Shown: positions 1 through 60,329 of the stretch, piece after piece | Position numbering within the stretch: the first letter of the stretch is position 1 | Layout: each line of letters opens with the position of its first letter | NCBI GenBank assembly: GCA_008632985.1 | Contig: QPGO01000150.1 | Coordinates: 124,001-184,329 of the forward strand | Source of the DNA: Psammoneis japonica | Taxonomy: Eukaryota | Reading direction: 5' to 3' | Length of the DNA: 60,329 nucleotides | The notes under the pieces: model-generated | Databases searched by the model: none | Seen by the model: the letters and a program-made list of their open reading frames with translations, nothing else | Told to the model about the DNA's origin: nothing | Position numbers and translations under genes: made by a program

Positions 1-905
1 TTCCTGCATCTGCAGGCTGTCCGCAGCAACGCTGATCCCGCAGAAGCGCACACCAGATGACGCAACTCCCGACGCGAGACCTGTGATGGTCCACAGGAGA
101 TCCATGTGGCTGAGACCGGCGTGACTGGCCATCGCGCAAGTGACTCACCTTGTGTGAAGGGCATCCGCAGGATGCATGCAGTGCCAAGTGTGACTGATTC
201 CTCGAAAGGACTCAAACTCCGCATGTCTTGCTGTCGCACATGCACATGCTCCACACAAAATAAGCTCACAATTTTCACAACACCGAAACCTCTACGTCAT
301 GAGCACTTGTTCCCTGTTTCTGCATGGGTCACTGCGTTTTTGAGAAATGCCAATGACTGTCATCATCATCATGCTTCGATTGCGGTGCTGATGGTTCTCG
401 TTTTCGTGCGCGATCAGGTGTGACCATGAACAATTCTTGCATTCAAAAACAAGCACTGCGAAAAACCTTGTTCAAATGCAACGGCAATTTCAGGACAAAC
501 GTGGGGATGCCCCCCCACAATGGACCAAAAAGGGACAGGGCATGGACCGAAAAATTTTGGTTCATTTTTGTAACATCCATGCGTCGACCGCAGTGGCACG
601 ACTCATGAACTCCTCAAACCAACAGACCACAATGATGATGCGATGTTGTGTTTTGTGCAACCAATGCCACAAGCAGAGCTGATGTCAATGAACAAGTGCA
701 ACATTGGTGACAAGCTTCATCATGATGGGAAGCACAAACAACAAGAGCTGCAAAGAACTTGTGACACAAACACAGCTCACATTTGACTTGAAAGGTTGCA
801 CCAGTCTTCTCGTCACTCGTGTCACACCAACACATCTTGCCTTGTGCTCCTGCACATCATGAGCTGCTGGCTGCAATGAGTGCTGGGAGGAGTGTGTCTG
901 CTGCA

Positions 906-1237
906 GACGTGTTCCAGATGCAGGCGGGAATCCATGTGACATTGGGCCCACAGAATTCTGTGTGTGAGCTCTGCAGCAAAATTGTCAGGCAATGCATGTG
1001 TCAATGATCGCCAACAGAAAATGAGGCAATTTTGCGAAAGCACAAACTCGTCCATGATTGAAGCACATCATTTTTCACTTGTCCAGGTGCGCTCAGGGTT
1101 TTGCAAAACATTGAGTCTGGAACATTTTTTTGGAAGATCACATGCAGAAATGCACGTGCGAAACATGTGACGAGTGACAAAAAATGTTCATGTCACATGT
1201 CATTGCTGCGAGCTCCCACCCAGGGCTGGAATGCATT
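906..1237 (+). mobile_element. Decayed, internally deleted copy of the GACGCGTTCCAG-TIR MITE
   Basis: Aligns to 39750-40145 at both ends (gacgtgttccagatgcaggcggga ... tcccacccagggctggaatgcatt). Differences are mostly TA->TG/CA and CG->TG/CA, and no TA remains. Confidence 0.85.
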
Positions 1238-1337
1238 GATGTAGAACAGCTCCACCACAGCCTGCTGCTTGTGCTGCTTCATGCCAATGCTGCAATTGTG
1301 AGATGAAGAAAGTGTGCGGCAAAGTGCATGCGCTGTT

Positions 1338-1734
1338 GACGGGTTCCAGTCCTGGGTGGGACTCCGCGTGACATTGGGCCTGCAGAATTCTGCGTGCGAG
1401 CTCCGCAGCAAATTTGTGCTGCAATGAAAACACAAATGATCACCAACAGAAAAAGAGGCAATTTTATGAACGCATCTCCTCCTGCATGCTTGGAGTGCAT
1501 CATTTGTGGTTTGCCCGGGTGTGTTCTTCAGACATTGAAGAACATGCCCAGCGCATTTTCATTCTCATGAATGTTGAAAATGGAAAGCCTTTGGCTTCGC
1601 AAAACAGGGAGCATGAAACAATTTCGGAGAATGCAACACATGGAAATGTGTGTGTGTGACATGCGATGTGATCCAAAAAACTGTTGATGTCACAGTGCAG
1701 CAGTGCGAGGTCCCACCCAGAGCTGGAGCGCGTC
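1338..1734 (+). mobile_element. Decayed full-length MITE copy (397 bp) with 4-bp TSD TGTT
   Basis: Termini gacgggttccagtcctgggtggga / tcccacccagagctggagcgcgtc. TGTT lies at 1334-1337 and 1735-1738. Colinear with 39750-40145. Confidence 0.85.
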
Positions 1735-1849
1735 TGTTGCTCTTTTGGAGTTTTGCATGAAGCCAATCATGCTCATCAAGGGAAGAGCTGGTTTGGACAC
1801 AATTCAAACAGTGCTGGGTTTGACACAAATGATCACATCACGAATCCAT

Positions 1850-2300
1850 GGTGCAAGCTCCTCGGTCGCTCTGCATCATCCACCAATGGCTCTGACATCA
1901 TCGATGCTGTCAACCAAGCAGGCAGGACTCTTTCTCCTTCCTTTTACATTCAACAACCTTGGCGGCATCGGCAGTCATTTCCATGCATTTTTCTTTGGCA
2001 CCTCTGTCACAACATCTGCCTCCATCCTGCCCCTTCCTCCCAAACCGCCCTGGACAAGCCCATCCTCCTTTTCCAACCCCCCCAAGCATCTTTCCCCGCG
2101 CCTTTGCCAGCTCACTCTTGGCACCTTCTGACCTCCTCACCCACTCCAATGCGGCCTGGAAACAACTCTTTTGGCTCCTCCCATCATGCTTCAACCCCTC
2201 CACTCTGGGCCTCTCAAATTCTCAGTCTCATCAAGCTCGTCTCCTTTGCCACCCCACTGTCACCGATTCTTCCTCTCAACCTTCTGTCCGCACCCTCGGC
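1850..2300 (+). pseudogene. Possible decayed C-terminal fragment of a non-LTR retrotransposon ORF (CRE-like)
   Basis: Frame-broken peptides KLLGR..GSDIIDAVNQAG, LLPFTFNNLGGIGSHFHAFFFG and FGSSHHASTPPLWASQILSL resemble, from memory, the endonuclease tail of such elements. No RT motif is visible. Confidence 0.3.
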
Positions 2301-2623
2301 CCACCCTTTTCTCTCCATCCCCTCTCTGGCTAGAGCGCGCTCCGCGCGTCCCTCCTCCCGCCACATGTTCCCCCAGATCCACCTCCTCCATCACCATGCG
2401 GCAGAACCTCCAATTGCTGTGACAAGTGAAACAGCAACTGCTGCTCTCTCTCTGTTCTCTAGAAGTAGAGATGACTCTAGCTAGAGAGAGCAGAGATTTG
2501 AGTGGACAGCCAGCTGCCAGCCAGTCGCCATCGAACCCAATCCACACGATGGCAAAAAGAAAATCATCGACTCTTTACAATGTGACTGACAGCCACGAAA
2601 TGCAAAGTTAGTGTTGAACACAT

Positions 2624-4981
2624 TCACTGGTTGTCAACCGTGAAGATGCAGGCAGATCCGGAATCCTCGCCATTGACATGAGCACGGGCACCAACTCCAA
2701 GGACACTTCCGTCCGCCGACAAGGAAACGGACTCTCCAAATAAATCAAATTTAGACTCGCCATTCAAAGGATCACCCACGTGATTCCATTTGGTTGTGGT
2801 GGCATTGCATTGAAAGACTCTAACTCGGCCGAAATTGCAAACATCATGCAGTGGGCTTCCAACGGCCAGGACATCTCCATTCCCGCTCAAAGACACGGAA
2901 ATTCCAAACAAATCTGCCAGAGAAAACCCAGGCGATTCCGAAAGCAGAGTTTGGCCTCGTTGATTCCATGTCGATGTCGAACGGTTGTGGACATGAGCAA
3001 GAACCCTCGCGTCCTTTCCAGGCGCACCCACAGCCATGACCAAACCAGTGTCGTCAAGAGCTGGGAAGATCCAAAACCACCAAAATCAATTTGTCCTTTG
3101 GGTCGCCCAATGGATCCCATCTTGAAGAAGAAGCATTGTGTTCAAACACAGTGACTTGGCCAGAATGGGTGTTGACCCCACCTGCTCCAACACCAACAAT
3201 GCATCCTGAACGACTCAGAGAAACCGACTCACCAAAGCTGTCAGAAGCAGCTCCACCAATCAGTGTCTGTCCGAGTTGATTCCAGGATGATTTGCGGCGG
3301 CTGCATTGAAACAAGCGAACGGATCCCGAATTCTCACTGCCTCCCACGACAAGAATGTCTCCCACATCCGAGAGCGACAAAGAAGAAATGCAATCACCAT
3401 CAATTCCCATTCCAGGAATGTCGCTCCCAATCTGGACCCACCGATCATTTTTGGAGCTGCACTTGAACACTCGCACACAACTGACATTGCTTCCCAAAAA
3501 TGCCACCCCCACTTTTGCCCACAGCAAGAATCGTGCCATCACCATTCAACGATTGGACAATGGCAAAATCACCATCTCCGGCTTGACCAACCAAGACTTG
3601 ACCCATGGGCTTCCATTTCTGGGCAGCTTGTTTCCATTTAAACATGGAAACATGACCAGCTTTGGCTCCAGAAGAACCCCGTGTTCCTGCCGCCATGACA
3701 TGACCGTCGCGCGACAATGACACAGAATGTCCAAAATGCTCACACGCAGCTTCGCCATGCAACACTTGTCCGACGGGTTGCCACGGACCATCGGGCAAAA
3801 CATCTTGGGTTGCACCTGCGGAATGAGGAGCAGGCCCAATCATTTCGGAACGGACTTGATCTTCGTTCAGAGCCATGTCGTAGATTCGGACAGAGCCCAC
3901 AAAGCCCTCAAAGCAATTGTCAGCCTTGCTCTCTCGATCCGACTGCCAATGTTAAAAGGTGGCTCATTGACACAATGGGATCCACCAAGGAGGCTTTCCC
4001 TCTCCAGACAATTCTCCACCAGTGTAGATTCGCAATGCATTCCCATCACAGGTTGCAGCAATGTGCGCCCAAGTCTCGGGTGGGACCGGAACATTGCTCT
4101 CGATTGAAAAACTGTCGCGTTTCCCTTTGCATCCACCAAAACAGCCACCAGCCCGCACTTCACCGGTTTTCTGATGTGGGACAAGCCACGTGGCAAATGA
4201 TTTTTGAACAACAACCTGAGCAGTTTCGTCTGTAGAAAAGCATCTCACCCATGCCATCATGGTGTGTGATTTCATGTTGAGATGCTTTGATGCGGGGATG
4301 AGCACGTGGTTGTCGTTGCCATCAAGGCTGAGAGCATTCTTGGAAAGGCCAACCGGTTGCACAGAAGGTTCACCACCACCGCGTTTCCCATGCCATCCCT
4401 TCTTTCCTGCATCCTTGTAAAGTTCCTCTTCATCAAACGCACGCTCGAGCATGGGTCCAACACAAGGCATGAAACTAGGGAGACTGAATGATTTTTTCAA
4501 AAACACCACTCGATTCCTTCCGATGTGGAGGGGGGCATCCAGTGGTGAGTTGATGGTTGAGCACACTTCTCCTTTTCCCTTCAACATGAAATTGAAGCCA
4601 TCCACGTCGTGTTTCTCCACAACAAAATTGAAATCGGCTGAGTTCACCGAATCCACATCTTTTTCAATGAGTTTGAAATCACACTTGATCTCAATGGCAT
4701 CAACGGAATGGTCGTCGCCGCCAGCATTCATTGTTGCCAATGTGCCATTGACCAAGCAGCTTCTTGTCCGTCACCAGCAATGGCTCGCAGTTGCCACTTG
4801 TTCTTGGAGGAACACTCCTTCCATAGAAGACACCACGATCTGTTTTCTTCTTGCACGACGGAGCGCCACATGGTGGTGCTTCTTCATCCGCAATGGCAGC
4901 TTGCAGGGATCCAATCCACAGAAACAATGTGGAAAGGATGAGCAAGAGATGATGATGACGAGAGAAAGCGGGGGCTTTCAT
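2624..4981 (-). pseudogene. Secreted LamG/concanavalin-like plus FG-GAP-like beta-propeller repeat protein, frameshifted and hypermutated
   Basis: Signal-like N-terminus from ATG 4981. LamG motifs ALSLDGNDNHV, WAHIAATCDG and VRIYDMALNEDQV. Repeats of WxxxGxxLxGE...FGxSVSLSxxGxxxxVG. Spread over several frames, with usual Tyr positions reading Cys/His. Confidence 0.8.
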
Positions 4982-5368
4982 CACGTTGTTTTTTTTGTTG
5001 TTGTTGAAGTGATGGGTGAACAACAACAACAAATGAGAAACAATTTCGTTGCAACAATTGCAAACGTGCTTGCCCAGTGCTTGCCATCAAAATCGGATCC
5101 GCAAATGGCGGGGACTCGCGGATCATTGGATCCGCGAACCAAACAATGCACCCACGAATCGGATCATGACAACCACGGCAATTTCTTTATGGGGTGCAGG
5201 AAACGCAAAAAGGTTGGCTTTTTCTATCAAGTGCTGCAATGACATCGTCACTGCAGTGTCACAACGAAAAAATGGCTCGCAACTTGAAATTTAAACGGCG
5301 ACGGGGGGCGGGGCGGGCGGCGTCCGTTGTTTCCTGCGAGCCTACAGCACGTAAGGTACTACAAGTAC

Positions 5369-8300
5369 ATTATCCCGGGAATACAACCCATGTTGTATTC
5401 CGCAGTATTTCTCCGTTGAATTCTACACATTGTACTGACCGTCACCCCACTTCAGCGACCGTATCTTCCGTGTTCTTGTGGAGGAAGCACGGGAATTTTT
5501 CCCGTATCGAAACAACCGGGTTGTTGCATGGTACGTCGCGTTTTTGACAGATTTATGCAACAATACAACCGAGACCATGCCGTCTAAAAAGTGTTACAAG
5601 CCAACCTTGATAGCACTCACGTCATTTCTTGGCGGGGTGACTTGTCAATGTGAACAAGACTTCACCAACCAGAGGCCATTCAAACAACCCCCAACGATGT
5701 CGTGGTGGATGGGTCTAAAGGCGTATGGAACGCCCGAACCAGGCGACAACAGCTTGCCCATGCAAGCAAGGTCAAATTGGTTGGAACACTGGAGGAAGCC
5801 GATTTCCAGCTACATGTCAAACCGGTTGGTGCCGTGGAATGTTCTGTCAAATCAAGGCAACCCGACACGATCAACTGACGTAAAAAACCCCGTGCCATGT
5901 TTAACATTCATATTAATATTCTTGTTGCATGCAGTGCGTGTCTAGGGCTTCATTCTTCCTTGTTCAATCCACAACATCGCTGGAGCGCCCCTTCCAATTG
6001 AAGCATCATTTCTGTGCGCACGGCATCCAATAAATCCATCTGCACAGAATGGAATTTTGCACAACAAAACCAAGCCTCTTGGATTCCTTGTACAATTTCC
6101 ATTAATAATGAAACAAGAATCGCGAAAATCGGCCCAAGGGATGTTGAGATATCACCGCCGCCAACTCTTTACCATAAATTCCAGTGGCAGCTCAATTTTG
6201 ATTATTCAACGATAAGTTCCGAAGAGAAAGTCAGCACCATAAAAACTCAAGCCCTGTGGACACCTTATAGCACATACGTCAAAATAATGACAAGAAGTGA
6301 GAAACAACACCAAAGATGCAATAGTATATCACAAAAATCCGTCATGTTGATGCTGCATTCTCACAATTTCTGCACTGCACCTTCAGCGACAAATCCGCCT
6401 CGACGGATTGAACTCAACGCCAGCACCACTAGCCCATCACATTACTTGTATAAAAGCTCCGAATGCTGCGAAAAGAAACGGGAAAATACGGCAAAAATAG
6501 ATATAGATATCAGCGACGCAAGGGAGGCCATTGTCGCGATCGTTTTCTTTTTTGGTTGTCTTCGCAGCTGCGCGTCTTGGAGGGTGCTGCAGGTTGATGT
6601 AGCGGAAGTCGGTGTCTGTGCTTTCCTGGTGACCCTGTAGAAGAAGTACTAGACCCTACGCAGTTGTACCCAGGGTTGTATTCTTTCCGTCTACCTCCAC
6701 ATTATCCCGGGAATACAACCCATGTTGTATTCCGTAGTATTTCTCCGTTGAATTCTACACATTGTACTGACCGTTACCCCACTTCAGCGACCGTATCTTC
6801 CGTGTTCTTGTGGAGGAAGCACGGGAATTTTTCCCGCATCGAAACAACCGGGTTGTTGCATGGCACGTCGCGTTTTTGACAGATTTATGCAACAATGCAA
6901 CCGAGACCATGCCGTCTAAAAAGTGTTACAAGCCAACCTTGACAGCACTCACGTCATTTCTTGGCGGGGTGACTTGTCAATGTGAGCAAGACTTCACCAA
7001 CCAGAGGCCATTCAAACAACCCCCAACGATGTCGTGGTGGATGGGTCTAAAGGCGTGTGGAACGCCCGAACCAGGCGACAACAGCTTGCCCATGCAAGCA
7101 AGGTCAAATTGGTTGGAACACTGGAGGAAGCCGATTTCCAGCTGCGTGTCAAACCGGTTGGTGCCGTGGAATGTTCTGTCAAATCAAGGCAACCCGACAC
7201 GATCAAATGACGCAAAAAACCCCGTGCCATGTTTGACATTCACATTTAATGTTCTTGTTGCATGCAGTGCATGTCTGGGGCTTCATTCTTCCTTGTTCAA
7301 TCCACAACATCGCTGGAGCGCCCCTTCCAATTGAAGCATCATTTCTGTGCGCACGGCATCCAATGAATCCATCTGCACAGAATGGAATTTTGCACAACAA
7401 AACCAAGCCTCTTGGATTCCTTGTACAATTTCCATCAACAATGAAACAAGAATCACGAAAATCGGCCCAAGGGATGTTGAGATGTCACCGCCGCCAACTC
7501 TTTGCCACAAATTCCAGCGGCAGCTCAATTTTGATTGTTCAACGACAAGCTCCGAAGAGAAAGTCAGCACCATAAAAACCCAAGCCCTGTGGACACCTTG
7601 TGGCACATGCGTCAAAACAATGACAAGAAGTGAGAAACAACACCAAAGATGCAACAGTGTGTCACAAAAATCCGTCATGTTGATGCTGCATTCTCACAAT
7701 TTCTGCACTGCACCTTCAGCGACAAATCTGCCTCGACGGATTGAACTCAATGCCAGCACCACTAGCCCATCACATTGCTTGTATAAAAGCTCCGAATGCT
7801 GCGAAAAGAAACGGGAAAATGCGGCAAAAATAGATGCAGACATCAGCGACGCAAGGGAGGCCATTGTCGCGATCGTTTTCTTTTTTGGTTGTCTTCGCAG
7901 CTGCGCGTCTTGGAGGGTGCTGCAGGTTGATGTAGCGGAAGTCGGTGTCTGTGCTTTCCTGGTGACCCTGTGGAAGAAGTGCTAGACCCTACGCAGTTGC
8001 ACCCAGGGTTGTGTTCTTTCCGTCTACCTCCACATTATCCCGGGAATACAACCCATGTTGCACTCCGCAGTATTTCTCCGTTGAATTCTACACATTGTAC
8101 TGACCGTCACCCCACTTCAGCGACCGCATCTTCCGTGTTCTTGTGGAGGAAGCACGGGAATTTTTCCCGCATCGAAACAACCGGGTTGTTGCATGGTACG
8201 TCGCGTTTTTGACAGATTTATGCAACAATGCAACCGAGACCATGCCGTCTAAAAAGTGTTACAAGCCAACCTTGACAGCACTCACGTCATTTCTTGGCGG

Positions 8301-9366
8301 GGTGACTTGTCAATGTGAACAAGACTTCACCAACCAGAGGCCATTCAAACAACCCCCAACGATGTCGTGGTGGATGGGTCTAAAGGCGTATGGAACGCCC
8401 GAACCAGGCGACAACAGCTTGCCCATGCAAGCAAGGTCAAATTGGTTGGAACACTGGAGGAAGCCGATTTCCAGCTACATGTCAAACCGGTTGGTGCCGT
8501 GGAATGTTCTGTCAAATCAAGGCAACCCGACACGATCAACTGACGTAAAAAACCCCGTGCCATGTTTAACATTCATATTTAATATTCTTGTTGCATGCAG
8601 TGCGTGTCTAGGGCTTCATTCTTCCTTGTTCAATCCACAACATCGCTGGAGCGCCCCTTCCAATTGAAGCATCATTTCTGTGCGCACGGCATCCAATAAA
8701 TCCATCTGCACAGAATGGAATTTTGCACAACAAAACCAAGCCTCTTGGATTCCTTGTACAATTTCCATTAATGATGAAACAAGAATCGCGAAAATCGGCC
8801 CAAGGGATGTTGAGATATCACCGCCGCCAACTCTTTACCATAAATTCCAGTGGCAGCTCAATTTTGATTATTCAACGATAAGTTCCGAAGAGAAAGTCAG
8901 CACCATAAAAACCCAAGCCCTGTGGACACCTTATAGCACATACGTCAAAATAATGACAAGAAGTGAGAAACAACACCAAAGATGCAATAGTATATCACAA
9001 AAATCCGTCATGTTGATGCTGCATTCTCACAATTTCTGCACTGCACCTTCAGCGACAAATCCGCCTCGACGGATTGAACTCAACGCCAGCACCACTAGCC
9101 CATCACATTACTTGTATAAAAGCTCCGAATGCTGCGAAAAGAAACGGGAAAATACGGCAAAAATAGATATAGATATCAGCGACGCAAGGGAGGCCATTGT
9201 CGCGATCGTTTTCTTTTTTGGTTGTCTTCGCAGCTGCGCGTCTTGGAGGGTGCTGCAGGTTGATGTAGCGGAAGTCGGTGTCTGTGCTTTCCTGGTGACC
9301 CTGTAGAAGAAGTACTAGACCCTACGCAGTTGTACCCAGGGTTGTATTCTTTCCGTCTACCTCCAC
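5369..9366 (+). mobile_element. Head-to-tail trimer of a 1332/1333-bp non-autonomous element, probably Crypton-like (tyrosine-recombinase family remnant)
   Basis: Units 5369-6700, 6701-8033 and 8034-9366. Each unit has a 5' hairpin GGAATACAAC-ccat-GTTGTATTCC and a subterminal inverted repeat GAATACAACCC / GGGTTGTATTC. The array is flanked by AGTAC (5364-5368, 9367-9371) and ACA is common to all junctions. The peptide WMGLKAYG..RSNWLEHWRKPISSYMSNRLVPWNVLSNQGNPTRSTDV resembles the N-terminus of stramenopile Crypton recombinases. The repeat structure is certain; the family call is about 0.5. Confidence 0.75.
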
Positions 9367-9567
9367 AGTACAGCATCGCAGCGAGCTCCATGGAATCGAT
9401 AGCTCGTGAAGAGCTCGTACGTCGTACGTTTTCCCGCCAAAAACACGTGGAGGTCGCGTTTTTCTCCTCACATAATGCCTTATGGCGATGATGATTGACG
9501 CCGACACTACTTCTACTTGAACTGATACACGCTTCAAAATCAACCATCCCATATAATACTCCCGGCC

Positions 9568-10509
9568 ATGACACGTTTTTCAATATCCTTCTTGGCTGCT
9601 CTTTTACTTGTGCTTTCTCAGCCACAAGCGACGACAAGTGCAAAACAAGCAGGTGGTCTCTCGCTCAACTCCATCAAGACTGGTTTGTCTCGTCGTTTTG
9701 ACGAAGCATCCGAGTCTGCTCGATTGGAGCAAGACGTTGAAGATGTCAATGCCATGCTGATTGCATCCGCCAAAACACCGGTCGAACGCTTGACACAGCG
9801 TCGATTGGTGTGTCTTCCACTGGACGAACGGTTCAATCCACCCATGGGGTCGTTCTCGCACGGACACGTGCAGACGGGAGATAAAATGTCGTTGCCCTCC
9901 AACTTTTGGCAAGCCATTCAATCGTCCGGAGCCGAAGTGCCGTGGTTGTTTCAAGTGGAACGTGTGGATAAAGACGAATCAATAGAGACGAATGATTCTT
10001 CTGCTGTGGAGGATGAGGGATTGGCGTATAGCCAAGAACGAGTGACGCACCAAGGAGACGATGAATTTTCATCGGCTGAACCTCTCGACAAGGTGGTGGG
10101 CGGTGCAATTGATTTTCGTGCTCCGTCCAATTATTGCTTTTTACCGTGGTGGATGATGAGAGCGTTAGGATTACAACCTCGGGACGTGGTACACGTCACA
10201 CTGATTGAAACGGTACCCGCGGGAAGTCAAGTTCAGTTACGACCGCATTCTTCCAAATTCGCCAAGGACATTTCCAACACACAGGCTGTGCTGGAAACAG
10301 AACTCAAGCACTACTCGTCGCTCACGAGGGGTAGTACAATTGCGTTTGATTACAACAAGGAACGCTATTGGTTTGATGTCGTGGATCTCCGAGCGGCTCC
10401 CCGAGGAGAAAAGGCTCCCATGGTCAAGGTGCAAGATTGTGACGTTGCAACGGAATTTTTGGTGGCAAAGGATGAATTGAAAAAGAGAAAGAAAAAGCTT
10501 CAAGAATGA
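9568..10509 (+). CDS. UFD1: UFD1-family protein with N-terminal signal peptide (candidate SELMA sUfd1)
   Basis: Intact 313-aa ORF. GDKMSLPS, LPWWMMRALGL, VQLRPHS..F, QAVLETELKHYSSLTRGSTIAFDYN and QDCDVATEF match UFD1 motifs. Hydrophobic leader MTRFSISFLAALLLVLSQPQA. Confidence 0.85.
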   Translation: MTRFSISFLAALLLVLSQPQATTSAKQAGGLSLNSIKTGLSRRFDEASESARLEQDVEDVNAMLIASAKTPVERLTQRRLVCLPLDERFNPPMGSFSHGHVQTGDKMSLPSNFWQAIQSSGAEVPWLFQVERVDKDESIETNDSSAVEDEGLAYSQERVTHQGDDEFSSAEPLDKVVGGAIDFRAPSNYCFLPWWMMRALGLQPRDVVHVTLIETVPAGSQVQLRPHSSKFAKDISNTQAVLETELKHYSSLTRGSTIAFDYNKERYWFDVVDLRAAPRGEKAPMVKVQDCDVATEFLVAKDELKKRKKKLQE

Positions 10510-11000
10510 AAGAAGAGTTGTAGTTTGATTGGGCGCAAGGATTTGCAATCTTTGTTCCTTTATCGGTATTACTCTCTCTCTCTAACGGGGTAAAACTCCA
10601 ACGTCGCCTTGCAATGCGAGAGGGCTTTGTTATGCGAACTTTGAACGTAACTAACAAGTGCTATTATAAAGTGTCTTAACAGGTAAGGGTACCATCAAAA
10701 ACAGCTTTCTGAATACCTGAAACTACAATTGCTCAAACATGCATATTCAATGGTGGGAAAATGGTTTGCCTGCCTGTTTGAACAACATCTCGCTCGAAGT
10801 GTTGGGACCAACGATATCCTGCAAGAGCTTCGCGGATGTGTATGTTTCCACGGGCTTCTTCACAATTTCAAACTTCTCTCTTGAAAAGGAGCGTAGAGTC
10901 TATCGGTGTACAGACGTTTTTCCGGGTCTTGAGTCGTGGATAATGTCCCTCAAAATCAATTGTGCGCTCACATTTCTTCTCATTTTTTGTTCGTTTCACC

Positions 11001-12755
11001 ATGGGAACCCAACCAACCATGCCTCATCAAGAGCAACAACAAAAGCAGAGCTGTCACTCGGTGTTTCTTATGAGCATTGCCCTTATCCTATTTCTGCCCC
11101 TCACTTTTGTGGTTAGTATCTTTTGGGCGGGTACGGTACAGTATTACCGTGGAACCATTCTCAACAGCCGCGCCTTGGCCGTCCGGTATGCCACCAAAGG
11201 AATTCGTCTATCGGGAAGAGTCGTCAAGACATGGAAGAACGGTGAAAGCTTTTTTGTGCAAGTGGTTTACGGCCTACGAGTGAACGGCGCATTCGTGGCC
11301 TACACTAGGAAGTTCCGCGTGTCTCAACAACACGATGCACAATCCGAAGTGGGCCTCATTTACCTGCCGGACTACCCACGTTCCGCCGTGCTGTACAAGT
11401 TCGTTCAAGCATTCGATGAAGACTTGGACCATGACGACTTCTTTTCCAACAGAGTGTTTTCGATCGTGTATGGATTACTGAGCACCACGTTTATCACCGT
11501 GTTTCTTGTTTTCCTTCCGCTCTTGATTGCCTTCGCTTCTACCAAGGACTTTTCTATCGAGGATTGGTCGTTATATACTCGCTGATTGGACCCCTGATTG
11601 TGACAATGAATGTGCTGAGTTTCACCGTGGGGTATTGGGTAGCAAAACAGCATCGCGACTTCTATCTGCGCAAAACATTGTACGGCGCCAAGAGAGTGGT
11701 GTTCAATAGACACGACGAACTTAACTCCGAAGGTGCTCAAGATCTTTCGGAGGAACAAGTCTCTGATGAGGAACGAATTGTAAATCTTGCGTCGCGCCAA
11801 GAACTCTTTGACGAAGAGAGTCGCTCGTGCTTATTCGTGATGCGCATCCTTCTTCAAGGCTTGTGTCTCATGTTTGGATGCAATTACGACAGTGCTCAAG
11901 ACTTATCAGAAGAACAAGTCTCTGAAGAGGAGCAAATTCCAAAGCATGTGTCGTACCAAGAATTCTTTGATGAAGAGAGTCGCTCATGCTTATTCGTGAT
12001 GCGCAACATTCTTCAAGACTTTTGTTTCATGTTTGGATGGATCTTGATTGCCGTCTACTTTGTGGTTGCGTTTAGCGGTCACTATATGTGGCATTGCTTG
12101 TTGATGTCAAAGTGGCGACACGACCTACTGGAACGCTACGACACGTACGACAACACTACTTGCAGGCTGACGGGACGCGTCGTGTGTAACAAGCCTGACA
12201 ATCAAGTCATTGTGCTATACACACGGTCGGCAACCGAGCCTACAAGAAACTACTGCAGACGCCGGCGCAACTTGAGTCCGAGAATGTTTCGGAGGAACCC
12301 GAACTAGTGTACCTGACGCAACTGCCAACATCCGTCAATCTCAAGAGTCGCATCGACAGTCGTCACGAAGAGCTACGAAAATCTCGCAACAAGGGAAGTA
12401 CCTGTATGTGCATTTCGTTTATGGTGATCCAGATTGGCCTTAAAACCTTGGTTTTGGGCAGTGTGGCCAGTCTGGTTGCCACTCATCCCTTTCTTGTTGT
12501 GGCGGGGGCTGCAACGTTGTGTTGGGACTCTTCGGTGCTATCATCCGCCACCATTTCTTTTTCAAGAAGCATCTCTTGTACGGAGCCAGAAAGGTGCAAC
12601 TACAAGACACGAGTCAGGAGGTGGTTGCGACAGAAGTAGAACTTGATGATATTGAGGAAATGTTGGATGACGGCCCCAAGGACACCACAGAGAGCGCCGA
12701 TACCTTTGTCGATCGATTCATGAAGTTTCTCCTGCTGGACAAGGAATCTGACTAG
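11001..12755 (+). pseudogene. Multi-pass membrane protein of unknown function with frameshifts (TA-retaining copy)
   Basis: Consecutive ORFs in different frames with hydrophobic segments. Small indels near 11580 and 12220 relative to the paralog at 15168. May be a real gene with assembly indels. Confidence 0.6.
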
Positions 12756-15065
12756 CATTAAACCGGCTTGAGTAGTGGAAGGGTGCATGAGCTGGTGGGA
12801 TAACAAGGATGTACCATAGTCCCGATATCGGATTATAGGAATGCTGTTACCATCCACCTGTACACTTCCTATTTACAATTTCAAAGTGCTATGCAATAAT
12901 CGGCACCGAGTCCGGAACGCCCGTCTCGGTGCAGTTTCTGCTGTGATGCGAGTGGGTGTCGGACATACTTATAATCGGTCGTGTGATGCACGACGGTCAA
13001 TAAGAACGGACAGCACACACTGCAACACTTGTCCTCGCCTTGTGAATGTCGCACTTGTTTCGTGAATACCTTCACAGGTTTCAAATGATCAATTTCTCAA
13101 AGCACGCGTGAGCACACCATGAAATGTCTCCCAGCACCAGCATCACACAAGTGATCCCGTCAAAATCGTCCAAGTCCTCAACAGGCCCATCAACGCCAAG
13201 AACACCCAATGAGCTGCGGCAATGCAGAGCAATGTCCAAATGCATGCATGCTGGTTTCAGCAATGCATCCCAGATGCCACAGCCATGTCAATGGCAACTG
13301 CCTGATTGCATGTCTGGTGGTGACAGGTTTGTGAGAGCCAACTCACATTCTGCATGTGGCTTTGCTGCTCACAAGCAAAAAAGAGCAAAGAAAGCTGTCA
13401 GAACAGCAAGAAATGGCCTGCTCCAGCTCCAGGCAATCCATGGTCTGGCACCAAAAACTCCTTCACTCAAAGGCTCATTCTTGGCATGCACAAGCAGAGC
13501 GGGGCATGCCTTGTGCCCCAGCTCTTGAGTGCCAGCTCCACTTGATGGCAAAACAAATTGTGGAGCAGCTTTAGATGGCAAAAACAAATTCATGCAATTG
13601 GCCCTGGTTTTAGCGACACTGCGATGTGCCCAGATGAATGAGCAGTGCTGCCCAAGTGAGAGCCCACTGGCAGAGACAAAGCAGGGAGAGCTGCAACATC
13701 CTTTTGTTCTTTCTTTTGCAACGGCTCTGGAAGTTTTCAGAGAGTGTCGTCATGTTGCCTGCAAGAGCAGTGCAAATGACCAGCAAGTTTGCACCAAAAA
13801 CAAGGGCAAAAAGGGGCTGCTGCAACACAAACAAACAGCAAAAATTCACAAATCAGGGCACTGCATCATTTGGCATCTTCTGGGGTGGGCGCATGTTTGT
13901 GGTTTGCAAGACAGTTGCACTGCAATTTTCTCAAATCCACAATGACACCTTGTCACATTGTTTGACAATCTTGGTCATTTTGCTTGCACACGAGCTGCAG
14001 CTCTCTCAAATCCAAAAAGCCCTTGTTGTGTTGCTGGACAAACTTGGCCATGTTGCTTGCACACATGTCAAGCAATCGACTCATGAAGATTTCTTTCTTG
14101 TTTTTGACTGACTCAACACCAGGCTTGCTGCTCTTTTCCTCAGCCATTTCAGCTGTTGCGTGGCTTGATGTGACACATGATGCACCATTCCCACCCCTTG
14201 ATCCACAGTCTGCCTGAGTTTGGTTGCATCAAAGCAACCAACCTGAGCAACAAAAGCAAGAAGCATGAGACATCACAACACAACAAGCACACAAAACCAT
14301 GACTCAAGGGGGCATGGCTTTGCACACAATTGCAGGCTTGGCACTCTGATTTGCTGCACGCCAATTGAAATCATTGTTTCTGCCCATCTCTGGATTCTTA
14401 CACTGAGTGGGACAAATTGAGCCTTGGGTGAATGTCCATTCATTGGCACACCTCACATGATGGCGGCAGCAACGCACATGGTGTGTGAAGGCTCCCCCCA
14501 ACTTGGGCACAGTGGCTGTGCCTGAGAGTGACAACTTTGCCCTTCTTGCCAATGAAAGGATGCTTCACATGCTTTGCTGCACCAAACTTGTGCTTCTCCT
14601 TGGCAAGCAACTTGCTTTTTTGAGGTCTTTGGGGCTCTTGACCAGAAGCGGCATGACATTGGCGCGCAAGCCTGAAGATTTTCATCCAAGGGTCTGCTGA
14701 GTGGTTTCAAGGAATGCCTCATGACTGGGGTCAGAGAAAAAAGTCATCATTGACAAAAGCCCTCATTTTCTGGAGTCTCCAAGGCAGTTTGGTCTGTTGA
14801 GTTGACCAGCGAGCTGAGCACGGCTTGGCTCAGCAACTTCAGAGCAGCAGCAGCTTCACACACAAATGTTGTCTTCAATGCAAGTGCCAACATCAACAGC
14901 GCTTTGATGACAAGCCTGTTGCACAGATTGCTCATGGTCATCACTTCATCAAAGAAAAAAACATCGCAGAGAGCTTGCAGTGGGGTCTCTCCATTGGAGT
15001 GTGATTTCCAGCATTCCTGCACAAATCTTTGCACGAAAATGTGCAGTTGTTTCCGCGTTCTCAGC

Positions 15066-17411
15066 ATTTTCCGGGTTTCGAGTCGTGGATGTCCCAAAAG
15101 TGCATGTTGTTTTTTTTTGTGCACACTGCTTTGGGTGTGCTCACATTTTGATTTCGTTTGTTTCACCATGGGAACCCAACCAACCATGTCTCATCATGAG
15201 CAACAGCAAAAGCTGAGCTCTCTCTTGGTGTTTCTGAGGTGCATTGTCATTCTGCTCTTGCTGCCCCTCATTTGTGTGGCTGCTTTTGTGTTTGGCTTTC
15301 TCACAGGCCCGCTGCTGTGTTGCCGTGGAACCATTCTCAACAGCCGCGCCTTGGCTGTCCGGTGTGCCACCAAAGGAATTCAATTGTCGGGAAGAGTCAT
15401 CAAGACATGGAAAAATGGTGAAAGCTTTCTCATGCAAGTGCTTTGCGGCCTGCGAGTGAATGGTGCATTCATGGCCTGCACCAGGAAGTTCTGCGTGTCT
15501 AAACAACATGATGCACAATCCGAAGTGGGCCTCATTTTCCTGCCGGACTGCCCATGTTCCGCCGTGCTCCAGGAGGTCGTCCACAAATTCGACGAAGACT
15601 TTGACGGCAACCTCTTTTCCAACAGAGAGTGCTCGATCGTGCTTGGATTCCTGAGCCCCATTGTCATCACCACGTTTTTGATTTGCGCACCCCTCTCAAT
15701 TGCGTTTGATTCCACCAACGAATTTTCCATCAAGGATTGGTCGTTTTGTGCCATGCTGATTGGTCCCCTGCTTGTGGCAATGCATGTGCTGAGTTTCACC
15801 ATGGGACATTGCATGTCAAAACAGTGTCGCGACTCTCATCTGCACCAAACATTGTACGCTGCCAGGAAAGTGGTGCGCAGCAGACATGAAGAAATCAACC
15901 CCAAAGGTGCCAAAGACATTTTGGAGGAGCAAGTCTCTGATGAGGAACAAATTCTGAAGCTTGCATCACACCAAGAACTCTTTGATGAAAAGAGCCACTC
16001 AAATGACATCACTGATGAGGAGCAAATTCCAAAGCATGTGCTGCACCAAGAACTCTTTGACAAAGAGAGTCGCTCATGCCCATTCATGATGCGCAACATT
16101 CTTCAAGACTTCTGTCTCTTTGTTGGGTGGACTGGATGGATCTTGATTGCCATCTGCTTCGTGGTTGCGGGCAGTGGCCACCATGTGTGGCATGGCTCAC
16201 TGGTGTCAAAATGGCAACACGACACTTGCTGGAATGCTGTGACAAAGATGACAACACTGTTTGCAGTGTGACGGGACGTGTCATGTGCAACAAACCTGAA
16301 AATCGGGTCATTGTGCAATGCACGGTGGGCAACCAAGCTTGCAAGAAACTGTTGAAGAAGCTGACGGGACTTGAGTCCAAGAACTTTTTGGAGGAACACG
16401 AGTTTGCGCACCTGGCGCAATTGCCAATGTCCGCTGATCTCAAGAGTTGCATCGACAATCGTCATGAAGAGCTGCGACAATGTCGCAAAAAGGGCAGCAT
16501 TGGTGTCTTCGTCATGGTGATCCACATTGGCTTACAGCCGTGGTTGTGGGCAATGTGGATGCCCCTCATCCCTTTCTTGTTGTGGCAGGGATTTCCCTTG
16601 GCTGCAACGTTGTGTTGGGACTCTTCGGTGCCATCCTCCACCGCCATTTCTTTTTCAAGAAGCATCTCTTGCACGGAGCCAGAAAGGTGCAAGCACAAGA
16701 CATGAGTCAGGACATGGTTGCGACAAAGGCAGGACTTGATGACATTGAGGAGTTGTTGGGTGACGGCGCCACGGATGCCACAGAGAGCGCCAATGCCTTT
16801 GTCGATCGATTCATGAAGGGCAAGTTTCCCCGGCTGGACAAGGCATTTGAAGAGCATTGCACCGGCTCATGAGCCAGTGGGAAGTCAAGGATGCACATCG
16901 CATTGTCCTGATGCGGGGTGTGTGAGTGGGGATGCTGCAACCATCCGCTTGCGCACTTCCTCTTCACAATTCACAAAGTGCTGTGCAACATGTGGGCGGC
17001 ATGCCAATGTCATGCCGGCACAAAAGAAGAGTCGTCAATGTCGCATCTGGGATCATGGCTTTTTGCGGTCATGCCACATCGTGCATCGGCGTCATTGCGC
17101 ATCTGTTGCGAGCAACGCGGTCATCAATCATCAAGCACAGGTGGGCGCACATTGCGCTCCACTGCAGCCACCTTGCACTTTCCCTCATCTTGCTTGGGAA
17201 TGTGCGCTTGTTTTGTGAATGCTCAAGTCACACCACAAAAACAATTGCCAGCGCCAACACCCCACAAGCAATTCCGTCAAGTCCTCAACGGCCCCAAGAA
17301 TGCCCTCATTGCACCCAATGAGCTGCGGCAATGAACAGCGATGTCCAAAAGGCACACATGCTTTCAGCAATGGATGTCAGCTGCAAACACCTGATTGCTT
17401 GTCTGGTGGTG
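15066..17411 (+). repeat. Segmental duplicate of about 10917-13322
   Basis: Shared from ttttccgggt..gagtcgtggat through the gene to cacccaatgagctgcggcaatg..cctgattgc.tgtctggtggtg. Confidence 0.85.
15168..16872 (+). pseudogene. Hypermutated paralog of the 11001-12755 membrane protein
   Basis: YYRGTILNSRALAVRYATKG -> CCRGTILNSRALAVRCATKG; VYGLRVNGAFVAYTRKFR -> LCGLRVNGAFMACTRKFC; LLYGARKV -> LLHGARKV. Confidence 0.9.
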
Positions 17412-18698
17412 CAATTGCTGCAACACATGAGAGAGTTTTGTGAGAGGTTGAGTGAAGCACGCTGTCAATGTGTGAGAAGTTTGCTTGCACCACCAAGCAC
17501 ACGAGCTGAGGCCAGCTTCCAAGGAGAACAAGCAAGCTCCCCTGCTGTGTCAGAAGAAGCAGCAGGGAAGTTTTTTTTAGAGCTGAGAGGCTTTGTTGGA
17601 CAGTGAATTGCTCTTCACCATTTCCCCTTGACAGGCTGGGTAAAGAATGTGCTGTGCTCCTGCATGAAGGCTCCTTTAAACCCCTTCAACAACTCGGCAC
17701 CACTGGGAGCAGACTCTTGCCTGTTGTGTCTGGTTTTGCTGCTTGCCATCACAGCTCAACTCAAAGCTCAAAGAGAGCTGCCACCACAGCAGGAAACAGC
17801 AAGACAAAACAGTGACACAGAGACTGGACAAGTGGTGATGGCATTGCAGGGCACTTTCACACAGCCAGGAAGAGCATGAGATGCTCTCCCAAAGCTTTGG
17901 GGGAGTCATGGATCCAGCCAACCTGCACTTTTCTGTGGTGCAAAGTTGTGTGAAAATGTTTGCAGGGACTTTAGATGCCACTTGCACTGAAGCAAGTGAC
18001 TGACACACCAGCTTGCCTTGAAAAAAGTCTGCCACAAGTTGCCGCCACAGCAAAATGCTGCTTGAGGAGGTCAGTTTTTGAGTGACGCCTGCTCTCTCTC
18101 AACTTTTGGCTTCTCGCAAATGAGCCATTCAAGTCTCCTGGGTTTTCAATGCTTGCAAGTGTGTTGCTCAATTTTGCTGTGGAAATGGTTTTTGAGCAAC
18201 TCTTGTTGGGGGCGCCATTGTGCTCGACCTGTGCTGTTCTCAGCACCTTGTCATGAGTGCCCGTGTGCCCCTCACAACAGGAAGGCATGGCATGATCTCA
18301 TGAATCCACCATTGCATTCCTTGTGTCAGCAGCAACTGTTGAAGCAATTGCACACTCTTCCTTGTCCCCTTGCTTGGCAGATTGGCCAAATCTTCCCCTC
18401 TGTCAACCAGCAAGCTTTGTCCTGCTGTGTGCTTTGTTGTTGTTCCCTCCAATTTTTTTTTGCCTTGGTGTTGGGGGTGTCTTCTCTGGCCTGTGGGAGT
18501 GGAACAACAGCAACAGTTGTCGTCCACCTGTGTCTTGCACTGGCAAAATGGCGTGTTCCTCCCAAGAGGGAATCATTCAAACATGCTTTTGCCATCACTT
18601 TTCTCATTTCTATGCACACTAGAATGTTGAAATAAACAAGGAGGTGCCGTAAGTGCAGAGTGCACAAATTCACTTCTAAATTGGTTGCATGCCCAATG

Positions 18699-20508
18699 TC
18701 AGTGTTGTGCGGCTGCTCTCTGGAAATCAGCTTGTCGACCATGCCCGCTTTCCGAAGCTGGGCTAGATTTCCGTGGAAACGGTGGAGACGGTGGAACCAT
18801 GACTTCCACGCCGTCGGAATGACGTCTAGTTTGCAAAGACCGGGTAGCCAGAGAGTCCATGTCACCAGAGTTCTCTTTCGCTGCCAGAGACAGACCATTG
18901 GCGGCTGCCAACCCATGAATCTGGCACATCAGCTCACGGATTTCATCCATTCCCTTCTTCATGTCATTCATCTCACTTCCAAACTCTGCATTTGGTCCTC
19001 AACCGTGTGTGCGCAAATTGTGTGGTTGTTCCCAAACATTAGCACCTTCATTCGATGAGGCAGGAAATGTCCAAATGTCACCAATCCAAGGACAATGAGA
19101 AACAAACGGAAGAGCTGAAGGGCAACACATTGCATGCCCATCTTGAACTGCTCTCAGCCGTGCGAGGCTGGTGCCAGTCTTCCTCCAGAGAACTTGTGTC
19201 GTTGTCAACATCGTGACCAATGCAGTTAGAGAACGACCTGCTTTTTTCGTCTTTGCGCAGTGCATGCATTTGAGCAGAAAACGTTGCTCAATGAGAAAAC
19301 CAATTCTGTGAACCCAAAATGATTCTTCTGATGCTTCTGTCTCGTCCCAAGCCTTGGTGACGATGGCGATCACCACGTTTGACAAAATCACAACTAGTGT
19401 CAAGCCGGTAAAAACATCGAGGACATCGACGACCTCTTCTGGTCCTCCTACGAAGAAGGCGCAAGCGCTGTAAAAGCCGTCACTTGCATTGCAGAATGCC
19501 TCGGGACAATGAAAGCGAGCTCCCAGCAATGGTCCAAAGCCAACCAAAACCACGGCTGTAATGACAAGCGTGGGATTAGCGCAAATCCAATCTAACAGGA
19601 GGGCAGTGACACGTGGTAGAAAGCGTGAGATTTTCAATTGAAATCTCTCCACTCACTTCTGTCACATCAGACCTCACTTTAACAACCCCACTGACAAATT
19701 TGGAGAAGGGGGAATGCGAAGCGGAGAAATGAAATCACCCCTGAGAAGATGAAAACGGCCGATGCCAACAAAATCCTCTCAATTGTTTTTTCATTGGCAT
19801 CCGCTGTTTGCAGGCAATGCGCAGCAACGGCTGTCATGACAATCCTGCCAAGGTCAAGAACGTTCCAGGGATCCAGCAGATGATCCAAGCGCTGATTTGA
19901 GACTTGAATGGCTTTGCAAACAAAAAAGTACAAAGCTGGATGTAGAGAATGTACACATCATTTCCGGCAACACCGTCAGGCGATTTGAGATGCGTGTTGG
20001 CAGTGTCAACAAACATCCCAACCAACAGGCAGTTGGCGTAAAAGTCCGCAAACATTGCAGCAATGATGGGATTTCTGACCGACGCCTGGTTCACAATATC
20101 CTGAAGAACTGGCGATTTCAACACCATGCCAGCAACGAGCTTTACTTCGCTTGTTCGAAGACCTAAGATGTCACTTTCTTGAGTGACAAACAGCTCAACA
20201 TCGTCGTTCGGAGACAGACCGGTTTCTCCGGATCTCTTGGCCCAGCAAACTGCCCTGTATTTTTCATCCTCCTTAACACACAGGACCACCGAAGCGTTTT
20301 GTGCAATAACCCATCCGAGTAAAGAGCGTCCGGCTGAATCAGGGTGTTCCGTGCAGTCGCACGTTTCAAGCGATTTCACGCTTTCCGCTGTAACGCCAGA
20401 ATCAAAACTTCCAAAGCTGTTGTACCCTTCCTTCTTAAGCTTCTTTTTCCATGCTGATTGGAACGCCTTATCTGCGTTCTTCTCCCACACTAGGCTGGAC
20501 GCAGACAT
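18699..20508 (-). pseudogene. Decayed tandem paralog of the TRP-like channel gene
   Basis: Colinear with 21021-22821 (PDSAGRSLLGW, FADFYANCLLV, LLASAVFIF, NVVIAIVTKAWDE, FWVHRIGFLI). Several frameshifts and Tyr->Cys/His changes such as ETYEYT -> ETCDCT. Confidence 0.9.
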
Positions 20509-21020
20509 GTTCGAAATTTGTGGCACTTCAAGTACGCACCCCCTGAGATAGAACTTCGGAACCAAGACTCGATTTGTCGCGGATCTGTACGTAGAAAATG
20601 TACTAGGATCTACGCGCCTTGATCGGAATACGGGACTGAAGATCATAATCGCGAGCTTCAAGCTTCAAGCGCTTGCTCCCGATTGCAAGCGACCGTTTTG
20701 GAATCCTCGCTCTACTCTCTCTCTCTACTCTAGAGAGAGCTCTACAGCAGTAGGACCCTAGAGAGAGTAGCTCGTAAGTTTGCTTGTGTCGACCACCATT
20801 TGTGTACCTGATAGGATATCATGACTACTATTGGCCAGGACTTGCCGTGATTTCTTCGATGTCAAGGCTATCCTACATCTCAAGACGCACGAGAGGCACG
20901 AGCGATGATCAGGGCGGGGACTCGAACTCAGGAATTTATCTTGTTCTGAATTGGGTTACTTCTTATCAGTGGGCAACGTACCAGTTGTGAATGCACCTTG
21001 CGTGCCCAGTTCAGCGGTTG

Positions 21021-22821
21021 TCAACCATCACTGCCGTCTTCTGAAGTCGTTTCTGAGCCAGTTTTTCGTGACGTCGGTGGAACCAGAGACTCCATGCCGT
21101 CGGAACCCCATCTATTTCGCGGAGACCGCGCAGCACCGGAATTCTCATCGCCAGAACTCCCTTTAGCTGCCGGGAGCTGGTTATTAGCAGCAACCAATCC
21201 TGGCATCTGATACATGAGTTGACGGATTTCATCCATTCCTCTTTTAAGATCCTTCATTTCAACTTGCAAACTCTGCATTTGGTCTTCGAGCGTGTTTGTT
21301 AGAATCGTATGGTTGTTCCCAAACACTAGCACCTTGAAACGATGAGGCCAGCAATATCCAAATGTCACCAATCCCAGGACGAGTAGAAACAAGAGGGAGA
21401 CTTGAAGAGCAGCATAGCGAACGACAAACTTGACTTGTTCGCCAAATTCGCGGTGTTCGTACCATTTATTCTCCAGAGCTTCGATTCGCTTATCGATGTC
21501 ATTACCAATGTAGTCGATTTCTGACGTTGTCGCGGTTCTTTTAATGTTTCCGCAATGGGCGCCTTCTAGCAGAAAACGTTGTCGAATAAGAAAACCAATT
21601 CTGTGAACCCAAAACGCTTCCTCGGATGCTTCTGATTCATCCCATGCTTTGGTTACGATGGCGATCACGACGTTTAACAAAATCACCACTAGTACCAAGC
21701 CAGTGAAAACGTCAAGAACATTGATGACATCGTCCGGTCCTCCTACAAAGTAGGCGTATGCAGCATAGAAGCCATCACTTAGACTGCAATAGCCGGGACA
21801 TTCAAAACGAGACACCCAGTACATGTATCCAAAGCCAAAGAGTAACACGGTGGTAATGACGAACAACGGGAGCAACGCAAACACAATCTGGTAGGAGAGT
21901 AGTAGTGGTAGTGCAGCAAAAGGGTTAGATTCGCTATTGCAGTTTGTTTCTCTGTCCACAACTTCACGCACGTACTTTTACAACGCCGCTGACAAACTTG
22001 GCGAAGGGTAGGAATGCTACACGTAGAAACGAGATAACTCCTCCAAAGATGAAAACGGCCGATGCCAACAAGACTCGATCGATTGTTGTTCTGTCGCCAT
22101 TTCCTGTCTGGAGGAAATAGGCGGAGGCGATCGTCATGGCAACCTTGGCAAAGTCGAGAATGTTCCAGGAATCCAATAGGTACTCCCAGCGCTGAGTCGA
22201 GACCTGAGTAACTTCCCGAAGAAAAAAGTAGAATGCCAGGAAATAGAGAACAATTACATCATTCCCAGCACGACCGTCTGCCGACTTGAGATAGGCGCTT
22301 GTAGCGTCCACAAAGATTGCCACCAAGAGGCAGTTGGCATAAAAATCGGCAAATATCGACGCAACAATATAATTTCTGACTGATGCTTGGTTCACGAGTT
22401 CCTGAAGCATTGGCGTTTTCAATACTGTCTCTGCAAAGGCTTTTACTTCGCTCACTCGAAGACGGAAAATGTCCTCTTCGCGAGTAACAAACAACTCAAT
22501 GTCATTGTTGTTCTGGGATCGATCGCTTGCTTGGGACGATCTCCTCTTTGCCCAGCCAACCGCGCTGTATTCGTCCTTTTCTTGAACAGTAAAGACAACA
22601 GAAGCGTTTTGATTAATAATCCATCCTAATAAAGAGCGTCCTGCTGAATCAGGTTGTTCAGTATATTCGTAAGTTTCGAGTAATTTTAGGCTTTCGGCTG
22701 TAATTTCAGAGTCAAGACTTGCATCTCTGGTGTTTTGCCTTCGCTCCTGAAGCTTCCTTTTCCATTCTGATTGAAAAGCCTCATCGGCGTTCTTTTCCCA
22801 TGTGATGTTGGAAGCAGACAT
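21021..22821 (-). CDS. TRP/polycystin-like cation channel (Ion_trans-type membrane domain), two exons
   Basis: Motifs YLLDSWNILDF, ISFLRVAFLPFAKFVSGVVK and VILLNVVIAIVTKAWDE, plus a C-terminal coiled coil. An 88-bp intron at 21888-21975 (GTACGT...CCAG) joins the two ORFs in frame. The true start may lie further upstream. Confidence 0.75.
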
Positions 22822-25204
22822 GCTGAACTATGTGGCAAACGCTGAAGTTCACCTTTAGCTGCATCAGTGAAGTGATGCGCTTGCTTTGATCTCCGATCTG
22901 CAGTCTGCATTGGGGTTGTATGTAGAACGTAGAAAAATGTACGAACATCTCTGTACCGGTACACATATTTTTTTGAAATTTGAGAAACCCGGATGTCACA
23001 GCGGTTTCACCGCGCGGTTTCGGGGCGAACGGTGAATTGTGCTCATTACCCAAGCTCTCACCTCTTTTATTGTCTCCGCCCGCTGTCATGTCACCATGAC
23101 AATGGCAAAGGACCGAGACAATGAGAGTGTTGTTTTTACATTCTTTTATCATTTACGAGTCGTATTATATGTGGTTGATGCACACTGGGCTTATCCCCTC
23201 AAAATTCGATTCAGAGCGAGGTTTTGCCCCCATGCACAACGCATCGGAGCGGCATCTTCCGTTTGTTGTGATAGACAGCAGCTCGTTCGAGGTACGGGAG
23301 GCTTCCGGTGATACAAGTTGGAGTGCATATTTTCTCTTTACTGTTCATAATGCTAGTGATAATCTCAAGTGTCGCCGTTTCCATTGGGAGCCGAAACTGG
23401 TCACGTGTTTGTTGGATCGGAGAATGTGGTTTTCGCAAGGGTTGAGCACCGCCCAGAATCATGGCACGATCGAGTTGCTGAGCGTTGCAGGCTGCAGGTG
23501 CGTGGAACCAAGTTTTCTCGGGTCTTGGTCTTCTCCTTGTCAGAATGGTTCTGTGCTCACAGCCGCCGTTTCTCAGTTGTGCACCAGAGGCCACCTTTGG
23601 GTCGGAAGCGCACTCCACTTTTTACCGCGCTTCGGAGAGCTTGCCTCTCATGGTCGTGTTAACAACCTTTCCGACAAGGACACTCGCTTTGCTCACCTTT
23701 GACGCATTCTATGACACGCAAAAGACTCCCGGATGAGGTGTTGCAGATGCAGTTGGTCGCTGAGCGTGCCAGAGACTCCAACAAGCATTGCACGCACCAA
23801 TGTTGTCGCAGTCCATCTGAAGCTGTGCCGATGGGGTGACAAAATGCCCAAGACAACAATCCACCACCTGATTAAGTTCCTCAACACCATGTTGCACATG
23901 GTGCACACAGTCTAAGTTGGCGAGAAAGGTTGTTCTCAAACACCAGGTGCCTGGCCTTCTCACACTGTTGCAAGCAGCAACTCAAACAATGCACCTTGCT
24001 TGCACACGCCTGCAGTGGCAATTGAGAGTTGCAATCTTTGAAGACTGCCCTTGCAAGCATCAGATGTCTTCACCAAGTGTGCAGATTTCTCATCAATTTG
24101 CCATTGGAGTCAAGCACTTGCTGGATGGAGTTTGCCACGGCTCAATGTCGTCCTGTTCGTGGGCGAGTCGGAAGACTTTGGATTGCCTGCAAACAGCTGT
24201 GAAAGTGACCTTCTTGCAGCAAGATTCTAATGTCATAGTCTGTGAGCATCTCCTTCATTGTGAAGAAGTCAAAATCACTGAGGTCTTGCGATTGAATCGC
24301 CTGGATCCTTGATCCATTCGGCCGATGGTGGATTTCTCGATGACAAATTGCATGGTTGATCCGAGTGGTTTCGAAAAACCAAATTTTTGGTCTGTGTGAC
24401 TCCACTCAGGAAATGACATTGCACAATGCGGCAGTTCAACATGTTGGGGAACTGATGGATGCAAGGTGCTTCAAGCATGATGCCGAGCAAACAACTGAGA
24501 TCAACGGAGTTACAACCGCGGCATTGGTGCTGCCAAGAAATTTGATGCCAACAACTGGCACATTCTTTGCGCAGAATTCTACACAGATGAACTGGGAGAA
24601 ACGCGGCGAGCAAGATTCTGTCCGCCATTGTCAGCCACATTGATGATGATGACATCAGCACAACCCAGACCCAGGAACTGATGACACATTGCCTCAACAA
24701 CACCATGAAGTGCAACACATCTCATTTTTTCTGGGTCTGGGGGGATTGCATGAAATGCAGTTCGCGCTCGTCACCTCATGTTGATGACCGTTCCATGAAA
24801 GAAAACATTTTTGTGCGGTGATGCCGTGCATTTTTCACAGATCTTCTGTTTCGCAAATTCCCAATTCCTCACATTTGTGACGCACCCGATCATTTTTTAC
24901 ACAGACAAACATGCTCACCGTTCTCTCTCGCAAACCGCTGTGATGTGCGTCTTCTTTCGCTTGCTCTCGCGGTTTGCATCTGCTCATGCACAGGACATTG
25001 GGGTCTTGATGCAGTCTGGCTGCCATGGGACTCATTTGAACTTGTCTGTCACAACCAATCTCAAGTTGCCGATGACCTGTGACCCGCCTCTTTCTGCCAA
25101 AGAAGATCACGGACAGCTGCCGCCGCTTCCCAACACACTGCAAAAAGGCGTGTTCCAGCCCCACACCACAGGTGGTTGGCAATCATCTGTCATGCAAGAA
25201 GCCG

Positions 25205-25395
25205 GTTTTCTTTGCAGTTTGGCACACTGGGCTCATTCAAATTTGATCATTTCAAAAATTGAAAGGTGAGTGCACACAAAAAATCCTTTGATTCAGGAAA
25301 AACCCGACTTTGAAGGAGTTTGTTGCGCCAAATGCAAAAACGGGCTAGCGATGGGAACCCAACCTGTGCACCTCGTCACCTGGGGAGCTGGAACA
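25205..25395 (+). repeat. Dispersed repeat shared with about 39053-39245
   Basis: Both carry cagtttggcaca..ttcaaatttgatcatttcaaaaattgaaaggtgagtgca.acaaaaaa ... tgcaaaaac..gatgggaa..cctgtgca..gtcacctgg. Confidence 0.75.
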
Positions 25396-25444
25396 TGCCA
25401 AACAGACACAAAATGAATGAAGTGAGATGGCCTTTGTGATGCCC

Positions 25445-26070
25445 TCCATGTGATTTGAAAGGCAGTCAAGACACTTTCTGTCTGTGCCATGCAGGAATCC
25501 AAAGATTGTCGAGGTGCTTTGCTTGGGGGGTGCGGAAACCTGTTGTTTCTCATTGCTTGGCCCCAAAGATTTTCCCCAGCAATGAAAACACATCATTTGT
25601 GAAGTGGCTGTGACAATCAACTGCATGTTTAAACAAAGTTTTCAGCTGTGCTCAGTTCTCACAAAACTGTGCAAATGACAATCATGCCATTTTGAAGTGG
25701 CTGAGCTTGGCTCTTGCTCAAAAAGCCCACCACAAAGATGCGAGCGACGTTCTTGCTGTCCCTTGTCTCACAAAACCAATGCAAGCCAAGACCTTCTGCA
25801 GTTTGAACAGCCAGCCAGCATGACCAAGAACATTGTCTTTTGCTTTGATGGCACCGGGGGCAGAACCAGAAACACAGATGTGTAAGACAATGCAATTGCG
25901 ACCCAGACAAAGACACAAAAAAGGACCCAGCAACCTGGCAAATGTTGCAAAAGCACATTTGTTGTTTGGGGAGACTTTGACAGGGGGAAACGCCAAAAGA
26001 ATCATGCCCCAAACTCTCTCTGCAGCACATCGGGCCAGCCAGGCTGCTCTTTGCCACTCTGGCGTTGGCT
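25445..26070 (+). pseudogene. Hypermutated truncated duplicate of the DUF2235 gene 5' end and upstream region
   Basis: ATG at 25820 gives MTKNIVFCFDGT. NLANVAKAHLLFG and QAALCHSGVG correspond to QVSLYYSGVG in the intact gene. The upstream DNA matches 26455-26882. Confidence 0.85.
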
Positions 26071-26487
26071 CCAAGGGTCTTTGTTGGTGGGTGTCAGGCA
26101 TCACTTTAAAAACTGAAGTGGACAGCCACAGAGTCAGTCTCTTGCCCATGAACTGGCTGAAAATTGTGTGCCTCAGCTTGGCCAAAAACAGCGCCTTGAG
26201 TGCCGCCACCACGCCAACAAGCAACTGACAACTCAAGGAAACAGCTGTCGTTGGGAAAACCCTGCTCAGCCACTTCATCGGGGATGGCTGCACCTCACAA
26301 TCTAAGTGCATTTAGGTTTGCATTGACAGCAACAACACTTTCTATTAGGCTCAAAGTGTTGACACCGCATGCATCGTTGCATCGAGATTTGTTCGAACGA
26401 CACACGAAGGAATGAAGCAGTTTATGTCAGACGGTCAAGACGGGTCCTTTGTTTTATGTGATTCGAAAGACAGTCAAGACACTTCCT

Positions 26488-26690
26488 TTTAACGCCATGC
26501 AGGAATCCGAAGACTGTCAAGATATATTACTTAAGTCACAGAAATTCTTTGTTTCTCGTCGTTAAGTAATATATTTCACATGATCATTTTCAGCATTTAA
26601 CGCAATGCAGGAATCCGAAGACTGTCCAGATGACGTACTATTGAGTCAGAAACCCAATGTTTCTGGCGTTAAGTAATGGATTTCCACATT
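26488..26690 (+). repeat. Two imperfect ~108-bp direct repeats upstream of DUF2235
   Basis: tttaacgc.atgcaggaatccgaagactgtc.agat ... gtttct...cgttaagtaat occurs at about 26488 and 26596. Confidence 0.75.
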
Positions 26691-26882
26691 TAAGTGATTA
26701 TCATATAACTGAATGTTTGAATGAAAATTTCAAATGGCGTGAAATAATCGCACCATTGAAGTGAACTTGGTTCTTGCTCAGGAAGAAGCCTCTCACGAAG
26801 ATGATGTGAAGCCTATTCTCACTCTCCCTCGTCTCACAAAACCAACACAAACCAAGACATTTCTGCAGTTTGAATAACCAAA

Positions 26883-27974
26883 ATGACCAAGAACATTATC
26901 TTTTGCTTTGATGGCACCGACCAAGAACCCAGTAAGGCGGTGCAACCAAGCGATTATGATCCAGAAAATAAAAAGCTTAAGGATCCCGGTAACTTGACCA
27001 ACGTTGCCAAATTACATTTATTGTTTGGAGGCGACTTTAGAGGAAGCGACGTTAAAAGAACTACCTCAAACTCTCTCTACGGAATATCGGACCAGGTTAG
27101 TCTTTACTATTCTGGCGTTGGTACGTATGGGGGGCCCGTTCGTCAGGTGCCCAATCTGCTTCTAGCATTGACTGATGTGAAAAGCATCATCAACGAAGCT
27201 CTTGAGGATCTCCGCCGCCTCTACCATGAAAACGATAAAGTCTTTGTGGTCGGATTTAGTCGTGGTGCAGCGATCGCAAGGCTTTTCTGTGAAGTGGTGG
27301 ACGGCAAGGCTGACTTGTCTAACGTCGAAATCGAGATGTTGGTTTGTTTCGATACCGTAGCTAGTATTGGCATGCCAGATTTTAGCACCGAGAACCGTCC
27401 GGAAGCTAAAGTTCTGCGTGAAAACAATTACAAGATTGCAGACAACATCAAGCAAGCCGTTCACTGCGTCTCGATGGACGACAAGCGCCGTCACTTTCAG
27501 CCTACCTTGATGAACTACGAGGACAAAGTGACAGAAGTTTGGTTCGCCGGTAGTCACACTGACATTGGGGGAGGCTACTTCCACGACGGTCTGTCAGATG
27601 TCGTTCAACAATTTGTTTTGGACGAGCTCAAGAAACGCAAGGTGGGTCTTACCATTCTTCGTGACTACGAGGTTGATTTCGCAAAGATAAATCATGAAAC
27701 TCGCAAAGAAGGAGTTGTTGTTGAACCCGATGACATTAAAATTCGGCCGAATGAACTTGACACCTCCCATGAGCAACCAATGATGCTTTGGTGCTATCAT
27801 CGACGAGTCGTTGTCATTGAGGGCGACAAGATTGTTCATGACAAACTCCCAATCGTCCACCACTCCGTCGAGGATCGCATCAAGGGGCTATCTAACTATC
27901 GCCCTCAGAGCCTCCTTGGACAGCCTCATAAGGTGCTATACGCTGACGGGACAACTCGTACGTTCAACGTTTGA
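26883..27974 (+). CDS. DUF2235 / Tle1-like alpha/beta hydrolase
   Basis: Intronless 363 aa with KNIIFCFDGT, TNVAKLH, YYSGVGT, VGFSRGAAIAR, FDTVAS, HCVSMDDKR..F.PTL and EVWFAGSHTDIGGG. Confidence 0.92.
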   Translation: MTKNIIFCFDGTDQEPSKAVQPSDYDPENKKLKDPGNLTNVAKLHLLFGGDFRGSDVKRTTSNSLYGISDQVSLYYSGVGTYGGPVRQVPNLLLALTDVKSIINEALEDLRRLYHENDKVFVVGFSRGAAIARLFCEVVDGKADLSNVEIEMLVCFDTVASIGMPDFSTENRPEAKVLRENNYKIADNIKQAVHCVSMDDKRRHFQPTLMNYEDKVTEVWFAGSHTDIGGGYFHDGLSDVVQQFVLDELKKRKVGLTILRDYEVDFAKINHETRKEGVVVEPDDIKIRPNELDTSHEQPMMLWCYHRRVVVIEGDKIVHDKLPIVHHSVEDRIKGLSNYRPQSLLGQPHKVLYADGTTRTFNV

Positions 27975-27982
27975 ATGGACAC

Positions 27983-28393
27983 ATGAAGATTCTCGAACCG
28001 GGTTATTCAGAACGTGTTACTGTCTGGGCGAACAAACGTTACAACCATAGTCGCTTCTTGCTGCGACAAGGCGAACGATACCGCTTTACTCCGGACTTGA
28101 ACGGCAGATGGAACGATGGGCCTCATGTTTGTGATGCTAGGGGATGGGATCGCTGGCACTCTCTTCCCTTTCGCCCTTTGAAACATTTGGGAGGCGCCAA
28201 CTGGTTCTCTCTTGTTGGAGCTATTAAGGGGGGCGAAGAAGAACTCTTTGAGATTGGCGGCGGCCCCATTGAATACGAGGCGAAAAGCAGTGGTGAGTTT
28301 TGTCCGTTTGCCAACGATGCAAAGATGGACTATTACGACAATGGAGGTTACATTGATGTTGTGGTCACGTGCCTGCCGCGATCGCGTTTGTAG
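27983..28393 (+). CDS. Small beta-rich partner protein of the type accompanying or fused to bacterial DUF2235 proteins
   Basis: ATG lies 8 nt after the DUF2235 stop. Motifs V.ANKRYN, GERYRF, W.DG..C..GW, ANWFSLVGAI, FEIG and GEFCPFANDA..YYDNGG.I.V.V. Confidence 0.7.
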   Translation: MKILEPGYSERVTVWANKRYNHSRFLLRQGERYRFTPDLNGRWNDGPHVCDARGWDRWHSLPFRPLKHLGGANWFSLVGAIKGGEEELFEIGGGPIEYEAKSSGEFCPFANDAKMDYYDNGGYIDVVVTCLPRSRL

Positions 28394-29485
28394 AGAGACG
28401 AGGCTTGCTACTTTCACTCGTACTTGATGCATGGTTCATTTGACTCGTACTTGATGAATAGTTCATTTGATGCATATATTTTATTTGATGCATAGTAAAA
28501 TTACGTTTAAAACTTCCTCATTGTGCATCCAGGCTTTTTTGCTAAAGAGACTCGGATGTTTCGTGCGTGCTCGTCATGCGACAAGACGGACACGCATTGT
28601 GTGATGCAAATCTCGCACGGTGATAATGACCGCCCAGTTAGTTCTCTACCAGGCTAGCAGCGAGACTGCTGTGGCCAGCTCTCATAAAGATCACAGCCGC
28701 TACGTTGGCCATGCAATGTGTGTGAAAGATTCTGCCACAGCAAAAGATTTGACAGACCTGGATGTGCATCTTTTTCTCACAGGAGCCAGGAGTGGTGGTG
28801 TCCCAAACACCAAGAAATCACAACAACACAGCAGCAACATTGCTTTGGAAGTTGTGCGGTGGCATTGGTGGAGCCACAAATGAAGTTCAAGGGATGCCAA
28901 CCTGTGGGTTTCTTGTTCAAAGTGCAGGCATGCCACTGTTCTGACCACACGCTTGTGTTTTTGGTTGCTTTGTCACTGAGCTGTCATTGATGAAAGCTTT
29001 GGATGTGGTGCAGCCTGATGTTGGACCACTGCAATGCAGGTCGTTTTGCTTTTGGTGTGGTCATTCAGTTTCAGAAATGTGGTGTTGCTGATGGTCAGGA
29101 GAGAAAGATGACTTCATCAGAGTGCACGAAATGTTAAAAATGTGCAGATTTGCATGATGACAATTTGTCAAAACATTGCAAAATGTTGTTGTCATGTGAT
29201 GACAGGCCAACCTCTGGTCACAAGTTTGGTGCACCAATGTTGCAATGACTCACCAAGAATTGTGTGTGCTGTTTTTCACCACATCCACATCACCATTTCT
29301 GCCTCCACCTTGTTGCCATGTGCCAATGCACGATTGCATTGCCACACAAACCTTGGTTTGTTAATTTTCGCAAACATCATTTTAAACAAGAAAAACATGT
29401 CATTGGTCAAGTCAATTCCTTGTCACATCTGCAGTGCAATGACCAAGTGCCATGTCAACTGTGTGCACATTTTCTTGCCACAACT

Positions 29486-30742
29486 CTCTTAAACTGAGCC
29501 AACAATCATCATCGGACTCGTCTTCATTGGACTCGTCTTCATTGGATTCGTCTCCTCCGTCGTTCGTTTTTCCTTTTGCGCCTTCCTCCTGCTCATCATT
29601 GTTGCTGTCATCATCCCTGCTGCTCTCTACCATCAGGCTGTTCATTGCCTTCACCTTCTCCACATCACCGGTCGGTGCTGTCTTCTTCTTCTTTTTTGCT
29701 TCTCCGGACTTCTCGCACTCGTTTTTCTTGATCTCCGCGTGCCACTTTTCAAACTCCTTGCCCTCCTTGGAGTCTCTGTCTTTCATCACCTCTTTGCACA
29801 AATTGTTGAACCGAATGATTCCGTCATCTCCCCAAGACTCTTGTTGTTTCTTTGGCTTCGTGCACCAAGGGGCAGGCCTTGTTTCTTCGGGCTCCATTTC
29901 CTCACCCAATTCTTCCACCGCCTCCTCCTTGTTCCTGCATGCCCACACCTGCCAACAATTCTCCACAGCCAATGGCGCCAAAGCTTCGTCACCTGCCGCA
30001 AACAGCTGTGAGACCTGTGCATTCCCAGTTTTGATGGCGCAACTCCATGCCTGCTTTTGCTTGGTTTGAGGCAGGATGTGATCACAGAACCACTTGTGTG
30101 CCTGCTTGTTCCTTCGTTTGCCACCGGCGACAGTGTCCAGGCCAAACGGATCCCATGTCGGCACAAACGGGACATCATTCTCTTCATTCTTGTCACGGCT
30201 TGACTTTGTCCTGTTTTGCTTTTTCCTCCTGACTGCCGCCTTGAGTTTCTTTTCTTTTTCCTTTCCCTCTTCCTCAGCGACAATGCCCACATGGACAAAG
30301 CACCACCGCCATCTTCTTGTGAGACACACACAACTCTCGAATCACACACATTGGTCACTTGACTTACGGGCCATTGCCTCCACCCCAACAGCCAAACACA
30401 CCGTGTTTCTGCGATTGTCAACTTGCCTTTTTACCGCCTTTTTTGCCCATTCCTCCCAAGTTCCTGACCAATTTGAAGTGTCCATGTTGCCATCAGCAAT
30501 CTGTTTCTTGACAAACATTGAGTCCTCCCATTGCTTGCCAATTCTGATGGACTTAGAAACTTCACCTGTGGAAAGAGATCATTTCTAGCCACCTTCTCTG
30601 CTTCTGATTTCAGTGCACCATGTGCTGCCTGCGCACCTGTTCTCTTCAACACTGCCCGAAGTCTTGGGCTCATTGGCTCAATGGTCTCATTTTTCTTTTT
30701 CTTCTTTGCCGGTGGTGCTGGAGACGACATCTTGATCTTCAC
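29486..30742 (-). pseudogene. Decayed transposon-associated ORF (DEA..L..EN.W / WG..G..RFN.L..V..DR family)
   Basis: Segments VARNDLFPQVKFL, GDEALAPLAVENCWQVW and SWGDDGIIRFNNLCKEVMKDR, with an acidic tail; frame-broken. Family recalled from diatom repeat proteins, not verified. Confidence 0.5.
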
Positions 30743-31453
30743 ACGGCAACAATGAGAGCAGCGTCACTGTTCGACAGTGCAGCTGTTGTCTGGGTCGTGT
30801 TGAGACAGCCAGCCACTCCATTTTTCTCCATGACATTGCACGAATTGTTGTCAGTGACACTGAAATTTGAAAATGCATTCACACATGACAATGAACAGTC
30901 CAACTTGCTTTTTGATGTGGCTGTCATTGCGTTCCAACGGAGATGACATCCTTCATTTTGACAGCAAATGAAAAAGAACAATGTCCGCTGTAAATGCCAG
31001 ATGAAAAATCAAAATGCAGACATGCCACGCCTGCAAGAATCATCCAAATCTGGAAGACAATGCAATGTTTGCCATTTTCCCGCCATTTTTTGCGTGTTGT
31101 TCTTCTTTTCCCTTCTCATCCACAAGACAAGGACGTCGAGTGTGAGTCTTGATGAAGGCCCTGTCAACATTGACCAGAGAACTGTGAGGCAACGGCATCA
31201 GCATGCAGACTTGGTCAGTTGCTGGCAGCTTGATCACAAACAAAACAGCTGGCTTTCAACGCCTGAGAAGACTCAGCACTCACCCAAGTTGCGGGTTGTC
31301 CCTGTCGAAGCAATTGGGGACAATGTTTTGGTTTGTGAACAATGTCCAGGAGCAGCAGAAGTGCAAGAAAAGGCCCCATTTGTTTGGGCTGCACAGGACA
31401 GAAGGAAGTGTTGGTCAGATTTGTTTCTAAAATGGGATGCGCGTGTCAATCTG

Positions 31454-34400
31454 TCATTCACTCACAGTGATTGCCCAACTCTTTCTTGCAAACATGATGA
31501 ATTTGATCCTTTCAGAATCAGCAAAGTCATTGCGGCACACGTGAGGCAGTGCGGTGCGAGCACCTTCCATTGCTTTCATTCTGATGTCTTCTTCGGAAAT
31601 TCCAAGATGAGCTTCTTCCTGATCGGAAGGCTTTCCCAACCACCGTTCTCGTTGTTCTTGGGTTGTAAGGTTGCTTGCAAAGAATGTGCTCGCGCGAGTC
31701 TTTGCAGCATGCTTGTCCATTGTGCACATGTCGAACACAGCCGACAATTTCTTCCATTGTTTGACAACCTGGAAGAAGGTTGCAAGAGTGAAGGGAATCA
31801 CTGTGTCCCCCCCTTCTTCGTTTTTTGAGAGCAAGGCCCAAAGATCAATCAGATTTTGGAAAAATTGAGTCGTCCCAAAACAACTGTCGTGCCACTCTCC
31901 ATCTGGCATCCAGCAGCAGCCCAACATGATTTGGTCGAACCCATGATTGTCGAAATCAACAAGTTTCTCAAACTGCTGCTTGACTCTCTTGACGAAATCT
32001 CTTGCTTTCACACTGCAATTTAAGTGCAGATCAGGATGTCCGTCTTGGAGAGAAACTGTTGGAACAACATTTGTGATTGTTTTGTTGGATTCCACAAATG
32101 CCATTGCACTGGCCTCATCTTGCCTGTGTTGGTCGGATGATGCTGAGGCCACCCCCTTCTCAGAGCATGGTTCTTGAGAAGATGGTTGCCTTGCATTGAG
32201 CGGATGGGTCATCCCCAGCCACAGCACAATTTTGTGTTTCCCCGTTGGCTTCGTCACTTGCGAGACAATCTCCTGAGTCGCTGTGGTCCTCTTCACCCTC
32301 GGAGCAATGTGCAACTTGGTTGTGCTCATCGTCAATGGGCTCTTCGCTTTTGTCCTCTTCACCCATGCAAGCAGTTGGAAGTTCGCTTGTTTTCTCGTCA
32401 ATTGACTCCTCCTTGCAATCGTCACTTTTGTTCATTGCGAATGACAACAAATCACCGGCGGCCTTCTTCCTGTTAGAACGAGAAAATCAATGTGACAATG
32501 TCAGTGCAATCAGACAAAAAACAAATGTGATTGCCATGAAAAAGCAACCTCTCTTTGCCATTCCAGTTCGGCTTGAACTTCATCAGTCAACATGAGTGGG
32601 ACTGGCTCCCGTTCACACCTTCCAAACCGCTTGATCATTGATTGCCCATCAGAGAACAAGAGCAACAGATGCTGTCGACAACAAAAGACATCGCAGATTC
32701 CCATCTTTTCACGAGCTGCAATCAGGTCACACAGCAAAGACTCTGGGCCATTCTTTCCACAGTCTTCCAAATCAAAATCACCCTCTGTCCATTCCAAGAG
32801 TAAATCGTGCTCCTCCACCGGGACCTTCATTTCCTCCATTTGCTTCGCCACTCCCAACTTGGCCACCGGATGGACAAGATTACGAAGGTCAGGGTGAGGA
32901 TGGATCCCTGCCACACAGCATCAATGTCTGCATGGAGTTCATGCATCTGAACTCTCCACAATCAGCACCTGTGTGATCCCATGTTTGGACCACGGTTTCA
33001 AACATGTCCTCGATCGCCTTGTGGTCAAACGCTGGCTTGCCAACATTGTCATTGATCCAGTTGATGACAACAACCAGTCCGCCAACAAGCAAATCCATCA
33101 AACCGTCAAGTTTCATCCCGCACTCTGCCACATGAACCTCCTTGAAATCGAGTCCCGGGCTCTGCATGCGTTGGTCATTGCGATCCCCCGCAATGCTGCC
33201 GAATGGCCTTGCAGCTTCTCCGAAGCATTGAAGGACACGATCGCCAGCCGCGCTCCTCCACCGGGACCTTCATTTCCTCCATTTGCTTCGCCGCTCCCAA
33301 CTTGGCTGCCGGACAGACAAGATTGCGAACATCAGGGTGAGGATGGATCCCTGTGCCACACAGCATCAATGTCTGCACAGAGTTCATGCATCTGAACTCT
33401 CCACAATCAGCACCTGCATGATCCCATGTTTGGGCCACGGCTTCAAACACATCCTCGATCGCCTTGTGGTCAAACGCTGGCTTGCCAACATTGTCATTGA
33501 TCCAGTCGATGATGACAACCAGTCCGCCAACAAGCAAGTCCATCAAACCATTGAGTTTCGTCCCGCACTCTGCCACATGAACCTCCTCGAAATCAAGTCC
33601 CGGGCTCTGCATGCGTCGGTTGTTGCGATCCCCTGCAATGCTGCCGAACAGCCTTGTGGCTTCTCTGAAGCAATGAAGGACACAATCACCAGACACGAAA
33701 GGACGCTTCACAGCATCTGTGTTGCACAACAAGCAGCAAAAATGGGAGAATCCGGTTTGACACCCAGCCACAACGGCGCAATGAAAGCAATCACACACAC
33801 CAACCTCGTCGAGGTTGTCGATGATTGCCGAACAACTGCACGAGAAATTAAAGTCCTTCACGATGGCAAACGGAAGACGTTTCCTTGGCATGACAACAAC
33901 GGGATGCTCAGCTGTGTCAGACGGAAGATTTGGTTTGCCAATTTCCTCTTCCACCCACACAGAGTGAGGGTCAAGGAAAAAATCTTTGATGTTTCTGTGG
34001 GTTGGCTTGCCCAACGGAGGACGACAAGGGCCACGGCATCTCATCATTTCTGCAGCACATGACAGATCAAGTTTTGCGAAATGACCATGCACACGCGATC
34101 GGAACTCGGCACACCCATGCACCGAACTGACACAGTTTCCAGCATTGCCTTTGGATGCAGTGACAACCTTCAACAACCAAGAGTGACCAACAGCGTCTCG
34201 CAGTGATGAGCAAAGAGCACCAGTCTTGGTGCACCCATCCATGTCAAAATCCTCTTTGTCAATGTGCAGCTCGGTTTTCGAATTGACGGATTTTTTGCCG
34301 GATGACGAGACGCACTTCACTTGAATTTCCACGCCTTCCCTTCTGATGTGCTTGGCTCCAACCATCTTGTGGAGCTCAGCCGCGAAAAGACTGTCACGGC

Positions 34401-36560
34401 ACGGGTCATGGAAGGAGCGCATTTCTTTCAAAGCAACAAGATTGATTTGGTCCTCGCAGAGTTGCGTGGCGTCCAAGATTGAGGCTGTCATCACCTGCAC
34501 ATCCTTTGGAAGCTTCTCCCACTTGTCCCTGCCAAAGACAGAACCAGGCATGTGAGCAGGTCCCACTTCAGCTAACTTGCCATCTGTGACTTCGTAATTC
34601 TGGCCACAACAACCAAAACAGATCTGACAGCACAGCTTGCACTCTGGTCCATCCCTTTTTTTGTTCGGCTTGCCATGTTCCAACACTGCACGGAGTGTCG
34701 ACGACACACTGAATCGCAATCCAAAAAAGCATTTCTGACACATCTTGTCCGTGTGTCGCAAACAAGTGACCACGCCAGAAAAATGAGAGGTTGACTGGGT
34801 CGGGCAAGTGATCGCAACCATCGATTCTTGCGTTGGATCATTGGGAGCTGCGCCATTTTCAAATCCATGCACAAACTTGCGGAGGTGATTCACCAAGCAG
34901 AAATTGGAGATGCTGTGGAATGACTGGTGCTTGACACAGTTCCCCTTGAAGGAACTGGAAATGGGGGTTTCCTCAAAGACGACAAGGTGAGAATGTTGTG
35001 ACTTCACCTCGCCCGGAATCGCAAATGGAGATGGTTCAGGAAACACTTTCACAAGCTCTTCTTTTGTGAAATTGTCTGGCAGAGGAGGAGGTGACTGACA
35101 AGTTGCACCGAGGGTCAGCCACTTTGTTCGGGAACATTCAAATTGTTCCTCGAGAGTCGGCACATCTTGAAGAATCAGCGATTTGTTCTGAGAAACATCA
35201 GAAGGTTCGCCATCTTTGGTGTTTTTGAGACCATGGCTTGAGGAGCAAAGGGAGGCAGCTGAAGAGGTGGCAAGAAGAACAGAAGAATTGGAGACAAGAA
35301 GAGGAGGACAAACAATCAATCAAACAATGTGGTGGATTCACACCATTTGGATTTTTTTGTTTCCGAGCATTTTTCGTAACGGATGGAACTGCATTGCCGA
35401 TTTCTTTCTTCTTGTGCTGAGTGGCAAAGTCACGAAGCCTGGCTTTCCACATGGCCTCAAAATGATCCCTTGTGGCCTTGCTTTTGCCGGAATCATCAGC
35501 GGCAGAAACCACACGATCAATTTTCACACATCTTAAAAGAGTCTCATTGACATGTGTTGCGTGCATTTGTTCTTGCTCAACATCGAGCATCGCTGGTCAC
35601 GTGGGCTTTTCCCAAGAATTTTTGTGTTGGCGGAACAACGACTTTACCAATTCAGGGAAGGACACAGGGCATTCGTCTTTGGTTGTCTCACAGTGACCAA
35701 GAGCCAGGAAATTCTCCAAAAAGTTGATGCAAGTCAATGTCTCGTCACATTCGCCGAACAGGGAGTGCAGCCAACAATCGCAATCACCATTCCTTTCAGG
35801 TGTGCACGGCAGAATCTTGTCACGAAGAATCAAAAAACCAATGTGAAGGTGTTGTGCACAACGCAAAACCTTCCCTTCAAAACTTCTCAGCTCAGTGTGC
35901 TTGACAAGTGGCTCTCCCTTTGGGTTGCACAATCCGGGATCATGGAGAAGCTTGCACAACATGGTGATCTTTGCCATCATGTTGGTTGCAATGTCTGTTG
36001 ATTTTGCCTTGTTGCCGATGACTTTCATGTCCTCCACTTTGGGAGCACGGCGATGCTCCAACGCATGAGGATGTTTGGCGCCTTGACTGGAACAACTCCA
36101 TCTTTTTGCGGAAAGAAAGTGCAGCAAGCTCTTGTGCCCAAGTTCCTTTGCAACAACATGGTTCACAGCCATTGGCTCTGCAAAAAAATGAGGTCTGCCC
36201 TTCGACTTTTGCCACACATGGGCAAGCGCGATCCAATTTGGAGAGGGATCACAAGTGGAATCGCGGTGAAACTGAACCTTGGATTTCACCATCTTGATTG
36301 TCGCTTTGACACGGCTCCGCTCGTTGCCATCGATCACTCCAAAACCGTTGGCAAAGAGAGATTCAAACACGGCCTCCTCGAGGTGGGAATCGTTGTTGTC
36401 TTGCGACAGAGAGGTGACCGACAGGTCACGCGGCGCCATGGTTGCTGTTCCAACACCAAAAAATCTGGTTTCTGTGGAAATGCACCAGAGTGGTGTGTGG
36501 GAGAAGTTGCACACGCGCCTGGCACGATTTGGAGTTTCAAACACAAAAACCCACCAGACG
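31454..36560 (-). pseudogene. Large decayed ORF(s) of unknown function inside the TIR element
   Basis: Long same-strand frames (323, 134, 714, 130 and 361 aa) with protein-like composition but almost no Tyr. Confidence 0.5.
32806..33692. repeat. Tandem duplication of a ~443-bp unit
   Basis: Units of about 32806-33247 and 33249-33692 both begin cg.gctcctccaccgggaccttcatttcctccatttgcttcgcc and end gaaggacac.atc.ccag. Confidence 0.9.
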
Positions 36561-39500
36561 CGTGCGCAACTTCTCCCAGGGAAATCCTGCGTGAGATTGC
36601 ACCGGGAAAGGGCAACACAGAGTGCAGAATTGATGGAAGAAAACATTGTGTGGAACCGCATCAGGAGAAAGGGTGCATGCACTGGAAAACAACATGGATT
36701 TCTGCATGTGCGTTAAGGTGCGTAAAAAACACGTGGGGGCCTTCAAGTGACGCACGCGAACAATCACAAAGAAACATTCGGAAATGGAGACAGCACAGAG
36801 AGAAGTCAGAAACATGGATCCAAAACAAAGTGACACACAACAGAAAAAAAAAACAACAACAAGAGATGAAGGCGACGGCGACGGGATCGATGAAAAAGAA
36901 GGATTTGGATGGAAAGACACCGGAGACGGTGAAAACAGGCGGCACCAAGATGAGGAAGGAAGAGAAAAATGGGACGGGCAAAATGAAGAAAGAGAAAAAG
37001 AAGCTGACAACATGACGTCAAGAGGGGAGCAGCAATGCGATTCAGCACTTCGAGGGACCTCTTCCTCTCGATGATGTTCACCCAAAATCGCAAGAAATGC
37101 AGTGTGGCTTTTTTGGAACGGCGACGAGGAAACATCCAACGCGGCAGCGGCACATTTGAAATTCTTGCAAGAGAGTGGACAAGACACACGGAATGAAGAG
37201 GATGATGCGGACGACTGGGCAAATTGGAGTGCAGTTGTTGATCAAACAATCAGCGCACACTTTGCATGATGAAAATTTCATTGCACGCAATTGCAGTGTT
37301 TGGCTTGTCGTCAAAGATCGTCAATTGTTGTGAAAAAGGCAGAGCACAAAAATTAAAAAACATCCGTGTTCAAACATGAAGAACAGCAGGAGATTGACAA
37401 TTGGCCAAATGACAAAAACCGTCATGTGCAGACAAGTGGATTTTAAAACACAGCAACACATTTTTGTCATGTGTGCAGACATTGCGATGTCGTGCACTCT
37501 GATGCACTGGTTGAGCCAGCATGCAACTTTTGCACTTGCTTGCTGCAGGCAGCCTGGCTGCTGTCTTCCCCAGAGGATCAGCTGGAGAGCAGCTTGCCAG
37601 CACAGATGGCAACTGGTTGACACCCCAGCAATGGCGACAACAAGCAAGTCCTCAAGCTTTGGCCTTGGAGAAGAAACTCTTCCCAAGCAGCACATTTGTG
37701 GCTTGTCAGCAGGAGGACAACAGCTTTGAGCAGAAGAGCAAGCAGCAAACTTGTGTCACCACACAGCAAACAAGATTTCATCATGGAAATGCACAGAATG
37801 AGTGCACCACTCTGTGGCCAGAAGAGGGAGGTCTGGAATGTGATGATCACAGGACAAGAAGAAAAATGTGGCTCATGTTCCAAGCTCATGTTGCAGTGCT
37901 TGTTCTCATTCCCTGTCACACTTCATGGAACAACCACACTCTGATGCCTCAGTCAATGCTCTGAGAAAGGCCTTTTCAACTGCAAAGGAAAAACTGGAAT
38001 GTGTGCACTGAGTTTGCCAAACAAATGGAATGCCCCATGCTCTTGGAGCACATGGCATCTGTCTGCCTGTTCTCTGGCATCTGTCTGTCAGCTCAAGAGA
38101 GCAGAGTTGCTCTGCCCCCTGGCACTGAGCCATTTTTTCTTCTGCTGAACACATCTTTTTTTTCTGGCAGCCCTGCCACTTGACAATGGCGGGCACATGA
38201 TGCACGCCAAAGTGGCAGCCACACTCACTCAACAAGCACGACTCAGTTGCAAGTTTGACAATGGCGCTGCTTGCGCTGCTGGCATCAAAAAGTGCAGTTT
38301 GGTTTGACGCAGTGCCTCACTCTGCTGCAGCATCATGGCCATGCTTGGAGCTTGTGAAGTGAAAAGGATGTGTCACAAAATGACAATGGAAAGAAAATGT
38401 GAGAGACTCAGAAGTTTTGAGAGAACAACAAATCCCTCAGCAGCCAGTGTCCTCCAACTTGCCACAAAGCACAGGTGGATGAGCACCCCCTCTACCTCCT
38501 CTTGATGCTGGCTTTCCTCATTGTTGCTGTTTGTTTGATGTGCTTGAAATTGTGCATGATTTTTGCAGGAGCAACAAGTGCCAAGTGCAGCAGATGACAA
38601 GAGAAAAAAGATGCCAATGCAAAGACTCTGCTGCTCCACCATCAATTTGCGCACATGCCACCAACTCAACAAAAATTCATGGAATTTTGCAGTGCTTTTC
38701 TTCATGCTTTCAAGCAAAAAGTCTTTGTTTCCTCTCAACGTCAACACATCTGAATGGTGCAAAAGAGGCTCAGCACATGCGTGCTGATGACCTGGCTCTG
38801 TCTCCAATCTTGTGTGATGGGTTCAGCCAAAGCGCACCCACTGTCTTTGTTGTTGAGCCAAACATCAAATGCGCGCATGCAGACATGAGATCACAGATTG
38901 ACTTTCCATGGCAAAAACAAAAACACAAAAGTGGTGCACAAAGAAGAAGACAAGAACCAAGAGAAGCAGAGACAAGGCACGTGAGACTTGGCAGTGTGCC
39001 TCTTTGCTGTTGCAGCCATGGGTGATGAGCAATCCATCATGTGAGAGGCTAATTTTCTGGACAGTTTGGCACATTCAACTCCTTCAAATTTGATCATTTC
39101 AAAAATTGAAAGGTGAGTGCAGACAAAAAACCAAAAGTTTTGTGTGTGATTTGGGAGAAAACCAATTGTGAACAAGTCCATTGTGCTGAATTGCAAAAAC
39201 AGGCCAGTGATGGGAATCAAGCCTGTGCATGTCACCTGGAGCTGGGGCAGCATCAAAGTGCTGGAAGGGCCAGTTGGTTGCAACAACCAGCAGCTTCATT
39301 AAAAATGCAGACAATTTTCTTTCCCTTGGCATGGCTCTGCTGTGCAGCAGCAGCTTCCACAATTCCGTTGCTGATGCACATGTGGTGGAATGCCAGAAGC
39401 GTCCAAGTGCAGTCTGGCAAACTCATCCATTGTTCATCATGGAGCTTAAACAGAATGGTGGTTGCATGGAGTGTGCTTTTCATGTTCCTTGAGAATCTCC

Positions 39501-39749
39501 TCACAATCACGGAGTGTGGATGTGCACTCCATGAAAAGTGGCCTCCACGAAATGTGCAAAAATGGCCTTGTTTCTTGCAGAATGGCTCAGAGGAATGTGA
39601 GAAAAAAGGCTTGTTCTGCACACTTCCATGAAGTCTCATTTGCTGCACACACCTTTGCACTTGTTTGTTGTGGCATGGCCAGCATGACCACTTGGGTGCT
39701 GAGGCCACCAAGGCCTGCATTGAAGTCTGCCAAGAAAATTTCCAGAGTG

Positions 39750-40145
39750 GACGCGTTCCAGACGTAGGTGGGAATCCGTGTGACATTGGGCCCGTAGAAT
39801 TCTACGTGCGAGCTCCGTAGTAAAATTATACGGTAATTAGAATGTCAATGTTCGCCAACAGAAAATGAGGCAATTTTGCGAACGCACAAACTCGCACATG
39901 ATTGAAGTACATCGATTTTTACTTAGCCAGTTACATTCTTCAGACATTGAAGAATGTAACTGGCGCATTATTGTTTCTATAAATGCGTCATGTAAAACGT
40001 CTGGGGCTTCGCAAAACAGCAAGTCTGGACAATTTTTTTTAAATATCACACGTAGAAATGTACGTGCGAAACATACGACGGATGATAAAAATTATTTGTG
40101 TCACACGTCAGTACTACGAGCTCCCACCTAGGGCTGGAACGCGTC
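39750..40145 (+). mobile_element. Young 396-bp MITE with ~24-bp TIRs and 4-bp TSD AGTG
   Basis: GACGCGTTCCAGACGTAGGTGGGA ... TCCCACCTAGGGCTGGAACGCGTC, with AGTG at 39746-39749 and 40146-40149. Non-coding and retains about 28 TA. Confidence 0.92.
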
Positions 40146-43046
40146 AGTGGGCAAGCCATGAGGCCAGCACTTTCTTGCATCTCTGCTTTTGCAAGATGGC
40201 AGCCTGGAGCTCCTGAACAAAGGATGAGCAGCAGCAGCAAATTTGAGGTGCACAAGAAAGCCTTCATTCTGGACAGACAGTGCACATCCATCCAGCCCCC
40301 AGATGACTGGGCAGCACTGGCACTCTGGCTTCTGACAGCTTTCAGCATGATGAGGCAGCTCTGTTGTCTGGAGAGCAGCTTGAACAAATTTGGCAAATGT
40401 GCAGCACCAAACCCACAGAGATGACACTCAGACAGAGACGCACACTCAGCAATTGCAAAATGCAGAGTGAAGCACCAATTTCTTGAGGCTCAAACATTTC
40501 TGGCGCACGCTGCTGCACCCAAGCTTTCTCCCACGGCAAGCTCCACATGTGTGGCTGTTGTGCATGGCTGTTGCACAGCAACACCACACTGCCTCAGATG
40601 TGTGTGGTGCCATCCTTTTGGCTTTTGTGGCAGACGCCCTTCATGCCACAGCTGTGCATGCTTTCAAGTGCCAGGCGTGTGCCTTCTTGGCCAAGCAGAG
40701 AGCTGTGTGCTTGAAACTTTCCTTCTCTTTGGCATTGAGCCATCTCTTATTGATGTTTGGTTGAGTCCCACCCACTGAAATTTTTGCCCAAGGAGTGTGC
40801 TGCGTGTGGCGCAGGTGCCGAGCATCGTGGCGTGCCCTGCTTTTGGAGCAGCTGCGCCGAAGCTTGCTTGGCTGCCATTGTTGTTGACAGCATGGGCACA
40901 GAGAGGCCAGTGGCTGCCATCCCTCCCTTGAAAGATGAGGATGCTTCACTCAAAGATCTGAGAAGCAAAGGCAGGCACCTTTGACATGGCTGGTTGCCAC
41001 ATCCCAACCAGCGGTTAAAACTTGCTTTTCTTCGACCATGTGCTGCGGCATGTGGGGCGGTTGCGTCACCACAGCGACACGCATGGGCACAACATTATTC
41101 GCGCGTCGCAGTTGCTGTGAACACCTACCACAACACTTTTTTTTGTGAGCGACAATGAAACGCTTGCCGCTTGCGTCGCCTTCGTCGATTCTTTATACAA
41201 GGTTAGACACTCATGAGATCGTCTCCATTCGTTCATGTGATGCATGTGCCTTGGCTCTGTCTCGATAATCACCGTGAGACTTTTTAAAAACTGGGTCAAT
41301 GCCTTGACGCGTGCGCTGTTGCTGCGTACTGTTTTGATTTTTTGTTTTGCATGTGCTCCCGTCGATCCTCTCACAGTTTCTATTTGTCGCAATGCTGTAC
41401 CGTTTCGTAGGTGGTATGGAACAATGCCCATGCAAGCACCATTCGGTTTTTCACTTCTTGTTCTCGAGGTTGGCGTCGCAATGTATAAAAGCCATCAAGG
41501 ATACCACCACAACCTCATGCGTTTCACGGGCACTAAAATATACGACAAAGACGTGCATCTATCGTTCAGGACACGCAATCGGAGTCAAGATACTCAGAGT
41601 CGCAATTAAGCAAGTCACTCTTGTCGTAACTTGCATGATCGTCATTCGTAAAGACAGCATACGATCCTTTTCGCCGTCGATGCGTCACCAAAGGGCGGGT
41701 ATTGACGACTCGCAGACGGCGGCTGTGGTATGTACACGGAAAGAATTGCAACATGATGTGTAAGGTGGCAGTGCTGGGAAGGTACATTATTGTTTCCGCC
41801 GTTTTGTGGGCCAGGTATTGCTTATCCATATTCTTTTGCTCATTCGGATGGATACCGGCTCCGTTTGGTTACATTATCAAACTCGATGGTATGGTGGTGA
41901 AGGAAATGAGATATCCAACATGTTATCTGAGCGTATCATTACTTTGGCGGGGGCTTGCGACTGTTGGTTTCTGGGAAAGAAATGAATTGTGGAATTGTTC
42001 GATGCTGCCGATACTACTGTACCTACTACGACGTGGACGAGTATATCGACCTAAAGAGAGTGAGAACAGTAGTTCATTGATTGTTGGTGGCTCGCCATGT
42101 CCTTTTTCATATGGCAACATTATGGGTTGGGGGAGCGAATATACTCAACCAATGTCTGGGCGTAGCGCCTTTGTCGGGTACAGGCTTGCCGTAGTGCGTT
42201 TATTCTGGAAACAGAATTGGTATGGAAGAGAGAAGGAATGAAGCTAGCCCAACTGACGGCTTTACTGGTCTGTCGAGAGATTTCCTTGCAGAAGAAGAGT
42301 GCAACTACTGGTATATGCAAGGGTTCTCGCTGTATGAATACGCATACGCTAAAAAGAATGCTGCAACGAGGAATAACACCGGTGACGACGAGCAGCGTGG
42401 AGCCTATTCAGCATGTATTGATCGCTCCGTCTTGTGTAAGTACTCGTGGATGACCTGTGTATTGAAGGAACCTCACTATTTGTACATTGTCGCACTCACT
42501 AGTATTTTTATATTGAATGATTATAAGGATACTGCAGTCGCATCGGCTATAATGCGTTTCGTCCTCAAACCCTACTATATCGCAAGAGCAATTCTGTCGC
42601 CCGGCCAAAGACTTGCTGCGAAGAATACGACTGCCTCTTGCCCATACCCGCGAGAATGACAATTTGCGCCACAACAATAAGCCGTGGTGGTACTTGATGT
42701 GTATGCTTGTGGACTATGCAGCTTTCGATGCCGGCATATTATCGGTGATAATGAGGAGGTCTGGATAATTCGTCAATGTCGATTATCAACCAAAGTGTCG
42801 ATTGCTCCTTGCGACTGTTGCGAAGGTGATGTCATTTTTGTGAATCCCCGTACGCTACGACATCCGTCGTACGTCAATAATGTGGGGCATCTTCCGTCTG
42901 TAGCTTGGCAGCCTGCATCTGCAACTAGATATGTTGGGTTTCAACAATTGTACAAGGAGGATTCAATTGAATGTAATGCCTTTCTAGTTGTTATTCCTTT
43001 ATGAAAAATAGACAAATCATTTACATGCATTACACTACGAAAGTGT

Positions 43047-44135
43047 TCACACCGCAAACACTTCCTGCGATCGTCGCCCTCGCTTCCGACTCCACTCAAA
43101 ACCGATGCTGTCGAGTTTTGCAACGCGATCATCTTCCAACTCGCCTTTTGCTTGCCGCACGCGTTGTGTGTCCACCCACTGTCCAAGTTGGGGATTCTTC
43201 TCGTAATGGCGCGGAACATTGCAGTCTCCACGTTCATCTTTGTACTTGATCAATTCATCAAATCTTTGATCCCATCGTCCAGCATGAGGCGTGCTCCAAA
43301 CAAATCCAATTCCGTCCAGTCGTTCCTTGCGGGGGAGTGACAACTCATCGTTTGCGTGCAGCTTTCGTTATTTGTCCACCCAATATCCAAGCTGGGGATT
43401 TTTCTTGTAACGATGCGGAACCTTGCAGTCACCATGTTCATTTTTGTACTCGATCAATTCATCAAATCTTTGATCCCATGCGGTGCGTTTTGTGCTCCAA
43501 ACAAATCCAATTTCGTCAAGCAGTTCTTTGCGGCAGTCTGGCAACTCGTCTTTTGCTTGCAGCGAGCGTTGTTTGTTCACCCACCGTCCAAGCTGGGGAT
43601 TTTTCTCGTAACGTTGCGGAACGTTGCAGTCACCATGTTCATTTTTGTACTTGATCAATTCATCAAATCTTTGATCCCATCGTCCAGCATGAGGCGTGCT
43701 CCAAACAAATCCAATGCTGTTGAGCTTCTCGATTTTGACAGGGGAAAGTTTTTTATGCTTCTTCTTCTTTCGCTGATTATTGACCCATGTGGAAAGCTGT
43801 TTCTTTGGCTTGTATCGAGGTGAAACTTTTGCATGCTTGGCAAAGTACTTGTCTTTACGTTTCACAAGGCAATGACTGTGTCGAGCCTTGAACTCCTTCA
43901 ATGCCGCAAAACGAGCATTCCAAGCGTCCTCACCGACACCTTCGTTGTCGCTTCTGGCAACCGCATCATTGTATAAATCTTCTTCATCTTCCTCGGTCCA
44001 ACAATCGCTTTCAGGAGCGAAATCGCTGACAGCGGTAACATCAGACTCCTCCTGGGCTGCATCTTCACGGCTAAAGAGGGGTTTTCTTGGATCACGTCGA
44101 GCATTGCGTCCAGGGTTGCGTCGGTGGCGCGGCAT
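43047..44135 (-). pseudogene. Helicase-associated (HA) domain repeat protein (4 repeats) with one in-frame TAA
   Basis: Repeats of WDQRFDELIxYKxExGDCxVPxxYxKNPQLGxWVxxQR...LDxIGFxW. TAA at 43368-43370 replaces the conserved Gln and the same frame continues to 43047. Confidence 0.85.
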
Positions 44136-44434
44136 GGTGAATTGTAATAACGCAATCGAGTTGACAGCGAAACGGGATTAATGAACGCTTCAACAAACAT
44201 CGAACGATAGCGTGTGAGGAGCAGCTGCTGTACAAGACTCATCTGCGTGCGTTTGATCGACAATCGCTCAAAAATTTGGTTGATTGCCGGCGATACTTCA
44301 AACGAGCAAGCCGCCACAACGGGCAAGCGAAACGATCCACTTGCACTTCTGTAGTCATACACCGGTATGGCTATCTCGCACCACACAACGTCAACCGTTA
44401 CAAATCTATCTACGGTGTTCCAGGTGGCTTGACA

Positions 44435-45050
44435 AGTAGGGCTACCCTCTCTCTAGCTAGAGCTAGTAGAGCTACTCTCTACTCTAGCTCTACTCTATAC
44501 AGCTACTCTCCTAGTAGCTAGAGTAGAGAGCTAGTAGCTACCGGTAGTAGTAGTCTACAGTATGAGTTGAGACGACTGCAACTTCTAGAGTAGAGTCTCT
44601 AGTTTTTACATAAGCCGTGATTCGGGGAGCAGTGTCAGTGCAGTAACTAGAGCGTTCCGAAATGCTTCTACAAGCTAGAATTCCGTTCCTTTCTCTTCTT
44701 CTTTCTCCTTTTCTACCTTCTTTCTCTTCCGTAACCTGGGCTCTCGGGCGGGTACATAGTTTCCCCACTCTCGGGTGGAGGACTCTCGAGATCGGATGCA
44801 CTCCTGGAACTTTGGCAGGGCTACTCTCATTGGCTCTAGCTAGCTAGCTAGAGAGCAAACTCTACTCTAGCTAGAGTGGAGCTAGTAGCTACCGGTAGTA
44901 GTAGTCTACAGTACTAGACTATGAGTTGAGACGACTGCAACTTCTAGCTACTAGAGTAGAGTCGCCTAGTTTTTACATAAACAGTGATGCGGGAAGTAGG
45001 GTCAGCTCAGTGCTCTAGCTAGTAGAGCTCCGAAATGCGTCTAGTAGCTA
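44435..45050. repeat. CTAG/TAG/CTCT-rich low-complexity tract containing a duplicate of the neighbouring gene's 3' end
   Basis: About 44530-44812 matches 44881-45198. The copies differ by short CTAG-type insertions. Confidence 0.8.
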
Positions 45051-46298
45051 GAATTCATCCGTTCGCCGCTCCTTTCTCTTCTTCTTTCTCTTTTTCTTCC
45101 TTCGTTTCTTCTCCGAGTAATCTGGGCTCTCGGGTGGGTACATAGTGTCCCCACTCTCGGGCGGCGGACTCTCGAGGTCGGATACACTCCTGGAACTTCG
45201 TCTTTGCTCTTCGTCATGCGCCACGAGACCCGTGGACCTCCCAATGTCCCGGAACGTGCGTCGAACAAATTTCTTGACTTTTCGTTTATTCCCCACATAG
45301 TACGCAAGGCTTCCAAGAAATAGTCCCATCAAGAGTGCCACGGTCGAAATAATTCGTAACGGTACAGTCACTGCCTTGCCAAATCGTACCGTAAAGACAT
45401 TCCCCGTGATGGCATTGAGATAGGCTCGTTTGATACCGTAGGGGTCAGGACACTGTTCACCATAGATATCCAGATCACACGCGGTACTTGTTTGAAGCAA
45501 TGTTTCTGCAAACGAACCATATGTCGTGGAGGAAGAGTAGCCGTCGTCATTCTCGTCTTCTAATCGCCTGGTAACGTACGTATTATAATCCCATACTTTT
45601 TCGCACGTCACCTTGTTCATGGCACGGTTGAATTGTTTCATATTGTTGGAATCATCACTGAGTGTTTTGTTGATAAAATACGCCCCATTGCAATAATTAT
45701 CGGAAAAGAGTGCCATGACGTACTTGCCCGAATGGTCGAGAGCACACCCCATGGTGGTCGATGATGCCATGTCGTCATCGACATTGTTGGGTTGCGAACA
45801 ATACGATAGGCCGTATCCGTTGTCGTTCTCTCCAAAACTACCAAGCCCCAGTCCATCTGAAATTGTATCGGCACCCATAAAGGTAAAGAATGTGTTGATA
45901 TACGTTTTTCTGGAACAGCTCCAACCAAAGTTACGGCTTGATTTCAAAACACCATAGATGGAATACGCCGCATTGGCCCCAAACGAGGTGGTCCGACCCT
46001 GATACCAATTTTCATCTCCATCGCGATACTCTCCATCATCATCAAAGGCATCAATACCAAATTCGGACCAAGCGCAACCGTGATGTTGAATATAGAGAGA
46101 CTCAAATTCGGTAATATCCTCGAGCAAATTACTGGCATCACTCCAATACATTCGAAATTTTCGCGGTGGTTTGCCGTCAGCCCATGGTGCGTTCGGATCC
46201 CTCTCGGCTGAACATAATGTCGACAACAAGATTATTATGAGAATTGGCAGCGTAGACCTCATGATGATGTTTATCCGAAACGCCGCCGCCGCCGCCAT
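45048..46298 (-). CDS. Type I membrane protein: signal peptide, Cys/Asp/Asn-rich lumenal domain, RRL motif, TM helix, basic tail
   Basis: Intact 416-aa ORF. Leader MRSTLPILIIILLSTLCSA (alternative ATG at 46262), TRRLED, TM IISTVALLMGLFLGSLAYYV. Confidence 0.85.
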   Translation of the reverse strand: MAAAAAFRINIIMRSTLPILIIILLSTLCSAERDPNAPWADGKPPRKFRMYWSDASNLLEDITEFESLYIQHHGCAWSEFGIDAFDDDGEYRDGDENWYQGRTTSFGANAAYSIYGVLKSSRNFGWSCSRKTYINTFFTFMGADTISDGLGLGSFGENDNGYGLSYCSQPNNVDDDMASSTTMGCALDHSGKYVMALFSDNYCNGAYFINKTLSDDSNNMKQFNRAMNKVTCEKVWDYNTYVTRRLEDENDDGYSSSTTYGSFAETLLQTSTACDLDIYGEQCPDPYGIKRAYLNAITGNVFTVRFGKAVTVPLRIISTVALLMGLFLGSLAYYVGNKRKVKKFVRRTFRDIGRSTGLVAHDEEQRRSSRSVSDLESPPPESGDTMYPPESPDYSEKKRRKKKRKKKRKERRTDEF

Positions 46299-46585
46299 GG
46301 TTGAAGAATGAGTGTTGATGCGATTGTTCGTTGCAACACAAAAAATGAGGTTTATACTTATTCAAAGACATATATCACATTGGATCCCAAAAATTCCAAA
46401 AATTTTGTGCGGGACTGGATTTTACAAGCTCATACGTACCCTAAGATTTTAATTTTCTCATTATTCTCAATACTTCAACAGAAACAATATTCCTTACTAT
46501 TCAGCCATAAATGATTGATATATTTATCCATGTAAAATGTCTCATCCATTTTCACATGTGTTTTAGAAATTTAGAATCATCCACC

Positions 46586-48121
46586 ATGATGACGCTTGCC
46601 GTAGCCATCCTTCTTGTTGCCGCCATGGCTGTAGCCCAGGCCAAATTCATTCGTAAATCGGATCTTGCTCCTTTTGAAAACAATTGGATATCGTTAAATC
46701 CCAATGTCGCATTTGTCGCAGCCGCCAACATGGCAGAACATGTTTCAGATCCAACACTGCGACGTCAGTTGCAAAACACAAAACGACGACTCGAATCCGA
46801 ATCGTCTTCCATTTACACATCACATTCCTTTGTCGAGGGTGAATCGGAATACGATGAATACCAACAAGCATGGCGTTTTTTGGGATGGATGATTGATTGT
46901 GGAGAGGGCTACGATGATGATGGAGACGGAGGCGGTAGTAGCTTTGATGGTACCGGTGAGGGTTGTGCACGTTTTCTCTTGTGGGCAGCTTATATTGATT
47001 TGGATTATACCGGTGGGGGGATTGGGGAATATCAATATTGGGATCGTAGTACAAAATCGTGGGATGCATCGCCTTGTAATTATAGACAAGAGGGAAGTGG
47101 AGATAACAACAATGGGGGAAACAATAATAACGGTGATGAAAATGATGAAGACTACAATGAATACGGCGAACGCTGTGCCAAAATGGATTGTCATTTGGAA
47201 GACACACATTATTCCTTACTTGGTTTTTATAAACATGTTTCTCACGATGATTGGATGGAACAAGTAAGTAAAAGGGAGAATACTGCTGTGAATTATGATT
47301 GATCATTGCGATTTGCTTAACTCGTCTCCATGAATTTATATCATGTCACACAGCTCTTCAAACACGAGGGAATGTGTGTATGGAACGAGGAGCAATATGC
47401 ATTCATGAAGACTGCCCGTAAAGCATGGCCCCAAGGTTGCGCCGCGTCTAGTAGTACGACCGCCAGTGGAAAGACCATTTATTACGACATCAAGCCCACA
47501 AGCGGCGGCCGCATGGATATTGGGCTCTACACGGATACCAAATGTCTCAAGGAATACCATGGCGCATCCGTCGAAGGCGTTCTTGGAAATTTCTTTGCAG
47601 ATCAAGAGGCCAGTGGCTCGCAAGACTATAGTGCGTATGACTTTAGTGATTGGAGCCTCAAGCAATCCTTTAGCTATTGGGAAGATGCCTTTGCGGAATG
47701 GGAAATTTGTCATCCGTGCGTTGCCTACGACTTGACCAATGTCGGTGATAATCTTCATTCCGCCTATGGCGACGATGATCAGTACAATGACGAAGAACCG
47801 GAAAATTTCGATTGTTACGATGACGCGGGATACACCAATGTCAATCAGTGCATGAAATTCATGGCCAAAACCGACATGAGAGCCGCAACCTTTCAAGATT
47901 TGAGTCTTGCCAGTCGACAGGGGAGCATGGTCCAGAATGTGGCCGTAGAAGGGTTCAAGGACCGGTCGAGAAAAATTACAGCAGCGTCGGCGTGGTTTAC
48001 CACCATTTTCTTTGTCCTTTCCATTGCCGCCCTCCTTGGGGGGTTGTTTATGTTTGTCAAGGCTCGAAAAGATGCAAAGAATGCTCCGAAGTTCTTGCAG
48101 AAACCATTGGTATATGCATAG
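46586..48121 (+). CDS. Type I membrane protein with signal peptide, RXL motifs, acidic Cys-rich lumenal domain and C-terminal TM; two exons
   Basis: ATG at 46586. A 90-bp intron at 47264-47353 (GTAAGT...CAG) gives WMEQ|LFKHEG in frame. RRQL and KRRLE motifs; TM WFTTIFFVLSIAALLGGLFMFV. Confidence 0.88.
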
Positions 48122-48160
48122 TCTAGATAGTGATGATAGTATCTCACCATGTCTAAACCA

Positions 48161-50206
48161 TTATCTATATCTCTTGCAATTTCGCGTCCACTCTCGAGGA
48201 AAGTCCCGGATGCGTATCCTCGTAGGATCCTCCTTGCACAGTTCCGATTCGGCTGTTGCCCCAACTTTTATTAAACTTTTCAATTCCTCCGCAGTCGAAG
48301 CAGATTGCACCTGTTTCCAAACGGCGTCGCTTAAAAGACCAAGAGAACAACAGGACGCAAAGACCTGTCGAGTCAGTTTTGTGCGGATTTCACATTGAGG
48401 AACAAGTCGGCGTATGCACTTGAAAAATGCAAAGAACGTTGCCGACGCGGGCTTTATCCTCGACGTGTCGTCGTCCTTTTTGAGAATCTCTCGAAAGGTT
48501 TGCAGTGCAATCTCAAAGGCGGTCCGTTTGATCGTTCCATCCCCAATTGCATTTGCGCATGCCAACAGCACTGTATTAAACGTGATGATATCGGGCTGAG
48601 CTTTTGTGCCGCCGACGTCTCGCATTCTTTGTAAAAGATCCTGAGCCTTGGTGGCCTTGTGAATCGAGTGGCTTTTAGCATAACAGTTGAGTAGTGCATT
48701 GTAACAAAACGTCGTTGGTATGACTCCAAGTTCTTCCATTTCGTAAAACACAAGCTCCTCTGCCTTTTCCACAGAGTCGCGGTTGGGATTCTTGCTTAAT
48801 GCCGTAAGGGCAGATGTGTAGGTACGAGCATTTGGCAAAAAATCATCGTCACCATTAAGGAAAGCAAGTTGTTTCATTTGTTCCAAAAGAGCCAAAGCCT
48901 TTTCCGATGCATCGGGTGCTTTGCTTTGCGCCCATCCATCAATAACGGCCGAAAAGGAAACCGCATCGGGTTTCATGTATTCGTCGCCCGTTTCCTCGTA
49001 CATTTTCAAAACTCGATCCAACAAGTCTTGAGCCTCTTGGGCTTTACCATTTTTCGCCAAGACCGTCATGACGCTCGTATAGCTAATGGCATTAGGAGCG
49101 AGGTGCTCTTGACCTGGTTCTTGGGATTGTTGTTGCATGGTTTCCAAAAGTTCCATGGCTCGACGAGGAGCCGACGGACTTTGACTCGACGCCCAAGCAC
49201 AAATGACACTGGAATAACTGTATACATCGGGGACGACATCTTCGTTTCCGGCATTGGACAAGTGTATCATGTGCAAAAGTAACTCTTGTGCTCGTTGCGC
49301 CGAATGAGGTGAACGGCTCTTGGCCCATGCATGAAGTACCGTGTTGAAGGAAAACGTGTCTGGCTTGACCTTGTGATTCCCATCATGATGTAATTCCATC
49401 ATTTCTCGAAGCAGTGCTTCTGCCTTTTGGGGAGCATTGCTTTTGTGTTGTGATTGTTGCGCCCAAGCGTAAATAACTGTATTGTAGGTAATGGTATCGG
49501 GTTGAATGTTTGTATCTTGCTGCATTTGACGGAGCAACGATTCGGCGTGTTGCGGTTGACCGCTGTTGGCAAATGCGAAAATGACGGTATTGTAGCTGAC
49601 AACATCGGGCTCTACCAACGAAGGCGTCATTTCAAATTTGTTCTTGTTGTCGTCATCGTTGTCAGGGCCGTTCTTGTCCTTGACATGTTGCACCATTGAA
49701 TTTAACAAGGCCATGGCCTTGTCTGCGGCCTTGTCATCCGTACTCTTGGCCCACGCGTTCAAAACCGAATTGTACGACACAGCATCCGGAGCAGCCGCAT
49801 AATATCCTTCCTTGTGCAAAGCCTCAATTCGCTGTAACAATTCCTGAGCCCTCGTGGCGGCTCCTTTTGTCGTGCTTTTGGCCAAGGAATCCAAGTTGAG
49901 ATTGAGCGACAGGAGCGGCATGTTGCCTCGTCGTAAACTGCGTTGACGGCGTTCTTGAGAAGCGGTGTGGTGGTTCTTTGTTTCCGTCATGGATAGAACG
50001 GAACGGTTTCTTCTTTTACTACTGGAAGTGGGTGCCGACATTGACATGCAGAAGGACGGCACATGACGTTGTTGTTTCTGTTCTTTCAGGACTCCTCTTG
50101 GCGTAGTTTTGAAGCTGATTTTTTCGGTGTTGTATGGAACCGAAAACGAGTCTGCTGCTGTATGGAGAAGTGCTAGCGATAAGGCAGCATACATATAACA
50201 AAACAT
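48161..50206 (-). CDS. Pentatricopeptide repeat (PPR) protein, probably plastid-targeted
   Basis: Repeated PDxxSYNxVLxAWAxS..A.RA..LL..M units. Leader MFCYMYAALSLALLHTAADSF resembles a signal peptide with an ASAF-type cleavage site. The ORF is open to 50332. Confidence 0.93.
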   Translation of the reverse strand: MFCYMYAALSLALLHTAADSFSVPYNTEKISFKTTPRGVLKEQKQQRHVPSFCMSMSAPTSSSKRRNRSVLSMTETKNHHTASQERRQRSLRRGNMPLLSLNLNLDSLAKSTTKGAATRAQELLQRIEALHKEGYYAAAPDAVSYNSVLNAWAKSTDDKAADKAMALLNSMVQHVKDKNGPDNDDDNKNKFEMTPSLVEPDVVSYNTVIFAFANSGQPQHAESLLRQMQQDTNIQPDTITYNTVIYAWAQQSQHKSNAPQKAEALLREMMELHHDGNHKVKPDTFSFNTVLHAWAKSRSPHSAQRAQELLLHMIHLSNAGNEDVVPDVYSYSSVICAWASSQSPSAPRRAMELLETMQQQSQEPGQEHLAPNAISYTSVMTVLAKNGKAQEAQDLLDRVLKMYEETGDEYMKPDAVSFSAVIDGWAQSKAPDASEKALALLEQMKQLAFLNGDDDFLPNARTYTSALTALSKNPNRDSVEKAEELVFYEMEELGVIPTTFCYNALLNCYAKSHSIHKATKAQDLLQRMRDVGGTKAQPDIITFNTVLLACANAIGDGTIKRTAFEIALQTFREILKKDDDTSRIKPASATFFAFFKCIRRLVPQCEIRTKLTRQVFASCCSLGLLSDAVWKQVQSASTAEELKSLIKVGATAESELCKEDPTRIRIRDFPREWTRNCKRYR

Positions 50207-50567
50207 GGCGATATCTCTCTTGTTTTTCTGTTCCAAGTAGTGCCGAAACGCGAAAGGAGAAAGGAGTTGGAGGTTGGAACGCAATAGCGACCATGCGGCG
50301 TCAGTCGTTGTTGAAGTTGAAGTCACGATCATGTGATGGAAAAGAGGAATCCGGAATCATGGAGTGAAAAAATGGGTTTTTTCGAATTCATGATCAAAAT
50401 TGTGAAAATTTCGTTGTTTTTGTTTTTTCCCGAACTTTCTCAAAACGAAGATAAAAAATCGAAAACGAGAGCCATACAAACACCATCATGACACGACTGC
50501 GAACTTCCAAACTGCAAATCAATCAGAAGTCCTTTTTGTGCACAAGTTGAAGATAATACATCCGCAA

Positions 50568-53282
50568 ATGATGGCGCTGCTATTATTCCCCGGCACCTAC
50601 CCGAAAAAGCAAACGTATAGGTTACAGCGTGCTCTGATACTTATAATATGGCTCCTCTGTGTTGATTATTCTAAAGCTTTTATCGATACAGACGGCGTAT
50701 GCAATGTGTTTGTGTTTGCTCCCTTTACAACCAACTTTGGCTACACAGAAGCAATTGGCCTTGTTGACAACTCCACGAACGATGGTGAAGCTCCCATTTT
50801 TGGATTTCATCACATGGCTGCAGCTCTGTTTGCTGCAAAAGAATTCAACAATCGAAACGTTAATAGTACGGCAGTCTCTGAATTTATACAGGATGGATGC
50901 AACATTACTTTGAACATATCCGCCGTTTTCGATACCGGTTCATTGACACAGCTTGCAAGCAAACGATTAGCAGCATCCAACCAAGTACCGTGCGCTATAG
51001 CAGGACCGTTTCATAGCCATCCTGCTATAGAACTGAGTGTCATGGCTCAAGCATTCGAGTATCCCATTGTCGTGCACCGATCCTTCAATCCCCGAACAAC
51101 GTCGGATTTCTTTTCCAACTATACCACTCAAGTCTATCCTGCTCTACAGTCTTCTGCCAAGACGTTAGTCAGTTTTTTGTTGGAAAAACAAAGAACCAAT
51201 TACATTGCACTCTTGTATTCCGGGACGTTTGAGAACTTTGCGAGACGAGAAAGTTTGATTTTTGAACTCGATGAAGTCAAGGTATCGTGGACGACGAGTT
51301 CGTACACGTCACCCTTTTCCGACAATGGAGTATTTGCCAATGATGAAATACGAAGTCCCTTTGCAGCCCTGAAACAAATCAAACAAAGTGGATATCGTAC
51401 CATTGTGGTGGCCATGGACAGCACGGGTGTTTTGCCCATAAGGTTTCCCGGAGGAGAGCTTTTGGGTGAGCTTCAAACGATTGCCGATGCTGCCGAAGCC
51501 TTACAAATGAATCAGGGGGATTACTTTTGGATTTGGTATGATGTCTTTGAACCGAGTATTTACGATATCAATGAAAATGTCTCGAAAATTGTGGGCGGAT
51601 CGGCATGGATCTTGCCGGCAGATCGAGTGGTGGACAGTGACTTTGGATGGTCTTCCAATGGGAAAGAGGATGTCGATCAACTCAACTCGCTGAATCCAAT
51701 CCCAAAACGTGAGAAGGGATATAGGGTCGCGAGGGATGATTTTTCCAACACACACCAGAACCTTCGTATGGATCAGGTAAGTGCACTTTTTCGCGAGAAC
51801 TTGTAGTTTCAGAGAAAAGTAGGAGTAGGTGGACTTATATGGCGTTCGGCTCCGTCCTCACTGCCGTATTTCATAGGTTTCATGTACGATGCCGTCATTA
51901 GCATAGGAATAGGCGCTTGTGTGGCTAAGCGAAAGCAGGATGGAACAATCACTGGAAAAGAACATGTCCACGGTATTCGAAGAGCGAGCTTTGGCGGTAA
52001 AACTGGAAAGGTACAATTTGGTAGCAACACTGGCGACCTGGACAGTGCCGGTGCGAGGCTCCCATCTACCGTCAGTTGGGTGGCACTCAATTTTTTGCCA
52101 CCCGGAATGGAAGAAAGTCTCAACTCGTCGGATCTTTTGCTGGCTTCCAACCCAAAGGAATGGTTCTCGGTTGCGCCGTTTTACTACAGAGACGGACGTA
52201 CCGTGCCACCCGATTTGCTTCGGGATCAGCCCGATCAGAACTACTTGTCCAACGGATTGCGAATCTTTGGTTTGGTTTTGATGTCTCTTGTCATTTTACT
52301 TGCAATTTTATCCGCCATTTGGGTGTTTGCCTGCCGAAAGCACCGCGTACTCAAGGCGTCGCAACCATACTTTTTGTATCCTATTTGTTTTGGCTGTGTG
52401 GCGCAGGCATCGGCTGTCCTTACCATTTCATTTGACGAGAGCCACGGAAAAAATGTTGACCAGTTGAGTAAGGCTTGCATGGCCTTACCTTGGCTACTTA
52501 CCATGGGACACACTGTCATTTACACTTCGCTCTTTACCAAGATGTGGCGTGTTCACAAAGTGCTACAGTTTAGGAGACAGCGAACGCCAGTGTATCGTCT
52601 CTTGTGGCCCATGGCGATTATTCTATCACTGGACGTTGTTGTTCTCACACTATGGACAGTACTAGATCCTCTCAAATATGAAAGGGTCGAGATTAACCCA
52701 GTCACTGGTGAAAGCATTGGAGAATGCGTATCCGGCAACACTCTCGCGGTCTGGACTGTCCTTGTAGCACTCTTACTGATTCCAATGGGTATGACGGAGT
52801 ACTTTGCTTGGAAGACAAAGGATGTGGACGAGGCTTTTACCGAAAGCAAGTGGGTCTTTTTCATGACGCTTTGGCAAATTGAAGTGTTGTGTATTGGCGT
52901 CCCGATTCTTGTTCTTTTGCAGGACGTTTCTACCGATGGTCGCTATCTGGGTTATCTTTTCATCCTCTTATCGTTTCCAGCAAGTACTCTTGGTTTTATT
53001 TTCATACCAAAGATCATCACATACGCGCGGGACGTGAGAGGTATCAAGGATCGGCCGAAACGAGGGGAGCGAGCGCACGCAAGAGTCACGGGGTTATCGG
53101 GTCACGTGCCAACGACAAATAATGATGGGACGCCCAGTCCGCAAGAGATTGTAGGCATCTCGGATAATAAGCCTTCAGACTTTGTTGCTTCGAATTATGA
53201 AAACGAAACGCCGACGCAGCAGAGTGTCGAGAAAACGGTGAAAGAAAATGGGGAACAGGATGGGGAACAGGCAGAGCAATGA
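50568..53282 (+). CDS. Class C (GABA-B-like) GPCR: ligand-binding (ANF-receptor-like) domain plus 7TM
   Basis: Motifs VLKASQPYFL..ICFG, LFTKMWRVHKV, DPL..ER and ESKWVF, with seven hydrophobic segments. Intron at 51777-51876. One T is missing in a T-run near 51742, a probable assembly indel. Confidence 0.88.
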
Positions 53283-53927
53283 GCCTCACATGGTTCTTCA
53301 ATGCTTGATACTCCTAGGAAAATAGCGGGCATCTCATCTCTCAAAGATTGAGTAAGTCGCCATCATTTGATAGCGACGAGCATAGATGACGACCCGGGGA
53401 CTCAATCATCAAAAGGGAAATTCCGCACGCGCAACGATTGGCGACCTCAAACGTAACCGCTCATTGTCACAGGCGAAGCTCCCTTCGCCCGGTGCATCGG
53501 AGGAGGCTGGTTCAACTAAAATCATTATGTGCTGCGGCGAAAGGAATAATATGTGTTTTCGGTGCCTGAAACATTTCTTTCGTTGAGAATCATGAAAGAA
53601 TAGTTTTCGTCTTCGGGCCATTCAGGCGTTTCTCTCTTGTCAGACCTGTTTTAATTATTTGTTAACGATATTGACTAATTTACAGCGGCATTTTATTACA
53701 CGCGTAGCGAGATACAGAAACAACCACACAGAGTCAAGGACACGACCCTCTGTTTCATGCAATAGTACCAACAATTCCGCGATACATCCTGAAAAGGAAT
53801 ATCGAGGCAAACAGTACAAAAGTAATCTCGTACCCATCGAATCAACTTCCCAGAAAGCGCAGAACAAACTTGTCGTTTGAGAGTGGCTCAGAAACAAGAG
53901 CCTCTTCAGCTTTTTGCATAACTTCTT

Positions 53928-56100
53928 TTACTCAAATGCTCTTGAGTTCTTTCTACCACCTTTGCCTTTGCTCTTGGAAGAAGATCCGCCACCGGAGCCG
54001 GCGCTAGATTCCGCACCAGGGTGGTACCCGCTAGGTGATGGCGGGCTGGAAGGACTGGTTGGGCCTCCGCTGGATTGAGAGCGGCTGCCTTTCTTTCCGC
54101 CCTTCGATTTGCTGGAACTCGATCCAGTTGAGGGGCTGGATGGAGTGGATGGGCTTCCGCCAGTACCTGATGACGGGCTGGAAGGAGTAGATGGGCTTCC
54201 GCCAGTACCCGATGATGGGCTGGAGGGAGCGGTTGGGCTTCCGCCAGTACCTGACGAGGGGCTGGATGGAGTGGACGGGCTTCCGCCGGTACCTGACGAC
54301 GGGCTGGAAGGAGTGGATGGGCTTCCGCCAGCACCTGACGACGGGCTGGATGGAGTGGATGGGCTTCCGCTAGATTCTGAGCTGCTGCCTTTCTTTCCGC
54401 CCTTCGATTTGCTGGAACTCGAACCTGTTGACGGGCTGGATGGAGTGGATGGGCTTCCGCTAGACTCTGCGCTGCTGCCTTTCTTTCCGCCCTTCGATTT
54501 GCTGGAGCTCGATCCTGTTGACGGGCTCGATGGAGTGGATGGGCTTCCGCCAGTACCTGACGATGGCTCGATGGAGTGGATGGGATTCCGCTAGATTCTG
54601 AGCTGCTGCCTTTCTTTCCGCCCTTCGATTTACTGGAACTCGATCCTGTTGACGGGCTCGATGGAGTGGATGGGCTTCCGCCAGTACCTGACGACGGGCT
54701 GGATGGAGTGGATGGGCTTCCGCTAGATACAGAGCTGCTGCCTTTCTTTCCACCCTTCGATTTGCTGGAACTCGATCCTGTTGACGGGCTGGATGGAGTG
54801 GATGGGCTTCCGCCAGTACCTGACGACGGGCTGGATGGAGTGGATGGGCTTCCGCCAGTACCTGATGACGGGCTGGATGGGCTTCCGCCATCACCTGATG
54901 ATGAGCTGGAAGGGCTGGATGGGCTTCCGCCAGTACCTGATGACGGGCTGGATGGAGTGGATGGGCTCCCGCCAGTACCTGATGACGGGCTGGATGGGCT
55001 TCCGCCATCACCTGATGATGGGCTGGAAGGACTGGATGGGCTTCCGCCAGTACCTGATGACGGGCTGGAAGGACTGGATGAACTACCACTAGTAGATGAT
55101 GACGGACTGGAAGGACTGGATGGGCTTGATTCAGAGCTGCTGCCTTTCTTTCCACCCTTAGACTTGCTAGAACTAGACGAGCTTCCACTTGATTCAGAGC
55201 TGCCGCCTTTCTTGCCTCCCTTAGACTTGCTTGAGCCACTGCCACCTTTCTTTCCGCCCTTGACTTGCTCGAACCTTTCTTTCCGCCCTTGGATTTGCTA
55301 GAAGGAGGCTCCGGTGAGGGTGACGGTGGCGGTGGCGGTGGCATTGGCACAGAAGATGGAGGCTTGGGAGAAGGAGAGGGTGGCTTGGGTGATGGTGAAG
55401 GTGGCTTAGGCGACGGTGGCTTAGGCGACGGCGATGGCGGCTTTGGCGAGGGACTGGGAGGAGGCGGCTTGAATGTGGGCTTTGGTGTGGGCTTTGGAGT
55501 GGGCCTTGGCGTGGGCTTCGGAGTGGGCCTTGGCGTGGGCTTTGGTGTGGGCCTTGGCGTGGGCCTTGGCGTGGGCTTTGGGGGCTTTGGCGGTTTTGGC
55601 TTTGGCTTCGGACGTTTCCCGCCTTTGCTCTTGCTGCTACTTCCCTTCTTACCACCTTTGCTCTTGCTGCTGGAGCTACTACCCTTCTTGCCACCTTTGC
55701 TCTTGCTGCTGGAGCTACTACCCTTCTTACCACCTTTGCTCTTGCTGCTGGAGCTACTACCCTTCTTACCACCTTTGCTCTTGCTACTGGAGCTACTACC
55801 CTTCTTGCCACCTTTGCTCTTGCTGCTGGAGCTACTACCCTTCTTGCCACCTTTACTCTTGCTGCTACTACTACTTGTGTACCAATATTTCTTTCCTCCG
55901 CCCTTGCATCCACTGCAATCACAATAACAATAATCGTCGGATGGCCCGTATTCATGGCATAGACAACCGGTACAGCAACCCAGCATTCGACTCTTGAGCA
56001 CACGAGTCAGCTTGGTTTGCGTCTCGTCCAACGCCGCGCACTGATTGCTGCTCAAAAGCACGGCCGCGGCGGCGACAATCGCAGCAACCAACACTCTCAT
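53928..56100 (-). CDS. Secreted silaffin/cingulin-like Ser/Lys/Gly/Pro repeat protein
   Basis: Signal peptide, RVL/RML motifs, a Cys cluster, (SSSSSKSKGGKKG)n, (PTPK/PTPR)n and (GSPSTPSSPSSGTG)n, ending KGGRKNSRAFE*. Apparent 1-nt deletions near 55262 and 54566. Possible 5'UTR intron at 56171-56331. Confidence 0.8.
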
Positions 56101-56937
56101 TTTGTCGATTTGCAAATACGTATCCACGTATCCGATGAAACCAATGCCTGAGTAAGGTCTCTCAGGTGACCTGGGCAAAAAGAAAAGAGCAAAACGTACA
56201 TGTCATGAGGCACGGTACAAGACACCAATGCAAACAACAAGCCGCGAGCACCGCAAACGTGAACTGTAACTATAAAGCCCCACCGCTAGCTGTTGCTCTG
56301 TCTACTCATTGATTCTCACAATCGTTCGTACCTTGGTTATTCGCAACCCTTGTCGATTGACGCGAGGTTGGAAAAGTGAGAGTGATTTCAAGTGAAGAAA
56401 ATGGAGCAAGGACTCGTGTCGTGAAAACCTTTCGAATTTTTAAAAAAATTGATTCCGAGTTATATCAGAATGTTTTCTTCATCTATGAATGTAAAAAACA
56501 CTTTGATCGACAATATTATTATGGCTATTATTTTCGATAATTTTAATATAAACCTTCAGCCTTCTAAGCGACATTATTTTCACTACAAGGGAAACCAAAA
56601 ATACAAATCTATTAGCTTAAATATCTATATTTTCTTTGTTTCTGAGAAGAAGTCACATCTCAATCTACATCAACGTTTACTTGATTGAAATTTTCGCGCC
56701 TCAAAATTTGAAAATTATTGGGCCCCAACGCAACAATGCACTGGTCCAGATGGGCAATGAATGCTTTTCTTGGAGAGAAGCAGACGCAGATTGTAAGTTG
56801 AAGGCGAGACGGTGACCTCATGCCTCGTATGACAGACAAGTAAACAAGAGAGGTGAAGTTCGTTGCCGTTCTCGCGGTTCTCGCGGTTCTCCGGGTGCTC
56901 ATTATTTTTATTACAAGATCGATTCTTATGATGGACC

Positions 56938-59729
56938 ATGGCGCTGCTCTTTTGTCCTAAAATCACTTACAGCAACATGTATCAACTGCTTATATGGACG
57001 CTTGTATTGTTTTCTAGTTATGTTAATGCTTTTATTGATGCGAATGGCGTTTGTAAGGTCTTTACGTTTGTCCCATTCACTACGAACTTTGGTTTCACCG
57101 AGGCGATTGGTTTGGGCGATGACGCTGAAAATGGCACAAACGTTGGGTTTAACCACATGGCAGCGGCTCTGTTGGCAGCACGAACGTTTAATGATCGCAA
57201 CGCTACGGTCATTCCAGAATTAGCTGACTTGGACGGGTGCAACATTACCTTGGATGTGACTACCTTTTTTGATACCGGTTCGTTGACTCAGCTTGCAAGC
57301 CAGCGATTGGCAGAAACAAATGAAATACCGTGTGCTGTTGCGGGGCCCTTTAATGATCATCCGGCTGCAGAACTGAGTGTCATGGCTCAAGCGTTCAAAT
57401 ATCCCATTGTGGTGCACCGGGCTTTCTCCCCAAAAATCGTCTCTGATTTCTTTAGCAGTTACACAACACAACTCTTTCCTTCGCTGCAGTCTTCCACCAA
57501 GACATTGGTGAAATTTCTTCTCTTAAAGGGACGAAACAACTACGTGTCCATGTTGTATTCTTTGACCAGTATCAATCTAGCTCGGAGAGAGAGCTTAATC
57601 TTTGAACTGGATGAGGAAAATGTATCTTGGATGACCAGCTCGTACACTTCACCCTTTTCCAATGGTGATTTTTCAAATGATGAGATCCGCAGTCCGTTGG
57701 CAGCGTTGAAACAAGTAAAAGAGAGTGGATTCCGTACAATCGTCGTTGCCATGGACAAAACCAGCATATTGCCTGCCAACATTTCCAACACCACATATCT
57801 CGGAGAACTGCAAGAAATTGCAAATGCCGCCGAAGAGTTACAAATGAACCAAGGGGACTATTTTTGGATTTGGTACGATGTCTTTGAGCCGGCCATTTAT
57901 GATATTAATGAAAATGTTTCAAAAATTGTGGGTGGGTCCGCCTGGATCATTCCCTTGGATCGCGATCCACTCGTACCCGATGGAGAAGACCCGCTCGGCT
58001 GGGCTACACAAGGCAAAGAGGAGGTCGACCTGCTCAATTCGGTGAACCCAATTGAAGAAGGCGAGATTGGATATCGATTTGCGGAGGATGACTATTTCCA
58101 AACGAATCTCGATCCATCTTATGGAGTCGGTAAGTATGAAATCAAAACATGCGCCGTTTTATATCACTCGGTTTGTTTTGATGCGCCTCAATACGAAATT
58201 CTTGCATGTTGATTGCACCGCGGCAGGTTACATTTACGATGCCATTATGAGTATTGGAGTGGGAGCATGCTTGGCTCAACGGGACCAAAACAACACAATC
58301 AGTGGAACAGATCATGTTGACGGCATTCGAAATGCAAATTTTAGTGGAGCTTCTGGACCTGTACAGTTTGGTAGTCTAACTAAAAACCGCGACCATGAAG
58401 GCACAAGGCTAGAATCCACAGTCAGCTGGGCCGCCGTCAACTTTCATCCACCCAACATGGATACGGAACTGAATGTGACAGATATTCTTTTAAGTGTCCT
58501 TTCGGATGAATGGCTATCCGTTTTCCCGTTTTACTACCGAGACGGACGAACCGTGCCACCGGACCTGCTTCGCGATCAGCCTGAGCAAAACTATTTGACC
58601 AACGGATTGCGAATTTTCGGTTTGGTCTTGATGTCCCTTGTGATTTGCCTTGCAATTGTTTCGGCAATTTGGGTATTTGCATGTCGAAAGCACCGCGTAG
58701 TCAAGGCGTCGCAGCCTTACTTTTTGTATCTCATATGTTTTGGCTGTGTGGTGCAGGCAGGCTGTCCTTACCATTTCGTTTGATGAAAGCCACGAGAAAA
58801 ACGTTGATCAGTTGAGCGCGGCTTGCATGGCCACACCTTGGTTACTTACGCTTGGAAACACTATTGTGTACACTTCGTTGTTTACCAAAATGTGGCGTGT
58901 CCATAAAGTGCTACAGTTTCGGAGGCAGCGAACCAAGATGCGGAATCTCCTATGGCCCATGTTTGCAATTCTGCTTCTCGACATTGTTGTGCTTACGCTT
59001 TGGACAGTACTGGATCCTCTCAGGTGGGAGAGGGAAGAGATTAATAGCGTCACTGGCGAGAGTATAGGAGAATGTGTCGCGGATCACGTTGTAGCGTTTT
59101 GGGTTGCAATGGTAGTACTTACGTTGATTCCGATGGGCATGACTGAATACTTTGCTTGGAAGACAAAGGATGTTGACGAGGCATTTACTGAAAGCAAGTG
59201 GGTCTTTTTTATGACGCTTTGGCAAATTGAAGTGTTATGTGTTGGTGTCCCAATTCTTATTCTGCTGCAAGAAGTGTCAACTGACGGAAAGGTGAGCAAG
59301 CAACCGCTGTTCCCCCTTTGTTGTTGTCTTCTTCTACGCCCTCCTCCTCATCCCCGTCTCTTTTTCTGCCCCTTTTCATGTTAGTACATTGGGTACCTTT
59401 TCATATTTTTGACCTTTCCGACGAGCACTATTGGATTCATGATCATTCCAAAGTTTGTCGCCTATGTGCGCGACGTACGAGGTGTCCAGGACCGGCCAAA
59501 ACGAGGGGAGCGAGCTCACGGAAGAGTTACTGGTATTTCCACCCCCAGTCACGAGACGGGGGGGACCAAAAGTCACACAATGGCATCCATCGAAGAGGAA
59601 GAGAAGAAACGGAGACAGAACGGTGACGCATCACCGATACATGTTGCCTCAAATCTCGACACGAACGGTGAGGACGCAGTCGGCAACGATGAGCAGGTGA
59701 CGCCCGAAACTCAGGTCCCGCCATCATGA
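56938..59729 (+). CDS. Class C (GABA-B-like) GPCR, paralog of 50568-53282
   Basis: Colinear high similarity. Introns at 58130-58226 and 59292-59384. A 2-nt deletion near 58759 is either an error or a lesion. Confidence 0.85.
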
Positions 59730-59793
59730 GGTAGAACTTAAGATGTGGGTTGTGGGGATTGCGGAGCAAAAAGTGTGTAAATAATGGTGTGCG

Positions 59794-60329
59794 TCATTTT
59801 GGAAGCGTATAGTCGTATGGGTTGTCTGTTAATTTGAACGAGCTATCGCGTGCGTAATAGACAAGAGAATTTTGCTTTTTTTGAACATCAGTACCCACGG
59901 TCTCTGAAATAGTACCGTTCGTGGGCGTTCCTATCTTCTTGCTCTTCCATAGTTTCTGTGACATCTTCTTGGTCAAACCCAAGCAAGGCTCCCATATCTT
60001 CGAGTCCAACGTAACGTACATTGTCGTCTTCCTCTCGTGGCCGGTCTGGCATGTTCATGGATGTGGCCCAGAGAGGCCCTAGTAACCCTGCTCGATTTGC
60101 CTTTGTCTCGTGCATAGCCAGAGCATTATCTATTGAATTCATGCGTACCTGCTTCTGCGGAGGAGGAGGTTCGAATTTTACAGCATCAACCGACATTTCG
60201 TCTTGCGATTGATAGATAGCGGCTTTGCGCCATCTTGAAGAACATCGACATTGACGGAGGCATTTGTCCTTCTCCGCCTTCCGGGCTCTTGTTCCATTCG
60301 CGAGCAGCTTTGATATCTTTCGACCAAAA
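59794..60329 (-). CDS. 3' end of a hypothetical protein, running off the window
   Basis: Protein-like frames (QDEMSVDAVKFEPPPPQK...YYFRDRG / TDVQKKQNSLVYYARDSS...PK*) joined by apparent 1-nt shifts. Confidence 0.45.

Follow-up and report, generated by a model that had tools for sequence, protein, structure and literature searches.

The window analysed here, a stretch of 60,329 nucleotides from a probable diatom, contains delimited domains that have lost nearly all of their TpA dinucleotides. We consider it likely, with a probability of about 0.8, that this loss reflects a real, in-place hypermutation of DNA from TpA to TpG or CpA, of the same kind as the process in Bigelowiella natans and with an adenine deaminase as the putative agent. 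The original prediction of a context-specific A:T-to-G:C mutator on delimited, apparently silenced domains was supported by every test run, namely those of the direction of the change, of its action in situ, of its specificity for TA, of its restriction to domains, and of whether the same letters recur in the reads of a public DNA run (X1). Its statement that the process was undescribed no longer holds. TpA-to-TpG/CpA hypermutation was first reported in 2026, in mutation-accumulation lines of that unrelated alga (Mettrop et al. 2026, bioRxiv 10.64898/2026.01.13.699255), and the process is not categorically new.

TpA-depleted domains and their contents

Four multi-kilobase domains nearly free of TA were found beside genes with ordinary TA, as predicted, both by a sliding window and by a two-state HMM run on TA positions, which set the segment borders (Table 1). 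The observed/expected ratio (o/e) of TA in 1-kb sliding windows was 0.00-0.13 within the domains versus 0.4-0.9 across genes. Normal HMM segments showed TA o/e of 0.54-0.64 and CpG o/e of 0.99-1.07, and depleted segments showed CpG o/e of 0.32-0.67 and TG/CA o/e of 1.5-1.9. The five depleted segments summed over the borders of the original prediction (26,485 nt) held 90 TA versus 1,037 expected, for which the binomial P underflows to 0, and their combined TA and CpG shortfall of 1,720 was close to the TG and CA surplus of 1,629. The predicted count of about 30 TA in 11 kb of domain D was matched exactly. The kilobase-scale domains end in intergenic DNA adjoining intact genes, except that the right border of domain B is graded and fades, reaching about 20150 in the sliding window, within the PKD-channel-like duplicate.

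Table 1. Positions of the depleted segments, repeats and gene copies in the window
Feature	Position	Strand	Details
Domain A, TpA-depleted	1-5187		24 TA, o/e 0.074, CpG o/e 0.64
MITE-like element, three mutated partial copies, domain A	906-1086, 1096-1234, 1335-1737		
Broken FG-GAP/LamG gene, domain A	2627-4770	-	Pfam FG-GAP_2 and Laminin_G_3 matches
LamG (Laminin_G_3) ORF, outgroup polarity test	3967-4770	-	Contains HIAATCDG
Tandem gene triplet, 1.34 kb	5367-6704, 6699-8037 (middle), 8032-9370	+ (middle)	
Additional depleted patch, 835 nt	6928-7762		HMM
Unmutated reference gene of pairs A and B	10962-12896	+	Ordinary TA
Domain B, TpA-depleted	13068-19394		20 TA, o/e 0.050, CpG o/e 0.41
Mutated duplicate of the 10962-12896 gene, domain B	15135-16988		
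Mutated PKD-channel-like duplicate	18789-20525		Partly in domain B
PKD-channel-like gene, unmutated, reference of pair C	21024-22827 (21075-22837 as partner of the 18789-20525 duplicate)	-	Pfam PKD_channel at its cut-off
Domain C, TpA-depleted	23361-26302		14 TA, o/e 0.074
Dead fragment of DUF2235/Tle1-like gene, domain C, pair D	25702-26068		
DUF2235 (T6SS_Tle1-like_cat) gene, intact	26874-27971	+	Pfam E 7.4e-36; ordinary TA; between two depleted domains
Domain D, main part, TpA-depleted	28702-39764		11,063 nt; 30 TA, o/e 0.040
Tandem duplication, 445 nt, domain D	32809-33692		
Long open frame (example), domain D	33178-35319	-	714 aa, no recognisable family
MITE-like element, unmutated, about 396 nt, inserted in domain D	39750-40145		24-nt terminal inverted repeats
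Domain D, distal part, past the MITE	40130-41095		2 TA, o/e 0.039, CpG o/e 0.32

The claim that the domains hold only transposon remnants and dead genes was overstated; a repeat nature was demonstrated only for about 28.6-32.5 kb, a high-copy repeat with a summed X1 contig depth of 4,000-24,000, and for the MITE-like family. Stop-to-stop ORFs of at least 110 aa in the depleted domains yielded no domain of a reverse transcriptase, integrase or transposase (122 ORFs scanned, 89 of them starting inside the domains, and nine rescanned at E up to 5). Relatives of the long open frames of domain D were sought and none was found; an open run of 714 codons has a chance of about 4e-9 per start. Two of the mutated MITE copies in domain A had 0 and 1 TA left. 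A MITE without mutations lies embedded in the saturated domain D: its inverted-repeat arms, at 39750-39773 and at 40122-40145, show 92% complementarity, and it retains 28 TA and 27 CpG, with TA o/e of 0.83 and CpG o/e of 1.49 over 39765-40129.

About half of the CpG in the depleted domains had decayed to TpG/CpA, the usual trace of 5-methylcytosine. It is this decay that points to silencing in what had been described as silenced repeat domains. The word repeat was partly right, because a duplicate copy was hit with its twin untouched, and a single-copy region was hit in B. natans according to the preprint.

Duplicate pairs spanning both kinds of DNA were compared site by site. Where the normal copy has TA, its depleted partner showed TG or CA at 23/33, 29/40, 33/72 and 13/18 sites in pairs A, B, C and D, and the opposite change was seen at 0/2, 0/1, 6/29 and 1/1; one TA site per pair stayed TA in the depleted copies of pairs A and B. 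CpG of the normal copy read TG or CA at 31/55, 21/49, 34/94 and 6/13 sites, and the TA process was about 4-15 times faster per site than CpG decay. The intact partners include the PKD-channel-like gene, which was spliced in a contig of run X2 (88-nt intron at 21888-21975; joint 21887->21976, with ends CT..AC, that is GT..AG on the minus strand), and the DUF2235 gene, whose surrounding segment (26303-28701) had TA o/e of 0.59 and was spanned by an X2 contig at 26835-28456.

The tandem triplet carries a young 1.1-kb patch in its middle copy, densest over the 835-nt segment of Table 1. This copy had 25 TA versus 58 and 52 in its sisters, and its 43 private substitutions comprised 32 changes of TA to TG/CA, two in reverse and four of CpG to TG/CA. 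The triplet by itself is unpolarised, since the two sister copies are 99.25% mutually identical. The prediction that pairs differ mainly by TA versus TG/CA was borne out in the young patch (32/43) and not in the old pairs, where TA-type changes were the most site-specific class yet a minority; the 165 single differences of pair A included 23 of TA type and another 31 of CpG decay.

Direction, place and context of the change

The conversion of Tyr codons to Cys and His, which had been proposed as the mark of direction, was confirmed. Among 52 Tyr codons of intact ORFs, the depleted copies read Cys at 22, His at 15, Tyr at six and other residues at nine, while none of the 22 Cys and none of the 22 His codons of intact ORFs read Tyr in the depleted copies. 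The DUF2235 pair, for example, reads SLYYSGVG in the intact copy and ALCHSGVG in the depleted one. Outgroup polarisation, named beforehand as a refuting check, was carried out with the LamG ORF and 589 domain stretches from the 150 best of 2,459 relatives. Columns 155, 199 and 241 were 37%, 29% and 49% Tyr in these 150 best relatives, and the ORF reads H, H and C there. The ORF contained two Y, five C and six H, compared with 6.3, 0.4 and 3.7 expected. The direction is from TA to TG/CA.

The two 445-nt units of domain D differ by 10 TG-versus-CA discordant dinucleotides, indicating that each unit lost TA independently, in situ, as DNA. Likewise, 17 TA sites were converted in both of two mutated MITE copies, with a different outcome at five. 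Judged from such copies, the mutation acts at the resident locus after duplication or insertion.

The substitution spectrum of the duplicate pairs showed enrichment of the TA context and no rise in the others. The A-to-G change per A was 0.25-0.43 at TAN versus 0.09-0.18 in all other contexts (AAN 0.09-0.18, CAN 0.12-0.15, GAN 0.09-0.14). The fitted per-strand dose was 3.1 for TAT, 1.9 for TAC, 0.8 for TAG and 0.4 for TAA, giving 5'-TAY as the favoured context, and the surviving TA included 20 in TTAA and 10 in CTAG, with none in ATAT and one in GTAC. The choice of strand also tracked the flanks, with TG:CA ratios of 32:16 at YTAY and 17:28 at RTAR (Fisher P 0.007). Outcomes were strictly TG or CA, never with a CG excess, and a runs test for strand-coordinated runs was not significant in 7/7 pairs. 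The pattern is that of each strand being hit independently, site by site.

A candidate mechanism and its rivals

The depleted domains would be silenced, CpG-methylated chromatin, as suggested by the CpG decay, to which a polynucleotide adenine deaminase may be recruited. An ADAT2/TadA-like enzyme is a candidate because its family naturally acts always on U33-A34; a different enzyme with a deaminase fold may also be responsible. Deamination of adenine would yield hypoxanthine, which pairs with C, and hence A-to-G changes on either strand. Transposons, insertions and redundant gene copies would thereby be irreversibly inactivated, with Tyr turned into Cys or His and TAA/TAG stops lost. The activity may be episodic, in view of the unmutated MITE in a saturated domain and the single hit copy among three tandem ones. 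The process as a whole looks like genome defence.

As A-to-G on one strand equals T-to-C on the other, the letters by themselves are also compatible with thymine-directed chemistry. A dioxygenase of the TET/JBP type could act in silenced chromatin and oxidise the T of TpA to 5-hydroxymethyl- or 5-formyl-uracil, and mispairing with G or misrepair would then turn T into C. All pair, context, strand and mass-balance counts fit this equally, the TAY flank rule being RTA on the T strand; dinoflagellates carry 5hmU preferentially at TpA, and 5-formyluracil leads to G being misincorporated. We nevertheless regard it as unlikely, since a weakly mutagenic base would have to act for a very long time to convert about 95% of sites, yet the process runs 4-15 times faster than CpG decay. 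The authors of the B. natans preprint prefer adenine deamination, themselves without direct evidence (10.64898/2026.01.13.699255). A base-calling or assembly artefact, in which the sequencing platform would call G or C at a modified TpA base and the genome is truly TA, appears very improbable. Nanopore-only assemblies are known to err systematically at modified motifs. However, over 13001-19520 and 25310-29142, X1 contigs with a k-mer depth of about 55 (43-61) gave the same depleted letters. The five contigs on the former stretch departed from the assembly at 34 letters over about 5.7 kb, and just 3/35 listed differences restored a TA; X1 differed at 0.3-1% overall, chiefly at CpG-type (21/35) rather than TA-type (4/35) sites. 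X1, which may share the sample of the assembly, can rule out a caller artefact only as polymerase-based short-read or HiFi data, which its depth and contiguity suggest it to be. Moreover, the outcomes obey the flanks and differ among paralogous copies, CpG decay and indels occur alongside, and an unmutated MITE lies within a domain.

It is similarly hard to credit that T:G mismatches, left by 5-methylcytosine deamination in methylated domains, set off error-prone patch repair with a Pol-eta-like WA-to-WG signature. In somatic hypermutation the A-to-G errors of Pol eta fall at WA motifs, and CpG decay does coincide with the depleted domains, but AA was not raised beside TA. TA and CpG changes in the young patch stood at 32:4, so that the supposed trigger would be rarer than its effect, and G/C-to-A/T changes were just 1/211 in the B. 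natans hypermutable regions as reported (10.64898/2026.01.13.699255). We give almost no weight to ADAR-like A-to-I hyperediting of element RNA, whose pre-mutated copies would have been reverse-transcribed and then inserted, even though an A-to-G spectrum that favours a 5' U is reminiscent of ADAR, as the preprint notes (10.64898/2026.01.13.699255). The mutated DNA includes duplicates of host genes that lie nearby, a patch within a single member of the tandem triplet and a border that fades inside a duplicate; the tandem units diverged through independent conversions after duplication, and sites on both strands are interleaved. A 5' A was not favoured and a 3' G was poor, contrary to ADAR preferences, and to our knowledge ADARs are known from animals only. 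The reverse polarity, with the TA-poor state ancestral or foreign and a RIP-like CpA-to-TpA change in the normal copies, could appeal to the pairwise comparisons and the triplet being unpolarised by themselves, but as read from these sequences it is already contradicted. It is the TA-bearing copies that are intact, have recognisable domains and are matched by X2 contigs; their Tyr codons are mostly Cys/His in the TA-poor copies (37/52), and the LamG outgroup columns are Tyr. The TG-versus-CA discordance of sister units requires a TA or CG ancestor, and TA o/e of 0.04 lies far under that of every normal segment.

Comparison with known systems

The TpA hypermutation favoured here is distinct, as predicted, from both RIP and 5-methylcytosine deamination. 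RIP of Neurospora and other fungi likewise makes dinucleotide-specific transitions within delimited tracts, knocks out repeats and duplicated genes irreversibly, works like genome defence and is tied to cytosine methylation and heterochromatin. Its direction is opposite, as RIP creates TpA from CpA and the process in the window destroys TpA. RIP is homology-triggered and hits both duplicate copies, whereas here one copy was hit and its twin 2-4 kb off was untouched; it depends on a C5-methyltransferase-like protein and acts on C, and the window process acts on A:T. Deamination of 5-methylcytosine in methylated transposons has the same end products, TpG and CpA, and is present in the same domains, but is unable to remove TpA and is 4-15 times slower per site here. 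TadA, ADAT2-ADAT3 and the TadA-derived adenine base editors resemble the proposed agent in converting A to I (read as G) after U or T. The natural substrate of these enzymes is U33-A34 in the anticodon loop (U-A-C-G for bacterial TadA), and the DNA activity of the editors was obtained through laboratory evolution. The natural enzymes target a tRNA loop, unlike the window process, which covers kilobase-scale chromatin domains.

The closest likeness is to B. natans, a chlorarachniophyte (rhizarian) with integrated viral regions, the window being from a probable diatom (stramenopile) on a different supergroup branch. The diatom assignment, which agrees with the original prediction, goes back to one protein: the closest protein cluster to the UFD1 ORF is from Bacillariophyta. 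As described in the preprint, 230/231 mutations in its two hypermutable regions were A to G or T to C, every one of these lying at TpA, and 124 depleted clusters had Rho_TpA of at most 0.43, with Rho_CpA+TpG of at least 1.52; the authors propose an ADAT2-like adenine deaminase and cite the DNA activity of amphioxus ADAT2 (10.64898/2026.01.13.699255). Common to both are the near-exclusive A-to-G/T-to-C change, only at TpA and giving TpG or CpA by strand, the delimited regions beside normally mutating DNA with seemingly intermittent activity, and long-term clusters depleted of TpA and enriched in CpA+TpG, which in B. natans are enriched in transposon domains. The window gave Rho_TpA of 0.05 and Rho_CpA+TpG of about 1.65; its depletion is near saturation (TA o/e 0.04-0.07), compared with a reported Rho of 0.45 in the B. 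natans NCLDV region. A further difference from B. natans is the strong CpG decay that accompanies the domains in the window. The B. natans process was measured in real time, whereas the window holds sequence traces, without a real-time rate.

What the window adds, in a probable diatom, is new targets and a flank preference. The 3' flank rule (TAT > TAC > TAG > TAA) and the test of strand independence come from the window; the words "trinucleotide" and "flanking" do not occur in the main text of the preprint. The process struck a high-copy repeat, members of a MITE family, duplicates of nearby host genes and a single member of the tandem gene triplet, and no viral genes were found in the depleted domains, in contrast to the B. 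natans targets. Mutated duplicates of host genes are a poorer fit to the notion of defence against foreign DNA.

TpA depletion and the reality of the letters

Observed/expected (o/e) ratios in a 1-kb sliding window fell to 0.00-0.13 for TA in the four domains A to D, versus 0.4-0.9 in the flanking genes, and the same domains showed TG/CA ratios of 1.5-1.9 and CpG ratios of 0.1-0.8. Segmentation by a two-state HMM run on TA positions alone recovered, almost to the base, the domain coordinates of the original prediction, which had described these regions as TA-poor; the sliding window, the HMM and direct counts all agreed with that description. The HMM also called an 835-nt depleted patch absent from the earlier list, and an island of ordinary TA within domain D. 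The coordinates of the features are collected in the table.

Features of the window related to TpA depletion
Feature	Position	Strand	Remarks
Domain A	1-5187		HMM depleted segment; broken FG-GAP/LamG gene (Pfam)
MITE relatives	906-1086, 1096-1234, 1335-1737		mutated; domain A
LamG ORF	3967-4770	-	wholly within domain A
Tandem triplet	5367-9370		1.34-kb unit, three copies
Extra depleted patch	6928-7762		835 nt, HMM
Domain B	13068-19394		HMM depleted segment; with domain C, mutated duplicates of adjacent intact genes (orphan gene, PKD-channel-like gene, DUF2235 gene)
Intron	21888-21975	-	88 nt, GT..AG; PKD-channel-like gene
Domain C	23361-26302		HMM depleted segment; contents as under domain B
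Domain D	28702-39764, 40130-41095		two HMM depleted segments
High-copy repeat	~28.6-32.5 kb		start of domain D
445-nt tandem duplication	32809-33692		two units inside domain D
Longest open frame of domain D	33178-35319	-	714 codons, Cys- and His-rich
MITE-like element	39750-40145		~396 nt; inside saturated domain D; 24-nt terminal inverted repeats, 92% complementary
Ordinary-TA island	39765-40129		365 nt, HMM

The five large depleted segments (26,485 nt) contained 90 TA, compared with 1,037 expected from the ratios of the normal segments, and the binomial probability of this count underflowed to zero. Individual segments had o/e ratios of 0.04-0.07 for TA, 1.64-1.84 for TG and 1.51-1.90 for CA. 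The deficit of TA (947) and CpG (773), 1,720 in total, was in balance with the excess of TG (798) and CA (831), 1,629 in total, indicating that two sources, TA and CG, had been drained into TG and CA. Depletion was restricted to the domains: the normal copies of the duplicated genes kept TA ratios of 0.54-0.59, while their depleted twins had 0.05-0.07. The domain edges lay in intergenic DNA beside intact genes, and one edge was graded over about 750 nt within a dead gene duplicate, fading as a spreading chromatin state would.

Two neighbouring regions also deviated in composition. The region 44001-45500 showed the opposite pattern, with o/e ratios of about 1.2 for TA, 0.72-0.83 for TG/CA and 0.57 for AT, and included a tandem repeat with a period of 386 nt, rich in TAG/CTA words (44515-45198). 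Positions 43001-44000 had a TA ratio of just 0.27, yet were not called as depleted by the HMM; this value could reflect either normal codon usage or slight exposure to the TpA process.

Three public sequencing runs from one sample (X1, X2 and X3) were compared with positions 13001-32500 of the window. The run X1 is labelled 'DNA?' with no library type on record, and as it may share its sample with the assembly it does not represent independent biology. Over unique sequence the k-mer depth of its contigs was 43-61. In domain B, five contigs covered 13001-15039, 15331-17241 and 17835-19520 (about 5.7 kb), and another spanned 25310-29142. The domain B contigs differed from the window at 34 letters, whereas about 260 differences would be expected if the true TA density were ordinary. 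Among the 35 listed differences, 21 were CpG versus TG/CA, 10 were of other types and only four were TA versus TG/CA, three of which restored TA and one removed it. Domain B had TA at about 23 sites in one reading or the other, and the four polymorphisms there are the one hint of a raised de novo mutation rate. As X1 differed by 0.3-1% from the window, it was no mere copy and provided a second reading of the letters.

A base-calling artefact behind the loss of TA is therefore unlikely, since the X1 contigs reproduced the depleted letters. An artefact is also at odds with products that were solely TG or CA, CG never being in excess, with outcomes that depended on the flanking bases and differed between paralogous copies, and with an unmutated element lying inside a saturated domain.

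Direction, specificity and timing of the substitutions

Homologue search with the ORFs at 11435-12304 and 21024-21977 found no relatives within the length limits. As the duplicated genes thus had no outgroup, the polarity was drawn from the Tyr codon asymmetry, the LamG ORF and the discordance between TG and CA in duplicated DNA. In the four duplicate pairs, each consisting of a normal-TA and a depleted copy, the 52 Tyr codons of the intact ORFs were aligned with 22 Cys, 15 His, 6 Tyr and 9 other codons in the depleted copies, a tally with a small double count due to an overlap of about 150 nt between two ORFs. Conversely, none of the Cys (22) and His (22) codons of the intact copies was aligned with Tyr. 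The DUF2235 pair named in the original prediction followed this pattern, with SLYYSGVG in the intact gene and ALCHSGVG in the dead fragment; alignment of the protein to PDB was limited to residues 122-236, and the YYSGVG motif lay outside it.

For the LamG ORF, the outgroup consisted of 589 domain stretches taken from the 150 best of 2,459 relatives (E up to 0.001). Columns 155, 199 and 241 were Tyr in 37%, 29% and 49% of the relatives, and were occupied by His, His and Cys in the window ORF; column 241 corresponds to the Tyr-to-Cys change in HIAATCDG that had been pointed out from the sequence. Over the 161 aligned columns, 6.3 Tyr, 0.4 Cys and 3.7 His were expected, compared with 2, 5 and 6 observed.

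The two units of the 445-nt tandem duplication in domain D differed at 38 positions, 36 of which were transitions. Twenty of the 38 positions made up 10 aligned dinucleotides at which one unit had TG and its partner CA. Two steps separate TG from CA, and a single step separates either of them from TA or CG. CG versus TG/CA was found at just 11 dinucleotides, so that CpG ancestors would explain about one discordant site, and the remainder must have been TA. The discordance also showed that the conversion followed the duplication and took place in situ, at the DNA level. The three independent lines, namely codons, outgroup and discordance, agreed on the direction from TA to TG/CA.

The substitutions were specific to TA. 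With the four pairs combined and the strands folded, the fraction of A read as G in the depleted copy was 0.25-0.43 in TAN, compared with 0.09-0.18 in AAN, 0.12-0.15 in CAN and 0.09-0.14 in GAN. The enrichment in the TA context on which the original prediction depended was thus present (0.25-0.43 versus 0.09-0.18). As each TA offers two targets, conversion reached at least 70% per site. TA sites of the normal copy were read as TG/CA in the depleted copy at 23/33, 29/40 and 13/18 sites, and at 33/72 in the pair straddling a domain edge.

The flanking bases influenced both the probability and the strand of conversion. The 90 surviving TA were found mainly in TTAA (20), GTAA (11), TTAC (11), CTAG (10), TTAG (10) and CTAA (8), and hardly at all in ATAT (0), ATAC (0), GTAT (0) and GTAC (1). 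The survivors fitted an additive per-strand model with doses of 3.1 for TAT, 1.9 for TAC, 0.8 for TAG and 0.4 for TAA. The strand was predicted by the flanks, the TG:CA ratio being 32:16 in YTAY and 17:28 in RTAR (Fisher P 0.007). The two strands were targeted independently: the order of TG and CA along the pairs showed no deficit of runs (seven of seven tests non-significant), so that processive tracts along one strand, as produced by APOBEC, were absent. The loss of TA coincided with CpG decay, as CpG of the normal copies was read as TG/CA in the depleted copies at 31/55, 21/49, 34/94 and 6/13 sites. The derived per-site loss of TA relative to that of CpG was about 15-fold in the young patch described below and about 4-fold in the old domains.

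The extra depleted patch lay in the middle copy of the tandem triplet, whose outer copies were 99.25% identical. The middle copy had 25 TA, compared with 58 and 52 in the outer copies. Its 43 private substitutions, concentrated at about 6860-8010, consisted of 32 TA to TG/CA, two in the reverse direction, four CpG to TG/CA, four other A-to-G or T-to-C changes and one other; 36 of the 43 were thus A to G or T to C, 32 of them at TA. The outer copies differed by TA versus TG/CA at three of four sites private to the first copy (5367-6704) and at three of five private to the third (8032-9370), which hints at low-level action outside the main patch.

The MITE-like element inside saturated domain D was unmutated, with 28 TA and 27 CpG, and possibly has AGTG on both sides. 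In domain A, two members of this family retained 0 and 1 TA; at the 17 sites converted in both, 12 outcomes were the same and five were different. The sparing of a MITE inside a saturated domain indicated that the process is not permanently active on everything there; it acts either in episodes or separately on each insertion event.

Candidate mechanism and comparison with Bigelowiella natans

A closely similar hypermutation is described in the main text of a recent preprint on Bigelowiella natans. In 15 mutation-accumulation lines, 231 of 302 nuclear mutations occurred in two regions, an integrated NCLDV of 186 kb and a virophage of 25 kb, at a rate of about 6e-7 per site per generation, a roughly 1,000-fold excess over the background (Mettrop et al., bioRxiv 10.64898/2026.01.13.699255). 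A-to-G and T-to-C changes made up 230 of the 231, all of them on TpA; the hypermutation was seen in only 11 of the 15 lines, and the agent suggested by the authors is an adenine deaminase, an ADAT2 homologue being named (bioRxiv 10.64898/2026.01.13.699255). Clusters are defined there by Rho_TpA of at most 0.43 together with Rho_CpA+TpG of at least 1.52 (bioRxiv 10.64898/2026.01.13.699255), and the domains of the window lay beyond these values by a wide margin (TA 0.04-0.07, TG 1.64-1.84, CA 1.51-1.90). As in B. natans, the spectrum of the window was almost purely A to G and T to C, with the changes falling on TpA. The two hypermutable regions of B. natans are integrated viral DNA; in the window a MITE family and a high-copy repeat were targeted, but so were host-gene duplicates.

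The process had been regarded as undescribed in the original prediction, a claim overtaken by the preprint (dated 2026-04-14). Literature on diatoms, the TpA signature and the mechanism, within a coverage that leaves most subscription journals outside, yielded nothing closer. The main text of the preprint contains none of the words 'diatom', 'Phaeodactylum', 'trinucleotide' and 'flanking' (bioRxiv 10.64898/2026.01.13.699255). What is new relative to B. natans is the lineage and the near-saturated state; the targeting of host-gene duplicates and of a single tandem copy; the link with CpG decay and the spared later insertion; and the TAY rule with strand independence.

The mutator interpretation of the original prediction was supported by the specificity, the direction, the action in situ and the restriction to domains, and the best reading is a TA-specific mutator like that of B. 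natans, changing A:T to G:C in situ and targeted through chromatin. A deaminase would be recruited to silenced, methylated chromatin, and adenine in TA may then be deaminated to hypoxanthine. In all known natural substrates of TadA/ADAT the target A follows a U, which makes this family a reasonable lead; no deaminase with the HxE...PCxxC motif was encoded within the window. Thymine-directed oxidation (5hmU/5fU) would leave the same sequence outcome as the adenine route, and we regard it as an improbable chemistry for the TA changes.

Other explanations of the pattern were rejected. ADARs prefer U or A, then C, then G as the 5' neighbour and favour G on the 3' side. RNA hyperediting of this type, element-wide, RNA-borne and fixed through retrocopies, fails as an explanation, because a 5' A was not elevated, TAG was a poor substrate, and the mutations arose in situ and crossed gene duplicates. 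The WA signature of Pol-eta, with A-to-G changes in AA as well as in TA, was rejected as the AAN fraction (0.09-0.18) was no higher than those of CAN and GAN. Fungal RIP, in which C to T at CpA creates TpA, runs in the opposite direction and mutates both copies, whereas the normal twins here kept their TA (0.54-0.59); it was excluded by the direction and the sparing of the twin copy. GC-biased gene conversion was rejected as it lacks dinucleotide specificity, and selection against TA as it is unable to act on broken, Tyr-less copies.

It is possible, though we hold it rather more doubtful than probable, that an old DNA adenine deaminase system, guided by chromatin, is common to diatoms and chlorarachniophytes. 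This would be a TAY-specific A-to-G editor of double-stranded genomic DNA, a mirror image of RIP, recruited to silenced methylated domains and erasing every TpA in transposons, viral inserts and redundant host-gene copies. Such a system, if it exists, would have a part in determining which duplicated genes persist in these algae. If confirmed genome-wide here, TpA-erasing hypermutation would be known from two lineages, the present one being the first among stramenopiles; a curiosity of one species would become a defence that may be widespread in the algae dominating marine primary production. The mechanism is constrained by the strand-independent action, the TAY flank rule and the coincidence with CpG decay, and further by the graded edges, the spared later MITE insertion and the targeting of a single member of a host-gene duplicate pair. 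An enzyme turning A:T into G:C in resident chromosomal DNA with two-to-three-base specificity would be relevant to base-editing work. In addition, the depleted domains skew both the dating of TEs and the recognition of foreign DNA by composition in these genomes, and gene finders break in them because almost no stops remain and long spurious ORFs arise.

Contents of the domains and neighbouring genes

The repeat at the start of domain D was present in very high copy number (summed X1 depth 4,000-24,000). The 714-codon frame of this domain is too long for a chance opening even in TA-free DNA, the probability of such a run, per start, being about 4e-9 even where TGA is almost the only stop codon. 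A Pfam scan of 122 of the 167 stop-to-stop ORFs of at least 110 aa, including all 89 beginning in depleted domains, detected in the latter FG-GAP/LamG in domain A and one weak Chitin_bind_1 in domain D (E 0.0022), and nothing else; a relaxed scan of nine ORFs gave nothing meaningful. In the Atlas, the 714-aa ORF had leads of 0.84-0.85 to transposase-like clusters, under the level that counts. Homologue search found no relative of the domain D frames, scans of viral_contigs and metagenome_contigs gave no confirmed match to them, and neither Pfam nor the contig scans detected a viral or transposase domain in the depleted-domain ORFs. The description of the contents as TE remnants was consequently upheld by the copy number and the MITE family, and not by protein homology of the domain D frames.

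Scans of the window for tRNA and Rfam families found none. The window genes were eukaryotic, encoding PPR, a class-C GPCR with an ANF receptor domain, UFD1 and HA-domain repeats, and were nearly intron-free. In the Atlas, the cluster closest to the UFD1 ORF (score 0.96) occurred most often in Bacillariophyta; on this one look-up, the source is probably a diatom or something closely related. The one intron seen was that of the PKD-channel-like gene, across which an X2 contig was spliced, so that X2 behaves like RNA despite its 'DNA?' label. Within 13001-32500, X2 contigs covered only 20907-22871 and 26835-28456, and 24278-24785 at 91% likeness, and no X3 contig matched; the missing X2 and X3 cover over the depleted domains is no evidence of silence.

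GC-rich (58-60%) tandem arrays were found at 54036-55177 (units of 42, 75, 117 and 132 nt) and 55636-55866 (39 nt), lying inside long open frames on both strands that had no Pfam match. The gene at 43137-44177 on the minus strand encodes three Helicase-associated domains (HA, PF03457; E 4e-52) made up of 201-nt tandem units. The regions 50406-53279 and 56816-59381 carry paralogous class-C GPCR-like genes (ANF_receptor and 7tm_3), 71% identical over 2.3 kb, the latter copy being split across three frames.

Follow-up and report, generated by a model that had tools for sequence, protein, structure and literature searches.

A contiguous tract of TpA to TpG/CpA changes inside a tandem repeat trimer of Psammoneis japonica

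Introduction

When copies of one sequence lie side by side and some of them have lost their TpA dinucleotides, does the loss follow the repeat unit, or does it follow the stretch of DNA in which the unit happens to lie? This question is raised by three nearly identical, head-to-tail copies of a 1.33-kb sequence in a 60,329-nucleotide stretch of a Psammoneis japonica contig, the whole of which we call the window. An earlier note on this DNA had read the array as a mutator caught in the act, with the middle unit selectively converted. Such an array would be a rare early intermediate, as fully converted islands reveal the end state only, and it comes with built-in controls, since the sequence is present in two further, pristine versions only a few hundred bases off. 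Direction of change, domain size, saturation, strand randomness, motif, off-target rate, CpG decay and independence from islands can all be measured from it, and such numbers bear on whether a deaminase or a polymerase is at work and on whether targeting comes by spreading or from the repeat itself. Our literature search found no report of TpA hypermutation for diatoms.

Results

Self-comparison and a MAFFT alignment resolved positions 5370-9367 into exactly three head-to-tail units of 1332 or 1333 bp each (Table 1), unit 1 being shorter by one T that is absent from a T-run at 5912. Each unit carries a subterminal hairpin, whose motif GAATACAACCC returns inverted at 6673-6683, 18 nt short of the 3' end of the unit, and the fold that spans the unit junction reaches a z of -3.16. 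Five intact TA sites at 5343-5366 separate the array from the TA-depleted island on its left.

Table 1. Coordinates of the repeat array, the hypermutated tract and their surroundings in the window
Feature	Position	Strand	Remarks
TA-depleted island, left context	1-5300	.	rho TA 0.05-0.09; ends ~70 bp left of the array
GTACA, left copy	5365-5369	.	putative 5-bp target-site duplication; read in the sequence (…AAGTACA then TTATCCC…)
Unit 1	5370-6701	+	1332 bp; 57/59 ancestral TA sites intact, 2/59 converted
Subterminal hairpin GGAATACAAC-CCAT-GTTGTATTCC	5378-5401	+	recurs at 6710-6733 and 8043-8066
Unit 2	6702-8034	+	1333 bp; 35/59 TA sites converted (21 TG, 14 CA); first 135 bp intact
Hypermutated tract, between its outermost converted TA sites	6837-8276	.	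LLR 43.3; 0/1000 shuffles reach this LLR, shuffle maximum 14.4
Unit 3	8035-9367	+	1333 bp; 8/59 TA sites converted, 7 within the first 242 bp; remainder nearly identical to unit 1
GTACA, right copy	9368-9372	.	read in the sequence (…CCTCCACA then GTACAGC…)
UFD1-like gene, right context	9568-10509	+	UFD1_N1/N2 domains; 200 bp right of the array; TA content normal

The repeat was compared with public sequencing data, which comprised three runs from one sample of one study, with no RNA dataset listed, and were used as contigs. In this sample, contigs of the repeat family stand at a depth of 1100-2000, compared to 33-51 for the flanks (∼25-fold), and the family has tens of copies, diverged ones included: among 331 contigs compared, 71 were 90-95% identical and 39 less than 90%. 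Mobile-type features of the unit are this multicopy depth, the identical 5-bp flanks and an empty-site allele, the only contig over the left junction in the public sample (depth 32.8) jumping from 5366 to 9370 and so leaving out the array entirely. As an LTR element, a Helitron or a TIR transposon the unit does not fit cleanly, given its ends (TTATCC…CCACA), its subterminal hairpin and its lack of terminal inverted repeats. Its open reading frames matched no Pfam family at an E value of ≤0.001 (a single match to DUF4634, at E 0.055, is at chance level), none of 45 candidate homologues of its 208-amino-acid frame reached E ≤0.001, and we treated the unit as putatively noncoding. There were no Rfam matches over 4800-9900, no matches to the unit in a scan of viral contigs and none in metagenome contig scans with either of two TA- and CpG-free words of it; within the 60.3-kb window, neither blastn nor a transition-blind purine/pyrimidine 30-mer search found further copies. 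The public sample diverges by ∼2.4% from the window in the left flank and may be another haplotype or strain. At position 7518, all of its contig depth (183.8) carries T, not the C of unit 2, and the tract described below appears in the assembly alone, the public sample showing only the empty-site allele at this locus.

The three units differ in 52 alignment columns, with unit 2 the odd one out in 43, unit 1 in 5 and unit 3 in 4. At 32 of the 43 sites private to unit 2, units 1 and 3 have TA and unit 2 has CA or TG; with three more converted sites that unit 2 shares with unit 3, outcome included (5505, 5565, and 5611; unit positions 136, 196, and 242), this brings unit 2 to 35 of 59 ancestral TA sites, just as the earlier note's "about 35" had it. 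Its lesser tallies for this unit (∼4 CG to TG/CA changes, a few other A>G/T>C changes and one transversion) were recovered too, as four CpG>TpG/CpA changes (5938, 6122, 6396, and 6418), four A:T>G:C changes outside TA (5654, 5814, 6185, and 6217) and one C>A transversion (5875), and the three sequence examples that it quoted for the change from unit 1 to unit 2 are present in the alignment as given. The remaining two private sites look reversed, with CA in units 1 and 3 and TA in unit 2 (5403 and 5443; unit positions 34 and 74). Units 1 and 3 had been described as almost identical past their first ∼300 bp, and beyond 5611 we counted only three differences between them (the indel at 5912, 6107, and 6247); within 5396-5611, all three units differ from one another, with three private sites each. 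The alignment likewise reproduces the three-state site at 6106/6107, which is TA in unit 1, CA in unit 2 and TG in unit 3.

The part of the earlier reading that did not survive is the selective conversion of the middle unit. The converted sites form one contiguous tract that crosses a unit border, starting 135 bp into unit 2, where all nine preceding TA sites are intact (9/9), and ending 242 bp into unit 3, with seven TA sites converted in the unit 3 part. Since unit borders leave no mark on the tract, what the process acts on would be a length of DNA and not the repeat unit. The nearest intact TA sites, at 6794 and 8381, set its outer bounds and a domain size of 1.44 to 1.59 kb. Inside the tract, 42 of 66 TA sites (64%) are converted, compared to 3 of the 111 TA sites that the array has outside it. 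Per base, TpA in the tract was hit at ∼800 times the substitution density of the rest of the array, two to three orders of magnitude over the array's own background, in agreement with the proposal of a process that is fast relative to background mutation, and 41 times more often than other A/T positions, which puts the off-target rate at about 1/40 per base. The tract has no continuity with the neighboring depleted island, and a spread from that island was considered and rejected, since unit 1 (57/59 TA intact) and the five intact TA sites at 5343-5366 intervene. The proposed concentration of changes in the array interior stands insofar as they lie inside the array and not at the edge near the island; as a general pattern it has one single tract behind it, and it is from this single case that we infer an origin in the interior of the repeat.

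Of the 52 point changes within the tract, 47 are A:T>G:C, four are transitions at CpG and one is a transversion. TpA accounts for 42 of the 47 A:T changes, and the five off-motif ones fall in ApA (three) and CpA (two). The spectrum check that had been proposed, run on unit 3 versus unit 2, excludes chance, with 31 of 36 A:T>G:C changes in TpA although TpA provides only 102 of 710 A/T positions (binomial p = 1.3e-21). Outcomes along the tract are 22 TG and 20 CA, in line with the claim that both strands are hit, and they are arranged in 23 runs, compared to 22 expected; strand choice is random, without strand-coordinated runs, and this rules out a single burst on single-stranded DNA. The mutated A favors a following pyrimidine, which extends the motif to T-A-Y: hits fell on 35 of the 83 strand-sites whose +1 base is a pyrimidine, compared to 7 of the 49 where it is a purine (p = 9e-4). 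Independently, of the 90 TA sites left in the islands, 42 read Y-TA-R and 3 read R-TA-Y, compared to 193 and 390 of 1,278 outside islands (p = 4e-16). CpG sites were lost at 4 of 75 positions in the tract and at 0 of 125 outside it (p = 0.019), and non-TA changes number 10 in the 1,440 bp of the tract versus 1 in the 2,558 bp of array elsewhere (p = 3e-4).

A comparison of three units without an outgroup cannot by itself polarize these changes, and CpA>TpA is the classic signature of repeat-induced point mutation (RIP); a RIP-like C>T process at CpA that created TA in units 1 and 3, with unit 2 as the original, was in fact the early leading guess. This reverse direction would need 32 identical independent changes common to units 1 and 3, whereas the TA state is that of the high-copy family contigs. 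One such contig (depth 1134) equals 5945-6136 of unit 1 and another (depth 1121) equals 8289-8476 of unit 3, each with 0 differences and against a flank depth of 33-51, and the matched high-copy span covers six unit-2-private sites as well as 6106/6107, where the coexistence of TA, CA and TG itself requires a TA ancestor. Moreover, the repeat islands show TA loss, not gain: rho TA is 0.04-0.18 and CA+TG 1.4-1.8 over 28.9 of the 60.3 kb of the window, compared to a rho TA of 0.62 in the remainder, and a 445-bp tandem duplicate in one island has 10 CA<->TG discordant doublets, where CpG decay would give ∼1.1, and no common TA. Island TA loss, the family contigs and this duplicate rule out the early guess; as far as polarity can be read from aligned sequences, they show TA as the ancestral state and CA/TG as the derived one, and we regard the reverse direction as hardly credible. 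The left flank also has allelic CA<->TG doublets; these were set aside as sole proof of direction, since a CpG ancestor yields the identical pattern.

Discussion

The reading that we favor, with a probability of roughly 0.6 for its two parts jointly, is that the 1.33-kb unit is a young multicopy mobile repeat, present here as an exact trimer, and that a directional TpA to TpG/CpA process acted in place on a chromatin-scale stretch of ∼1.4 to 1.6 kb central in it. The change to TpG or CpA would amount to A>G on either strand, and the enzyme may be TadA/ADAT2-like and deaminate adenine in DNA to hypoxanthine; a domain scan of 48 distinct open reading frames in the window gave no deaminase domain. 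The changes would have accumulated as many independent single-site events across many generations, not as one burst on a single-stranded intermediate, in a silenced and probably cytosine-methylated domain that began within the repeat. Carried to completion, such a process could account for the TA-free islands, which occupy about half of the window, and along the way the repeats would lose TAA and TAG stops, tyrosine codons and TATA-like signals.

Some features of the array seem to fit this reading less easily. The converted sites common to two units (34 and 74 in units 1 and 3; 136, 196, and 242 in units 2 and 3) appear poorly explained by independent hits and hint either at gene conversion or at a less simple history than triplication followed by mutation, and the excess of non-TA changes in the tract would fit older DNA as well. 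Both enter the case for a TpA mutator that is real but acted elsewhere, the 1.44-kb tract having come in from a hypermutated tandem copy through ectopic gene conversion or recombination, or being an older mutated core later overlaid with pristine parts from active copies: the family does have tens of copies, diverged ones included, and all five shared derived sites have identical outcomes. However, the tract crosses a unit junction, so that only a donor that is itself a tandem array would serve; the surplus of non-TA changes (five A:T>G:C changes, four CpG transitions, and one transversion) has the spectrum of the mutator plus methyl-CpG decay rather than that of a neutral clock; and pristine outer edges on both sides of the array are a poor fit to an old copy bearing a target-site duplication. 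We consider an import or an older core unlikely. An artefact of assembly, in which reads of a hypermutated paralogue were folded into the center of a collapsed or misjoined array, is improbable to a further degree. It could draw on the public sample, which gives the empty-site form only and has no contig with the unit 2 base at 7518, but that sample differs in its left flank too and may represent another haplotype or strain, and a misjoined array sits badly with an exact 1333-bp period, exactly 3.0 units, identical 5-bp flanks on each side and clean tract edges with the same units pristine on either side of them.

We also give little credence to a different chemistry, be it Pol-eta-like error-prone patch repair at WA after methyl-cytosine processing, comparable to the A:T phase of antibody hypermutation, or ADAR-like RNA editing copied into DNA. 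That A:T pairs are hit with a T 5' of the A, and that CpG decay is found in the same tract, would suit such sources, and WA is the hotspot of Pol eta. Yet a Pol eta patch would be recognized by hits at both TA and AA and by a sizeable fraction of A>T and A>C changes, whereas TA has 42 hits here and AA 3, and transversions make up 0 of the 47 A:T changes in the tract; on the mutated strand, moreover, no base follows the changed A less often than G (3/45), opposite to the 3'-G preference of ADAR2. ADAR has a preference for a 5' U, as stated in the B. natans preprint (10.64898/2026.01.13.699255), but a copy of edited RNA could not have both its ends within units of one unbroken DNA array, as the tract has, and the flanking parts of the tract-bearing units are pristine.

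If an in-place TpA process of this kind is general in diatoms, gene prediction would be affected, since TA-free DNA carries long false open reading frames, as would transposon annotation and estimates of mutation bias. More tentatively, and with more doubt than belief, one may suppose that diatoms have a heritable, repeat-triggered defense that edits adenine in DNA: a mirror image of RIP with the motif T-A-Y, starting de novo inside young repeats independently of neighboring silenced DNA, working in ∼1.5-kb domains and leading on completion to TA-free islands that fill much of the genome. Such a defense would be ancient within the SAR supergroup, as a rhizarian alga acquires the same signature de novo. 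Partly converted arrays would then be natural substrates for studying rate, domain size and targeting.

Among known systems, RIP of Neurospora and other fungi turns C to T at CpA, thereby creating TpA, and disables repeats. What it has in common with the process favored here is directional transition at one dinucleotide that disables repeated DNA, spares single-copy genes and is very fast relative to background. In chemistry and direction the two are opposite, as RIP makes TpA and the tract destroys it. RIP also hits all copies over the duplicated length; here only part of the repeated DNA was hit and two of three identical units were spared, with 2 of 59 sites converted in unit 1 and one hit in unit 3 past position 242, and there are no strand-coordinated runs, unlike in RIP. 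RIP depends on a cytosine methyltransferase of the RID/Masc1 type and takes place in the sexual phase. A RID-related methyltransferase, DNMT4, occurs in many diatoms; the account of it in PMC9998398 gives its function as not known and, where it treats this protein, draws no link to TpA.

APOBEC/AID enzymes, in kataegis and retroelement editing, likewise leave deaminase-type, motif-bound clustered transitions against mobile DNA, but theirs are C>U changes in strand-coordinated clusters on single-stranded DNA, whereas the tract has A>G-type changes on random strands. Closer in chemistry are TadA, ADAT2-3, ADAR and the TadA base editors, which convert A to I, read as A>G, beside a 5' U or T. The tRNA context of deamination is U33-A34; the bacterial TadA site, U-A-C-G, fits T-A-Y, unlike the context in most eukaryotic A34 tRNAs, where position 35 is a purine. 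The natural substrate of these adenine deaminases is RNA, compared to genomic DNA here, and heritable genomic double-stranded DNA as a target of ADAT2 is documented only indirectly, through the amphioxus and Trypanosoma work cited in 10.64898/2026.01.13.699255.

The nearest relative is the mutator of Bigelowiella natans, an unrelated alga whose 2026 preprint is, as far as is known, the one source so far for targeted A>G mutation of genomic DNA. In mutation accumulation lines, integrated viral DNA acquired A>G/T>C changes de novo, without exception at TpA and at ∼1000 times the background rate, and Mettrop et al. propose an ADAT2-like candidate (10.64898/2026.01.13.699255). The tract agrees in being almost purely A>G/T>C, with T before the mutated A, on both strands and in a bounded region of elevated rate, and in both organisms transposon-like sequences show long-term TpA depletion with a gain of CpA/TpG. 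Differences remain in lineage (a diatom-like stramenopile here, a chlorarachniophyte rhizarian there) and in target, which is a young multicopy tandem repeat with a target-site duplication here, with a tract of only ∼1.4 kb, and consists of single-copy viral inserts of 25-186 kb in the preprint. Off-motif A:T hits (5/47) occur here, compared to changes exclusively at TpA as described for B. natans, and the +1 pyrimidine preference has no counterpart in the preprint's main text, which carries no wording on trinucleotide, flanking or downstream context or on pyrimidines. De novo mutations were watched in the B. natans lines, while the changes in the array are read by sequence comparison alone. 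Finally, TA depletion is near completion here (rho 0.04), compared to a rho of 0.45 reported for the NCLDV region of B. natans.

RESULTS

The sequence was compared with itself (offsets 1332/1333 and 2665/2666) and aligned three ways; this defined the unit borders and gave exactly three head-to-tail units (see table), unit 1 being one T shorter in the T-run at 5912. GTACA stands on either side of the array, which we read as a 5-bp target-site duplication and thus as a sign that the trimer is a mobile insertion. An 11-nt motif of the subterminal hairpin is found inverted near the opposite end of the unit. At every unit junction (e.g., 6660-6745), the unit end GGGTTGTATTC and the next unit start GAATACAACCC are perfectly inverted to each other over 11 bp, 27 nt apart (DNA fold −10.5 kcal/mol, z −3.16); recombination or a transposase may act here, which could then account for the exact head-to-tail multimers. 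The unit matched no Pfam family at E ≤ 0.001 (a DUF4634 match, at E = 0.055, is of chance level) and nothing in Rfam; no protein homologue was found, and the window holds no further copy, also with transitions ignored. The surrounding genes encode a PPR protein, two class-C GPCRs, UFD1, a DUF2235 protein, and an HA-domain protein; Bacillariophyta is the commonest taxon of the Atlas cluster nearest this UFD1 ORF, and the evidence taken together indicates a diatom-like eukaryote.

Coordinates of features in the window
Feature	Position	Remarks
Unit 1	5370-6701	Head-to-tail array
Unit 2	6702-8034	Head-to-tail array
Unit 3	8035-9367	Head-to-tail array
Subterminal hairpin of unit	5378-5401	
Converted tract	6837-8276	Most TA sites changed to TG or CA
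TA-depleted islands	1-2400; 2601-5300; 13001-18700; 23701-26300; 28701-39800; 40101-41100	
Laminin_G_3	3967-4770 (-)	Sole Pfam match among island ORFs
445-bp tandem duplicate	32809-33692	Within island
Stop-free ORF	33178-35319	714 aa, within island
TA-excess segment	44001-45000	rho TA 1.2; CTAGAG/TAGCTA-type repeats; ~3 kb from depleted island
Class-C GPCR genes	50406-53279; 56932-59381	ANF_receptor + 7tm_3; neighbours, local gene duplicate
Nested tandem repeats	53909-56202	Between both GPCR genes; 12 to 132 bp; GC 0.58-0.60; no Pfam match in long ORFs

The three-unit alignment has 52 variable columns, 43 of them private to unit 2, 5 to unit 1, and 4 to unit 3. Those of unit 2 comprise 32 columns with TA versus CA/TG, 4 other A:T>G:C changes, 4 CpG transitions, 2 columns with CA in units 1 and 3 versus TA in unit 2, and 1 transversion. 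Between units 3 and 2, 31 of 36 A:T>G:C changes lie in TpA context, to which 102 of 710 A/T positions belong (p = 1.3e-21). The unit 2 differences are real and highly non-random, and the alignment reproduces every sequence detail of the earlier note, including the TA/CA/TG states at 6106-6107.

The direction of change, unobtainable from three units alone, follows from three independent results. In one public sample, array contigs have a depth of 1100-2000 against 33-51 for the flanks, so that the repeat family is multicopy there, and contigs of depth 1134 and 1121 show zero differences from units 1 and 3 over 5945-6136 and 8289-8476, spans that include six sites private to unit 2 and the 6106/7 site; TA is therefore the family state. 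Across 28.9 of the 60.3 kb of the window, made up of the islands in the table (rho TA, the TA dinucleotide measure, 0.04-0.11; CA+TG 1.5-1.8; CpG 0.33-0.74) and smaller segments, rho TA is 0.04-0.18 and CA+TG 1.4-1.8, against a rho TA of 0.62 in the remainder, a pattern that only a TA-removing process gives. Lastly, the copies of the 445-bp duplicate have no TA in common and differ by 10 CA<->TG doublets versus ~1.1 predicted from CpG decay, which indicates that the same ancestral TA sites were lost independently in each; conversion of both copies is independent and later than the duplication. Their other differences are 11 CpG versus TG/CA, 1 TA versus TG, 4 other transitions, and 2 transversions. 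These results uphold the direction from TA to TG or CA proposed earlier and rule out a RIP-like CpA>TpA process, which we had considered first.

With TA restored wherever any unit kept it (59 sites per unit) and sites ordered along the genome, 42 of the 66 ancestral TA sites in the tract are converted and form a single block, versus 3 of 111 in the rest of the array (5403, 5443, and 8772), with a log-likelihood ratio of 43.3 against a maximum of 14.4 among 1000 shuffles. The block is 1.44 kb long (at most 1.59 kb between the closest intact TA sites, 6794 and 8381), begins after 135 unconverted bp of unit 2, and extends 242 bp into unit 3; the claim that the middle unit was selectively converted therefore does not hold, and it is a DNA stretch, not a repeat unit, that was marked. 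Spread from the left island, which ends near 5300, is ruled out by the five intact TA sites and the entire unit 1 that precede the tract.

Strand outcome in the tract is random (22 TG versus 20 CA; 23 runs versus 22 expected), which agrees with the proposed action on both strands and favours numerous independent events over a single one on a single-stranded intermediate. By the base at +1 of the mutated A, hits occurred at 35 of 83 strand-sites with a pyrimidine (Y) versus 7 of 49 with a purine (R) (p = 9e-4), and strand-resolved hits make +1, not −2, the deciding position. The TA sites surviving in the islands provide an independent test and agree with this +1 preference: 42 of 90 are Y-TA-R and 3 of 90 R-TA-Y, compared to 193 and 390 of 1278 outside islands (p = 4e-16), with survival by +1 base of 2.16 for A, 1.21 for G, 0.66 for C, and 0.30 for T. 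Their commonest contexts are TTAA, GTAA, TTAC, TTAG, and CTAA. T-A-Y is also the motif of tyrosine codons. Five A:T>G:C hits lie off motif (3 ApA, 2 CpA), at ~1/41 of the per-base TpA rate, and CpG loss confined to the tract (4/75 versus 0/125 in the rest of the array; p = 0.019) suggests that the tract is also cytosine-methylated. As the earlier note held, the process is fast relative to background, its per-base TpA rate being ~800 times the substitution density of the remaining array. Purely as an illustration, a rate of 1.1e-5 per TpA, which we derived from figures in a Bigelowiella natans preprint (211 mutations, 6169 TpA, 3132 generations), would put 64% conversion at ~93,000 generations, during which background would add ~0.13 changes to the whole array, consistent with the near-identity of its unhit parts.

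The islands contain long stop-free ORFs. Between 4300 and 5366 of the left island, 16 of the 17 listed differences between sample contigs and the window are transitions; the differences include CA<->TG doublets at 4450/1, 4524/5, and 5005/6 and TA versus CA/TG at 4418, 4559, and 5189, and this island seems to have been changing still after the split of the two haplotypes or strains. The TA excess at 44001-45000, near a depleted island, indicates that TA-rich simple repeats are not automatic targets.

DISCUSSION

Three points weaken our reading, and the array may be an assembly chimera or the tract older DNA. At the left junction, the only contig of the public sample (run X1) links 5366 to 9370 via GCCGC, skipping 5367-9369; it is an empty-site allele, and the array is thus an insertion polymorphism. 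With its flanks, this junction reads GT-GCCGC-ACA, at 10 nt as long as two copies of GTACA; compared with GTACAGTACA, it shows the changes A>G (TA>TG), A>C, and T>C (TA>CA). It does not represent a clean pre-insertion site; the same mutator could have later hit an excision footprint, or the resemblance could be chance. The tract is not confirmed in this single sample, where all depth at position 7518 carries T, versus C in unit 2, and the sample's 0.60 share of words would be the value expected with the tract and left flank absent from it. An older origin of the tract would suit the enrichment of non-TA changes within it (p = 3e-4), but their make-up fits the mutator together with methyl-CpG decay.

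Five converted sites with the same outcome are common to units (positions 34 and 74 in units 1 and 3; 136, 196, and 242 in units 2 and 3); independent hits account for them poorly, so that the array has probably undergone some gene conversion or had a less simple history. Pol-eta WA mutagenesis predicts AA hits and transversions, which are not seen. Edited RNA copied back into DNA is ruled out, since the tract begins and ends within units of one array.

Compared to known systems, the TA-erasing process is a functional analogue of RIP with opposite chemistry, and whereas APOBEC-type clusters are strand-coordinated and C>U, the tract is random in strand and A:T>G:C. Our full-text literature search found no description of such a TpA process in diatoms; many diatoms are reported to carry RID-related DNMT4 genes of unknown function, and the consulted passages of the paper on their DNA methyltransferases contain nothing on TpA (PMC9998398). 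In B. natans mutation-accumulation lines, according to Mettrop et al. (bioRxiv 10.64898/2026.01.13.699255), A>G/T>C changes at TpA made up 230 of the 231 mutations in two integrated viral regions, at ~1000 times the background rate and in some lines only, and an ADAT2-like candidate was proposed; the main text makes no mention of diatoms, stramenopiles, tandem repeats, or flanking context. As described there, the B. natans process has the same signature as our tract, which adds an unusually informative case to a process documented only once before, and in another supergroup. New here are the diatom-like host, the tandem mobile repeat as target, the kilobase-scale domain, and the T-A-Y motif.

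Follow-up and report, generated by a model that had tools for sequence, protein, structure and literature searches.

Introduction

Hypermutation specific to the TpA dinucleotide was described by Mettrop et al. in the rhizarian Bigelowiella natans, in which, within some lines only, integrated viral DNA that is silent acquires de novo changes of TpA to TpG or CpA about 1000 times faster than background (bioRxiv 10.64898/2026.01.13.699255). According to the available parts of this preprint, A>G and T>C changes fall almost exclusively at TpA, the process is regional and targets silent or foreign DNA, its activity looks episodic, and TpA is depleted over the long term with a gain of CpA and TpG. 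The depletion is mild in active regions (TpA 3.3% vs. 6.0%), with 124 depleted clusters in ~95 Mb. In the main text, as available, the words context, trinucleotide, flanking and diatom do not occur.

Saturating, dinucleotide-specific transitions of repeats in kilobase domains, which leak into the flanks and go with cytosine methylation, are also characteristic of fungal RIP, a process that makes TpA from CpA, hits all copies and creates stop codons. The decay of CpG at 5mC likewise removes a self-complementary dinucleotide, with one hit per site to TG or CA in silenced DNA. AID/APOBEC enzymes carry out context-specific deamination against foreign nucleic acid; their substrate base is cytosine, and they act on exposed single strands and leave strand-coordinated clusters.

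The near-restriction of A>G and T>C changes to TpA, their regional character and the loss of TpA with a gain of CpA and TpG recur in a window of 60,329 nucleotides from Psammoneis japonica (the whole stretch of DNA analyzed here) and, judged from the sequence, the process appears to be of the same kind. The host, however, is a diatom-like stramenopile, and, unlike the situation in B. natans, about 44% of the window consists of sharply bounded domains that are nearly TA-free. Viral genes were not seen among the targets, which comprise high-copy repeats, MITEs and duplicated host genes. This looks like a second lineage with TpA hypermutation, and one with a new context spectrum. Compared with fungal RIP, the direction is reversed, TpA being destroyed and CpA and TpG made, and one member of the local duplicates is spared (trimer copies 1 and 3, and the normal members of pairs A, B and C, below); RIP was rejected as an identification on both counts. 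Whereas RIP creates stop codons, the present process cannot; since its hits never make them, it is a weak way to kill genes. CpG decay runs in the same domains as TA loss, but concerns another dinucleotide and another base and is much slower here. AID/APOBEC differs in deaminating cytosine, whereas here adenine would be the base affected, with an interleaved choice of strand.

TpA-depleted domains

Depleted segments hold 1.2–5 TA/kb, compared with 38–57 TA/kb in normal segments of at least 1 kb, and the density switches within 50-bp bins at the borders; the changes are confined to discrete domains, as in the regional hypermutation of B. natans. The focal domain, 28703..39749, has 2.7 TA/kb vs. 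~42 in normal DNA, with CG at 30/kb vs. ~55 and TG+CA at 203/kb vs. ~140. Two MITE copies that are old and mutated (906-1234, 1335-1737) lie in the domain at 1..5150 (2.9–4.9 TA/kb), which also holds, on the minus strand, relics of an FG-GAP / laminin-G gene (2627-4770). An old saturated domain at 13101..18600 (1.8 TA/kb, CG 23/kb) includes a mutated paralogue at 15135-16988, and that at 23401..26300 includes another at 25702-26068.

Within the focal domain, 29.0-37.5 kb is a high-copy repeat, the summed depth of run X1 contigs being 2,000-25,000 against a baseline of ~55. At 37.7-39.1 kb the X1 depth is that of single-copy DNA, yet TA depletion equals that of the repeat. Besides high-copy repeats and the single-copy DNA flanking them, the hit sequence includes old MITE copies and, for several local duplicates of host genes, one of the members. 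A Pfam-family search of the open reading frames in the focal domain found no viral or transposase domain and no reverse transcriptase. From these patterns the depleted domains are probably silenced, cytosine-methylated chromatin, and the mutator would appear to be aimed at chromatin state, not at sequence homology. A defence role is suggested only by copy number.

A young MITE at 39751..40144 (plus strand, ~23 bp terminal inverted repeats) is TA-normal, with 70 TA/kb; it sits inserted inside the saturated domain and is itself untouched. Depletion resumes beyond it at 40151..41000 (1.2 TA/kb, CG 15/kb), where X1 depth indicates a single copy. The MITE belongs to a very abundant family, the summed X1 depth here reaching ~85,000, and one X1 contig joins 39745 to 40146, sharing 5 letters, a junction suggestive of an empty site and a duplication of 5 bp. 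Mutator activity appears to be episodic.

The high-copy part of the focal domain also contains an open frame of 714 codons on the minus strand (33178..35319). Depleted domains lack TAA and TAG and so give rise to long false or fossil open reading frames, of which this is an example. Open runs of that length are expected by chance at ~2e-6, and the frame is probably a coding relic of the repeated element. No relatives were detectable among 4,574 candidates scored, and no Pfam family was assigned; all leads scored below 0.9, with weak look-alikes at 0.82-0.83 among Plavaka and Transposase_21 clusters. Depleted domains also skew repeat and gene calls that are based on dinucleotides.

Mutated and unmutated copies

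A record of the process is preserved in a tandem trimer on the plus strand at 5367..9370, with a unit of ~1,335 bp (copies 5367-6704, 6699-8037 and 8032-9370). Copies 1 and 3, which agree at 99.25% and have a normal TA content, serve as the ancestral reference. The middle copy has 43 private substitutions, 32 of which are TA>TG or TA>CA. The others are four further A>G/T>C changes, four CG>TG/CA, two CA>TA and a single transversion, so that A>G/T>C accounts for 36/43. The mutated zone, 6864..8127, is young and unsaturated; it covers the middle copy and extends ~100 bp into copy 3. Within it 31/45 TA were hit (69%) and 4/54 CG changed (7%), and TA>CG was found at 0/45.

Alignment of the copies showed that a TA is changed by a single hit on one strand, to TG or CA. 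One hit removes the T-A step, and the other strand is then no longer a target. In six pairs of normal and mutated paralogues, 135 of 204 TA read TG or CA and only 3 of 204 read CG. For pair A, comparison of the mutated copy at 15135-16988 with the normal copy at 10962-12896 showed that the 68 TA of the latter became TG or CA at 50 sites and CG at one, and that 51 of its 102 CG became TG or CA. In pair B a partly mutated paralogue at 18789..19350 has a TA-normal partner in a PKD-channel-like gene region (21075-22837), and in pair C the mutated copy at 25702-26068 has its TA-normal partner at 26762-27121.

Independent hits are also seen between mutated copies. A tandem duplication within the focal domain (32806..33692, plus strand) has two copies whose differences stem almost entirely from separate TA hits and from CpG decay: of 39 substitutions, 20 pair up as 10 TG<->CA double differences, and CG<->TG/CA accounts for 12. 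The window and the X1 contigs show double differences of the TG<->CA type at 38506/7, 38557/8 and 36368/9, and the surviving TAs at 38493 and 39447 read CA in the contigs; these differences, from a run that may be the sample behind the assembly, point to recent, independent hits.

Sequence context of the hits

Surviving TAs were classed as NTAN tetramers (RTAY, RTAR, YTAY and YTAR, with RTAR and YTAY as mixed sites) and compared with a baseline of 31,129 bp of TA-normal DNA, taken within this window and not from the genome (RTAY 430, RTAR 322, YTAY 410, YTAR 197). The set of all depleted DNA, from domains of at least 500 bp and leaving out a weak segment at 43051-43750, comprised 26,650 bp and 81 TA. 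In the focal domain 30 TA remain: 18 YTAR (TTAA 12, CTAA 3, TTAG 2, CTAG 1), 12 mixed (six RTAR, all GTAA, and six YTAY, as TTAC 4 and CTAC 2) and no RTAY, in close agreement with the initial annotation, which had given about 29, 18, 11 and none. Length-normalized survival of RTAY, RTAR, YTAY and YTAR was 0, 0.053, 0.041 and 0.258 in the focal domain (chi-square 53.5, p = 1.4e-11) and 0.005, 0.069, 0.051 and 0.249 in all depleted DNA (chi-square 101.5, p = 7.6e-22). RTAY differed from mixed sites (p = 9.6e-6), as did mixed sites from YTAR (p = 3.3e-9), so the proposed ranking RTAY < RTAR/YTAY < YTAR holds after normalization to the TA-normal DNA of the window. RTAY, which presents TAY on both strands, is nearly extinct (2 survivors vs. 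368 expected), whereas YTAR, with TAY on neither, survives best. The main survivor is TTAA, often as TTAAA. In the unsaturated trimer zone the hit fractions were 14/16 for RTAY, 14/21 for mixed sites and 3/8 for YTAR. A rule on position -2 alone would predict the reverse survival ranking.

At mixed sites the strand on which A is followed by a pyrimidine was the one hit in 56 cases against 24 (80 informative sites, p = 4.5e-4). Together with the survival classes this makes the reported preference for TAY, and sparing of YTAR, a real one that is set by the base 3′ of the mutated adenine. Bradley-Terry strengths at +1 were C 3.9, T 2.1, G 1.5 and A 1; this spread of ~3-4 fold is by itself sufficient to yield the ranking of survivors, TTAA included. 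The best tetramer was TACG (23 hit, 10 not). The effect of G at +2 was weak and a pyrimidine preference at -2 was absent. TAT was hit about as well as TAC, and survival places it at or above TAC.

The requirement on the 5′ side is far stricter. By preceding base, hits on A in the trimer numbered 29/84 for TA, 2/199 for AA, 2/185 for CA and 0/133 for GA, or 29/84 with T at -1 vs. 4/517 for other A (for TA vs. AA, odds ratio 52, p = 2.6e-15). Of the 31 trimer TA changes, 25 (81%) had a pyrimidine 3′ of the hit A, which bears out an earlier estimate of four-fifths. The non-TA A>G changes were also at A followed by a pyrimidine, in 4/4 cases; their contexts were AAC, CAT, CAC and AAC, and the AAT listed among them in the initial annotation was not found. 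Off-target loss was weak and restricted to AAC and GAC (odds ratios 0.83 and 0.86). The strands hit were interleaved, without clustering (18 runs vs. 15.2 +/- 2.5 expected). In sequence, an adenine hit on one strand is equivalent to a thymine hit on the other, and TAY is RTA on the T strand. Judged from copies and survivors alike, it is highly probable that the mutation is genuine, specific to TpA, restricted to domains and biased towards a 3′ pyrimidine.

Alternative explanations

Modified bases can produce motif-specific miscalls in long-read data, and a base-calling or assembly error on modified DNA, by which a true TA is read as TG or CA, could in principle mimic such a pattern. X1 contigs of even depth (~55), however, carry the same TA-free sequence, showing 3 differences over 2.6 kb and 14 over 1.4 kb. 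A strand-specific miscall would also mix TA, TG, CA and CG, whereas the outcome is a clean single hit (CG at 3/204 and 0/45), and paralogues and alleles resolve the same site differently, as TG or CA. Error of this kind is very improbable, and still less probable is ADAR-like A-to-I editing of repeat transcripts that were returned to DNA by reverse transcription. ADAR has a similar preference for 5′ U and gives A>G, and editing is raised in the Discussion of the B. natans preprint, in the text available (bioRxiv 10.64898/2026.01.13.699255). Single-copy flanks, one in-place tandem duplicate and a zone that runs across a copy junction were nevertheless mutated in situ, the strands hit are interleaved, and the domain lacks a detectable reverse transcriptase. 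ADAR acts on RNA duplexes with a graded 5′ preference and favors G on the 3′ side; here the requirement at -1 is near-absolute and the 3′ order is C, T, G, A. Error-prone synthesis by a Pol eta-like enzyme that takes part in repairing deaminated 5mC in methylated DNA, and would insert G opposite T at WA, had been put forward at the outset as a second candidate. A>G at WA is a known Pol eta error, and CpG decay and TA loss do share their domains. But AA is no hotspot in the trimer, its hit rate being no different from that of CA or GA (p = 0.64), on which ground this candidate was dropped. The excess of changed TA over changed CG in the young zone shows that TA hits do not trail CpG events, and near-total loss of RTAY would be hard to achieve through rare repair patches. 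We regard it as scarcely tenable.

A lesion on thymine deserves more weight, although it too is unlikely. A TET/JBP-type oxygenase, or another T-modifying enzyme, would mark the T in R-T-A as 5hmU or 5fU, which mispairs with G and gives T>C, and the mutations would arise as a side effect of an epigenetic mark, in the way that 5mC leads to CpG decay. All of the sequence results are symmetric in this respect, the flank rule becoming T preceded by a purine, and TA loss does occur together with another mark-driven decay, CG>TG. In dinoflagellate DNA 5hmU prefers TpA, and 5-formyluracil mispairs. The Plavaka and Transposase_21 look-alikes of the 714-codon frame, which are leads only, could be read in the same direction. 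Oxidized thymines also give transversions, however, and only one was present among the 43 private changes of the trimer, which are otherwise near-pure transitions. The B. natans rate, as given in the available parts of the preprint, varies greatly between lines, a pattern more in keeping with an induced enzyme than with a standing mark.

A candidate adenine deaminase

The best candidate agent would be a putative DNA adenine deaminase that reads T-A-C/T. Such an enzyme would deaminate adenine to hypoxanthine in the DNA of silenced domains, reading T at -1 and favoring a pyrimidine at +1, and the hypoxanthine would be fixed as G at replication. It may be TadA/ADAT-like, with TACG as its top site. 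TadA, ADAT2-3 and the TadA-derived base editors convert A to I, which is read as G, and require T or U on the 5′ side. The native site of TadA is U33-A34-C35-G36 (PMC10586758; PMC11472039, as available), the counterpart of TACG, the top context here. On this point and on the strict T at -1 the hits resemble what would be expected of the TadA/ADAT-like candidate named in the initial annotation. The remaining positions fit less well: bacterial TadA strictly requires C at +1 and G at +2, within YUACGAA; the process here accepts T at +1 as readily as C, depends only weakly on +2 and has no pyrimidine preference at -2. The further statement that base editors favor TA was too strong, since evolved TadA8e is described, in the available text, as having a slight YA preference only (PMC10586758).

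TadA and ADAT also differ in being specific for RNA or single strands. Known TadA-type enzymes need single-stranded loops, and here both strands of apparently silent duplex DNA were hit in interleaved fashion. The earlier reading that the window encodes no such enzyme was borne out: its 263 stop-to-stop open reading frames of at least 90 aa yielded neither a deaminase nor a polymerase domain. We know of no natural chromatin-directed DNA adenine deaminase, and a literature search found none. The account as a whole, from a TpA-specific mutator to the deamination of adenine, is about evenly poised between right and wrong.

Implications

The context data provide a fingerprint that any candidate deaminase or T-modifying enzyme must match: strict T at -1; C and T above G above A at +1; TACG best and TTAA(A) spared; one hit per site; and no strand clustering. 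A DNA adenine deaminase, should the agent prove to be one, would be of direct interest for base editing. TpA-specific hypermutation has been represented by one published case, a 2026 preprint, with no known enzyme; its presence, in far more saturated form, in a second and distantly related alga suggests that the process is widespread. More tentatively, and with the balance somewhat against it, a natural chromatin-targeted DNA adenine deaminase that reads T-A-C/T with an optimum at TACG may act as a genome-defence system, a RIP-like process in inverse, or as a heterochromatin mutator. On this view no other natural enzyme is known to introduce A>G into duplex DNA of the nucleus, and stramenopiles and rhizarians would have the enzyme in common, so that it is possibly ancient in SAR.

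Layout of the TA-depleted domains

The density of TA along the window alternates between ~40 and 1–5 per kb, with ~65 expected from base composition. Two-state segmentation of TA content delimits depleted blocks at 1–5150, 6951–7750, 13101–18600, 18851–19350, 23401–26300, 28751–39750 and 40151–41000, which together cover 44% of the window (26.65 kb). TG plus CA amounts to ~190–230 per kb in these blocks vs. ~135–160 in normal DNA, and CG to 15–44 vs. 51–60 per kb. The protein genes of the window are of PPR, UFD1, class-C GPCR (ANF_receptor plus 7tm_3), PKD-channel-like and DUF2235 type, in long coding frames almost without introns; an Rfam search of the window gave no matches. The DNA is eukaryotic and, judged by the relatives of its UFD1, appears to be that of a diatom-like stramenopile: the named relatives are all diatoms (54–60% identity), and the top matches overall reach 62–65%. 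Relatives of UFD1 in metagenomes lie on five contigs of 1.2–4.5 kb each, too short for a domain test.

The gene at 43050–44177 (−) contains helicase-associated (HA) domains in repeated form. TA is moderately scarce (11 per kb) in its 5′ part, 43051–43750, where CG is normal; this part, possibly a weak or early domain, was excluded from survival counts. The stretch at 44001–45200, which includes a tandem repeat (44468–44812/44817–45198), has a local excess of TA (79 per kb vs. 66 expected) and low AT (39 per kb), a skew opposite to that of the depleted domains. A GC-rich block (GC 0.56–0.60) at 54000–55300 contains many diverged internal direct repeats; long open frames span the block on either strand, and it matches no Pfam family.

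Survival of TA by flanking bases

Sites were classed by the bases on either side of TA as RTAY, YTAR or mixed (RTAR and YTAY). In the focal domain, 28703–39749, the initial annotation had tallied about 29 surviving TAs, roughly 18 of them YTAR and about 11 mixed, with no RTAY; the counts are 30, 18, 12 (six RTAR and six YTAY) and 0. The survival ranking that it anticipated relative to unaffected DNA, RTAY < RTAR/YTAY < YTAR, holds against a baseline of 31.1 kb of TA-normal sequence in the same window (RTAY 430, RTAR 322, YTAY 410, YTAR 197). Normalized to that baseline, survival of RTAY, RTAR, YTAY and YTAR was 0, 0.053, 0.041 and 0.258 in the focal domain, and 0.005, 0.069, 0.051 and 0.249 in all depleted DNA (chi-square across classes, p = 1.4e-11 and 7.6e-22, respectively). 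Each step of the ranking is significant (RTAY vs. mixed, p = 9.6e-6; mixed vs. YTAR, p = 3.3e-9).

The best-surviving tetramer is TTAA (0.40–0.57), followed by CTAA/TTAG (~0.3) and GTAA/TTAC (0.12–0.16). Survival of CTAG is just 0.06, and ATAT, GTAT and ATAC, with 297 occurrences in the baseline, have none left in depleted DNA. An additive half-site model, which is arithmetic on these survival values, fits tetramer survival with rates in the order ATA/TAT ≥ GTA/TAC > CTA/TAG > TTA/TAA.

Direction of change

Self-comparison of the window revealed a tandem trimer (5367–6704/6699–8037/8032–9370), the outer copies of which are 99.25% alike and both TA-normal, and thus provide an ancestral reference for the mutated middle copy. 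The 43 private substitutions of the middle copy comprise 20 TA>TG, 12 TA>CA, four other A>G/T>C, four CG>TG/CA, two CA>TA and one transversion. Within the mutated zone 31/45 TA have changed vs. 4/54 CG, and no TA has become CG. This zone runs from 6864 to ~8127, past the junction into the third copy, which favors a positional domain over recognition of copies. The TG and CA outcomes along the middle copy form 18 runs, compared to 15.2 ± 2.5 expected, and are therefore without strand-coordinated clustering.

Six pairs of paralogues with one TA-normal and one depleted member tell of the same direction. The normal members hold 204 TA, 135 of which are now TG or CA, three CG and 16 unchanged; 14 of these 16 belong to a pair (normal copy 21075–22837) whose mutated copy lies partly outside a domain. 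In the pair 10962–12896/15135–16988, 51/102 CG are now TG or CA. The focal domain itself contains a tandem duplication (32806–33247/33249–33692) with 39 differing positions: 12 are CG↔TG/CA, and 20 make up ten TG↔CA double differences, indicating that ancestral TAs were resolved independently in each copy.

The flank that decides

Survival alone cannot distinguish a rule based on a pyrimidine following A from one based on a purine two bases before it, since these are complementary descriptions of the same tetramers; polarized events decide. At mixed sites, the strand on which A precedes a pyrimidine was hit, to give TG or CA, in a ratio of 11:3 in the trimer and 45:21 in the pairs, or 56:24 pooled (p = 4.5e-4). 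Together with normalized survival, this bias bears out the earlier proposal that TAY is preferred and YTAR spared. In the trimer, which is unsaturated, the fractions hit were 14/16 for RTAY, 14/21 for mixed and 3/8 for YTAR (RTAY vs. YTAR, p = 0.02). That RTAY is the most mutated class identifies the 3′ pyrimidine as determinant; position −2 was rejected in this role, as it predicts that YTAR would be the most mutated.

Pairwise competition gave strengths at +1 of 3.9 for C, 2.1 for T, 1.5 for G and 1 for A. The top tetranucleotide was TACG (23 hit, 10 not), and the half-sites TAAA and TAGA are over-represented 3.6- and 2.6-fold among survivors. Away from TA, depleted DNA shows a slight loss at AAC (to AGC) and GAC (to GGC) only, with odds ratios of 0.83 and 0.86. 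The non-TA A>G changes of the trimer, which had been described as falling at A followed by a pyrimidine, do so in 4/4 cases. The comparisons thus show a TpA-requiring, one-hit process acting on both strands, restricted to domains, which converts A:T to G:C with a 3–4-fold preference for a 3′ pyrimidine.

Alternative explanations

Error-prone synthesis by Pol eta had been put forward as one candidate for the mutator. The error motif of a Pol eta-type polymerase is WA. Trimer hits by the base before A were T 29/84, A 2/199, C 2/185 and G 0/133, and AA is not hotter than CA or GA (p = 0.64), a mismatch with a WA-type signature on which this candidate was rejected. Readings by ADAR and by plain foreign composition are also disfavored. 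The main rival to adenine deamination is a thymine-centered modification with the motif R-T-A, which accounts equally well for the sequence data.

Miscalls on modified DNA would make the depletion an artifact, a reading disfavored since they would yield neither clean one-hit outcomes nor differing resolutions of one site among copies. The window was compared with contigs from X1, a public sequencing run of one sample in one study, with library type not on record, which may be the source sample of the assembly. Over single-copy parts these contigs have an even word depth of ~55 and few differences from the window (three in 26501–29142, 14 in 37686–39091). Almost all are transitions, with TG↔CA double differences at 38506/7, 38557/8 and 36368/9, and X1 reads CA at two surviving TAs, 38493 and 39447.

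What the domains cover

The summed depth of X1 over 29.0–37.5 kb is 2,000–25,000, which identifies this part as a high-copy repeat family; 37.7–39.1 kb and 40.5–41.0 kb are single copy by X1 and depleted to an equal degree. A search for signs that the focal domain derives from a transposon or virus covered 148 ORFs and found no reverse transcriptase, integrase or transposase domain. The high-copy DNA holds a 714-codon open frame at 33178–35319 (−), with ~2e-6 such runs expected by chance. It matched no Pfam family and no homologue was found, the only leads being weak, sub-threshold Atlas matches to Plavaka and Transposase_21 clusters (0.82–0.83). Cys and His are frequent in the frame, which is what Tyr>Cys/His changes would leave.

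The interval 39751–40144 is occupied by a TA-normal MITE (~394 bp) that has inverted ends of ~23 bp and is probably flanked by a target duplication of 5 bp. The family of this element is extremely abundant (summed X1 depth up to ~85,000 vs. a baseline of 55, equivalent to roughly 1,500 copies), and a 24-base word from it had no matches in metagenomes. An X1 contig joins the flanks without the element, an apparent empty site, and the insertion may be polymorphic. Two old copies in the domain at 1–5150 are mutated, in different ways.

Local duplicates of ordinary genes are also affected, one member being hit and the other spared. Two diverged class-C GPCR paralogues (ANF_receptor plus 7tm_3; 50406–53279 and 56932–59381, 71% alike in DNA) are both TA-normal; targeting therefore does not reach every local duplicate. 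Matches to FG-GAP_2 and Laminin_G_3 in separate frames at 2627–4770 (−), within a depleted domain, are probably the relic of a decayed host gene. The decay of CpG in the same domains suggests cytosine methylation; methylation of transposons via DNMT5a is known in diatoms (PMC9998398).

Stop codons and fossil open frames

Because TAA and TAG are missing from depleted domains, the focal domain has 0.025 stop codons per codon position, compared to 0.036 in TA-normal 43751–53000. Long overlapping ORFs, a likely source of error for gene callers, were seen on both strands of these domains, e.g., 14754–16268 (+), 29415–30341 (−) and 35600–36712 (−). The process cannot make stop codons, since the only precursor of TGA is TAA, and TAG becomes TGG or CAG. 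Genes would instead lose function by missense mutation, Tyr to Cys or His among others, and by loss of TA-rich signals, with fossil ORFs persisting.

Mechanism and precedent

The mechanism inferred is enzymatic deamination of adenine in the DNA of silenced chromatin, and a DNA adenine deaminase is a plausible agent. TadA recognizes U(−1)-A-C(+1)-G(+2) (PMC10586758; PMC11472039), a site that the flank rule of the window matches in part. Stramenopiles have uncharacterized deaminase families, including deaminase-SAM-Tudor proteins and an LmjF36.5940-like family with a Rossmann domain (PMC3239186), which are candidates.

In the literature searched, TpA hypermutation appeared in only one report, a 2026 preprint on Bigelowiella natans. 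Mutation-accumulation lines of this organism showed a rate ~1000-fold above that of the remaining genome in two integrated viral regions that are silent; nearly every change was A>G/T>C, TpA was the site throughout, and only some lines were affected. Its genome has 124 TpA-depleted clusters, and an ADAT2-like protein was proposed as the agent (bioRxiv 10.64898/2026.01.13.699255). The words context, trinucleotide, flanking and diatom are absent from the main text of the preprint (bioRxiv 10.64898/2026.01.13.699255). The process in the window is of the same kind, here saturated and in a different supergroup branch. What the window adds is the flank spectrum, the one-hit rule, the co-decay of CpG, and repeats and duplicates as targets; it is a further case of a very recently described process, with new mechanistic constraints.
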